Assembly (NCBI GenBank): GCA_018985235.1
Contig: JADGIG010000034.1
Coordinates: forward strand, 1 to 36,362
Length of the DNA: 36,362 nucleotides
Origin: Sanchytrium tribonematis
Taxonomy: Eukaryota
Reading direction: 5' to 3'
The notes beneath the pieces were generated by a model that saw only the letters and a program-made list of their open reading frames with translations, did not search any database and was not told the origin of the DNA. Each line of letters starts with the position of its first letter. Positions within the stretch are counted from its first letter, which is position 1. Shown one piece after another: positions 1 through 36,362 of this stretch. Both the position numbers and the translations under genes were made by a program.

Positions 1-46
1 CGTCGACTGCAGACTGAGCGAACGCTAGTGCGACCAAAAATGACAT
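1..46 (-). CDS. 5' start of a probable secreted protein running off the window edge (MSFLVALAFAQSAVD...)
   Basis: ATG at 46-44, frame open to position 1. Short hydrophobic signal peptide with an A-F-A cleavage motif. CCAATCA at 110-116 upstream. Confidence 0.55.
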   Translation of the reverse strand, partial: MSFLVALAFAQSAVD

Positions 47-531
47 TTCGTTTACGAGCTGCTCTGTTTCTTTTTAATTAATTGCATCACTTGCCTTGAG
101 GTATTTGTGCCAATCAAAATGATGCAAACATATTTGCAAGATTAACATTATGGTTTGAAATATAGCGGTCAAAAATTTGTATTCTATTTTTTACCAAGTT
201 TTGCAAGTCATTTTTTGCCTGTTTTGGTTTTCGCGAAACTTCAAAATTATTCTGCAACTGATATTTATACATGCTTAATAATAATCTTTTTAAAGATGAA
301 CCTTTGTTACAACTTACGAAGCAATGTTTTACTAAGACCATTGTATTTGCAAGCGGGTCATGTAATTTATAATTTTCAACTACTGAATAAATTATTAGAG
401 ATTTGATTTCTGCAGCGTTTGGACTAAAGATATGACACTCTTAACGTTTGTCACACGTTGACAATTTTGCCATTCAACAATGGTCTGATATTGTAAAACG
501 TCAAAAACGGAGAGGATGTGTCACAAGGGCA

Positions 532-550
532 CCAATCAGTCTCTATATAA
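532..550 (+). promoter_or_regulatory. CCAAT box (CCAATCA 532-538) and TATA box (TATATAA 544-550) of STE12
   Basis: Canonical motifs 54 and 42 nt upstream of ATG 586. The same CCAATCA spacing recurs at other genes. Confidence 0.55.
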
Positions 551-585
551 AGACGTTATAAAGTCTCCCCTCCCCTTCTACATCG

Positions 586-1893
586 ATGTCAGTGACTACA
601 CATGAAGCTCCGCAACAACTAACTCCTACAGCTGTCAGTGCCGAATCTGTCGAAAGATTGCGATACTTTCTGGCAACAGCCCCGTTAAATTGGCAGCCGC
701 AAGAAAGTATTAGAAGACATTTGTTACCAAATGGCGAATATGTCAGTTGTGTACTATGGGAAAACACTTTTCACATTTCTGGAACTGATATAATAAGAAT
801 TTTGATTTATAGATTTCATGCATATGGGCGACCTGTACAAAACATCAAGAAGTTTGAAGAAGGTGTATTTTCAGATTTGAGAAATTTGAAAGTGGGAGTA
901 GATGCCAGATTAGAGGAGCCCCGATCCCCGCTACTGGAGTTACTATATAAACACAATTGTGTCCGTACTCAGAAAAAACAAAAGGTGTTTTTTTGGTACT
1001 CAGTTCCTCATGACAGATTGTTTGTCGATGCTCTTGAACGCGATTTGAAAAGGGAGGCATTAGGTATTCAACCAACAACAATCCCAATTCATCCACCTCC
1101 TCCACTTCCTATGATCTTAGGACCCCCAAGATCACCAAAGCAAATAGAAGAAGACAAAATGAACAATCAATACAAAGAATCAGATGAGAATAGCAATGAA
1201 ATGCACGGGGTATCAGCCTTAAACGGAGAATCAGGTGAGCAACCTCAACTTACATTTCAGGCGCCTCCAATGGACTTTTACAATGATCCTCTTATGATGA
1301 TGTCACCTCCGCAGCAGGGTGAAATGATTGCAAATATGAATATGATATTAAGTAATCAGGGTCCAGCTGTTCCTGTGCCGGTGAATGAGAAAGATAAGCA
1401 AGACTCAAAAAATGAAGACTTGGACATGCATTCTAACATGGAATCGCCAGAAGGGACTCCAAATCAAAAAGCATTGGATGCCATGGCCGATCTTCCTTTT
1501 CCTGAGTTTAGCCCCCCAATTAGTGACCCTGGTATGGATTTAAAGCATAGTTCTCCTTTCAACCTTCCGGCACAAGCTTACACAATGGATGATTCTTATT
1601 TGTACATGGGCGCATTACCTCCATCAGCAATGGCTCATAGCTATCCCATGACCCAATTTGAATGGAAAAATGACACTGAAGAAAGGCCATTCCAGTGCTC
1701 TTGGGAAGGCTGTGGTAAACGCTTTAAACGCTTCGAGCATGTTAAGCGACATGAAAGGATTCATAGTGGTGAAAAACCATATTCATGTCCTTATAGTGGC
1801 TGTGAAAAAAGATTTAGCAGAAGCGACAATCTCCAGAATCATATTAGAGTTCATCAAAAACAAGAGAAAAAGGCGCAATTGCAACGAAAGTAG
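586..1893 (+). CDS. STE12: Ste12-like transcription factor (STE domain plus two C-terminal C2H2 zinc fingers)
   Basis: [72 protein letters not shown]. Two C2H2 fingers linked by HSGEKPY. Confidence 0.97.
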
Positions 1894-1947
1894 ATTTTAA
1901 GTAAATGATTTAATTTTTAGAGTTTTTTTGACGATGTGGCTTGCTAA

Positions 1948-3580
1948 ATGTCCAACAGAAAAGGGTTTGTGCATCATGATGCAACATCTCCAAAAGAATC
2001 GGAAATAACTACCTATACAGAAAATACCACTACTCAATCGGTTCCTTCGCTGCGCGTCAAAGCAATTTCATTATCATTTATTGACCCACAAATGGAAAAA
2101 GGGTTTAAAAAATGGACTCTCCAAAAGTACGACAGATTTCACGTTTTTTTATACGCTATGATATTGATTTGGGTGTCTTTGTTATTTATATTTGATTATT
2201 TGGAACACGGTTTCGTAAGCCCAAATTATTTTAGAATTGGTTACTATGCTATTGCACTTATTGGGATTTTAGTTACAAAATTGACAACCAAGCATAATGA
2301 TTTTGTGGCTATAATTCTAATAACAATATTGCTCGTGTTATCTACAGGTGATGATGTCACAACATTCAATTCACTTTCTGATTTCTCAAGTTTGGAGTCG
2401 AATTGGTTTCCGATGCTAGTAATTCTCCATGCCAGCCTAAGTCTTATACACTCCCGTTCGTGGTTATATTTATTGATAGTTCCGACTTGCTACTTTGTAA
2501 GTTATTGTATTTCAAGATCATTTTTCCACACAAACAAGGTAAATTTGATTGATTTAGAATTGGTTAGACACTCAAACATTATGGTTATTATTAATGATAT
2601 TTTGCACAAGTGTGTCTGGTATGGTCGGTCAATTTCAACAACATTACCTAACAAGAAGTCTTTTTCGAGAGGAACGGATGCAAGGAAATCTTGGTGGTCA
2701 AAATAAGAGTGTAAGAAGCGAATACAAGCAGCATCTGCTATCCTTAAAATTCAAAGACAAGTCGCTGGAAAAAAAGTATTTGGCAACAAGATGGAGAGAA
2801 ACTATATTGACTAATAGACGATATTCAGCTTTCTTAGTATTGAATGCTGCGATTAGCATCATCTATGAACATTTTTGGAAATTTAATGATACCACAGTTT
2901 TAATGTACCGGTGTTTATTTCATGGCTTACCATTAATTGTATTAATGGCTGCCATTTATTTTATAAATCATACCAAAGAGCAAGAATTGAGTAAAAAATC
3001 AATAAGAGTAGCTTGGTTATACTCCGCAGTGAGAGAAAAAGTGGTTAATTACTATAGAATAACACAAGTCGGTTTACTTTTAGTATTTCTCAGCATATTA
3101 TCTGTTTATATACATCTAACTACATCTCAAAAAGATGCCCCGTTTGAGAGCGTTTTGATGCTTGTATATCTGCAATTCTGTGTTTCCACGCGATTTGGGA
3201 CTTCATACTTTCTTTTTGGAACAGCTGTACTTTTGATACAAAGCGTTGCAGTTTCGTTCTTTAGACCTGATGTTTCTAATTATGTTGTTGGAATTTTATT
3301 TAGTGCTGTAAATGCAATGATATTTATTAGATTAACTGCTTTAAAGAGAAGAAAGCTTTTTATGTTTGAGTCTTCAGAACAACATGGACTATTTACCCAA
3401 TTAGATACTCAAGTAAAAAGCATTGAGACTTTATCCACTGAATATAGACAGAGTTACGCTTCTAGTAATTTGAGCAAAGGCAATTTGAAAACTTCGTCAA
3501 ACACAAATTCAACTTTATCAAGCTCATCTGGTACAAGCTACAAATTTATGGAAAATGTCTTGAGTCTATATAGTGAATAA
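1948..3580 (+). CDS. Two-exon 537-aa polytopic membrane protein (2 x 6TM, adenylyl-cyclase-anchor-like, no catalytic domain); exons 1948-2538 and 2558-3580
   Basis: Removing the 19-nt intron fuses the 252-aa and 328-aa ORFs (HTNK|NWLDTQTLWLLLMIFC). Duplicated SLxFxDxx[ML]EKx[FY] motif precedes each hydrophobic block. Confidence 0.8.
2539..2557 (+). other. 19-nt spliceosomal intron GTAAATTTGATTGATTTAG
   Basis: GT-AG, phase 0. Its length (3n+1) is exactly the frame shift between the overlapping ORFs. Confidence 0.85.
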
Positions 3581-3665
3581 ATCTGTAATAGCTTAAAATT
3601 GGCCTGAAAGCCAATCACAGGATTTTCTCGTTCCTTTAAATCAAATCCCGAAAAGATCAATCCAA

Positions 3666-4250
3666 ATGAGCGTCTTTTTTATATCTATATTGGTTTTTGC
3701 AAGTATAGCTGACATTGATCCTAGTACATGGATGGATCCGTCTACCAAATCATCCTCATCTACTGGCCAACCCAGTACTAGTGTTCAACAAATTCCGGCG
3801 CCTTCCGATTCCCAGAAACCAACAGAATCGGCTAAATCAGGAAACAGCAACTCCACAACTGCAGCAAGCTTGTCTTCATCAAGCAGCTCAGGAGGAGCTT
3901 TACAAACTGAGTCCAATGATCAAAGTTCGTCAACAACAACGATTTCTATAATCGTAGGCTGTGCAGTTGCAGTATTATTTGGAATCGCGATCACATTTGT
4001 CTGTTGGAAAAGAAAGCGACAGGCTAGTAATCAAATAGAATTTGGAAATAAATTCGACACTCCGACATCAGCCAATTCAGATATTCCGCAGTGGAAAAGA
4101 TTTCCTTCGACTTACAATAATGTCGACGAACAAGGGTCAGTTTCTCAAATACAGTCCATTGCAGGAAAATCCGATTTTGGTGATTCCGTTTTCCGATCAA
4201 GACAATATGAATTCGAGGATTTTAATTCAATATACATGAGGTCAGGTTAA
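3666..4250 (+). CDS. Single-pass type I membrane protein with Ser/Thr-rich ectodomain (Mid2/Wsc-like architecture)
   Basis: Signal peptide, S/T-rich stalk, TM IIVGCAVAVLFGIAITFVCW followed by KRKR. Confidence 0.75.
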   Translation: MSVFFISILVFASIADIDPSTWMDPSTKSSSSTGQPSTSVQQIPAPSDSQKPTESAKSGNSNSTTAASLSSSSSSGGALQTESNDQSSSTTTISIIVGCAVAVLFGIAITFVCWKRKRQASNQIEFGNKFDTPTSANSDIPQWKRFPSTYNNVDEQGSVSQIQSIAGKSDFGDSVFRSRQYEFEDFNSIYMRSG

Positions 4251-4338
4251 AGACACAAGTATGTATCATTTTTCGTTTCAGAGCCTCTAATGAAATCATA
4301 GTTTCCCGTAATACAACTGGAGTAAAAGGGTAAAACGT

Positions 4339-4830
4339 ATGACTGACGGAAGATCTAAGGAACCAAAATGTTGTTGTTGCGGAGTTAGAATCGGGCTAGG
4401 TATTTTATTCGTACTATCATTGATTTTCGGAATTTTAGGATTAGTTGGACGAAATTATGGACAAGGTGCCTGTATGGTTGTTGGTGGACTAGTAGGGCTC
4501 TTTGCCGTAGTCAAAAAGAGCGTTAAAGCAGCTACATTTACATTATATTTCTTCATCTTAACGCAATTAATTTCTGTTGCATTTGGAATTTATTACATTA
4601 CAACAATTGGAAGTGCTGTTGATGCTGCTATCGATGATGCTAAAAAGAACAATGATAACACTGACTTATCTCCGGATCAAATTGAGTCATTGCGAGGTGC
4701 GACGAAGTCATACTACTACGCTATTTACATTATAGGTTTGGTGATTAGTGTCATCATTACTATATTAGTTTCGGAGAGAATGATTGCTTTCAGAAAGTGG
4801 CTTAAGACTAAAAGAAGTACCTACACTTGA
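4339..4830 (+). CDS. Small 4-TM membrane protein with N-terminal CCCC motif
   Basis: KCCCCGVRIG followed by four hydrophobic helices; AATAAA directly after the TGA. Confidence 0.75.
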   Translation: MTDGRSKEPKCCCCGVRIGLGILFVLSLIFGILGLVGRNYGQGACMVVGGLVGLFAVVKKSVKAATFTLYFFILTQLISVAFGIYYITTIGSAVDAAIDDAKKNNDNTDLSPDQIESLRGATKSYYYAIYIIGLVISVIITILVSERMIAFRKWLKTKRSTYT

Positions 4831-4958
4831 ATAAATTATTGAAAAACGATTGAATTGTATACAAGCATTTTGTTTTTCACAAATTTGATTTTTTTCCTGT
4901 TATCCAATCAAGATACATTTCAAGTCTTGAAAAGAATCACGGTTCTCTCCAAACGAAA

Positions 4959-5621
4959 ATGATCTTTGTTGGTGGATTGAGTGCCCTAGCTACATTAGAT
5001 CAAGTTCACGATTTTATACAAACTGTGTCGCCTAATCAGGATATTCGAAATTGGGACAACTCGTTACAAGATAAGGTTGAGAAATTAACGGAATCTGGAA
5101 TTGCTGACTCATCAGTATCCACTACCAATACCACAGTACCTGCAAGTACCACGTCTACTGATGTTTCTGAACCGACGCCGACAGTTGCTGTGTCGACTGA
5201 ACAAGATAGTGGTGGACAGGATAGCCAAAACAATGGTGATGATTCTAACAGCTCCAACAGCAGCTACAATACCTATTATGTGGTAGGAGGTGGTTGTGGC
5301 GCTGTTGTACTTGGGGGAGTTGTCGTATTTTATCTACATCGTAGAAAAAAAGCAGAAAAAGATATTTCTGGAGTTACCAGCGATTCGTCCTATTCTTCTG
5401 ATGTTGAGGAAAATGAAAGCAGAGTCACGCCAACACTTTATATGAGTGACGAGGAGCTGCAAAATTGTTCTGCTCGAAGTTCGATTTTGAGAAATGAGTA
5501 TCTCAATACTGACTCAATTATGGAAGGAAGTGTTTACTCCGAAGTTTCTGGAGTGGCAAGATACTCAAGCATATCTGAACCCTACTCAATATATTCTGAA
5601 AATTTATCTTCTGATGCTTAA
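4959..5621 (+). CDS. Single-pass type I membrane protein, S/T-rich ectodomain, S/Y-rich acidic tail
   Basis: Short signal peptide, TM YYVVGGGCGAVVLGGVVVFYL followed by HRRKK; CCAATCA 55 nt upstream. Confidence 0.75.
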   Translation: MIFVGGLSALATLDQVHDFIQTVSPNQDIRNWDNSLQDKVEKLTESGIADSSVSTTNTTVPASTTSTDVSEPTPTVAVSTEQDSGGQDSQNNGDDSNSSNSSYNTYYVVGGGCGAVVLGGVVVFYLHRRKKAEKDISGVTSDSSYSSDVEENESRVTPTLYMSDEELQNCSARSSILRNEYLNTDSIMEGSVYSEVSGVARYSSISEPYSIYSENLSSDA

Positions 5622-5670
5622 CAAATGACAAACTCATGCTGCAATAAATCAGGTCTGTTTACGTTGTGTC

Positions 5671-6582
5671 ATGAAACACTTTTTATCAACTATTATTTGC
5701 AGCCACTTATTTTTCGTCCCTGTGCTTTATTTTGGCTTATTCTTTACATCAGCATGGCACTTGGCTATAATTTACATGATTTGGATAATGCTAGATAGGT
5801 CGCCTTTCAAATTTGGGAGGTACAATAATTTCATGAGAAATCTAAGAATTTTCAAAAATTTTGGTGAGTTTTTTTCCAGTGAAATTGTTTGCGATGTGCC
5901 TTTAGAAGATAAGCAGTACATGTTTGCTTATTCACCTCACGGGATAATCGGAACAGGGTCTTTTTTATCGTTCGGAACAAATGCCAACGGATTGACTAAA
6001 TATTACAAACGTCCGGTGAGGGTTTTGACAATCGATTTCAATTTTTACATGCCAATTTTTAGAGATGTATTTATTTTACTAGGTTATTTGAGCTGTAGCA
6101 AAGAAACTATGCAAAAAAATTTGAAAGAAGGCAATTCATTGGTAATTCTACCTGGTGGTGCTCAAGAGGTAACTTACTTTGATAAGAACAACATCAATGT
6201 TATCATAGACAAACGCTATGGTTTTTTTAAATTGGTTATTGAGAATGGAGTAGATCTTGTTCCCGTTTTAGGTTTTGGAGAAAACGATATTCACAGAATT
6301 ATAAATATATCGCATCCAGTCATTGTCAAATTACAATCAATTTTAAAAACTTATTTCGGATTCATGGCGATTCCTTTTATTGGAGAGTATGGCTTTATAC
6401 CATACAACAAAAAATTGACAACAGTTATTGGATCACCTATCTCGGTTAAAAAAAATTCAAAACCACTAGCAAGCGACATAAGATCCCTACAAGAGCAATA
6501 CAAAGCGGAGTTACTACGAGTATTTGACAAATATAAGAGTTTATATGGCTCTCATGTGAAATCTTTAAAGGTGGTAGAATAA
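5671..6582 (+). CDS. DGAT2: DGAT2/MOGAT-family acyltransferase
   Basis: YMFAYSPHGII (HPHG-motif variant), PIFRD, ILPGGAQE, RYGFFKL...DLVPVLGFGEND, TVIGSPI. Confidence 0.9.
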   Translation: MKHFLSTIICSHLFFVPVLYFGLFFTSAWHLAIIYMIWIMLDRSPFKFGRYNNFMRNLRIFKNFGEFFSSEIVCDVPLEDKQYMFAYSPHGIIGTGSFLSFGTNANGLTKYYKRPVRVLTIDFNFYMPIFRDVFILLGYLSCSKETMQKNLKEGNSLVILPGGAQEVTYFDKNNINVIIDKRYGFFKLVIENGVDLVPVLGFGENDIHRIINISHPVIVKLQSILKTYFGFMAIPFIGEYGFIPYNKKLTTVIGSPISVKKNSKPLASDIRSLQEQYKAELLRVFDKYKSLYGSHVKSLKVVE

Positions 6583-6583
6583 A

Positions 6584-7429
6584 TCATTCAAGTTTGAATT
6601 TTTTAGATTTAGATTTATCAGCAATAAGTTCACTTAGCAAAGGTATTCTATAACCTTGCTGAATTCTCTTCCTTTTTCTTGTTTGTTTTTTGGGAATAAT
6701 GTGATTTTCTTTTTGGCCAACTACGGCTTCATAGTAATTTTGAACCGATTCTTGAGAAAAAGAAGGATTCTCTGGGATTCCTTCTACAACATGCGAAAAT
6801 ATTTCAATACTCATGCATTGGGGATGTTTAGCTTGAGCTACCGTGGATGATTCTTCAGCAATGTTGGAGACTGGGATCTGGTCCGACATTAAATTCTCAA
6901 AATTTCTCTGATTAGCAAGCTGGGAGATAGACAGCTTATCAATGTCGATCATGTAATCCAATTGAGATGTGGGAATGACATTGGTCTCTATAGAAGGAAG
7001 CACCTGAGTGAATTCGTCACAGAGCATGTCAAGTTTGCCAAGAGATTCTTGAGGATTGAATATGTTTTGTATTTCGGAAAATCTCTTGTCGTATAGATCG
7101 TTGAGAGTTTCATCTGATCCTTTAAACGTATTGGCAAATGGCATCAACACGTTTGAAAATGACTGTACTCCATTTTCAAATGGAAAAATTTGACAGTGAT
7201 CATCAAATTCGAAACTTGTTTCCATTTTGTCACATGCATAAATGCAAATATGAGGACTTAATTCTTTGATTTGCATTTCAAATGAATTCAACGAGTAAAT
7301 TCCATTTTCCATATCATCTACAAAACAAAAGTATTGCCCATCATAAATTTTGCCGTCTCTAATGTAAACTCTGCATCTAAAACTGTACCTGGTGTTTTGC
7401 CGTAGTAACAAGAATAAAGGTCTCAACAT
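6584..7429 (-). CDS. Hypothetical protein with C-terminal NLS-like basic tract; may extend to ATG 7525; weakly REC114-like
   Basis: 281-aa ORF ending 1 nt from the DGAT2 stop. An upstream 31-codon ORF in the same frame is separated from it only by one TAG. Confidence 0.6.
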   Translation of the reverse strand: MLRPLFLLLRQNTRYSFRCRVYIRDGKIYDGQYFCFVDDMENGIYSLNSFEMQIKELSPHICIYACDKMETSFEFDDHCQIFPFENGVQSFSNVLMPFANTFKGSDETLNDLYDKRFSEIQNIFNPQESLGKLDMLCDEFTQVLPSIETNVIPTSQLDYMIDIDKLSISQLANQRNFENLMSDQIPVSNIAEESSTVAQAKHPQCMSIEIFSHVVEGIPENPSFSQESVQNYYEAVVGQKENHIIPKKQTRKRKRIQQGYRIPLLSELIADKSKSKKFKLE

Positions 7430-7745
7430 CTAAGAATTTGTTACAAGAGCTCCAATGTCAAGCGCATTTTCGACGCCCCATTCAATGAAACGCTGATAAC
7501 CAGTTAGAATGCATTCCAACTGCATAAAGTAGTAATTTCAATTTGCTAGCATAGACTGCATTTCGATTTCCAAAGTTAATTATATGCGTGTATTTGTTTG
7601 CTAAATTTGAATGCAACGCATTTAAATAAGAATATGTTGAAGTTCTAAATAGACGGAAACTTGACAAACCCTGCAGTTTGTAAATATTTAAGCTTAATTT
7701 TCCATAAAATGACTTTTATGCTTGATGACCTTTTTAAAACAATAG

Positions 7746-9869
7746 ATGTTTGTGAGTGTTTACAATCTCTTCGAAATAGCCATAATGGGTATTCAATTTC
7801 TATCACTTACGGCTAGTTACAATGTTGTCTGGAATAACGATTGGATTGGAATTGCTAAAGTTCTTTCTTTTTTTACACAAATCCCGATAACAGAGGATGT
7901 TAGAATTCAGCACGGTTATATTTCTTGCTTATTTCCTTTGGTAATCAGTTTGATTGTTTTATTAACTTTCAAACCTCTTTTTACTGTTTTTAAGGATGTA
8001 GTATCACTCTTTTGTTGGGCAGGACTAGGATTTGGGATATACGAATCAACTTCAAAAGAAAATGTTTCTTTGGGATTCCAGCTAATCAGTATATGTGGAG
8101 CAATATTAGGAATTTTACTCGCTGAAGCCATTATCAAAAAACTTTGGAAAAGGAGAGCAAAAAAGCTTAATCGAGCAGAAAGCTTTGATACCGAGCCAGA
8201 CGATTCAAACAAAAAACCCTTCTGGAAGCAGCTGAGAAATTTATCACTCTCTGGAATATTCATATTTGTTGCAATATTGGCGATCCAGTCCTCACAAAGT
8301 TGGTGGTATATCTTAATATTATTTGCTTGTAGCTCTCTCCTTCTCTACAATTTTATATCTAATTTAGTTCCCAAAGGAAGAGAGTTGAACTCTAAAATCA
8401 ATTATCTTTTCCGAAAGCACACAACAAAAATCATATTAACTATTCTAAGTGCTTTTTATATTCCTTTAACTCTTGATTGCTTACAATTTATCCTGCCTTC
8501 TAAATACCTTCTATATGGAAAGGATATAACTTGCACTTCGAATCAAATAATTAAAATGAAAATGCCCTTTCCTCCAGCCACCTTTGACAGCCTGATGTGC
8601 CTAGAGTCTTTTAACAACAATACTAATCATGTAAGCCTAAAAATGAGCAATTATCATCTTAGTGTTGACTTAAATCAAGAGAGATTTTACCAATCTGATA
8701 CTACCATCCCACTTTATAGTGAGGTGTATCCTTATTTGTTTCCAAGCAGCTTTATTATTTTTGCCCTGGTTTCCATAGGTCTCCCATTTTTATATTACAA
8801 GCTGGTAAATATATGCTATATTTATTTACAAGAATTACCCAAATACAACATTTCTGAGAAAAGTCAGGACTGGGGTGTCGCATCGAAATTATCCTCAAAC
8901 TGTTGCAATTCGCTTTATTGCAATTTGAATGAAAAATTCAAGGATTTTAAATTGATGATGTTGGCTTTTAGACTTTTGGTTGTGATTGTGACAAGTGCGA
9001 CCTATGTCCCAAATATTGAAGGAAACGGATCTCAATATGTATTTATAATATTAGTATTTGTACATTTTGTTATATTAGCTTCAGAAATATATTTTAGGCC
9101 CTTTACGAATTACACGGAGAATTTCTTCCTCTTTGGCTTTCAATTTGTCAATTTGGTGTTTGTAATTTTCGCAACCTTATCGGCATATAGGACAAATCTT
9201 CCAGCTGTCTTACCATTTGTGACTTTAGCTGTTATAATATTGGTGCCTATTCTGGCAATTATTGTAGGATTTTCATATGATCTTTACATTAAAAAGAAAA
9301 AAACTGAAATTGATGCCTCCTTTACTAATGTCGATGCTAGCAAAGTGATTTTGGATTTGGATATGAAGATTGACAAAAAATTACAGTCTCTAGTAGTGTT
9401 CTATTTTGCGACCCTGTATGGATTAATATTTGTAGGTTCTGCTGTGTATTATTATGGTACCACTAAGAATTTCTTCACCTTCAGGTTCTCGAATGGTAGA
9501 ACCAATGGTAACATGGAGGTGACTTTGAAAGAAATGACTAGCTTAGAAGACAAATTTCAATTTGGAAGATCTTGCGAAGATATTTCTATTTTATTGAAAA
9601 ATTGTAACTGTGTTAATATTCCACAAGTATACAAACTCAATAGTACCGAGGTCTGGAAATGTGATCAGGTTGCCTATGCTGATCAACTGCTAATTTTAGA
9701 ACGAACTACAGAAAGTAACTTTATGGATTTAAACTTCAAAATACGCCCATTTTGTTCCAACCAATTTGATACAAACTATTTATTGAGTAACATGACTCTT
9801 CGAAAGGAACCAATTGCAGATTTAGTTAATTTTGATGATTTTAATTCAGAATGGATAAAATTTTGCTGA
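7746..9869 (+). CDS. Large polytopic membrane protein with TRP-like/FLC-type C-terminal TM domain
   Basis: More than 12 hydrophobic helices; SLY...KLMMLAFRLL and YFRPFTNYTEN resemble the LY..Y..WE...RK and PY/F...N motifs. The true start may be ATG 7709 via an intron. Confidence 0.7.
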   Translation: MFVSVYNLFEIAIMGIQFLSLTASYNVVWNNDWIGIAKVLSFFTQIPITEDVRIQHGYISCLFPLVISLIVLLTFKPLFTVFKDVVSLFCWAGLGFGIYESTSKENVSLGFQLISICGAILGILLAEAIIKKLWKRRAKKLNRAESFDTEPDDSNKKPFWKQLRNLSLSGIFIFVAILAIQSSQSWWYILILFACSSLLLYNFISNLVPKGRELNSKINYLFRKHTTKIILTILSAFYIPLTLDCLQFILPSKYLLYGKDITCTSNQIIKMKMPFPPATFDSLMCLESFNNNTNHVSLKMSNYHLSVDLNQERFYQSDTTIPLYSEVYPYLFPSSFIIFALVSIGLPFLYYKLVNICYIYLQELPKYNISEKSQDWGVASKLSSNCCNSLYCNLNEKFKDFKLMMLAFRLLVVIVTSATYVPNIEGNGSQYVFIILVFVHFVILASEIYFRPFTNYTENFFLFGFQFVNLVFVIFATLSAYRTNLPAVLPFVTLAVIILVPILAIIVGFSYDLYIKKKKTEIDASFTNVDASKVILDLDMKIDKKLQSLVVFYFATLYGLIFVGSAVYYYGTTKNFFTFRFSNGRTNGNMEVTLKEMTSLEDKFQFGRSCEDISILLKNCNCVNIPQVYKLNSTEVWKCDQVAYADQLLILERTTESNFMDLNFKIRPFCSNQFDTNYLLSNMTLRKEPIADLVNFDDFNSEWIKFC

Positions 9870-9888
9870 TTAATTTTAATCTATATGA

Positions 9889-10053
9889 ATTGAACATTCA
9901 ACATGCCAAAAGCGATCTATATGTCAGGAACATTTTGTCTTTCAGGAATCAATCTTAAGGCTTAATTGTATGCACATGTTTCACCAAAATTGCATTTCAA
10001 ATTGGATTCAATACAAATACAGCTGTCCAATTTGTTTAGAGCCATGTGAATGA
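9889..10053 (+). pseudogene. RING-H2 zinc-finger fragment without an in-frame start codon
   Basis: Frame reads IEHSTCQKRSICQEHFVFQESILRLNCMHMFHQNCISNWIQYKYSCPICLEPCE*. TGA at 9886 precedes it, and the first Cys ligand position is Arg. Confidence 0.65.
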
Positions 10054-10071
10054 TGGATATCATGTTATTTA

Positions 10072-10329
10072 TTATATTTTCAATAAATAATACCAGTAAT
10101 GAGGAGGCCTAGCCACGTTCTGCAACAAGCCTTGCGATAGCACCTCATAAAAATCATTTAAATTACTGCAGTAGCCTTTCTCCGCACAGTCACTAATAAA
10201 TTTGTCCAGCTGTTTTATTTCCGTATCGTTAAGCCTTGATATTCTCAGAAGTTTCTTTATATCCGTAAGGTAATTGTATGCCATAAATGGATCTGTAAGA
10301 CCATTAACAATGATAACTGTACTGTTCAT
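10072..10329 (-). CDS. Small hypothetical protein (85 aa)
   Basis: ATG-initiated ORF; TAATAAA at its 3' end; no recognisable family. Confidence 0.45.
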   Translation of the reverse strand: MNSTVIIVNGLTDPFMAYNYLTDIKKLLRISRLNDTEIKQLDKFISDCAEKGYCSNLNDFYEVLSQGLLQNVARPPHYWYYLLKI

Positions 10330-10470
10330 GAAGTAACGGGTGCTTTACTCATTAAATACATCAAAAGCGATCTCTCATTCAGACACATCGAAGTCAAATT
10401 GGAAATATCGATTTTTGGTCGGATCGGTCAAATATTAGGTTGGATCGAAAATTTCAGGTAAAATTGAAAG

Positions 10471-10785
10471 TTATTTACTTTTATGCCCCACAAGATCGCT
10501 GTAGCTGAATGACTTTCGGGATATCCTGCAATATGTGCTATTTTGCTCTTGCCAGCCAATTATTTGCTTGAATCTTGCGACTTCGGTCGGCGTCAAATAT
10601 ATGCTGATGATTGCTAGCCATTTTTTATCACAAATGTTTTCTCTTGGAGAATACAAAATCCTATCGTCAACTTTGATAAGGAATTTGTTCATCCTTAAAA
10701 GTTCACGTAATTCTTGTGGACGATTAAGTAAAGAACACTCTTGGTTGCTGATTGTTGGTAACACAATTTTGGCGGCCAAAGTCAT
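10471..10785 (-). CDS. Small hypothetical protein (104 aa)
   Basis: ATG-initiated ORF with protein-like composition in an otherwise unoccupied gap. Confidence 0.5.
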   Translation of the reverse strand: MTLAAKIVLPTISNQECSLLNRPQELRELLRMNKFLIKVDDRILYSPRENICDKKWLAIISIYLTPTEVARFKQIIGWQEQNSTYCRISRKSFSYSDLVGHKSK

Positions 10786-10853
10786 TTTTATTGATATCTA
10801 GTTTTAGTGGGCCGCCCCCTTTTTAATTTTAGTCTAAAAATTGGCAAAAAAGT

Positions 10854-11033
10854 TTATTGGGCGTATTGGGGCAAATTGTCAAAGCTACCCGATGAAAAAA
10901 TTAGATCATAAGGAGGTAGACCATTGATCTTGGCTTGTATTGATCTGATATAAAACTGATGTTTACGAAATTCGAAAATCTTCTCATCTGGATGTTCTAT
11001 GTGATAAAGTAGAGATCCTTTGTTGTAGGTCAT
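10854..11033 (-). CDS. Small hypothetical protein (59 aa, MTYNKGSLLYHIEHPDEKIFEFRKH...), absent from the ORF track
   Basis: ATG 11033 to TAA 10854. The stop is embedded in AATAAA like many bona fide genes here. Confidence 0.35.
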   Translation of the reverse strand: MTYNKGSLLYHIEHPDEKIFEFRKHQFYIRSIQAKINGLPPYDLIFSSGSFDNLPQYAQ

Positions 11034-11152
11034 CTTTGGTTTTGGTTGTGATGAGGTGTGACTATATACCTGATCTATTCATTAGTGATCTCTAAATATT
11101 AAAAGAGTGCTCTCCGAGTTAACATATTTGTTTTAAATCTTAAATTTTGCAA

Positions 11153-12844
11153 ATGTTGCTCTTAATTTTCTTTCAAATCGGGTCGTGTTTAAAAGTTGAA
11201 GACATGTTTGATTTTTCTGTAAATTCCTATTTGAAATTAGCGTACCCTAGAGACGAGCTTCATCCTTTAAAATGTGTCGCAAAAAATCGAACAGAGCATG
11301 AAGAGGTTATGGGAGATTATATGCTAACACTTGTTGATTCGCTGACTACTGCTATCTCCATGAGACAGCCGAATCGACTTTTGCAGCTTCTTAACTTGCT
11401 GACATTGAAAAATTTTGACCTGAATTCTACAGTTGCGGTTTTTGAAGCTAATATTCGAGTTCTAGGTTCTCTAAGCAGCACAGCCTTGCTCCTCGAAGAT
11501 ACCAAATTTTTAAAATGGTTTTCTTCCAATAACACTATAACACAACAATTACGGCAACATCAGAAAAGGCTAATATCACTTGGCAAAGATCTTGGAGACA
11601 GGCTTATGAAATCATTTGCAACCTATTCTGGTATCCCAACTTCAAAAGTCAATTTAAGATACCCATTGCAACTCTACAATGTTACGTCAGAATATGTCCG
11701 AGCAGAAAACGTTGAATCCTCTCATAGAAACACAAATTGTGCCTCGGCCGGTACTCTTTTACTGGAATTTGGTATGCTTTCAAAGCTCACTAGCAATTAT
11801 ACCTACTACCGCTATGCTCGACGAGCCTTGATCGCAGCAGTCCATACTCAAACCTATTCTGGCTTGTATGGAAACGAAATTGATGTTGATGGCCGAATTA
11901 TAGACATACACCACTCATTAGGTGGAGGCATAGATTCACTTTATGAATATTTGCTGAAAGGCTATGTAGTTTTCAATGATGAAACATTACTGGATTTATT
12001 TTACCATTCTTACCAAAATCTATTTGCTCTCAATGCGTACAAGTCTCAAACCAAATATTTCTTTAAATTCAATAAGCAGTGTATTCCTGTACTTATGCCA
12101 CCGACTTTTCACTTAAATGTCAATGCAAAAACAGGTCAACTTTTAATTCCACGCATCAATGGTTTGGCCGCATTTTTTCCTGGTTTGCAAATTCTTTTTG
12201 GGGATGTGGACTTTGCATTTTATCATTTGCTAGTATATATCAGGTTATTGGAAGTGTACCCTTTTGTACCTGAGGCCTTCAACATCAATGTCCATAATGT
12301 GGAATTTAACATGTACCTATTACGTCCCGAAGTGTATGAAAGCATGGTATTTGTCAAGTCGGCTTTCAAGGCAAGTAATTTAGAAATTGACGTGACACTG
12401 GAAAATCTTACTAAAGATTGTATGGCGCGGTTTGAAAAATATTGCAAAACTAAATGCGGATACGCTAGTTTGATAAATTTGTTGCTAAAGAAGAAAGAGG
12501 GTAGAATGGAATCCTACTTTATTAGTGAAACTTTGAAATATATGCACTTAATGTTTGAAAACGAAAAGCATCCATTCTTGAGTGAACATTTTACTTTTAC
12601 AACAGAGGGTCATCCTATTAGAGTCATGAATTGGAAAAAGCAAATGTCAGAATTTCCATTGTTTAATATTAGTATCCCTAGAATTAAAAAGATTAAATTA
12701 ACCAAAAAATGCATCAAACCGCAAAATCCTTACACAAATTTAATTGAAAATCACAAATTTTCGACTTTTGAAAATTTTATATTTACTAGGAAAGTTAGGA
12801 AATTACTAAAGAAGGCATACAGAAAGGTGCTATTTAATTTCTAG
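11153..12844 (+). CDS. GH47 alpha-1,2-mannosidase, EDEM/Mnl1(Htm1)-like
   Basis: LTLVDSLTT, FEANIRVLGSL, AGTLLLEFGMLS, GGIDSLYEYLLK, LRPEVYES, MESYFISETLKY, FTTEGHP. First ATG is 11153 (the track starts at TTG). Confidence 0.92.
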   Translation: MLLLIFFQIGSCLKVEDMFDFSVNSYLKLAYPRDELHPLKCVAKNRTEHEEVMGDYMLTLVDSLTTAISMRQPNRLLQLLNLLTLKNFDLNSTVAVFEANIRVLGSLSSTALLLEDTKFLKWFSSNNTITQQLRQHQKRLISLGKDLGDRLMKSFATYSGIPTSKVNLRYPLQLYNVTSEYVRAENVESSHRNTNCASAGTLLLEFGMLSKLTSNYTYYRYARRALIAAVHTQTYSGLYGNEIDVDGRIIDIHHSLGGGIDSLYEYLLKGYVVFNDETLLDLFYHSYQNLFALNAYKSQTKYFFKFNKQCIPVLMPPTFHLNVNAKTGQLLIPRINGLAAFFPGLQILFGDVDFAFYHLLVYIRLLEVYPFVPEAFNINVHNVEFNMYLLRPEVYESMVFVKSAFKASNLEIDVTLENLTKDCMARFEKYCKTKCGYASLINLLLKKKEGRMESYFISETLKYMHLMFENEKHPFLSEHFTFTTEGHPIRVMNWKKQMSEFPLFNISIPRIKKIKLTKKCIKPQNPYTNLIENHKFSTFENFIFTRKVRKLLKKAYRKVLFNF

Positions 12845-13540
12845 CCTAGTGCGCTTGTTTTTGAATATGCTGTCTATCTCAAACAACAATTGGAATCCCA
12901 TTAATGTTACAACCAGATTGCTTTCTATTGCTAAAATGGCAGTAATATTATATTCTGACAAACTTTGTACATAAATGATCAATAAACGACCGAAGATCAT
13001 AATTGTTAGAGTATATAAAGATACGATTTTGAAATTATTTCCTTTCATTTTGGAGCACTTTGACATTAGAGAGCCAATAGAGATAATGTAAATAAGTACC
13101 AAGAAAATGGTTTGAGTAGTTGAAGTCGCCTGAAAATTGCTAGGTAGTGAAATTATATTGCTTTTATGGGTGCATTGAAATGAGTTAATGAGTACCAATA
13201 TGGAAAATATAAATAACCCCAAGTCGAAAAGGATAATCGCAACTTTTAGAACTTTTATCGTTGATTTGAAAGACCTCAAAATCAAAAATTGAGCTGTCAG
13301 TAATGTTGATGCTATTTCTAGAGATCTAAACGTATAGATAAATGAAAAGCAGTCCATGAGATTATATTTGAGTACCATAATGCTACAAATAATTAGACAA
13401 ACATTTGAAAAAATTAGGACCAAATTCACTCTCCTTTTCTTCCTTAATAAAAAAAAGCCTAGACATATACCTTGCAAATTCGCACAAGTAGCCATGCCAA
13501 ATAGAATGATGCCGCTCACATCCTTATTGAAATTTGTCAT
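12830..13540 (-). CDS. Small 7TM GPCR-like protein, paralogue 1
   Basis: GMATCANLQG TM1 motif shared with the 14157 and 15045 genes; about 7 hydrophobic helices. Confidence 0.75.
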   Translation of the reverse strand: MTNFNKDVSGIILFGMATCANLQGICLGFFLLRKKRRVNLVLIFSNVCLIICSIMVLKYNLMDCFSFIYTFRSLEIASTLLTAQFLILRSFKSTIKVLKVAIILFDLGLFIFSILVLINSFQCTHKSNIISLPSNFQATSTTQTIFLVLIYIISIGSLMSKCSKMKGNNFKIVSLYTLTIMIFGRLLIIYVQSLSEYNITAILAIESNLVVTLMGFQLLFEIDSIFKNKRTRLEIK

Positions 13541-13668
13541 TCACAAAGACAAGACAGTCCCCAATATTTCATTAAATCGACATCCTCACCACGCCTATCA
13601 AATCTTGTTCCTCTGTTCTTCATGGCAGGTATATTTGATAAAAGCAAGTTCAAATTCACAAAGAGGAT

Positions 13669-13947
13669 TTATTCAGCTTTAACAGTTGCCCTTGTGTAAA
13701 TAAGTTGTGCGTTGCTTCTTGCAATCAGTTTGATATGTCCTTCCTTTTCAAGAGCCAAAAGTGCTTGCTTTGCGAGAGAAGCAGTTACATTAAGCTTTTC
13801 AACCAAGGCACTTTGAGTAATAACTCTCATAGGAGGAACTTCTTTATATAATTTGTCGTAAGTTTCTTGGTCTAAGACGACAGCTCTGTTGGCTTTATCC
13901 TTGACTTTTCCTTTTGACCACTTCTTTTTCTTTTGTCCTGCTGCCAT
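13669..13947 (-). CDS. RPS25: 40S ribosomal protein eS25
   Basis: KKKKWSKGKVKDKAN...YDKLYKEVP...IYTRA. Likely start is MAAGQ at 13947. Confidence 0.96.
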   Translation of the reverse strand: MAAGQKKKKWSKGKVKDKANRAVVLDQETYDKLYKEVPPMRVITQSALVEKLNVTASLAKQALLALEKEGHIKLIARSNAQLIYTRATVKAE

Positions 13948-14156
13948 TTCTCGACTAATATAATTAAGAGTTGATAGAATCAAAGTCACACGTGAATAAT
14001 ATGAAACTGATTGCCGATAATTTTTATTCGTAAACAATGGGGAATAATCATATTGATGTATGAAGATCTTTAAATGAACACACAACTAGAGGTTTTTAAG
14101 GCAAGTGCGGCGACTATCAAGAAATCCCTCTGCGATAAAGTGTTTTTCAAGCCACA

Positions 14157-14987
14157 ATGATTTTTCAAAATATCGACTGGAGTCATTACATATATTTTGG
14201 AATCGCGATCAATGCGAATTTACAGGGATTAATTATGTCTCCTTTGCTACTTATGAAGGATTTTAAACGAAATTGGTTTATTGTGATATCTAATATTCTA
14301 TATTTCATTGGAAACTGGGTCTCATTTTTCGGTAATTCCATCGATTGTGACACGGCTATGTACGTAGTACAATTAACGATAATCACAGGCTCAATCTTTG
14401 AGGTTCACACGCCTCTTGTACGCGCTTATAAATTATTGGAAGGTAAGTTGAAGAGGAGCATTCCAATACTTAGTGGATCTTTAATTATATGTATATTCTG
14501 CAGTCTCGCTGGCATTCATAGTATGTGCTACACAAGTTCGTCTCATTTTGTGAAAATATTTGTTTCGATTGTTCCAGACTTGATTGCTAGTATATTTTCC
14601 ATTTCGATTTATTTGATCTCATTTTGGAAAATCATTGAACTTATTGATAGCAGTGAATTTGGCAAGGACAATCCTAAGATGCAAATGATAAGAGCCATAG
14701 CCAAATTTTCTATGTATTTTATGGTATTAGTACGATGTTGCATGATAGGATTTTCAATAGGAGGACTCGATACAAATCAAAAACTTTCCACTGCTTTAAG
14801 AACTAATCTAGTTGTGTTCTTAATGATAGTACAACTAACTCTAGAGCTCACCAAGTCATCAGGAGAAACATCTGAACGAAGTGATGTTGAATCAGTTGGA
14901 AAAAGAAGAAATACTAGAGACGATTTCAAGGATAATAACAAACAATCTGTAAAGCCAACCCAGTCATTTGCTATAATGCACGAATAA
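14157..14987 (+). CDS. Small 7TM GPCR-like protein, paralogue 2
   Basis: GIAINANLQG, FEVHTPLVRAY, SSEFGKDN, RTNLVVFLM; high similarity to the next gene. Confidence 0.8.
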   Translation: MIFQNIDWSHYIYFGIAINANLQGLIMSPLLLMKDFKRNWFIVISNILYFIGNWVSFFGNSIDCDTAMYVVQLTIITGSIFEVHTPLVRAYKLLEGKLKRSIPILSGSLIICIFCSLAGIHSMCYTSSSHFVKIFVSIVPDLIASIFSISIYLISFWKIIELIDSSEFGKDNPKMQMIRAIAKFSMYFMVLVRCCMIGFSIGGLDTNQKLSTALRTNLVVFLMIVQLTLELTKSSGETSERSDVESVGKRRNTRDDFKDNNKQSVKPTQSFAIMHE

Positions 14988-15044
14988 ATTTTAGATGTTA
15001 TAATTTGATAATATATTTTATGTTACTCGTGGTGGCTTGTTCAA

Positions 15045-15914
15045 ATGTCATCTTCAGGAGACTATTACGATTATGCTGACTGGGGATTTTACTTCTGTTT
15101 TGGAGCCGCTATATGCGCTAATTTTCAAGGATTGTTAATATCAACCGTGCTACTTAAGAAAAACTGGAGAAGAAATATCGTGATTGTCATAGCTAACATC
15201 TGTTATTTAATCAGCAATTGGATTTCATTCGGTCAATCTACAACAGAAAATTGCACCTCTACAGGATACGCGGTCCAAATAATGCTTATCTTTGGTTCCT
15301 TATTTGAAGCTCACACCCCTTTGCTTCGAGCCTTTTCCTTACTTACACCAAGGTGGAAGAAGGCGGCGCCAATTTTAAGCGCTATAATGATTATTGCCCA
15401 ATTTTGTACCTTAATTGGTGTGCAATTTATATGTGATTCAGAAGAACATCAGTTTATGGTGGTAGTTCATAGACGATCTGCTGACGCGGTCGCTTCTTTG
15501 TTTGCAATTTATATTTATATATTGTCATTCTCTAAAATTATTCAAGTAATTGATACTAGTCAGTTTGGTAAATCAAATGGAAGAATGAAAGTCATTAGGA
15601 CTTTGTCAAAATATTCCATGCTTTTCGCTATTGCCATGAGAGTTGTTATCGCTCTATTCGACATTGGACGACTTGACAAAAATGGAAAAGTTGTTATGGC
15701 AATGAGATCGAATATTGTGGTGTTTTTAATGGCTACACAATTGTGCTTAGAACTGAGCAAGTTGAGCAGTGACGGTTCAGAGTATAGTGACTCAGATAGC
15801 ATTACCGGTGCAAACAAGGGTACAGGATCAGCGACTGGTCATACTACATCCAAATCTAAAGCTGAGCACAGAATTTCAGCTATGTCCGCGTCCTCCAAAA
15901 AATTTCACAAGTAA
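15045..15914 (+). CDS. Small 7TM GPCR-like protein, paralogue 3 (tandem duplicate)
   Basis: GAAICANFQG, FEAHTPLLRAF, TSQFGKSN, RSNIVVFLM; S/T-rich C-tail. Confidence 0.8.
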   Translation: MSSSGDYYDYADWGFYFCFGAAICANFQGLLISTVLLKKNWRRNIVIVIANICYLISNWISFGQSTTENCTSTGYAVQIMLIFGSLFEAHTPLLRAFSLLTPRWKKAAPILSAIMIIAQFCTLIGVQFICDSEEHQFMVVVHRRSADAVASLFAIYIYILSFSKIIQVIDTSQFGKSNGRMKVIRTLSKYSMLFAIAMRVVIALFDIGRLDKNGKVVMAMRSNIVVFLMATQLCLELSKLSSDGSEYSDSDSITGANKGTGSATGHTTSKSKAEHRISAMSASSKKFHK

Positions 15915-15938
15915 ATATTTTAAAATAAAGCAATTTAC

Positions 15939-16376
15939 TTAAATCAAGACAATTGTTGATAGGCCAATGATACAACTGATAACTACAGAACCAGCTACAC
16001 CACTAGTTGACTTATTTTGAGAGTTGTTTCCATTTGCAGATGATGATGAGTTTGAAGAATTGCTTGAGCTTGAGTCATTCCCAACAACCAATGTATCGTT
16101 GATACCATCGTTCTTTGAAGATACAAATTTACCACCCTGTTGAGTGATAAAATCTGCAATGCAAGAGTTATAACAATTTGCATCCGCCCCACAAGATTTT
16201 TGACATTGTGCTTGTTTATCGACAACCTTTGAGTCTCCGAATGGAACTTGTGCACATTTGCTACGACATTCTAGATTTGCAGCAGAGTCAGTGATAGAAT
16301 CGCATTTTGCGCGAGCACATTGTTCGATTTCGGCTGTGGTTAATCCAAAAATTGAAGAAATTGAAAGTAGAACCAT
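15939..16376 (-). CDS. Cys-rich secreted, probably GPI-anchored surface protein
   Basis: Signal MVLLSISSIFG, four CxxxC/CxxxxC pairs, S/N-rich spacer, hydrophobic C-terminus after TSG. Confidence 0.75.
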   Translation of the reverse strand: MVLLSISSIFGLTTAEIEQCARAKCDSITDSAANLECRSKCAQVPFGDSKVVDKQAQCQKSCGADANCYNSCIADFITQQGGKFVSSKNDGINDTLVVGNDSSSSNSSNSSSSANGNNSQNKSTSGVAGSVVISCIIGLSTIVLI

Positions 16377-16803
16377 TGTAACTGTTTCCTCCTTAGCGAC
16401 CAAAAAAATGGGGTAAATTATAATCATTAATCATCGCAAGAGAATCTCTTCCACCGTGCTGCTTTTCTTTCTTATCATGATTTCAAAATCCAGTAATAGT
16501 GTGAAACATCCTCTGTAATTTTGGATGTAAATTTATCTTATGGGACCAACTTAAAAATCTCCGACATTTCAAATGTCTAATGTAAAAATTGTATGGGCGA
16601 CAGTTTAGATTCAATGTGTCGCATTCTTCTTCGTAATAGTCGTCTAGGTTGCATTTTTTATTAGCTGAAGATAGTTGCAATAAACTTCCTTATTTACTCG
16701 AAATGAAATTTAAAGAGTTATTGTCTTTATATTTAGTGCACCATGTATTGTATTTGCACCACATTGAATGCAATTTTAAATTGCGGGGAAAGGACCAGAC
16801 AGA

Positions 16804-17322
16804 ATGAGAATTGAAAAATGCTTTTTCTGTTCATCCAACATGTATCCTGGACACGGCATACAGTTCGTTAGAAATGATGCCAAAATATTTAGGTTTTGCA
16901 GATCCAAGTGCCATAAAAACTTTAAAATGAAGAGAAATCCAAGAAAGGTTAAGTGGACAAAAGCCTTTCGAAAAGTTAGAGGAAAAGAGTTGCAGGTGGA
17001 CAGCACACTTGACTTTGAAAAGCGAAGAAATATTCCGACCAGGTACAATAGAGATTTGATGATGGACGTTTTGAAAGGAATCAAGAAAGTGAACAAAGTT
17101 AGACTAAAGAGGGAGAGATTATTCACAGTCAATAGGTTAAAGAACAAGCCAGTGCAGGATATAAAGAATGCAATCAGATTTATTGATATCCACAAGAAAC
17201 TTGCAACCAAGGAGGAATTAGAACAAGTCAGTGAGTTGAAGCAAACTCTACCTAAATCAGTTTTGACAAAGGAATCAAGACAGAAGGTAACTGTCAAGCA
17301 GGACTTAATGGAAACAGAATAA
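16804..17322 (+). CDS. RLP24: Ribosome biogenesis protein Rlp24 (eL24 paralogue)
   Basis: [25 protein letters not shown]...[27 protein letters not shown]. Confidence 0.97.
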
Positions 17323-17323
17323 A

Positions 17324-18670
17324 TCAACTTATTAATGTAAGCTTTCCTATAATCATTTGATCCGAAGAATCAATTTCAACTTCAATATTATTGATTTTTA
17401 CATTTATATATCCAACACAACATACTTTTCCTTCGGTCATATTAAATTGAGATTTTGTTATAACACCGATATTTTTGTTATTGTAAAATATCGCACTGTG
17501 CTTTTTAGCCACTCCTTTAATTACATGAATAAAGCACCAATACAAACTATCGTCAGATTCCTTTGGCCGAAAATGACATTCAGTTAGATCCGGTATATTA
17601 AATTCAGAAAAATTGATATTATAATCCTGAGGATAAAATGGTAGCTTGTTTTCAAAATAAAATGAGGAAATGTTATCAATTCCACAAGCTTTTACATTCT
17701 TCATTATAAATTGAATCCAAACTCGCTTGGTTAATAATTTTGGAACTAACAGGGTTGCTCTATTCATTTGAAAGCAAGACGTATTAATCCATCCAAATTT
17801 TGTATCATCAATATTATCAATGGAACTTTCACCATTAAAGATAATTCGTTTTGGTGACGCAAAATTATAGCCAAATGAATAAGCGCCATTATTGTAATGA
17901 GAAGGAAACTTGTCAAGGTTGGAAAAATCACTTTCGCATCCATTTTCGCTCATTAGGGTTTCTTTAATTTTGGATATTGATTGTTCACCGTACAGATCAA
18001 AAATAGAATGTTGCAATACGCTAAAAGAAATCTTGCAGTCGTTTAATGAAATTCTCACCTTTTGCTCTAAAAGGGGATGACTAATAATAATCATCTTTGA
18101 TGCAGAAATGTGACAATGTACCTCACCTAAAATTATATTATTAACATGAAAAAAATACAAATTCATATTATTTGAAATTTGCTCAAAATGGTTTTCTATA
18201 TAAGCGTCGTTTCTAGATGCTATAAAAGTTGTCCAATATGACCTGTCATGAATTACACTCGAAATTTTACTACATTTAATCAAGTGTTTATAACACTTTA
18301 GTGTGGGAAATGAAGCAATTTTAAATGAATATAGATTAATCATTTTCATTCTTTTCGCATGCCAAATGTGAGTTGCCAGCCATTTTGAATTTGAGTTTGA
18401 TTTTCGATTGCTATAGTTTCTAATTCGATGAGGAAACTTTTTTATCTTTGAATTGTAGCTATTCGCTCTTCTTCGTAAATAGTGGGGTAGTCTCTGATTA
18501 GGTAATCTAATTTTAAGTTTGTCGCTTTGTTTGATACTTTGCTCTATGTTCTTAATTTCATTTGCTCTTAGCAAAACAAATTGCTCAACATTGATAACAT
18601 CTTCTTTGGGCAATGTTACGTCAATTGTTGGCCTAGCTTTTCGTTTCTGTAAAGCTACTTTATTTTTCAT
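17324..18670 (-). CDS. POP1: RNase P/MRP subunit Pop1 (compact, 448 aa)
   Basis: QRLPHYLRRRANSYN, WLATHIWHAKRMKM, IHDRSY, and PFYPQDY in the POPLD region. Confidence 0.92.
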   Translation of the reverse strand: MKNKVALQKRKARPTIDVTLPKEDVINVEQFVLLRANEIKNIEQSIKQSDKLKIRLPNQRLPHYLRRRANSYNSKIKKFPHRIRNYSNRKSNSNSKWLATHIWHAKRMKMINLYSFKIASFPTLKCYKHLIKCSKISSVIHDRSYWTTFIASRNDAYIENHFEQISNNMNLYFFHVNNIILGEVHCHISASKMIIISHPLLEQKVRISLNDCKISFSVLQHSIFDLYGEQSISKIKETLMSENGCESDFSNLDKFPSHYNNGAYSFGYNFASPKRIIFNGESSIDNIDDTKFGWINTSCFQMNRATLLVPKLLTKRVWIQFIMKNVKACGIDNISSFYFENKLPFYPQDYNINFSEFNIPDLTECHFRPKESDDSLYWCFIHVIKGVAKKHSAIFYNNKNIGVITKSQFNMTEGKVCCVGYINVKINNIEVEIDSSDQMIIGKLTLIS

Positions 18671-18773
18671 GTTTTATCCTAGAGAACTTTCAATGTAAAA
18701 TAACATGTAAATTTAATAGGCAGCCGCACCTGGCTCTAACTAATTCCTTTTGAATCCATCAATTCAATGCAAT

Positions 18774-18788
18774 ACGCGTCATACGCGT
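18774..18788. promoter_or_regulatory. Tandem MCB elements (ACGCGT at 18774-18779 and 18783-18788)
   Basis: ATACGCGTC repeated twice about 40-55 nt upstream of the MBP1-like ATG, in the divergent POP1/MBP1 promoter. Confidence 0.7.
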
Positions 18789-18828
18789 CGAAGTGTGGCT
18801 GGTGATTGAAACATCAAAATATCAAATT

Positions 18829-20503
18829 ATGATTTATAGCGCTATATACTCTGGAGTTCAAGTTTATGAAATTAGAGTGAGAAACGTGGATGTAATGAGA
18901 AGAATGGAAGATAACTGGGTGAACGCCACACAAATTTTGAAAGTAGGAGATATTGATAAGCCTCAAAGAACTAAAATACTTGAAAGAGAAGTGCAAACAG
19001 GAAGACACGAAAAAGTTCAGGGCGGCTATGGAAAATATCAGGGAACATGGGTTCCATTTGAACGTGGTGTGCAATTAGCTAAAGATTACAATGTGTACCA
19101 TGTCATGAGTGAGATATTGGAATATATACCCGGCGAATCACAAATACAGCAAAAGAGATCACTGCCATCTAACCCAACCCCAAAACCACCCAAGAAAAAG
19201 AAGACTAGTAATTCTACTGCAATTTCCACCACAACCACAAGAAAAAATAATGTATCTAACGAATCTAAAAGCATTCCTACCGCTACATTTACTTATAATG
19301 TTCCACAGCCAAAAGACTATCGAGACCTTCTGATCAAATCGCTTCTGGAAAGTTCAATGGGTACACCGCCGTTTCTGTTAAAATTACCTCTGGATCTGGA
19401 TCTACAAATGAATTTGGACGCACAAGGACACTCGGCATTACACTGGGCATGTGCTCTTGCAAGAGTAGACATAGTCCGACACTTGTTGAAGATAGGAAAA
19501 GAGCGAAATGTAAATTTAAAACATCACCTTAATGTATTTGGACAATCCCCGCTTATGCGAGCCATCATGTATGCAGATAATTATGAGGAAAAAAGATTTC
19601 CGGAACTATTGGAAATGTTCAAGGATTCAATTTTCTCCATTGACTATATGAATCGCACAATCTTGCATCATATTGCCATAGTTTCTGGCGATGAGGGTAA
19701 GCAAGCCGCTTGTAATTATTACCTGAAATGCATTTTTGAGCTTCCAATTCAAGGTAAAGAAAAATTGCTGGACTTTGTTGATTTAGACGGACTTACCGCC
19801 CTTCAATTAGCTTTTATTAAGAAAAACAATAATTTGGCTAAAATTTTAATGAATTCGGGAGCCAAGCCTCCATCAATCTCGACACGTCCACTGGCTCAGC
19901 CAGCAGATCCTAATTCTCTCACTTACTTGGAAAATTTAAATTCAAGTTACTCTTCCCAAATATCACTATCACTGAAAGAGGCCAGAGAACTCAAATCTCA
20001 GCTAGACAGTCTGCAAAGTGTGGCTGGAGATTACTTAAATCAATACGAGCGTGTTAAAGCTATGAATAATGACCTGTCAAAACTTAAAGATCGAGAAGAA
20101 ACTTTAAAGAAGACTTTGAAGAAACTCAAGGTAGACATGTTTGATTTGGATATTAAAAATTATGTAAGAAAACATCCTAATTTGGAAATTCCATCAGACA
20201 ACTTAGACTTAAGAAATTTCGCATCTGAATATGTCTTGTCTTCTCAAAAGCCTGAAGTTCTAAGCCAAATGGCAAAAAATCTCCCGAAATTGAAAGAATA
20301 TGTCGAAAAGCAACAATTTCCAAAAGCCATGCTCGATGAGTGGGTGAACACTGTTGCAGATGGACATAAGGATGAAATAATTCGAGAAGGTTAATATTAT
20401 TCATGTAGATAACAGAGGAATTTCAAAGCTGAATCTATTGAAGAACATTATGACCAAAATATGTAACGTGAACGAGGCAGAATTAATAAAATTAGCACAA
20501 TAA
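18829..20503 (+). CDS. MBP1: MBF/SBF DNA-binding subunit (Mbp1/Swi4/Res-like: APSES/KilA-N, ankyrin repeats, C-terminal heterodimerisation motif); exons 18829-20389 and 20409-20503
   Basis: [63 protein letters not shown]. The spliced tail is [17 protein letters not shown]. Confidence 0.88.
20390..20408 (+). other. 19-nt spliceosomal intron GTTAATATTATTCATGTAG
   Basis: Contains the apparent stop. Removal gives [32 protein letters not shown], with the stop embedded in AATAAA. Confidence 0.8.
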
Positions 20504-20595
20504 ATTATAATTTTCGGAAATTTGTTTCAAAAGTGATTGGACAAATTCACGAAAATAAAAAATCTACACAAAATTCATTCTATTTCTACTATATA

Positions 20596-21312
20596 ATGTC
20601 TGTCGCAATCTCCAAGAAGAAGAAGTTTGTAAGTGATGGAGTATTTTACGCTGAATTAAACGAATTTTTTGCCAGAGAATTAGCTGCTGAGGGATTTGCT
20701 GGTGTTGAAATCCGTGTCACTTCCTCAAAGACCGAAATTATCATCAAAGCTACCAAATCACAAGATATTCTGGGCGAAAAAGGCAGAAGATTAAAAGAAC
20801 TTACATCCTTAGTTCAAAAAAGATTTGGCTTTCCTGAGGACAGCTTAGAATTATTTGCAGACCGTGTTTCTAACCGTGGATTATGCGCAGCTGCACAGTG
20901 TGAAGCTTTGAAATACAAACTATTGGAAGGGCTTGCCGTTCGACGTGCTGCTTATAGCGTTTTAAGAAATGTTATGGAAAGTGGAGCAAAAGGTGTCGAA
21001 GTTGTTATCTCTGGTAAATTGAGAGCAGCTCGTGCAAAATCCATGAAATTTAAAGATGGTTTCATGATTCATACTGGACAACCTGGAAAAGATTTTATTG
21101 AACATGCTACTCGTCATGTCATGTTGCGTCAAGGTGTTCTCGGTGTCAAGGTAAAAATTATGAAAGAAGTTGACCCAACTGGAAAGAATGGTCCTAAAAA
21201 TCCTTTACCAGACAAAATCACATTTTTCGAACCTAAAGATGAACCTGACGTTGTTGTTCCAACTTCCGAGAATTTTAACGACAAGAGCGAGCGTCAAAGC
21301 AAGCCTTATTAA
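20596..21312 (+). CDS. RPS3: 40S ribosomal protein uS3
   Basis: [44 protein letters not shown]. First ATG is 20596. Confidence 0.98.
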
Positions 21313-21360
21313 ATAAATCAAGGTCGTATTATAATACTTCTGAAACTTCGTTGTGAGATA

Positions 21361-23635
21361 ATGAATCAATTAAAAGAAGCCTTTTCTAACAAAGACATAA
21401 ACTTGTTACTAAAAAGATGCAAATTGGTGTTAAATTCTTCAGGAAATGATGCCAAAGATTTGAATTCATTAGGGGTTGAAATATGGAACTCAGCTGTAAA
21501 GTTGCAACTGGATAAAAGATATAAAATATGCGCTTTTATATTGATGGCCGCATATTTTAAAGATTCTTATGATTTCAAATCTTCTATTAAACTTATTGCG
21601 ATGGCAGGAAGATTGCTTGCTGAATCGGAAAAAACAGACTGTGATTATATCTATGGTCTTGTATCAAATAGAATTGATCAAACTCTTGGAATGCTAAAAG
21701 CTAAGAACAAGTACCAAAAATTTGTTGCTGATATTGTTCCGATTTTGCTTTACAAACTAAAACAAGGTTGGTTTGAAAATGACCTTTCAATATCAATTCT
21801 TCATATTGAAAAGTTCATGCTGGTTCAAACATCTAAAATTGAAAAAGAACAATTATTGATGTGCATTCTCAATTTATACAGGTCAGATCAGCCTACAGAC
21901 GAAACTCAGTTGACTTTATTGTCGTTGCTTGAAAATTTAGCAAATGCCAGTGATAATCCTTTCGCAGCAAAATACTACTTGATTATCAGTGAGGTAAATT
22001 TGAAACTTAACAAAATAGAAGAAGCCAAATGTGCTCTGATTAAATCTTCTGAGGCGCAAATCATGTTAAAGGGGATTTTTCTAGCACTGACAATACCCAA
22101 TTTTCTCAACACATCCCCAGAAACGTTTCTATTCGAGTGTTTATCAAAAATTGGTATTGTGCATGAAACCTACAACGATGTTGCTTTGTTGTATAATGAA
22201 GTTTGTAAAATTTCCAATGAACTTGCTCTTGCCTATTTAACTGCTGTATTCTCAAGAAGTCGAGCACACCCTGCAAAATGTAAAGATTTAACTAACAAAA
22301 CTGCTTCTTTGATGTTAGAATGTTTGATAGGAAATGAAGACACAAAGCAAATCAACATTTTCATTGAAGACATATTTGAGACCATCAATGATGCAAAGCT
22401 TTCTAATAGTATTTGCATATTATTATGGATAAAGGGGGATGATTGTTTATCAAATTTTGAATACCAAAATGCTTTGAATTATTTTGAGCCATCTCTGAGA
22501 TTATTAAAGCCCGAACAAGATAATTATCTGATTCTGAAAAAGAAAATCTGTTTCTGCAAACTGCAATTAGGTGCTTTGGACTCCAGCGATATTTTAGACG
22601 ATCCGTTCCTATCGTTCCAATACAACTTGCTGTTTAGTATTTCAAATTGTTTTGGTTTAATTGAAAGTATGGAAGACCCTAATGTATTAATTGGATGTGC
22701 TTCTCTAGCTTTTCAAAAAAAAGAATCAAAACTTTTATTGTGTATTCTTGATAAAATTCATACTGTCTGCAGCAAAGGCGATTTGGATATTTGTTTGACA
22801 AGGGCAGCGATTCGTTTAGCCATCAAAGTAGATTTAAACATTGAATTGATCATCTCGATTCTTAAGAAAGCCGATAATCAACTTGATAAAGAGGAAATGA
22901 ACTGGTTTTACAATGTCACTTGGAATCTTTGCCTACAAATATATCAAATAGATCAAATATCTGCTTTTAGGTTGCTTGAAATCAACGTAAATTTTGCAGC
23001 AACAACAGATTTAAGAATTAATAGCCTTTTGTTCATGTGTTCTATAGGCTATGAGATTTTTGAGCAATATAACGTTGATCACATTTTAACCGATATTGAC
23101 AATGCTTGTAATCTAATAGCGGAAAATAATTTGACAGACTTGATCGAAACCTCGGCAAAAATGCAGTTAGAAATTTATATGTTATTTCAGAAGGAGCAAG
23201 AAGCGTTAGATCTCTTACCGTGCTTTAAGTCATTACAGCCCGGAATCTTAGTTGAAGTGTTGGAAAATAGCTGTATTTCGATAAAATGTAATTTTATTTA
23301 ATTAAGTTGCGATTCCTCTTTTAGAAACGATTTTATTGTCGAACAATATAGTAGCCATTTCCAAGGCGTTGCGAATTTTTATATCGAATCATAAAGAAGT
23401 TGACCATTTGCCTTATTTTAAAAAGGCCTTGGCTTTTGTTCACGATAAGGCGTATTGTCAAGAGGAACTTATTTGGCTCATGATAACTGCTTGGAATAAA
23501 GGGATTAATGAGTTCACTTTATACAAAAAAGTAGGCGAATGGTGTGATATCGCATTTCAAATCCTAAAGCATCTGGATAATAAGGAACAATACCAAAAGC
23601 AAATGGAAACTGCATATATCGAGATGATGCAATAA
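21361..23635 (+). CDS. SPO22: Meiotic TPR protein Zip4/Spo22/TEX11 (751 aa); exons 21361-23287 and 23307-23635
   Basis: LNSLGVEIWN, ILLWIKGD..L...YQNALNYF..SL, EEMNWFYNVTWNL, YCQEELIWLMITAWNKG. The two ORFs are joined by a 19-nt intron. Confidence 0.82.
23288..23306 (+). other. 19-nt spliceosomal intron GTAATTTTATTTAATTAAG
   Basis: Phase 1. Removal reads SIKFAIPLLETILLSNNIV into the 23336 ORF. Confidence 0.85.
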
Positions 23636-23848
23636 ATCTATGCCAATAAAATTTGATCACCGAGTTTTGCCAATTAGTTATTGGGTGGGTAATTATAAAT
23701 TGGTCTCTAACTTTAACTTTGTGGCAATCCGGTTCCCTTAGTTTCACTGATACTACTTAATTAGACAGTATACCACATATAAATACTCCAAAAAGCATTT
23801 TTATATTTTAATTGAATGAAACACCTTGGGTAGGTGGCTTGAGTAAAG

Positions 23849-26434
23849 ATGATCCAGTTTTTGTTATTTGTGGTAGCTATTACCACACCAGTGGATTTAG
23901 AGTCTTTCTGTATTGAAATCGCGGACTTTTTCGCAACTTTAAATGCATATCGGACTTGGAGTGATACATATTGCACTAACACCACATTTCCGACTTTCTT
24001 TGGAGTTATTTACAATGACGCAGATTATATAATAGATTTCAACACTCTAGTCATACCTGGAACATTTGACTTTGCTAAGATCCCGTATGTTGATCAATTA
24101 ACTTACATAAGATTGAATGGAAATGAGATTACAGAAGTGGTGAATACAACATTAGCAGTGAATTTGAGACAATTGAGCGTCGCTAATAATTTGTGCACTT
24201 CAATACCACTATTACCCCAAAATCTAGCTGTATTTGAGTTTGACGGAAATCCAGTTCAAAACAGAAGCTACCTACCAGAATTACCACCTCGACTTGAGTC
24301 ACTTATGATAAGGTATTTGAGCTTGAACATATCATTGCCTCATCTTCCCACATCTCTGCGTTTTGTCGATATAGAATACAACACGTTCTATGGATTACTA
24401 CCAGATCTGAGTACTTTTTCGAATTTAACAAATTTCAAAGGATATGGTAATTATCTGACAGGCTCTCTTCGTTTACCAGAATCCGTTTTAGAATTACGCC
24501 TGAGTGGAAATGGGCTAAATGGGACTCTTCCAATACTACCTCATAATTTACAGACATTTATTGTCAATGGCAATCATTTCACAGGAACTTTGCCTAAATT
24601 CCCAGTTTCTATTCAAAACATTAGACTCAAAAACAATCGTTTAGAAGGAAATGTAAATTTAACAAATCCAAATTTGCAAATTGTAATTTTAAGTGGCAAT
24701 TTATTTTCAGGCACTCTGCTGGTTGACAGTTTGTCATTAACGCATTTAGATGCATCAGACAACTATTTTGAAAATGCGACCATTATTGCTAGTCAGTCGT
24801 TTTTCACCCCCCTCGACTGCGTGTTGACACTAAATAGAATTTATCTGGCTGAAGTAAGTGATCCAAATATTAAAAGTTGTGACATTACTTTTAGAAACGA
24901 TACCTTACCTTCAAATACGTTTTTGTCAGAAACAATATTAAAGAACAGCTTTTCTACGTTTTCCACAGTTTTAAATTCGTCAACCCAAATTGAGAGCCTT
25001 GCAAGTTACAATGGCGACACATTGACTGCAGAAGTTGCTGCGTCAACTTATGAAGTTGTTTTATCAATCTCTGAAAATACAGCATCTTCGAATTACCATG
25101 AGAGTGTGTCATTCGGCACAAATGATCTTGCTCCTACCGCTACTTTATCATCAGAGAATCTTTTACTGTCAAATTTTTATAGTAGTGAATCTACCGATAC
25201 AAATCCAATTACACAGACCAGTTTTCACGAAGGCTTATCGAATATAGTAGATGTTATTACCAACACTAACTCTCTAGATTCGCTTACCACTGTTGACTCC
25301 ACCAGTAGTTACAGTAGTTTCACCTCTAGTTTGGAAAATTCATATATGTCTAGTATTCAAAATTCGTCTCAATTATCTTCTAAAATGTTAATTTGGCAAA
25401 AAGCAAATATTATAACGATGGAATCAACAATTGTCTCTACAAGACCGATCGAATTAGCAGATTCTTCAATTGAAATTAAAGAGACGGCCATTGTCGTCAC
25501 TCGATTTAAGCAATTTACTTACAGCCACGAAGATCTAAATGTCACAGAATCGAAATCGAATGAAATTATACAAGTCTTTGCTAACCCGCCAAAAAACTTA
25601 CCTAAAAATTTTGTCAACAATAATTTAAGCGATCGTTTTGTTATACTTTTAAATTCCGAAATAGACCCATCCACAATTGTAGGAATTTTAATCGCCGGCT
25701 TGGCTTTGGTGACATATATAATATGCTTAATAGAAAGAAAGAAGACACTTGTTAAGCAGTTCAGCTTGCTTTTGATCAGTTTTTTATTTGTTGGAATATT
25801 AATATCATGTCTAGGACTGGTTTTTAATATACCAGGTTACTTCTGGGCTCGAAATATTTGCAAAGAAACTGGAATGTGGTTAGCTACGTTGTCTTTTATG
25901 TCTTATTATGCCCGAATTTTCTTTATTGTTGAAAGGCCAATCAATAGTAAGTTATTGACTAGGTTTTCCAATTTAGCGATTACTTGGTATATAACCCTGT
26001 TATTAGTTATATTGCCGACTCTGATTGTAGCTTTAACTTCCATATTCACATTCGATAATCAGTTTGTGCCAGTAACATTTGGGTGCATAAGGCTTTTAAT
26101 GCTGCTTAGATTCACCACAAGTGTCTTTCTCGAAGAATCAAAATTACTGCCATTTAAACCGGTCTTGGCGCTTCTGATATTAAGCGCTCTAGATTTGGTT
26201 TTTACGTTGCCATTAGAAATAACTAGTGAAGTTGCATTTGGCTTAGCCTCAATGTCTGCACTATTGGGCTACTTGCTTGTAGCTTTTTCATTGGTAGGTT
26301 GGAAACGGAAAGCAATGGAGTTACAGTCAACTAAATTGGCTTCGCAATTCACAAGTGTTTCTAAACATTTGGGACCTATATTCTCCTGGACAAAACAACC
26401 CGTAACGAAATCTGAGATTAGATCGAAACAGTAA
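23849..26434 (+). CDS. LRR-ectodomain receptor with S/T stalk and class-C-GPCR-like 7TM domain
   Basis: Signal peptide; LxxLxLxxNxLxGxLP repeats; S/T-rich stalk; 7 C-terminal hydrophobic helices with ICKETGMWL...YYARIFFI and EESK. Confidence 0.75.
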   Translation: MIQFLLFVVAITTPVDLESFCIEIADFFATLNAYRTWSDTYCTNTTFPTFFGVIYNDADYIIDFNTLVIPGTFDFAKIPYVDQLTYIRLNGNEITEVVNTTLAVNLRQLSVANNLCTSIPLLPQNLAVFEFDGNPVQNRSYLPELPPRLESLMIRYLSLNISLPHLPTSLRFVDIEYNTFYGLLPDLSTFSNLTNFKGYGNYLTGSLRLPESVLELRLSGNGLNGTLPILPHNLQTFIVNGNHFTGTLPKFPVSIQNIRLKNNRLEGNVNLTNPNLQIVILSGNLFSGTLLVDSLSLTHLDASDNYFENATIIASQSFFTPLDCVLTLNRIYLAEVSDPNIKSCDITFRNDTLPSNTFLSETILKNSFSTFSTVLNSSTQIESLASYNGDTLTAEVAASTYEVVLSISENTASSNYHESVSFGTNDLAPTATLSSENLLLSNFYSSESTDTNPITQTSFHEGLSNIVDVITNTNSLDSLTTVDSTSSYSSFTSSLENSYMSSIQNSSQLSSKMLIWQKANIITMESTIVSTRPIELADSSIEIKETAIVVTRFKQFTYSHEDLNVTESKSNEIIQVFANPPKNLPKNFVNNNLSDRFVILLNSEIDPSTIVGILIAGLALVTYIICLIERKKTLVKQFSLLLISFLFVGILISCLGLVFNIPGYFWARNICKETGMWLATLSFMSYYARIFFIVERPINSKLLTRFSNLAITWYITLLLVILPTLIVALTSIFTFDNQFVPVTFGCIRLLMLLRFTTSVFLEESKLLPFKPVLALLILSALDLVFTLPLEITSEVAFGLASMSALLGYLLVAFSLVGWKRKAMELQSTKLASQFTSVSKHLGPIFSWTKQPVTKSEIRSKQ

Positions 26435-26450
26435 TAAATCTTGACTTTTT

Positions 26451-27819
26451 TTATTCCTTATACGATTTTTTGGTTCTTTTCCGAAGATTTCTTGTTTCAC
26501 TGTCTTCACTTCCCAAAACATCTGATTGTAAAGATAGTGTTTTGTGAATCTTAGACTTAGACCTTTCTTTAGTGGGGGCGGAGTAAGAGACACTTTTAGG
26601 CAGATGTGGTGTTTGCTTCGAATTTAGGGTATCTACTAATACGAATTTGTATATTGCGAATAATATCAAGAATATCGCAAAGAGAGCCCAGCCCACGATA
26701 ACATGCGGTGGGAAAGGTTTTGGAAACATTCCTTTCCCAAATTTGATAACTATTAATAATTCTGTGGTTATTGCTGCCAGCATAACCCACGCATTTGGAC
26801 CTAACCTTTTACTACATAAAACTTAAATACTCAGATTCGTTTAAATAATGATATGCTTCTCTGACTGCTGGGAGAGCCATAAAATAAACCCAGACCAATC
26901 TCTGGGTGTTTAAAGGATGCTCTGGTGGAATATGTAGTACAAATTTCAAATAAAAGGCATTTAACTCGCAAAGCAATACAGTCATTGCAATTAAAATTAA
27001 ACCAACATAATGCCTAAATGTACTGGTGAAATGCCATTCAAATCTAGTCCAAGAATGAGGTGTGAATTGCTGAAACGACCGATAAACTTTCCCTTTTATG
27101 GTTGCTATAGAGGAAATTCCAGTCCATGAATATTCTTTTAGCTCCAAATATCTACATGTTTTCATTCCAAGAACTATCCCAAGATAATTGCAGACCATGA
27201 CATCTAATATCCAATGATCCCACCAACATTCTTTGAAATTAGGTAGCTGGTGTTCAAATGAATATTCTAATAGTTCAAATCCAATCGATAACCCCCAACA
27301 TAGGTAATAATCCCGTAACAACAGGGCTTTGAAAAACCATCCGAATGCATGAGCAATCACAAAAATGTCCATTTGCCTCATTACATTCGCATAATTTAAA
27401 TCGCACGAGTCTCCGTAACTTCTTTCCGTCAAGGTTTTTCCAAGTGTGTTGTCATAAGTTTTCAGCATATACATAACATCACTTTTTGATTGAGATAAGG
27501 TGAAAATTAAGATTTGTAAATAAATGATAGCACAACCAAGTACACCTCTCCAAAGTACCGGATGTGGTCTTAAAAAAGGCCCATTTTTAAACTGAACCAT
27601 TCCAAAGACAATAAATATAGTTGCGCTGCTCAATATTCCATACTTTACATTTTCAACAGTTTCGAAAGGGAAGAACGCGATATAAAAGAGCGCAGCCAAA
27701 ACCATAACTAGCACACTAAAAGAATGTGGGGTATATAAAAATTGAATATCAACGTCTTCCGTATCCATGCTGAGGCGTCGCGGGATATTTGGGAGAGGTG
27801 CCACTGAATTAGAAGACAT
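26451..27819 (-). CDS. PTDSS: Base-exchange phosphatidylserine synthase (PTDSS1/2 type, 449 aa); exons 27819-26831 and 26811-26451
   Basis: GPFLRPHPVLWR, DIFVIAHAFGW, FELLEYSFEHQLPNFKECWWDHWILDV, ELNAFYLKF, and spliced YLNESDKRLGPNAW...ELLIVIKFG. Confidence 0.93.
26812..26830 (-). other. 19-nt spliceosomal intron GTATTTAAGTTTTATGTAG
   Basis: Phase 2. Removal restores the conserved KRLG..W..........TE segment of PTDSS. Confidence 0.9.
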
Positions 27820-27979
27820 AGTGTGTTTCAAAAATTTTGCACTATTGCTGCAAGCATACCAAATCTCTTATGACTACGGCTTGGATATTCAGTTTAAAAC
27901 ATAAACAATATTATTGTTGACAAGGATGAAAAGTTGAGGTAAAAAATTTTATTTACAAGGCGGATAAAACAAAGTTCCA

Positions 27980-28459
27980 ATGGAAAAACTTGCTTCAGCT
28001 CTCAAACCACAAGTAGCTACAGAATTATTTGGATTTTTAAAACAACACCAAACTCTTAAACAAAAAGTGACGCAGCTTAAATCGCAATTAAATGTCAAAT
28101 TAGATTTTACTCCTAAACAAGGTGACTATGGAAAACATGTTAAACAAGCCGAGCAAGTTTACAAATCTTTTAAACCCAAGTCGGTAGATACTTCTGTCGC
28201 ATTGGAAAATATTTCTAAATTTGAGAAAGTTGCTTTAAAGAGAGCGGAAGAGACTTCCAAATTGGTTAGTCAGAGTGTTTCTCAATACAAAGAGTGCTTA
28301 CAAAACATTTCCAAAGCTTTACCTGTCGAAGAGTTGACTTTGAAAGATGTGGAGAAAGCATTCCCTGAAGTAGATGAAAAAGTCACCGAATTAGCCAATA
28401 AAGGTGAATGGTACAATGAGAATTACTATGGAAAATTCGGATCCATGAGAATTTTCTGA
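27980..28459 (+). CDS. ATP7: Mitochondrial ATP synthase subunit d
   Basis: LENISKFEKVALKRAEET, LQNISKALPVEELT..DV..AFPEVD, KGEW...Y..KFG. Confidence 0.85.
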   Translation: MEKLASALKPQVATELFGFLKQHQTLKQKVTQLKSQLNVKLDFTPKQGDYGKHVKQAEQVYKSFKPKSVDTSVALENISKFEKVALKRAEETSKLVSQSVSQYKECLQNISKALPVEELTLKDVEKAFPEVDEKVTELANKGEWYNENYYGKFGSMRIF

Positions 28460-28487
28460 GTAAACTATGTTCAGAATTTATTTACAT

Positions 28488-28928
28488 TTAAATTTGAGAC
28501 AAAATCTGTTTCCTATCATTTTCCTTAAATACAACGGAATGGACTTTTCTATGCCTAAATGACATAAGAATCTTTTTAGGATAACAAGGCAAGCTCTGAG
28601 ACTCTACTGCATTCAATTCTTGCTGAAGGCTCACATTCTTTGGCCGTTTTCTATAATTATTCGAGAATTCTTCAGCCCGTTCAATTCTCTGGTCATAATC
28701 CAAATATGAGTAAGTTGTGCAAAATACTGCACATCTCAATAAGTGTGATTTATATGCATAAGGCCGCGAATTAAGTTTTAGTCCCTTTTTACAAAATTGA
28801 CAAGCTACATGCAGACTATGCACATTTCTTTGATGTCTCAACATTGTGCACCGTTTTGTAAATCTTTTACCGCAGAGATTGCACTCTTCCATCTCTTTGG
28901 AGTGATTTAATATATCCATTATATCCAT
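28488..28928 (-). CDS. C2H2 zinc-finger protein
   Basis: CNLCGKRFTKRCTMLRHQRNVH plus CQFC...HLLRC (C2HC). Confidence 0.8.
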   Translation of the reverse strand: MDIMDILNHSKEMEECNLCGKRFTKRCTMLRHQRNVHSLHVACQFCKKGLKLNSRPYAYKSHLLRCAVFCTTYSYLDYDQRIERAEEFSNNYRKRPKNVSLQQELNAVESQSLPCYPKKILMSFRHRKVHSVVFKENDRKQILSQI

Positions 28929-29121
28929 TTAAGTGATATTGAAGTTTTAAAATGTCTTGGCAGGTTTAACCTAGACGTATAACGTATTTTATTTGAATGC
29001 GATACAAGAAGTCAAATATATGGCTTCCTTTCATACATAGTGATTCAGGCAAGAAGTGATTAATAAATTTAATAAAAATTTGTAACGGAGTTTATAAAGC
29101 AACAAGAACCAATTATAATCG

Positions 29122-29195
29122 GTCTCAGTGGGCAAGAGGTTTACGCCGTTGCTCTCCGGAAGCAAAGATCGGGAGTTCGAATCTCTCCTGAGACG
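29122..29195 (+). tRNA. tRNA-Arg(CCG), intronless
   Basis: Acceptor GTCTCAG/CTGAGAC, D stem GGC/GCC, anticodon stem TTGCT/AGCAA with loop CT-CCG-GA, T arm GGGAG-TTCGAAT-CTCTC, discriminator G. Confidence 0.92.
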
Positions 29196-29227
29196 ATCTT
29201 CCTTCTAAAATAATATTTTTGACTTGT

Positions 29228-30168
29228 TTATTGCTCACTAAATTCTTTAACTAATCCCCATTCACCATTAACTTGTTGCTGATACATATATACCTAAATT
29301 AGTATTGTAATACTTTGTTATCTCCACAACTAGCAGCCAATATTTGTCCCACCAAGGACCAGTTGACTCTCCAGACTACGTCTTTCAAAGAAATTTTTTG
29401 AATTTTAAATTCCTGATAATCGGATGTAGCATATATGTAAACATTTTTATCTTGCGAGCAAACAGCCAAAAATTGTCCAGGTAATCCTATTGAAGGTGCG
29501 CAACTAACATCTCGAACCCAGTCACCGCATAATCCAATTGGTTTCGGAGTCCATTTCGCCTGTCCTTCATCAACGTGCCTGGTCCATAAAATCACTTTAT
29601 TGTCAGACCCACCAGTTATAAGCCTTAGATTGCTGGAAACGCTTTCAGATCTTTTAACCAAAGAATTTGATTTTACAAAAGGAACAAAAGAAAGAGAGGT
29701 ACATCCTAAATGATGAGCTTCAAATGAATCAGTACTCCATTGCTTTGTCGATTCGTCGTAATATATTAAGGCAACACTTCCATCACTACATGCTCCACCA
29801 ATGATTAGCCCATACTCAACATCAGCAAATTCTACTTGATTCATACTCTTTTGTCCGCTATATTGGTATACTTTTTGCCAATGGTCACTGAATTTATAAA
29901 TGTTGATTTGCTTGTCATAGCCGCAAGTTGCTAGAAGATTATATTTTGGATGTGAAAATTGGACATTCCAAACTGGGCCAGAGTGATCTTTTAATACGTC
30001 TTGTAAAACATAATTTTGTGGCCCACTGGAACTTGTCGTCTTGAAAATTCTGACTGTCTTATCACTAGATCCAGTGGCTAATAAGGTACCATGGTAATTA
30101 AATGCAGCAGAATGTATCACATCTTCATGACCAGAATCAAACTCGTTCTTGTTGGATAATTTCTCCAT
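29228..30168 (-). CDS. SEC13: COPII/nucleoporin WD40 protein Sec13 (306 aa); exons 30168-29314 and 29293-29228
   Basis: SGHEDVIH, ATGSSDKTVRIF, HSGPVWNVQFSHPKY, DWVRDV, VWRVNWSLVG, spliced GDNKVYMYQQQVNGEW. Confidence 0.95.
29294..29313 (-). other. 20-nt spliceosomal intron GTATTACAATACTAATTTAG
   Basis: Phase 0; contains the apparent stop and a TACTAAT branch-like site. Removal restores the Sec13 C-terminal GDNKV.......GEW. Confidence 0.9.
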
Positions 30169-30229
30169 GTGTCAAAAATTGATTTGTGTATTCCCATGAA
30201 ATTTGTGCGATATCTCAGCAAGCCACACT

Positions 30230-31291
30230 ATGGACTCATTAATTAAAGAAAATACGCGTTTAGTAGAATTACTTAGGAAGGTCCATCAAGTTTCCGTTGA
30301 AGCTTATACCGATATTTTACATTTAAATTCAAGAGTTAAAAATTTAGAAGAGGAAAATACTAAAATACTGACAGAGAATAATCAATTAAAAAACCAATTA
30401 CAGCTTATTGATGACAGACAAGCAGCATTAGAAAATATTAGCAAGGCGATCAAAGTAGCTGTTAGCGAATTTCAAAAACTGAAAGACCAATATAATCTTG
30501 AAGTTCAAAAACGCGAGCATGCCGAGGAAATCGTTGAAATACTTGAGACTAAAATAGAAAAATTAGAGAAAATAATCAAAGCAAACCAAACTTCAACGGC
30601 CCCCAGCCTTAATAATCCTTATTTAAAAGAATCTACTCAGCTTAGAAATGAATTATTAGGGGTTCATAGAGAACTTAGGGAATCAATTAAACAGTATGAA
30701 CAGGTTAAAACTCAACTCGGAAAGTCAAAAGAACATCAGCAATATTCTAACGGTGAAAGAATTGGATCCAACGTAAGTTTTAGAACACAAAATACATACA
30801 AAGAAGAAAAAAATAGTGATAACGAATCGGAAACTAATAGAACATTTTTAACAAGCGTCGCTAGCCCGGTTTCGCATTCTGACATTGCAAATGCCAGACT
30901 GACTCAATTGAAATCGTTGGTAGGTGAAATGGATGCAACTCTATTATCAACTCAAAAACCGCTATATAAACGACGAGAATCGAGTTCTCAAATAAGCACA
31001 GTATCATCTATTCCTGTATTTCAATTAGATGCGAACTCCAATGTTCCATTTGCCACAGAGTCGAGTGGTACGATACAGAGTAAAAAGTCAGAACCTTTTA
31101 GAAGACCATCCTATCAATATAATAGTCAAACTGTAGTTAGAAGACCGTCTGTTACAGAGATAAAAACCCGACCAATTTCGCCACCCAAAGACGGCAAATT
31201 CATTCAAAGGATATCAAAATTTGACGAATATTTTGACCAGCTTCAAGATGAGCTTCTGGCTTTAGGTTCGCCCTCTGAGCAGAAGCCCTAA
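30230..31291 (+). CDS. Coiled-coil protein with a shootin-like N-terminal segment and disordered S-rich tail
   Basis: Heptad-rich N-terminal about 170 aa containing LENISK...SEF...LEVQKREHAE. First ATG is 30230. Confidence 0.7.
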   Translation: MDSLIKENTRLVELLRKVHQVSVEAYTDILHLNSRVKNLEEENTKILTENNQLKNQLQLIDDRQAALENISKAIKVAVSEFQKLKDQYNLEVQKREHAEEIVEILETKIEKLEKIIKANQTSTAPSLNNPYLKESTQLRNELLGVHRELRESIKQYEQVKTQLGKSKEHQQYSNGERIGSNVSFRTQNTYKEEKNSDNESETNRTFLTSVASPVSHSDIANARLTQLKSLVGEMDATLLSTQKPLYKRRESSSQISTVSSIPVFQLDANSNVPFATESSGTIQSKKSEPFRRPSYQYNSQTVVRRPSVTEIKTRPISPPKDGKFIQRISKFDEYFDQLQDELLALGSPSEQKP

Positions 31292-31336
31292 ATTATAATA
31301 ATAAATATCTATTTACTTTCAGGTTTCAAATTTGAG

Positions 31337-32545
31337 ATGTTTCCGAGAATATTCGTGGAAAACTCACATGGGCTACCTTATAAGGAGTTAAAATCAAATA
31401 GGAAAGTGAGTGATTCTATTGGAAATAATTATTCTCCTTTTGCAAAAGACCTTAATTTGGAAATTTTAGCCTTAAATAACACCGCAAGTATATCAAAGAA
31501 AATATTGGTAGATATGGGTGAATTACTCAAAGAAAAAAAGTCCAAACTCGTCACATCAAGACCACAATCTCCACTTTCGCGAAAAAGAGCGATTCATATT
31601 AGCAAGGCAATAGACGACAGATTTATATACTACGTCGAGAATCTTTTTGACGAAGATTGTATTTGCAATTTCGAAACTTTTCAACAATTAAATATCCCTC
31701 CTGAAAGATATGATGATTTCAGCTCATCTCAGAAATGGGCTATTTTGAATTATTTATTATTGGAATTCAAAGAGTGCGAAAGGCTCGTAATGACCTCTTA
31801 TCCTCCTTCGTTTCCACAATCATTCAAGACTCATGCACCTTGGAGTTCAAAACTTATTCGAGAACAATTTAAACTACCTTTTTTCTATAATACAGAATTG
31901 TTTAGGAATTATTTCGACATTACAACCCGTGAATTACAACCTTTTGAAGAGAAAAATTTCTCTTTGTATATTGAAAAATATATAAATTTGCTATCTTCAG
32001 AGAAATTTTTATTAGAGACTACATTCAAAAAAATTTCTGATTTACGTTTGCAAAAATTAATCAAGTTTTCTGCTTTGAATCAGTTCCTATTGAGTTTGAG
32101 TCAATCAATTCAAATTAAAAACCACTTTGAGATTGAGGTGGTAAACCTTGAAAGTGACTTGCAATTAAGTCATGACAGCACTAACTTGCGGAAAGATGTA
32201 GAAGCTTTTCTGAATGCTTTAAACAACTTTTTGGAAGACATGAATATGGAGGCCGTCCCTGAACTTGAACATCATTTAAAAATAATTAATTTGATTTTGG
32301 ATGGCATGGAGTTGGAATTTAAAGACCTAAAGCAGCAAATTATTGAGAATTTGAGAAATGTGACAAATTTGGTTGAGAGTTGTACTTCCTTCAAGGAAAC
32401 TGAAAATCTTTTGAATTATGGAGAACGGCAATTAGATTGTAAAAAAAAGCTTAGACAGATTTATCCTCAAAGTATCAAATCACAGAATTTTGTAATTTAT
32501 TTTCACAAGTATGTTGCATCCCAAATATCACGAGTAGAGAAATAA
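31337..32545 (+). CDS. 402-aa protein resembling only the N-terminal tail of an inner-arm axonemal dynein heavy chain (DNAH3/7/12 type); no motor domain
   Basis: RFIYYVEN and DDFSSSQKWAILNYLLLEFKECERLVMTSYPPSFPQSFKTHAPW resemble the RYxYY and DY..S..K.I.DYIL.D..E..RL.I...P..FP......VPW motifs. No P-loop. Confidence 0.6.
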   Translation: MFPRIFVENSHGLPYKELKSNRKVSDSIGNNYSPFAKDLNLEILALNNTASISKKILVDMGELLKEKKSKLVTSRPQSPLSRKRAIHISKAIDDRFIYYVENLFDEDCICNFETFQQLNIPPERYDDFSSSQKWAILNYLLLEFKECERLVMTSYPPSFPQSFKTHAPWSSKLIREQFKLPFFYNTELFRNYFDITTRELQPFEEKNFSLYIEKYINLLSSEKFLLETTFKKISDLRLQKLIKFSALNQFLLSLSQSIQIKNHFEIEVVNLESDLQLSHDSTNLRKDVEAFLNALNNFLEDMNMEAVPELEHHLKIINLILDGMELEFKDLKQQIIENLRNVTNLVESCTSFKETENLLNYGERQLDCKKKLRQIYPQSIKSQNFVIYFHKYVASQISRVEK

Positions 32546-32548
32546 ATA

Positions 32549-33904
32549 TTAATCGTAGTATTCTGATTCGCGAACGTCTGTAAACATACTGTTTTCAGTG
32601 TACATTGTATTTTGTTGTTCGTATTTAGACTCATATTCTGGTTCGTACTCGGGCTCAAAATCAGGATCTTCAGTATACTCAGAATAATTAGTTTTGGTCC
32701 TGTCTTCTGTAAATTCTGTATAGTTAGTCTTGGTACGATCCTCTGTCAGATCCGATAAATCTGAATTGTTGTCGTCAGAAAATTCAGTGTAATTTGTTTT
32801 GCCTCTACTGGTCAATTCCGAATAATCAGTGAAGAATGTATCAACCTTCGAGTAGTCATTTTCAGAAGGTATATCACTTGCATTTGAATATGCTGTGAAG
32901 CCATCACTATTTTTTGAAAAATCAGTGTAAATAGTGTTGCTTGCGAACTCGGAATACTTATCATCATCGCTTTCTTTAGAGTAGGATGTCCTACCTACAG
33001 AATAAGTCGTATACTTGTCTGAATTAGAGTCTGTTGATACTCTTTTGCCACTAATGTCTTCAAATTCTTGCACATTATCTGTTTCACTCCATTTTGTTTC
33101 TCTTGGATCTTCAGCATATCCAGCTGTAGAGATATCTGTATATGTTGTTTCTCTAATGCTATCGAGCTGGTTCTCAGACGATCCACTGCTCTCGTCTATT
33201 TTATAAGTTCCACTAGAAATTTGCTTTCCAGTTTTAAATCGTGAACGGAATTTAAAACATAATCCAACGATTAGGAAAAAAACCAAGGCACCAACTATGG
33301 ATCCAATAATGACATAAGGCAATGTGTTTGGAGTCGGTGGAGGACTAGATATATCTACCATTCCGTCAGTCTGTAAAAACTCAGCAGGAATGTCAGTGGT
33401 AACACTGGTTAGGTCAGTTGTCGCGGAGTTATCTGCAGATTGATATACAGCTTGTTGATTTGATGATACGTCGGGCAAAAATCGTAGTAAAAATCCATTT
33501 ACAACATCGGGAACAATTTCCTGTAATAATAACGTCATATTCGTTCCTTCTTGAATATTACCATTCACACCAATAAATCTAAACAAAGTTGAATACTGAT
33601 TGTTGGTTTTGCCTAGAGCATCTTTCGGGAGACGCGCATCAAACCACAAATTTGGACTTAAATAAATGCTAAATGGTTTCCATATTTTTAGAATTTTCGT
33701 TTGTGAAGCAAAATTTAAACTCAGTGCTATTGCATTAACTGTATTTGCTTTTGAAAGAAAATCTTCTGGCACAGATGCCGTGAATTCTGCACCAAATTGT
33801 CTAGCCTTGTAGTCGATATATTTCACTTGATAAGAAATAGAGGAGCCTGGTATCTTGGGGGGTGATTGAGCCATTACTAGAAGACCCGGCCAAAGAACCA
33901 TCAT
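32549..33904 (-). CDS. Type I membrane protein with folded ectodomain and long acidic Tyr/Ser/Thr-rich cytoplasmic tail
   Basis: Signal peptide, TM YVIIGSIVGALVFFLIVGLCF followed by KFRSRFK, repetitive tail. Confidence 0.8.
   Translation of the reverse strand: MMVLWPGLLVMAQSPPKIPGSSISYQVKYIDYKARQFGAEFTASVPEDFLSKANTVNAIALSLNFASQTKILKIWKPFSIYLSPNLWFDARLPKDALGKTNNQYSTLFRFIGVNGNIQEGTNMTLLLQEIVPDVVNGFLLRFLPDVSSNQQAVYQSADNSATTDLTSVTTDIPAEFLQTDGMVDISSPPPTPNTLPYVIIGSIVGALVFFLIVGLCFKFRSRFKTGKQISSGTYKIDESSGSSENQLDSIRETTYTDISTAGYAEDPRETKWSETDNVQEFEDISGKRVSTDSNSDKYTTYSVGRTSYSKESDDDKYSEFASNTIYTDFSKNSDGFTAYSNASDIPSENDYSKVDTFFTDYSELTSRGKTNYTEFSDDNNSDLSDLTEDRTKTNYTEFTEDRTKTNYSEYTEDPDFEPEYEPEYESKYEQQNTMYTENSMFTDVRESEYYD
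32675..32746 (-). repeat. Two 36-nt coding tandem repeats (TEDRTKTNYTEF / TEDRTKTNYSEY)
   Basis: Units 32711-32746 and 32675-32710 differ mostly at synonymous positions. Confidence 0.8.
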
Positions 33905-34184
33905 AGCAAAATGCCGGAAATCAATTAAGTATTGTAATTAATTTAACTTGCAGCCAATCAGTTAGAAAAAAAGTAATACGCAGGGATTTTGAAAATTGGC
34001 ATTTGCTGTGGTACGTAATTTTTCATATGTTCTTTCAGATGAATAAAATCTCTATACAATTATGGAAAATACAATTGGACTTGAAACGAGCCAGCCAGCA
34101 TTGCATACAGGTGGAATCATTTGATTCGAGGAGTCTGATTGGTACACATTTATATATTAATCGATCAGTTTCCGTTTGCCAATT

Positions 34185-35084
34185 ATGAGTCAAAATTATC
34201 CGTACCAGGCTCCACAACAGAGATTTTCTTTCGTTGACACTCACCAGACATCAGCTTTCGATCGTCCACTTTCACATCAGGATCCGTATCAATCGCCATC
34301 TGAAGGAAAATATAAAAATCAAGAATATTACGAACAACAAAATTTGAATGACAGTTATGCGGAGGAAGAAAACTCAATTTATGACACGTCTGATTATGGC
34401 AGATCCACTCTCAACAAAAATGAATCAACAGCTAATTTTGGTAATACAAAGAAACGTGGTTGTGTTTCTAGACCAATTTGTTATTTTCTATCATGCTGTT
34501 GTTTTTTGATAGTCGTCGGAATTATTCTTTTAGCAGTTGTGTTGCTGACATTCAAAGTACCATCATTGGATGTCGGATCTATAACACAAGGTGATCCTCT
34601 TTATGAAGTCACAAAATCTGGAAGTAGCGTCTCAAAAAGGAGCTTCTTAGATATATTTGGAGGCTCTTCAAAGGTTTCCGCCAGTGATATTCCAGAAAAC
34701 ACTGACATTAAAGTTAATTTAATTGCCAACTTGGTCATTGACAATCAAAATTGGTATAAGTTGGCGATTGGAAATCAAGTGGTACAAATGTTTGTTAAGT
34801 CGGACATGAGCAATTCAATTGGTAGTGGTGTTTTGCAAAGCGACATTCCTGCTAACCAAAAATCAAATAATCAGATAAATATGCAAGTTGAGTATAAAAA
34901 GCAGGGTACTCCACCGGCGGGGATTCAATATTTATTTGACAAATGTGATGGAACAAATCAGAATATAGACTTGGTATTTCGAGCTAAAGTGATAGTCAAA
35001 ACGGTCGACATTCCAAAGACACTCCCTTGTCCAGTCAATTTGCAGGACCCTCAATTAAAACAAAAGATTCAGGATGCACAATAA
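34185..35084 (+). CDS. Type II membrane protein with LEA_2-like beta-sandwich ectodomain
   Basis: Disordered N-terminus, KKRGC...CCC, single TM, FKVPSL, IDNQNWYKL (N.N motif). First ATG is 34185. Confidence 0.72.
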   Translation: MSQNYPYQAPQQRFSFVDTHQTSAFDRPLSHQDPYQSPSEGKYKNQEYYEQQNLNDSYAEEENSIYDTSDYGRSTLNKNESTANFGNTKKRGCVSRPICYFLSCCCFLIVVGIILLAVVLLTFKVPSLDVGSITQGDPLYEVTKSGSSVSKRSFLDIFGGSSKVSASDIPENTDIKVNLIANLVIDNQNWYKLAIGNQVVQMFVKSDMSNSIGSGVLQSDIPANQKSNNQINMQVEYKKQGTPPAGIQYLFDKCDGTNQNIDLVFRAKVIVKTVDIPKTLPCPVNLQDPQLKQKIQDAQ

Positions 35085-35085
35085 A

Positions 35086-35469
35086 TTATTTTTTATTGAT
35101 GGCTAATCTCTTTTGCTTCTTCAAGCTACGAACCTTAAATCGATCAAAATCAGTTAAATTTTCTCTCTTCTCGCGTTTGACATGTCTTTTGTAAAGTGCA
35201 GTCTCCTTGATTTTTTCATTAAATTTTGCAGCTTCTAATTTTTTCTTAAGAATTCCGGATCTAAGTGCTCTTGGAATATCCAAAACGATAGGTGTTAATT
35301 CCAAATGTGTAAATTTAACTTTTTTTGGATAGTATTCAATTCCTCCGATTAAACCAAAGTTTTGGTCAATGATATCACTTATGACTCCGAATTTTTTCTC
35401 AAAAGATAGATACACGACTCTACCTACTTGAATGTAGTGACGACTAGGTGTAGTAACTTCACAAGGCAT
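35086..35469 (-). CDS. RPL14: 60S ribosomal protein eL14
   Basis: YIQVGRVVY, ISDIIDQN, LELTPI...IPR, KRENLTDFDRFK. Confidence 0.95.
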   Translation of the reverse strand: MPCEVTTPSRHYIQVGRVVYLSFEKKFGVISDIIDQNFGLIGGIEYYPKKVKFTHLELTPIVLDIPRALRSGILKKKLEAAKFNEKIKETALYKRHVKREKRENLTDFDRFKVRSLKKQKRLAINKK

Positions 35470-35536
35470 TAATATTTTTGACGAAGGAGATGAAATTGAA
35501 AAAACACGTGAATTTATTGTGAGACATTTTGCCGAA

Positions 35537-36362
35537 TTAAAATGGGGGTACCTGATAGAAAAAAAGCCCGTTTTCAGAAAACAGAGCTAATGTTTTATCG
35601 TAGAGAGCCATTTCTAAAAATGAGCCTTCAACCCTGCGAATCAGTTTAAATTGGATAAATTCTTCGACGCCTTGTTTTGTAAGTAGCAAACATCCATTAA
35701 ATGACGGAGCAATATTTATGACATTTATAGCCACACAATGCATTATTGTCATCTCATTGGAAACAACGAAAAATTCAAACCTGGAGCTTGCGTAGATCTT
35801 ATTTTTATGAGTCCTGATATGGGTAATTGCGAAATTTGTCAATGTCACGCTGTTTTCAAAGACGCACATATCGTTCGAAACTCTGTATTGCTTTATAATA
35901 CCATTATATGTTCCAATTAATATAAAGTCATTTCCCAGCGATGCGAACGAACTGATATTTTCATTTAGAACAAACTTCTCACCCATTAGAATCCCTTCGG
36001 ATAGCGCTACCAAGTTTTTGGAATAAGAAATATCCAGAATTTTAGAGCTGTGGATTTCCTTTTTGTTATATGATTTAAAATCAATGGTATTACCTAAATA
36101 CGTGCCAAATTGACTTTCCATTATAGCACTAATTTTTTCGTGTAATTGTTTGGTATTCATATTGCCGCCTTCATCAATGAGGTACAAAAATGATGATTTT
36201 TGATTGTTAATAACAACTAAACAATTCTGATCATTGATACTTAAGAGAACTTCCTCGTATTTCTTCGCCTGTATTTGATTAATAGCTTTCATTAGATAAT
36301 AAGCATTAGAGTCTGCATATTTGTAAATACCTGAAAACATTCTATTTTCAATTATTGCTTCT
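35537..36362 (-). CDS. Degenerate WD40/beta-propeller-like protein, possibly 5'-partial
   Basis: IHSSKILDISYS and ILIGTYNGIIKQY. The frame stays open upstream of Met 36340 to the window edge. Confidence 0.6.
   Translation of the reverse strand, partial: EAIIENRMFSGIYKYADSNAYYLMKAINQIQAKKYEEVLLSINDQNCLVVINNQKSSFLYLIDEGGNMNTKQLHEKISAIMESQFGTYLGNTIDFKSYNKKEIHSSKILDISYSKNLVALSEGILMGEKFVLNENISSFASLGNDFILIGTYNGIIKQYRVSNDMCVFENSVTLTNFAITHIRTHKNKIYASSRFEFFVVSNEMTIMHCVAINVINIAPSFNGCLLLTKQGVEEFIQFKLIRRVEGSFLEMALYDKTLALFSENGLFFYQVPPF

Follow-up and report, generated by a model that had tools for sequence, protein, structure and literature searches.

Five putative 19- to 20-nt introns in genes of the sanchytrid fungus Sanchytrium tribonematis

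Five genes of Sanchytrium tribonematis, in a window of 36,362 nt (the whole stretch of DNA analysed here), are each interrupted by 19 or 20 nt that begin with GT and end with AG. Are these segments spliceosomal introns, and do their boundaries lie where an earlier note, made from the sequence alone, had placed them? Sanchytrids are an alga-parasitising fungal group and were sequenced from infected algal hosts. The genes and the segments that divide them are:

1948..2538, + strand: gene 1 exon 1, an ORF for a multi-pass membrane protein with two internal repeats
2539..2557, + strand: intron 1, 19 nt, phase 0, putative branch A at 2552
2558..3580, + strand: gene 1 exon 2; spliced model 537 aa
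18829..20389, + strand: Mbp1/Swi4-family transcription factor exon 1 (Pfam KilA-N and ankyrin; PDB Mbp1/Swi6 matches)
20390..20408, + strand: intron 2, 19 nt, phase 1, putative branch A at 20403
20409..20503, + strand: Mbp1 exon 2, about 31 codons; spliced model 551 aa
21361..23287, + strand: Zip4/TEX11 (SPO22) exon 1 (PF08631, E=0.007)
23288..23306, + strand: intron 3, 19 nt, phase 1, putative branch A at 23301
23307..23635, + strand: Zip4 exon 2; spliced model 751 aa
26831..27819, - strand: phosphatidylserine synthase (PTDSS) exon 1 (PF03034 model positions 1-246 of 273)
26812..26830, - strand: intron 4, 19 nt, phase 2, putative branch A at 26817
26451..26811, - strand: PTDSS exon 2 (PF03034 model positions 249-273); spliced model 449 aa
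29314..30168, - strand: Sec13 exon 1 (Pfam and homologue matches)
29294..29313, - strand: intron 5, 20 nt, phase 0, TACTAAT branch-like element, putative branch A at 29299
29228..29293, - strand: Sec13 exon 2, 21 codons, the last WD strand; spliced model 306 aa

All five GT..AG segments were found at the coordinates and on the strands first proposed, with lengths of 19, 19, 19, 19 and 20 nt. Their 3' ends had been quoted correctly, with an A at -6 in every case. With the segment removed, an open frame of 197-658 codons runs on in each gene into one of 21-340 codons downstream, as claimed. A polypyrimidine tract is absent from all five, again as claimed, and so is a G at +5. The window holds about 33 genes, which apart from these five introns need no longer ones, and four of the five sites fall within the last 27% of the coding sequence.

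Segments of this form are common by composition, since the window contains 387 GT..AG 19-20-mers, no more than its shuffled versions. The strict motif at 19-20 nt occurred five times in the window against 0.3 times in 200 dinucleotide shuffles, none of which reached five, a test that we set aside as circular because the motif was derived from the same five segments. Looser motifs were barely enriched (89 against 74.8 and 22 against 14.3). The non-circular support for the putative introns is cross-species conservation, as read from the sequences of relatives.

For Sec13 and PTDSS, candidate introns were ranked with profiles built from non-sanchytrid homologues. The proposed intron came first in both genes, among 134 candidates for Sec13 (295.2 bits against 275.8 unspliced) and among 117 for PTDSS (565.6 against 488.4). 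When deletion lengths of 1-40 nt were scored for Sec13, 20 nt was best and shorter deletions reached at most 290.1; exon 2 aligns without gaps to the C-terminal strand of Sec13 homologues. In the corresponding PTDSS scan, a non-canonical 16-nt cut (575.2) and a 16-nt GT..TG version (572.1) scored above the 19-nt GT..AG cut. The latter leaves a 5-residue spacer, and 44 of 48 matching sequences have six residues there.

The same genes were found in relatives as unspliced ORFs, and all seven orthologues (one PTDSS, three Sec13, three Mbp1; 64-84% identity) lose homology at the same codon as the window gene. The 5' end is GT-compatible and in the same phase in all seven, and the 3' end is AG-compatible in the four for which it could be inferred. 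The single PTDSS orthologue is from Amoeboradix gromovi. All three Sec13 relatives break together, two of them at 19-nt introns; the four sequences agree in each of the 20 residues that precede the break and part ways in the read-through. In two Sec13 relatives, P0122 and P0124, the frame-shifted sequence of exon 2 can be made out once exactly 19 nt are skipped (32/46 and 19/20 informative positions), the next best length scoring 0.54. The three Mbp1 orthologues break at the same Gly codon, and in P0146 and P0148 20 nt is the one length above 8 nt that allows an AG, provided that their stop is TAG. For Sec13, Mbp1 and PTDSS, the intron interior diverges between species while the position is kept. 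A scan for sanchytrid DNA with the Sec13 alignment returned nothing from metagenome contigs or prokaryote genomes.

Counting the five window introns and four from two loci in relatives, all nine introns of inferable length are 19-20 nt, in a count that sees frame breaks and to which stop-free introns of 18 or 21 nt would be invisible. The putative branch A lies at -6 in all nine. The four relatives' introns, which represent only two loci, also share a Y at -9, a combination found in 69 of the 387 window GT..AG 19-20-mers. Of the consensus put forward in the earlier note, the A at -6 and the Y at -9 are kept in relatives, while the 5' GTWWWW and the K at -4 are not. The resemblance to TACTAAC is 6 of 7 positions in the Sec13 intron (TACTAAT) and 2-4 of 7 in the other four. 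Splicing had also been proposed to be length-defined. The nine introns counted are 19-20 nt long, but from one species to another the length of an orthologous intron changes by 1 nt: Sec13 has 20 nt here and 19 in two relatives, and Mbp1 has 19 here and probably 20 in two relatives. Since the A stays at -6 despite these differences, it is apparently the 3' end that sets the spacing.

The remaining junctions are less securely placed. Removal had been thought to restore family motifs in four genes. This holds for PTDSS and Sec13; in Mbp1, Zip4 and gene 1 the open frame alone is restored. Mbp1 exon 2 scored -1.0 bits against a profile of 14 fungal Mbp1/Swi4 motif-bearing tails, with 372 of 500 shuffles scoring as high. 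A scan for sanchytrid DNA with the Mbp1 alignment gave 80 loci of other fungi, none of which matched past residue 437 of 521. For Zip4, what the claim retains is a coding-frame score (+20 in frame against -72 and -63 in the other frames of exon 2) and a weak TPR match (E=0.044); exon 2 had no matches in PDB. The one long Zip4 homologue, P0150 (0.95 in its match to TEX11/ZIP4 clusters), ends no more than about 15 residues from the intron 3 site, in an ambiguous stretch of alignment, and the short fragments P0151 and P0152 were excluded from the breakpoint count. A strict-motif alternative of 34 nt, with its donor at 23273, uses the same acceptor as intron 3. Support for the Zip4 junction is weaker than that for Sec13 or PTDSS.

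Gene 1 might encode an adenylate-cyclase-like anchor without a catalytic domain, judging from a weak PF06327 match in exon 2 (E=0.002, below cutoff). Intron 1, which joins frames of 197 and 340 codons, is the only strict-motif match in the gene, which offers 61 GT/GC..AG cuts of 4-149 nt, intron 1 included, that restore the frame. A test of the junction on the internal repeats was uninformative (40 for the 19-nt model, 46 unspliced), as was the codon model. Intron 1 is the least supported of the five.

A U12-type origin was considered and rejected: minor introns have an extended RTATCCTT 5' site and a TCCTTAAC branch site, and neither motif occurs in any of the five sequences. An Rfam search of the window returned tRNA only and no snRNA. 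Two 5' micro-exon candidates, 539-563 and 4301-4322, were obtained by requiring an ATG within 120 nt and an intron of 16-25 nt; both were weak, lacked the full motif and were rejected.

The earlier attribution to a fungal lineage is borne out, as the window groups with sanchytrids both by its A. gromovi matches and in a PTDSS tree. The best named match is A. gromovi for PTDSS (77% protein identity, all others at most 54%), Sec13 (84%) and Mbp1 (68%), and every relative whose source is named belongs to this species (Sanchytriomycota, Fungi). The window and A. gromovi PTDSS sequences form a 100/100 clade in a tree built from 28 of 120 rows. The GC content of the window is 34.9%, against 34.6-36.3% published for sanchytrids, a group that is sister to Blastocladiomycota (PMC8371127).

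We conclude that the five segments are most likely ordinary U2-type spliceosomal introns of a sanchytrid-lineage fungus, with branching predicted at the -6 A, and we put the probability of this reading at roughly 0.9. U2 snRNA would pair with intron positions -11 to -5, and the acceptor would be the first AG, 4-5 nt past the branch A, so that branch site and 3' splice site would merge into a single element of 9 nt, approximately Y-T-N-A-Y-N-T-A-G. The 5' GT would lie 14-15 nt upstream, which would place the U6-paired 5' site and the branch helix 2-3 nt apart, and recognition would extend across the whole intron (intron definition). With the branch A at intron position 14-15, the predicted lariat loop is 14-15 nt, counted as in PMC9505925, rather than the 13-14 nt given before. 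Genome compaction may have shrunk these introns to near a steric floor at which both 19 and 20 nt are tolerated. Short microsporidian introns speak for caution on this reading, being often poorly spliced, with many predicted ones failing validation (PMC6349667).

That the breaks are assembly or sequencing indels, or mark decayed pseudogenes, with GT..AG fitting by chance, is very improbable. The frequency of GT..AG 19-20-mers in an A/T-rich window leaves room for chance, notably at gene 1, but the shared breakpoints of seven orthologue ORFs in other genomes exclude assembly indels for Sec13, PTDSS and Mbp1, and coding sequence is conserved on both sides of the PTDSS and Sec13 breaks. Contigs of the X1 run cross all five sites with no gaps; they do not count as independent support because X1 is possibly the source DNA. 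Scarcely more credible is that the segments are kept in mRNA, through programmed frameshifting or stop read-through, or that the proteins end early and the downstream frames are relics. Tiny introns can be spliced with low efficiency, 63% and 37% in Mikrocytos (PMC10245619) and below 20% in E. cuniculi (PMC6349667), and with four of the five sites so close to the end of the coding sequence, truncation would cost less. However, exact removal of 20 nt from Sec13 outscores every shorter deletion, and relatives preserve GT/AG-compatible ends and the -6 A around a freely changing interior. A shift that differs between species (19 versus 20 nt) while the ends are kept is unlike a frameshift signal. 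Partial retention may occur alongside splicing.

It is also rather unlikely, though less so, that the introns are real and some boundaries lie elsewhere (a 16-nt PTDSS intron ending in TG, the 34-nt Zip4 intron, or another choice in gene 1), in which case lengths would be less uniform and acceptors perhaps relaxed. The 16-nt PTDSS version does restore the family spacer and outscore the 19-nt cut, and the Zip4 alternative carries the strict motif. Yet the former has a T at -6 with an AG 3 nt further on, and a one-residue deletion is unremarkable on a sanchytrid PTDSS branch as long as 1.15 changes per site. The 19-nt options, moreover, carry the element that was independently observed in Sec13 and Mbp1 introns of relatives.

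Tiny introns are also known from other lineages. The parallel drawn earlier with heterotrich ciliates is apt: Stentor coeruleus introns are 15-16 nt, GT..AG and A/T-rich, without a strong branch consensus, and their branch A is nucleotide 10 in 15-nt and nucleotide 11 in 16-nt introns, hence at -6 (PMC9505925). The window introns are 3-5 nt longer, with a loop of 14-15 rather than about 10 nt, and few in number; the host is a fungus and not a ciliate, and the Stentor spliceosome has already been surveyed. Chlorarachniophyte nucleomorph introns are 18-21 nt, as the earlier note also gave (PMC10245619, PMC2483917), and mikrocytid introns 16-17 nt (PMC10245619). Our introns share the nucleomorph size class, the setting of a compact symbiont or parasite genome and, in the nine introns counted, the narrow length range, but have a separate origin in the main nucleus of a fungus, and the nucleomorph is intron-rich, with >800 introns in ~300 genes.

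Microsporidia, like sanchytrids, are fungal-related, intron-poor parasites with GT..AG introns and a similar CTAATTTAG-type 3' end, although sanchytrids are a separate lineage. E. cuniculi introns, with the branch motif CTAAYTT, measure 22-76 nt (PMC3629993, PMC2483917, PMC6349667), longer than those here, as the earlier note stated. The parasitic myxobolids and dicyemids have introns with medians of 22-27 nt, a 5' site of about GTa and a polypyrimidine tract that is missing or very short (PMC13644364); their conserved A's shift from the AG in longer introns, whereas here the A is at -6 at both lengths, and the typical length here is smaller in our sample of nine introns. Yarrowia, Trichomonas and Giardia also lack the tract and anchor the branch at a set distance from the AG (PMC2483917), so the fusion of branch site and 3' site into one element has precedents. 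Their introns are long (medians of ~100-200 nt in Trichomonas and Yarrowia) with a strong ACTAAC, compared with 19-20 nt and a weak motif in the window.

A literature search that covered main texts, mostly of freely accessible journals, found no prior report of tiny sanchytrid introns. In the main text of PMC8371127 'intron' occurs only in a reference title and 'splic' not at all, and in PMC10459994 'intron' occurs only in a reference. The window introns are shorter than any fungal intron found in that search. A wider proposal, that sanchytrids splice almost only 19-20-nt introns, the shortest typical in fungi or animals, by a remodelled spliceosome that reads the 9-nt element and a GT 14-15 nt upstream with U1/U2AF reduced or lost, is doubtful as a whole; its 'shortest in fungi' half is probable.

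With these introns, intron sizes close to the smallest that a spliceosome can handle would have arisen independently in a fungus: 19-20 nt is below both the 22 nt of Encephalitozoon and the 22-nt median called shortest in animals. Comparison of sanchytrids with their Blastocladiomycota sisters may help to show what sets minimal intron length. There is also a consequence for annotation, as the earlier note foresaw in saying that gene finders would miss these introns. The published sanchytrid proteomes are TransDecoder calls on genomic contigs, without intron modelling (PMC8371127). The window entries P0001, P0121, P0145 and P0149 end inside an intron, as do all three A. gromovi EukProt proteins checked. 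Where gene loss or domain loss has been claimed for this phylum, the genomes may accordingly have to be annotated anew with the minimum intron size set to at most 15 nt.

The DNA contains five segments with GT..AG ends at the positions and lengths (19, 19, 19, 19 and 20 nt) proposed in an earlier note:

2539-2557 (+), gene 1, a multi-pass membrane protein (spliced model 537 aa)
20390-20408 (+), Mbp1
23288-23306 (+), Zip4
26812-26830 (-), PTDSS
29294-29313 (-), Sec13

From sequence comparison, their reading as introns is well supported for Sec13, PTDSS and Mbp1 and plausible for Zip4 and gene 1. The A+T content of the segments is 79-89%, and all five carry the claimed A at -6 from the 3' end, corresponding to intron position 14 or 15. 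Open codons joined upstream and downstream number 197+340 in gene 1, 545+30 in Mbp1, 658+108 in Zip4, 345+119 in PTDSS and 286+21 in Sec13.

The strict motif (5' GTWWWW, 3' YTNATKWAG) was found nine times in the window at 15-45 nt, namely in the five segments above and in four longer stretches (28-34 nt); one of the four supplies a second possible donor for the Zip4 acceptor. At 19-20 nt there were five matches versus 0.3 in shuffles, a circular test. Looser motifs were barely enriched over shuffles of the window, and plain GT..AG 19-20-mers occurred at chance level (387 versus 379 in shuffles). The case for introns therefore rests on homology. Two further GT..AG segments with A at -6, 16717-16736 (+; 20 nt) and 23756-23773 (-; 18 nt), lie outside coding frames and could be UTR introns or chance.

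The database proteins of relatives are unspliced ORF calls (for Amoeboradix gromovi, made by TransDecoder on genomic contigs; PMC8371127), so the ends of these proteins run on into the introns. A break at the same codon was found in 7/7 orthologue ORFs for PTDSS, Sec13 and Mbp1. The A. gromovi PTDSS (P0002) stops one codon past the window's donor, its Thr-stop being compatible with a phase-2 GT. In the Sec13 homologues P0122, P0123 and P0124, the 20 residues before the donor are identical to the window, followed by Val (GTN) and then divergent sequence. Once exactly 19 nt are passed, the window's exon 2 can be recognised again in another frame in P0122 (32/46 informative positions compatible) and P0124 (19/20), with the next best length at 0.54; in these inferred introns -6 is A, -9 is C or T, and the last four bases are ATAG. 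In the Mbp1 homologues P0146, P0147 and P0148, Gly occupies the window's split codon and a stop follows 1-5 residues on. P0146 ends in L-I-stop and P0148 in F-I-stop. With TAG as the stop, these endings correspond to YTNATHTAG and TTYATHTAG and make the intron 20 nt long, longer introns also being compatible.

In the relatives, four introns (from two loci only) have an inferable length; each measures 19 or 20 nt and carries Y at -9 together with A at -6, a combination found in 69/387 GT..AG 19-20-mers in the window. The inferred length is one base off the window's in Sec13 as well as in Mbp1, and the A stays at -6. The relatives depart from the consensus proposed earlier: +4 is C or G in P0148 and P0124, and -4 is A in P0122 and P0124. 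All three of the A. gromovi proteins that were checked (EukProt EP00835: P0002, P0122 and P0146) are labelled 'complete', yet each runs to a stop within, or shortly beyond, a tiny intron left unspliced, and the public A. gromovi proteome probably contains many such truncations. Contigs from a DNA sequencing run (X1) cross all five sites with 0 gaps, though this run may itself be the source DNA of the window.

Profiles were built solely from more distant homologues (118 PTDSS, 13 Sec13). The claimed Sec13 intron ranked first of 134 candidates at 295.2 bits (next 277.3; unspliced 275.8), and 20 nt was best among arbitrary deletions of 1-40 nt. The claimed PTDSS intron ranked first of 117 candidates at 565.6 bits versus 488.4 unspliced, the next plausible candidate being 25 nt at 558.4; exon 1 covers Pfam PSS model positions 1-246, and exon 2 covers 249-273. 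Among arbitrary deletions of 1-40 nt in PTDSS, one of 16 nt outscored 19 nt (575.2, or 572.1 as GT..TG), since it restores the family spacer of 6 residues (44/48 matching sequences) where the 19-nt model leaves 5. Because the site holds no 16-nt GT..AG and the TG version drops the -6 A, 19 nt was retained, with doubt.

The earlier claim that splicing restores the Mbp1 tail was not confirmed, as the second exon did not score against 14 fungal Mbp1/Swi4 tails. For Zip4, a single long homologue, P0150 (43% identity), ends about where exon 1 ends, at 655 aa versus 856-964 aa for TEX11/ZIP4 clusters. Its tail could fit a 20-nt phase-1 intron; the alignment is ambiguous, and P0150 was therefore left out of the breakpoint count. 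The Zip4/TEX11 meiotic crossover gene (21361-23635), apparently intact once spliced, hints at meiosis in the lineage. Sixty-one options restore the frame in gene 1, among them the 19-nt segment, which is the sole strict-motif match within the gene; an internal-repeat test of the junction favoured no option. Gene 1 (1948-3580), with a weak PF06327 match and no cyclase domain, resembles a pair of repeated membrane anchors of the adenylate-cyclase type.

The window is fungal and gene-dense, with 34.9% GC, and its genes include Ste12, Mbp1, Zip4, PTDSS, Sec13, Pop1 and ribosomal proteins; sanchytrid genomes are reported at 10.5-11.2 Mb and 34.6-36.3% GC (PMC8371127). A. gromovi (EukProt), classified in Fungi, Sanchytriomycota, was the best named match for the three genes searched, with identities of 77% for PTDSS (all others ≤54%), 84% for Sec13 and 68% for the C-terminal part of Mbp1. 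In the PTDSS tree (28/120 available rows) the two form a clade with 100/100 support on a long branch. The window comes from a species other than A. gromovi, either a sanchytrid or a near relative of the group. Compaction is extreme at 17322-17324, 20503-21361 and 31291-31292: RLP24-like and POP1 end in stops one base apart, and gaps between Mbp1, RPS3 and Zip4 are about 50-100 bases. A tRNA-Arg(CCG) gene with no reported intron lies just downstream of Sec13 exon 2 (29122-29195, +). Three short minus-strand ORFs (74-108 codons) at 9870-11140 lack a Pfam match, and no tiny intron linking them was evident. X1 contigs over 1-17000 and 35855-36274 form paired alternative versions, each at about half depth, consistent with a heterozygous diploid or mixed population. 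Three paralogous multi-pass membrane proteins (46% and 26% identity; no Pfam family) are possibly a lineage-specific receptor-like family:

12830-13540 (-), multi-pass membrane protein
14139-14987 (+), multi-pass membrane protein
15012-15914 (+), multi-pass membrane protein

Five introns are visible among approximately 33 putative genes, at 37, 94, 86, 73 and 93% of coding length in gene 1, Mbp1, Zip4, PTDSS and Sec13, respectively, so that four of five fall within the last 27%. The ribosomal-protein-family genes RPS25, RLP24-like, RPS3 and RPL14 look intronless. Both features run opposite to what is seen in yeast and microsporidia, and may be an artefact of what is detectable without RNA.

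The introns are most likely removed by standard two-step lariat splicing by a U2-type spliceosome. Branching would take place at the A at -6, and the AG 4-5 nt downstream would serve as acceptor with no pyrimidine tract. TACTAAT occurs in the Sec13 intron in the exact register of this A; the other introns match TACTAAC at 2-4 of 7 positions, and at the 5' site there is little beyond GT followed by A/T. With U2 paired over -11 to -5 and U6 over about +1 to +6, 2-3 bases would stay free; on general knowledge of the spliceosome, U1 and U2 could then hardly be seated together on such an intron in the usual way. In Stentor, with 15-nt introns, all snRNAs and core U1 proteins are described as present (PMC9505925), while no U1 snRNA was identified in mikrocytids (PMC10245619); both retention and loss of U1 are thus possible for sanchytrids.

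Ultra-short spliceosomal introns are already known as a kind. Those of heterotrich ciliates are 15-16 nt and have the branch A at -6 (PMC9505925), compared with 19-20 nt and a putative branch A at -6 here. Reported lengths are 16-17 nt in mikrocytids and 18-21 nt in chlorarachniophyte nucleomorphs (PMC10245619), a median of 22-27 nt in myxobolids (PMC13644364) and 22-76 nt in E. cuniculi (PMC3629993). In Yarrowia, Trichomonas and Giardia the branch point is described as anchored beside the AG, and a pyrimidine tract is lacking (PMC2483917). No prior report of 19-20-nt sanchytrid introns was found in the main-text literature searched. What appears to be new is the lineage and the size, in that introns of 19-20 nt would be conserved across several species of a fungal phylum, the sister of Blastocladiomycota.

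What the first reader, a model, noticed from the sequence alone, without database searches (positions are those of the whole stretch)
1948..3580. Adenylyl-cyclase membrane anchors without the enzyme: a 2x6TM protein lacking both cyclase domains
Seen: after splicing, the protein has two hydrophobic blocks. Each is preceded by ISLSFIDPQMEKGF or LSLKFKDKSLEKKY and followed by RSLF or RRKLF. Only about 30 aa separate block 1 from the second motif, and a Ser-rich tail follows block 2. The next gene starts 85 nt later, leaving no room for a catalytic exon. Known: in class III transmembrane adenylyl/guanylyl cyclases an LxFxxxxLExxY motif precedes, and an RxxF motif follows, each 6TM anchor, with catalytic domains after each anchor. 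Inference: a stand-alone anchor/receptor module, i.e. a pseudo-cyclase, a sensor, or a partner of a separately encoded catalytic subunit.
Basis: partly seen in the sequence, partly recalled or inferred. Interest (0 to 1): 0.7.

Follow-up and report, generated by a model that had tools for sequence, protein, structure and literature searches.

The report
Cyclase membrane anchor without its enzyme
A conserved fungal gene encodes a predicted twelve-helix membrane protein that likely descends from the membrane anchor of adenylyl cyclase but has no catalytic domain, so it probably acts as a stand-alone sensor or scaffold for a separate signalling enzyme and could show what these anchors do by themselves.

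Summary
Observation confirmed. The gene (1948-3580, +) is split by a 19-nt GT-AG intron (2539-2557) and gives 537 residues: two predicted six-helix blocks, a 26-residue linker, no cyclase domain. Orthologues at 63-69% identity come from five other lineages; one record is named Amoeboradix gromovi, so this is probably a sanchytrid fungus. One orthologous locus has a 20-nt intron at the same codon, the same stop and a similar downstream gene. Synonymous sites are saturated, so this is not a decaying pseudogene. Kinship to class III cyclase anchors is likely but not proven. For: a weak Pfam PF06327 hit (E 7e-4), language-model features of both halves nearest to AC_N/MASE8 among named families, and anchor-like motifs. 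Against: no AC_N or MASE HMM hit, no PDB sequence hit, and both structure models failed. No fused, catalytic form was found (weak evidence). Best reading: a non-catalytic sensor or scaffold that docks a separately encoded cyclase or phosphodiesterase; the partner is untested. I found no such anchor-only protein in print, and the scan had nothing by sequence. Side finding: 19-20-nt introns.

The parts
1948..2538 (+). Exon 1, residues 1-197: cytosolic N-terminus, first motif, predicted helices 1-5
   Evidence: ORF from ATG 1948; 4 orthologues at 63-66% identity whose conservation stops at this junction
2539..2557 (+). 19-nt GT-AG intron, phase 0
   Evidence: Shortest GT-AG join that keeps both conserved blocks; 20-nt GT-AG intron at the same codon in L001:214-233
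2558..3580 (+). Exon 2, residues 198-537 and stop: predicted helix 6, linker, helices 7-12, tail
   Evidence: ORF; 4 orthologous clusters at 63-69% identity
1987..2052 (+). Highly conserved N-terminal Ser/Thr-rich segment (residues 14-35), likely a binding or phosphorylation site
   Evidence: 0.70-0.86 column identity in the ten-residue blocks 11-40; function inferred
2071..2106 (+). Pre-anchor motif 1 (LxF-x4-ME-xx-F/Y, residues 42-53)
   Evidence: Present in 5 of 5 exon-1 proteins
2603..2665 (+). End of predicted helix 6 and its cytosolic extension, C-x4-G-x11-R-x2-F (residues 213-233)
   Evidence: Present in 4 of 4 sequences checked; residues 221-240 invariant in 3 to 4 sequences
2699..2791 (+). 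Segment matching the end of Pfam PF06327 (adenylate cyclase conserved domain), including pre-anchor motif 2 (2744-2779)
   Evidence: E 7.2e-4, 20.6 bits against a cut-off of 21.1, profile positions 64-94 of 98
2822..3343 (+). Second predicted six-helix block (about residues 286-459) with a conserved cytosolic loop between helices 8 and 9 (2984-3052)
   Evidence: Hydropathy; six long helices in a low-confidence model; loop 0.80-0.92 column identity
3347..3436 (+). Conserved extension after helix 12 (residues 461-490), likely the remnant of the helical domain
   Evidence: 0.79-0.92 column identity; helical-domain reading is inferred
3437..3541 (+). Variable Ser-rich spacer (residues 491-525)
   Evidence: 0.18-0.39 column identity in blocks 491-520
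3542..3577 (+). Conserved C-terminal ENVLS element, possibly a remnant of cyclase transducer element 2 (NxLP centre, Pro replaced by Ser)
   Evidence: 6 of 6 sequences checked, ending 7-9 residues after the Asn; CTE_2 centre from PMC9552081

Best explanation
This is a conserved, spliced 537-residue membrane protein with no catalytic domain, likely derived from a twelve-helix class III cyclase by loss of both catalytic domains, and it probably works as a non-catalytic sensor or scaffold that docks a separately encoded cyclic-nucleotide enzyme. Shown: the gene structure, the short linker, the stop where the second catalytic domain would begin, and purifying selection. Inferred: the two six-helix blocks pack into one bundle; the conserved extensions of helices 6 and 12 form a short cytosolic stalk; this stalk, the helix 8-9 loop and both termini make a binding surface; and a lipid or host-surface cue sensed in the bundle is passed through that surface to a partner cyclase (most likely) or phosphodiesterase. 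My odds: anchor ancestry about 0.75; partner is a cyclase or PDE about 0.5 given that ancestry; no partner was identified.
For: Gene and selection; pN 0.22-0.30 against pS 0.85-0.94, saturated, window versus L001. Anchor kinship: PF06327 is the top Pfam hit for exon 2 and recurs weakly in 5 of 6 orthologous exon-2 proteins (E 0.003-0.23), at the profile's end, just before the second block. ESM Atlas features: for exon 2 the only named families shown are AC_N (0.94, 183 of 256 features, on 33% of members) and MASE8 (0.90); for exon 1, MASE8 (0.93), AC_N (0.92, 61% of members), MASE11, MASE6, MASE2. PMC9552081 (passages) reports an invariant L(Y/F)MC with an exactly spaced Gly in the last helix of TM1 of AC3/AC8, an invariant stretch ahead of TM1, and NxLP in CTE_2; here there are an IFC/IVC/IIC-x4-G helix, pre-anchor motifs and a terminal ENVLS. 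That the Gly and R-x2-F spacing equals the mammalian one is recalled, not tested. The two exon products folded together with weak support: ipSAE 0.44, best of 3 controls 0.22, runs agree in at least 52% of contacts, partner pLDDT at least 65. This mark was reached by 51 of 78 solved and 2 of 108 mismatched pairs, but at 0.60 or under by only 5 of 78 solved and by all 4 mismatches that passed; halves of one gene can pass by likeness to solved structures. Partners exist in the lineage: the stored part of the A. gromovi annotation lists 4 COG2114 cyclases and 4 KOG3689 PDEs (PMC8371127 supplement 4). The related Blastocladiella has multi-TM, double-domain ACs (PMC9730499). The most conserved segments are mostly hydrophilic and predicted cytosolic.
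Against: PF06327 stays under its curated cut-off and covers about 30 residues. No Pfam hit to AC_N, MASE7 or MASE8. No cyclase chain among PDB sequence hits at E up to 10. The best Atlas rows for both halves are clusters with no common family; exon 1 has recognition 2025, below the 2300 mark, so its scores are weak evidence. The two halves are not significantly similar to each other (7 of 60 shuffles reach the score), although true mAC halves are not either. CTE_1 (SxL/MP) is absent and ENVLS lacks the Pro and lies 62-68 residues after RRKLF. No cyclase or PDE motif was found in the window, so there is no neighbourhood support for a partner.
Confidence: 0.55

Rival explanations
1. Anchor-derived, but it no longer serves a cyclic-nucleotide enzyme: it is a membrane scaffold or receptor for G proteins, GPCRs, channels or a kinase, or its ancestor was a PDE or histidine kinase with the same kind of anchor.
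For: Cyclase TM domains bind GPCRs, POPDC and the G-gamma lipid (PMC12414865). MASE-type clusters score as well as AC_N. The transducer elements are lost or altered.
Against: The only Pfam signal is cyclase-specific. The 6+6 layout with motifs before both blocks and a CTE_2-like end fits the pseudo-heterodimeric cyclase best.
Confidence: 0.25
2. An unrelated 12-helix transporter or channel whose motifs resemble cyclase anchors by chance.
For: 6+6 topology is common. No significant HMM, PDB or fold match to an anchor.
Against: No transporter or channel family appears in Pfam at E up to 1-5 or among the named Atlas families shown. Motifs sit at both block starts and both block ends.
Confidence: 0.12
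3. One subunit of a split cyclase: the matching catalytic domains survive as a separate gene or trans-spliced exon and reassemble with this anchor as an obligate enzyme.
For: The protein ends just after a CTE_2-like element, a natural fission point; cyclase genes exist in the lineage.
Against: The first catalytic domain was removed internally, leaving a 26-residue linker and no CTE_1, which fission alone does not give. In AC8, isolated C1 and C2 did not combine in cells without their anchors (PMC12414865).
Confidence: 0.06
4. Two separate genes, a frameshifted pseudogene or an assembly error.
For: Public protein sets hold the two halves as separate ORFs. No exon-2 protein could be paired with P0012. 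Splicing was not seen in RNA.
Against: A GT-AG insert of different sequence and length (20 nt) sits at the same codon in L001. All 5 exon-1 products lose conservation at the same Val codon. Two other genes in the window have 19-nt intron candidates. Synonymous sites are saturated.
Confidence: 0.02

Closest known systems
Mammalian membrane adenylyl cyclases AC1-9 (class IIIa), TM1/TM2 anchor
   Same: Two predicted six-helix blocks; a conserved stretch before each block; PF06327-like segment before the second block; Cys/Gly pattern in helix 6; a conserved extension after helices 6 and 12; a CTE_2-like end
   Different: No C1a or C2a; linker of 26 residues where mACs have about 80 + C1a + 145-205 residues (PMC9552081); no CTE_1; CTE_2 Pro missing; sequence too divergent for a significant HMM match
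Multi-TM, double-domain adenylyl cyclases of Blastocladiella emersonii (groups 6-7, PMC9730499)
   Same: Nearest fungal lineage known to carry multi-TM cyclases with a duplicated domain; plausible source of the ancestor (inferred)
   Different: They keep catalytic domains; I could not compare sequences
UGO (unique GC organizer) of Toxoplasma and Plasmodium (PMC10275601)
   Same: Functional analogue: a separate multipass membrane protein needed to up-regulate a cyclase in response to cues
   Different: No homology shown or tested; the passages read do not describe UGO as anchor-derived; apicomplexan
Bacterial six-helix cyclase sensors (MASE8, Rv1625c/CqsS-type anchors)
   Same: Language-model features of both halves score 0.90-0.93 against MASE8 clusters; such anchors can act as receptors in chimeras (PMC12414865)
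   Different: Single block fused to an output domain; no Pfam HMM hit here

Membership tests
Class IIIa membrane adenylyl/guanylyl cyclase (enzyme) | Two class III catalytic domains (PF00211) after the anchors | tested here: not met
   No PF00211 hit; 26-residue linker; stop conserved in 6 of 6 exon-2 proteins checked
Class IIIa membrane adenylyl/guanylyl cyclase (enzyme) | CTE_1 (SxL/MP) and CTE_2 (NxLP) transducer elements | tested here: not met
   No CTE_1 in the linker; terminal ENVLS lacks the Pro (definitions)
Class IIIa membrane adenylyl/guanylyl cyclase (enzyme) | Cyclase activity | not testable with these tools
   Not expected without catalytic domains
Class IIIa cyclase membrane anchor (TM1+TM2) | Two blocks of six membrane helices | tested here: met
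   Hydropathy, helices 2 and 4 marginal; six long helices in block 2 in a low-confidence model
Class IIIa cyclase membrane anchor (TM1+TM2) | Significant profile match to anchor families (PF16214 AC_N, PF06327, PF20968 MASE8) | tested here: inconclusive
   PF06327 20.6 bits against cut-off 21.1; no HMM hit to the others; Atlas features 0.90-0.94
Class IIIa cyclase membrane anchor (TM1+TM2) | Fold superposes on solved anchors (AC5, AC8, AC9, Rv1625c) | tested here: inconclusive
   Models at pLDDT 39 and 44; searches gave only noise
Class IIIa cyclase membrane anchor (TM1+TM2) | The two blocks pack into one 12-helix bundle | tested here: inconclusive
   Weak support, 0.44 against best control 0.22
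Class IIIa cyclase membrane anchor (TM1+TM2) | Conserved motifs before each block and at the exits of helices 6 and 12 | tested here: met
   Present in all orthologues that cover them; the reference motifs come partly from PMC9552081 and partly from recall
UGO-like cyclase organiser | Binds and regulates a cyclase in trans | not testable with these tools
   No genome held, so no candidate partner sequence was available
12-helix transporter or channel | Family profile or fold match | tested here: inconclusive
   No Pfam hit; fold searches uninformative

The most novel reading that the evidence does not exclude
A eukaryote has kept the complete twelve-helix cyclase anchor under strong selection after deleting both catalytic domains, turning it into a free-standing receptor that senses a lipid or host-alga cue and controls a separate cyclase in trans. 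It would be natural proof that cyclase anchors have a signalling job of their own, and a clean reagent to find their ligands.
Probability: 0.3. Interest if true: 0.8.

Novelty: new variant of a known kind. Interest (0 to 1): 0.58.

Why it matters
What the twelve-helix anchor of adenylyl cyclases does beyond tethering is described as an open question, with receptor and interaction-hub roles proposed (PMC12414865, main text read; PMC9552081, passages). An anchor kept by selection without its enzyme must do something by itself, and it can be studied or grafted onto a reporter cyclase without interference from catalysis. Limits: kinship is not yet structurally proven, the family is known from six lineages of one fungal group, and the hosts are algal parasites, for which I know of no genetic tools (recalled). 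The 19-20-nt introns also mean that protein sets made by plain ORF calling hide genes like this one.

Tried and rejected
No genome is held for the window, so the search for soluble cyclases in its own genome could not be run; the genome search had no usable handle. No RNA holder was listed, which is no evidence on expression or splicing. Longer or fused forms: none at E up to 10 among 7,990 scored candidates of 596-2000 residues (weak evidence); the 1.84-billion-representative search gave 2 hits, the family itself and P0014. P0014 was rejected: a 1,381-aa repeat protein whose score comes from one 42-column match repeated six times, probability 5.6%. No related loci in viral or prokaryote collections. 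PDB sequence searches gave nothing relevant. Two AlphaFold2 models of exon-2 parts failed (pLDDT 39.3 and 43.5); Foldseek and VIA searches with them gave no match at E 0.001 or Z 8, and no cyclase among listed rows; this says nothing on the fold. Exon 1 was not modelled alone and the spliced protein was not folded as one chain. Internal-repeat test not significant. The alternative donor at 2497 (GTAAGT, 61-nt intron) was rejected because it removes 14 residues conserved in orthologues. Literature: searches listed no paper on a stand-alone cyclase anchor, judged from titles and abstract starts (20 of 21 listed); the library lacks most subscription journals. The scan's earlier notes had nothing by sequence or place and nothing holding all words.

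Full report
Setting. The window is a gene-dense, about 35% GC fungal-type sequence: the upstream gene is an STE12-type factor and an APSES/ankyrin regulator lies further on. No whole genome is held. One orthologue of the target (P0012, 63% identity to exon 1) is in a record named Amoeboradix gromovi, so the family is sanchytrid-type; that the window itself is from a sanchytrid is my inference.

Gene structure. Two overlapping frames cover 1948-2706 and 2558-3580. Of the possible GT-AG joins, the 19-nt intron 2539-2557 keeps all conserved sequence and gives 537 residues. Three lines support it. (a) All 5 exon-1 proteins are conserved up to the same Lys/Asn-Val junction and diverge after it. Reading those run-through tails, two orthologues imply 19 nt and one implies 20 nt; this is inferred from protein sequence only. 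(b) The one orthologous DNA locus found (1 of 492 candidate stretches) has a 20-nt GT-AG insert of different sequence at the same codon. (c) The phosphatidylserine-synthase-like gene (name recalled from its sequence) at 26830-26812 and the SPO22-like gene at 23288-23306 have 19-nt intron candidates. Splicing was not seen in RNA. The sanchytrid genome paper predicted proteins with TransDecoder on contigs (PMC8371127, passages), which would explain why databases hold the halves separately.

No catalytic domain. RSLF (230) and the second motif (260) are 26 residues apart. The protein ends 76 residues after the start of RRKLF, and 6 of 6 exon-2 proteins checked end 7-9 residues after the Asn of the same ENVLS element. 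No short intron rescues the frame beyond 15 residues and the next ATG is 85 nt on. In L001 the next gene is again a signal-peptide, Ser/Thr-rich, single-pass protein. Searches for longer forms found none, which is weak evidence.

Conservation. Exon 1 has 4 orthologues at 63-66% and exon 2 has 4 orthologous clusters at 63-69%. With L001 and P0012 this makes five lineages besides the window. Against L001, pN is 0.22-0.30 and pS 0.85-0.94: strong purifying selection. The most conserved blocks are residues 21-30, 151-170, 221-240, 261-300, 341-360, 461-480 and 531-537; several membrane helices are at 0.3-0.55. Apart from helix 4 and the start of helix 7, conservation concentrates on predicted cytosolic surfaces.

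Is it a cyclase anchor? The top Pfam hit is PF06327, 19.1 bits on all of exon 2 and 20.6 bits (E 7.2e-4) on its first 101 residues, against a cut-off of 21.1. It recurs weakly in 5 of 6 orthologous exon-2 proteins. ESM Atlas features give AC_N and MASE8 as the best named families for each half separately, below clusters with no common family; the exon-1 query has low recognition. Published anchor marks (PMC9552081, passages and section 4) have counterparts here: an invariant stretch before the first helix, a Cys with a spaced Gly in helix 6, and an NxLP-like end with Ser for Pro; CTE_1 has none. Against this: no AC_N or MASE HMM hit, no PDB sequence hit, no significant similarity between halves (true mAC halves lack it too), and failed models. 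Co-folding the two exon products gave weak support, 0.44 against a best control of 0.22, with pLDDT 63-71. Such a pass is more often wrong than right unless likely beforehand, and may reflect likeness to solved structures. I put anchor ancestry at about 0.75.

How it most likely works. Shown: intact gene, selection, no catalytic domain. Inferred: one 12-helix bundle; a shortened stalk from helices 6 and 12; a conserved cytosolic face that binds a partner. Cyclase anchors are proposed to be lipid receptors and interaction modules, and chimeras show that six-helix anchors can pass ligand signals (PMC12414865, main text). UGO shows that a separate multipass protein can control a cyclase in trans (PMC10275601, passages). 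The A. gromovi annotation lists 4 class III cyclases and 4 PDEs in the part of supplement 4 that is stored; the file was cut, so further entries and the second species' sheet may be missing. Sanchytrids also keep the rhodopsin-cyclase light circuit (PMC8371127; PMC9616733, passages). Blastocladiella has multi-TM double-domain ACs (PMC9730499, passages), a plausible ancestor type that I could not compare. I therefore favour a non-catalytic sensor or scaffold for a separate cyclase or PDE (0.55), over a scaffold for other partners (0.25), an unrelated transporter (0.12), an obligate split enzyme (0.06) or an artefact (0.02). PMC13466520 (passages) was used only for the helical-domain and CTE definitions; its supplementary alignment of protist cyclase anchors was not seen and could serve for a profile comparison.

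Membership and novelty. It is not a member of the class IIIa cyclases as an enzyme: catalytic domains and intact CTEs were tested and not met. It probably is a member of their anchor family, with the profile and fold tests inconclusive. My searches listed no stand-alone anchor. The scan's notes hold a related case, a protist 12-helix cyclase with two degenerate but present catalytic domains (e1-7155521, not checked here); here the domains are gone. Verdict: a real, new variant of a known kind; interest 0.58, and 0.8 if the free-standing receptor reading holds.

Noticed in passing
window 2539-2557 (+), 26830-26812 (-), 23288-23306 (+); L001:214-233: Introns of 19-20 nt, among the shortest spliceosomal introns known to me (recalled). 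In two sanchytrid papers searched for the word, 'intron' occurs only in a reference title (PMC8371127, PMC10459994), and none of the 20 listed of 59 papers holds 'tiny introns' or 'ultrashort introns'. It may deserve its own study.
   Followed up: partly
window 12830-13540 (-), 14139-14987 (+), 15012-15914 (+): Three similar-looking multi-pass membrane ORFs of 236-300 aa, two in tandem, possibly a divergent receptor family; no Pfam hit at E 0.01 for the two scanned.
   Followed up: partly
window 3666-4250, 4959-5621 (+), 32549-33937 (-); L001:1431-1795: Several signal-peptide, Ser/Thr-rich, single-pass proteins resembling surface sensors; one directly follows the target gene in both the window and L001.
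   Followed up: no
window 7746-9869 (+) and 23843-26434 (+): Two large multi-pass membrane proteins without Pfam hits; the second has a leucine-rich-repeat-like ectodomain, a Ser/Thr stalk and about seven C-terminal helices, like an LRR-GPCR (read by eye).
   Followed up: no
window 21313-23301 (+): SPO22/ZIP4-like meiotic gene (Pfam E 0.0066), hinting at retained meiosis.
   Followed up: no
window 9870-11143: 1.3 kb without an ORF of 110 aa or more in an otherwise tightly packed window; it may hold a gene broken by tiny introns or a non-coding element.
   Followed up: no

Follow-up and report, generated by a model that had tools for sequence, protein, structure and literature searches.

In our judgement, a whole lineage of early fungi probably cut an axonemal dynein heavy chain at a conserved point in its tail and has kept the remaining foot under selection, either as a motor-less inner arm or as one part of a split dynein. 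The gene in question, P0001, is an open reading frame (ORF) of 402 amino acids at 31337..32545 on the plus strand of a 36,362-nucleotide stretch of DNA, which was analysed at its full length and is referred to here as the window. P0001 is derived from the tail of DNAH3, the heavy chain of inner arm c, and we hold its tail-only architecture to be secure at high confidence.

Results

P0001 opens with an ATG at 31337, closes with a TAA at 32543-32545, and has no internal stops over its 402 codons; an identical entry is present in the protein collection. An earlier note on this DNA had described an uninterrupted ORF of this length, a stop embedded in AATAAA, and a convergent gene 3 nt further on. 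All three descriptions are borne out, as the coordinates, strand, and length were right, the TAA sits inside the AATAAA at 32541..32546 (plus strand), and a minus-strand ORF finishes at 32549, leaving a 3-nt gap. Gene ends of this type are common in the window, where 8 of the 28 other gene ends (chosen from the ORF list) have their stop in AATAAA as compared with 90 of 1848 TAA triplets, and where the ends of further convergent pairs are 1-3 nt apart. The embedded AATAAA and tight convergent spacing of P0001 are normal gene ends for this window.

The convergent neighbour (32549..33904, minus strand) is predicted to span a membrane once and carries a repetitive tail that is acidic and rich in Tyr; it has no Pfam family or dynein match, and it fills the space where further dynein exons would lie. 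The upstream neighbour (30230..31291, plus strand) is coiled-coil-like, is assigned to no family, and ends 45 nt ahead of the P0001 ATG. In-frame splicing of this upstream ORF to P0001 is possible from 5 of its 11 GT sites, none of which has a donor consensus, and this arrangement was rejected; the relatives of P0001 begin at the same MFP.

Motor sequences were sought throughout the window. The neck/linker family DHC_N2 (PF08393) is absent from P0001, from its relatives, and from all six frames of the 36-kb window, and no AAA family was found in the 33 window ORFs scanned by Pfam. DNAH3 references that extend into the AAA ring gave no other match in the window, with which tblastn agrees, and in a six-frame scan of 1421 window ORFs P0001 alone matched the DNAH3 profile (E 1e-8; next best 2.8). 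The suggestion in the earlier note that no downstream motor exons exist is therefore upheld at the locus and within the 36-kb window, and is shown for that window alone. Given a tail-only match and no motor in the window, P0001 is best described not as a member of the dynein motor family, but as a DNAH3-derived tail piece.

The N-terminal half of P0001 carries the DNAH3 signal. Residues 1-40 (31337..31456, plus strand) form a DNAH3-specific N-terminal block with the consensus P..F....P.KE....R...DSIGNNYSP.A.DL, which scores 29.8 bits against a DNAH3-only profile and corresponds to human DNAH3 94-126. The motifs SRP.SP and RF.YY follow in conserved alignment columns at residues 74-99 (31556..31633, plus strand), and residues 122-169 (31700..31843, plus strand) comprise a helix and a degenerate DYIL.D..E..RL...RAPVPW block (16.1 bits against the DNAH3-only profile; human DNAH3 279-340). 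P0001 retains 26 of 47 near-invariant DNAH3 columns, its docking motifs of DNAH3 type occur in order over about 220 residues, and its initial MFP aligns with residue 16 of one chytrid DNAH3, near the N-terminus of that protein.

Profile comparisons point the same way. The earlier note had proposed an HMM comparison with chytrid axonemal dyneins, and in hhalign residues 1-222 of P0001 aligned with chytrid DNAH3 79-389 (probability 99.4, E 1.8e-21; 18 DNAH3 references). A profile built from the 18 DNAH3 references alone gave 50-61 bits for the N-terminal halves of P0001 and its three full-length relatives, the four proteins that we call the short family. A search seeded with DNAH3 fragments served for collecting references alone. 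One record met during the work, P0013, has a phosphoglucomutase fused to a DNAH3 N-terminus and is likely a gene-model error. When the four-protein profile was run against 177,635 PDB sequences it found two matches, both DNAH3-type: human DNAH3 (E 7e-9) and a 4069-residue chain (E 2e-10), with which a mammalian DNAH3 query has its strongest match. A second family-profile search of PDB gave one match, DNAH3. The DNAH7, DNAH12, and algal chains in the PDB library were unmatched by the short-family profile, and phmmer with P0001 alone gave nothing meaningful against PDB. Pfam recognised neither P0001 nor its relatives, DHC_N1 included; matches to MPS2 and CheZ fell below cut-off and were judged to be helical noise.

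These comparisons show that residues 1 to about 220 of P0001 are, by sequence, a homologue of the docking region at the N-terminus of DNAH3 (inner arm c). Among heavy chains P0001 appears to lie nearest to DNAH3, ahead of DNAH7 and DNAH12, an assignment based on the profile matches, as the tree described below contains DNAH3 only. Descent from the tail of a single-headed inner-arm heavy chain, as the earlier note had claimed, is thus supported by both the short-family profile and hhalign. Its attribution to a DNAH3/7/12 type needs narrowing: P0001 has a degenerate version of the tail motif that it named (RFIYY at 95-99, ILNYLLLEFKECERL at 136-150, HAPW at 166-169), and the match is specific to DNAH3, not to DNAH7 or DNAH12. 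Its estimate that about 90% of the gene was lost is corrected as well: counted along DNAH3, P0001 covers approximately the first 15%, and parts of that stretch are deleted internally.

A full HMMER search against 1.84 billion representative sequences returned nine matches at E <= 0.001. Four of these are P0001 itself and three relatives of full length; the other five are short and DNAH3-like, and one of them bears the name dynein axonemal heavy chain 3-like. The relatives P0002, P0003, and P0004 (424, 437, and 404 amino acids) are 26-29% identical to P0001, align with it from residue 1 to residues 389-393, and have C-terminal ends within two alignment columns of its own. Their source contigs, in ENA assemblies, are 4.3-9.6 kb long, and the stops of these relatives are inferred from the shared alignment end, which can be counted as a natural end because random contig ends would not meet at one column. 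The C-terminal halves of the short family are also homologous to each other: leave-one-out scores were 26-80 bits, and none of the roughly 300 shuffles run for each exceeded 9.7. A tree computed from 25 rows of the N-terminal region, restricted to DNAH3, unites the short family in a single clade with support of 100/99. End branches within the clade are 0.6-2.4; that of P0001 is 2.2, against a median of 0.51. Long-branch attraction may add to the support. A clade with such long branches implies that the reading frame has been kept open over several substitutions per site. The P0001 family thus consists of genes that encode the N-terminal part of the tail alone and stop at a conserved position, and the same end in three distant full-length relatives agrees with the view of the earlier note that the ORF ends naturally. 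This points to an old, maintained truncation, neither a misassembly nor a decaying pseudogene.

Longer forms of the family were not found. A word-indexed search with P0001, itself a weak search, gave none among 7989 candidates of 705-2010 residues, and the same kind of search with the family alignment returned P0001 and P0004 alone among 7994 candidates. Two scans of JGI metagenome contigs gave 160 and 151 matched stretches, none of which was confirmed.

The C-terminal half, residues 226-402 (32012..32542, plus strand), is predicted to form two helix/beta-hairpin bundles that are homologous within the short family and resemble dynein tails in fold and features. Four sequence tests found no similarity of this half to DNAH3 beyond shuffled controls: the HMM score was below 0 bits, hhalign gave 17.7 as compared with up to 19.4 for shuffles, ungapped block slides placed the top match where expected for one of five blocks, and glocal profile alignment scored -76 against shuffle means of -82 and -74. 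A first structure model, built from the four short proteins with no dynein sequence, had a mean pLDDT of 45.8 and was confident only from about residue 310 onward. The first 16 Foldseek matches listed for it all came from axoneme or dynein entries, with the human DNAH7 and DNAH12 tails at the top; the best E was 1.1e-3, and no match reached 0.001. When residues 226-402 were compared by VIA, 176 residues aligned with a chain of a mouse RS3 entry at Z 8.3 and rmsd 3.8, and 169 with cytoplasmic dynein 896-1122 at Z 8.3 and rmsd 6.2; plectin, at Z 8.4, was level with these dynein tails. A wide fold search preferred spectrin-like repeats and did not discriminate. A second model, with DNAH3 rows included, had a mean pLDDT of 49.4 and gave DNAH3 as its top Foldseek match (E 1.6e-3), which is not independent because DNAH3 rows went into the model; VIA returned no dynein rows for it. 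By their pLDDT values both models are poor.

Other indications are consistent with a dynein tail. ESM features of residues 200-402 fell into DHC_N1 clusters at 0.96 in 24 of 30 matches, and those of the whole of P0001 gave 0.93, with a low recognition value. MAFFT placed residues 340-381 collinearly on DNAH3, with residue 381 at chytrid residue 528 or rabbit residue 597; a non-significant PDB stretch agrees with this placement, which is not proof. Judged from the models and features, the C-terminal half likely corresponds to the opening pair of bundles in the heavy-chain tail. DHC_N2 starts at 813-819 in four references, and P0001 would then stop about 200 residues short of the neck-linker domain. 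The retained span is some 130 residues shorter than in chytrid DNAH3, a shortening that would fit relaxed mechanical demand.

The window as a whole is very gene-dense, with a GC content of about 35%. It encodes a Ste12-like factor (562-1893; STE plus two C2H2) and a KilA-N/ankyrin factor (18754-20394; Pfam), both of which we take as a pointer to fungi or their close kin. Two membrane ORFs in overlapping frames (1948-3580, plus strand) have a conserved-domain match to adenylate cyclase that is below cut-off (E 0.002) and a GTAAGT at 2497; together they may form a single spliced gene that has the membrane regions of a cyclase-like protein but lacks a catalytic domain. A helical-repeat gene (21313-23635, plus strand) with a weak SPO22/ZIP4 match (E 0.007) is divided into two successive ORFs, the stop lying at 23301 and the next frame running from 23306; this break could be a short intron, a frameshift, or a split meiosis gene. 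Three related-looking multi-pass membrane ORFs, two of them in tandem, lie at 12830-13540 (minus strand), 14139-14987, and 15012-15914 and have no Pfam family. A tRNA-Arg (CCG) at 29122-29195 (plus strand) adjoins a WD40 gene that is presumably Sec13-like. At 35855-36274 two contig bubbles, with seven differences each and similar depth, would fit either heterozygosity or a near-identical repeat; elsewhere 26000-35884 is uniform.

Discussion

The reading of P0001 that we favour, with a probability of roughly 0.45, is that it is a motor-less foot of inner arm c, which keeps actin and p28 in place at radial spoke 2 (RS2). An ancestor would have lost everything beyond approximately residue 550 of chytrid DNAH3, or residue 620 of the mammalian protein, some 200 residues before DHC_N2, and the remnant would have been kept since the foot is built into the base of the spoke. 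There it would hold actin and the p28 dimer within a flagellum that is likely simplified, and it would generate no force. We arrive at this as the best reading because the part that was retained is the docking part.

In human axonemes DNAH3 is inner arm c; its partners there are actin and a DNALI1/p28 dimer, and its place is on the base of radial spoke 2 (PMC10266980). Inner-arm docking sites are reported to be determined by heavy-chain N-termini (PMC10266980, PMC10886578), the tail of dynein c attaches via the front prong of RS2 (PMC4325840), and DNALI1 is bound by the mouse DNAH3 stem (PMC13104500). Among the partners suggested in the earlier note, actin and p28 thus have a basis in human DNAH3 and centrin finds none in these sources. 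The proposed mechanism requires RS2 to depend on dynein c, whereas the cited literature has the reverse, with RS2 docking dynein c.

Sanchytrids and Amoeboaphelidium possess non-motile pseudocilia and have undergone partial loss of flagellar genes (PMC8371127, PMC10459994), and by analogy they would be the kind of host in which such a dynein remnant is expected. A sanchytrid survey that used human BLAST queries scored single-headed inner arms as absent, and one sanchytrid's annotation table in the same paper includes RSPH1, RSPH4, RSP3, DNAI1, DNAL1, and radial-spoke proteins, together with two long axonemal heavy chains with scores of 3306 and 3572 (PMC8371127). The text of that paper describes axonemal dyneins as lacking, yet its table has the long axonemal chains. 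The table also has a weak DNAH10 match (144 bits) that may be another dynein remnant (PMC8371127).

The main rival reading is that a second gene, elsewhere in the genome, supplies what P0001 lacks. P0001 would then be the docking foot of a split axonemal dynein, the second gene would encode the neck, linker, and motor, and both products would assemble into inner arm c. In Agaricomycetes two genes, dhc1 and dhc2, encode cytoplasmic dynein; the break lies in the tail, at residue 1180, and is conserved, and split dynein is reported to have had three origins in Basidiomycota (PMC4540427). VIA puts residue 402 of P0001 at cytoplasmic dynein 1122, which is roughly the same region if the numbering is assumed to be equivalent. 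This agreement between the mushroom split and the fold alignment keeps a split DNAH3 viable, and a conserved end in four proteins is equally predicted by it. Set against this, the P0001 tail is internally shortened and strongly diverged (end branch 2.2 as compared with the median of 0.51), whereas split dyneins are described as having no marked rate increase, Malassezia excepted (PMC4540427). A tail that has diverged fast and been shortened internally speaks against a working motor, though the host may evolve fast generally. The second half is also absent from the 36 kb, a distance to be read against known halves that lie up to 500 kb apart (PMC4540427), and one pseudocilium-bearing fungal phylum was scored as having no single-headed inner-arm dyneins, a point relevant for such a host alone (PMC8371127). 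Overall, we consider a split dynein rather unlikely. It is more doubtful still that P0001 is a motor-less scaffold that has been repurposed after its axonemal site was gone, and that now links to actin or microtubules, either at the basal body or within an amoeboid spore's cytoplasm. Sanchytrid axonemes of four singlets with no central pair would offer no ordinary spoke site (PMC8371127), and the C-terminal half has diverged beyond sequence recognition and resembles spectrin-like bundles. The best-kept residues of P0001, however, are the DNAH3-specific N-terminal motifs, and such N-termini are reported to set axonemal position (PMC10266980); moreover, the RSPH1, RSPH4, and RSP3 entries in the sanchytrid table indicate that spokes can persist in such lineages (PMC8371127).

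Two further explanations carry less weight. P0001 could be an old partial duplicate beside a full-length DNAH3, serving as a spacer or competitor at inner-arm-c sites, and short DNAH3-like proteins are indeed annotated in animals (e.g., P0008, 363 amino acids). P0008, however, clusters with fish DNAH3, outside the P0001 family, and no second contig matching the P0001 locus at 80% identity was found in the same sequencing run, a result that rules out a recent copy alone; we regard a duplicate as improbable. An artefact or a decaying gene, in the form of a misassembly, an intron hiding exons, stop read-through, or a pseudogene, has been largely refuted already and seems to us the least credible explanation. 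A donor-like GTATGT does lie at 32509-32514, within the last 12 codons, but splicing from it to nearby acceptors yields products of 394-443 residues in which the last residues alone are altered, and any longer product would require an intron of about 1.7-1.9 kb that bypasses the convergent gene and leads into an ORF unrelated to dynein. If TAA and TAG are read as Gln, a TGA is reached seven codons beyond the P0001 stop. One contig of 21,292 bases covers 26000-35884, crossing the locus with no differences at a flat depth of 129; this support is not independent because the sequencing run, the only one that contains the locus DNA, may be the source of the window. The end that P0001 shares with three independent relatives argues against an artefact as well.

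If the motor-less foot is the correct reading, P0001 would be the first natural inner arm without a motor, a purely structural part of the radial-spoke base; if the dynein is split, it would be the first split axonemal dynein, extending split dyneins from the basidiomycete cytoplasmic form to an axonemal motor. No natural tail-only or split axonemal heavy chain was found in the literature searched, which misses most subscription papers. A foot of this kind would indicate an order of flagellum loss in which the motor goes first and the anchor last, and P0001 would offer a molecular intermediate of that process as well as a natural experiment that separates two jobs of the inner arm, force and scaffolding. 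It is also a candidate for the minimal docking module, of about 400 residues, of DNAH3, a human male-fertility gene. Pfam is blind to P0001, which suggests that surveys of presence and absence with full-length queries overlook such remnants. Since feet would be missed by searches with full-length dyneins, flagella scored as having no inner arms may still have a scaffold.

The closest known system is DNAH3 itself, as represented by the human chain (8j07_g3, 4116 amino acids) and the chytrid proteins P0012, P0014, and P0015. P0001 has the DNAH3 docking motifs in the same order, and the models suggest that the next two tail bundles are likely common to both. Unlike DNAH3, which is about 4100 residues long, P0001 ends after 402 residues, some 200 residues ahead of DHC_N2; the linker, AAA ring, stalk, and microtubule-binding domain are missing, internal deletions amount to about 130 residues, and its C-terminal half is unrecognisable as DNAH3 by sequence.

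The split dynein of Agaricomycetes resembles P0001 in that its tail piece has a natural gene of its own, and in that the break is conserved across relatives and falls in a comparable part of the tail; as of 2015 split dyneins were described solely from basidiomycete dynein (PMC4540427). Agaricomycete dhc1, in contrast, is a cytoplasmic dynein-1 of 1180 amino acids with a dimerisation domain and a known motor gene (PMC4540427), whereas P0001 is of the single-headed axonemal type, with no partner gene in the 36-kb window; its sequence matches axonemal DNAH3 alone, with no DHC_N1 match in Pfam.

In Chlamydomonas mutants, motor-less heavy-chain fragments assemble in place (PMC2156140, PMC2119660). 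The oda4-s7 beta chain and the truncated 1-alpha chain of I1 are motor-free tails that occupy the right site and support their partners (PMC2119660, PMC2156140), as the P0001 foot would. These fragments are the products of mutants or transgenes, belong to multi-headed arms, and have masses of 143-160 kDa (PMC2119660, PMC2156140), whereas P0001 is natural, conserved, about 47 kDa, and of a single-headed arm type.
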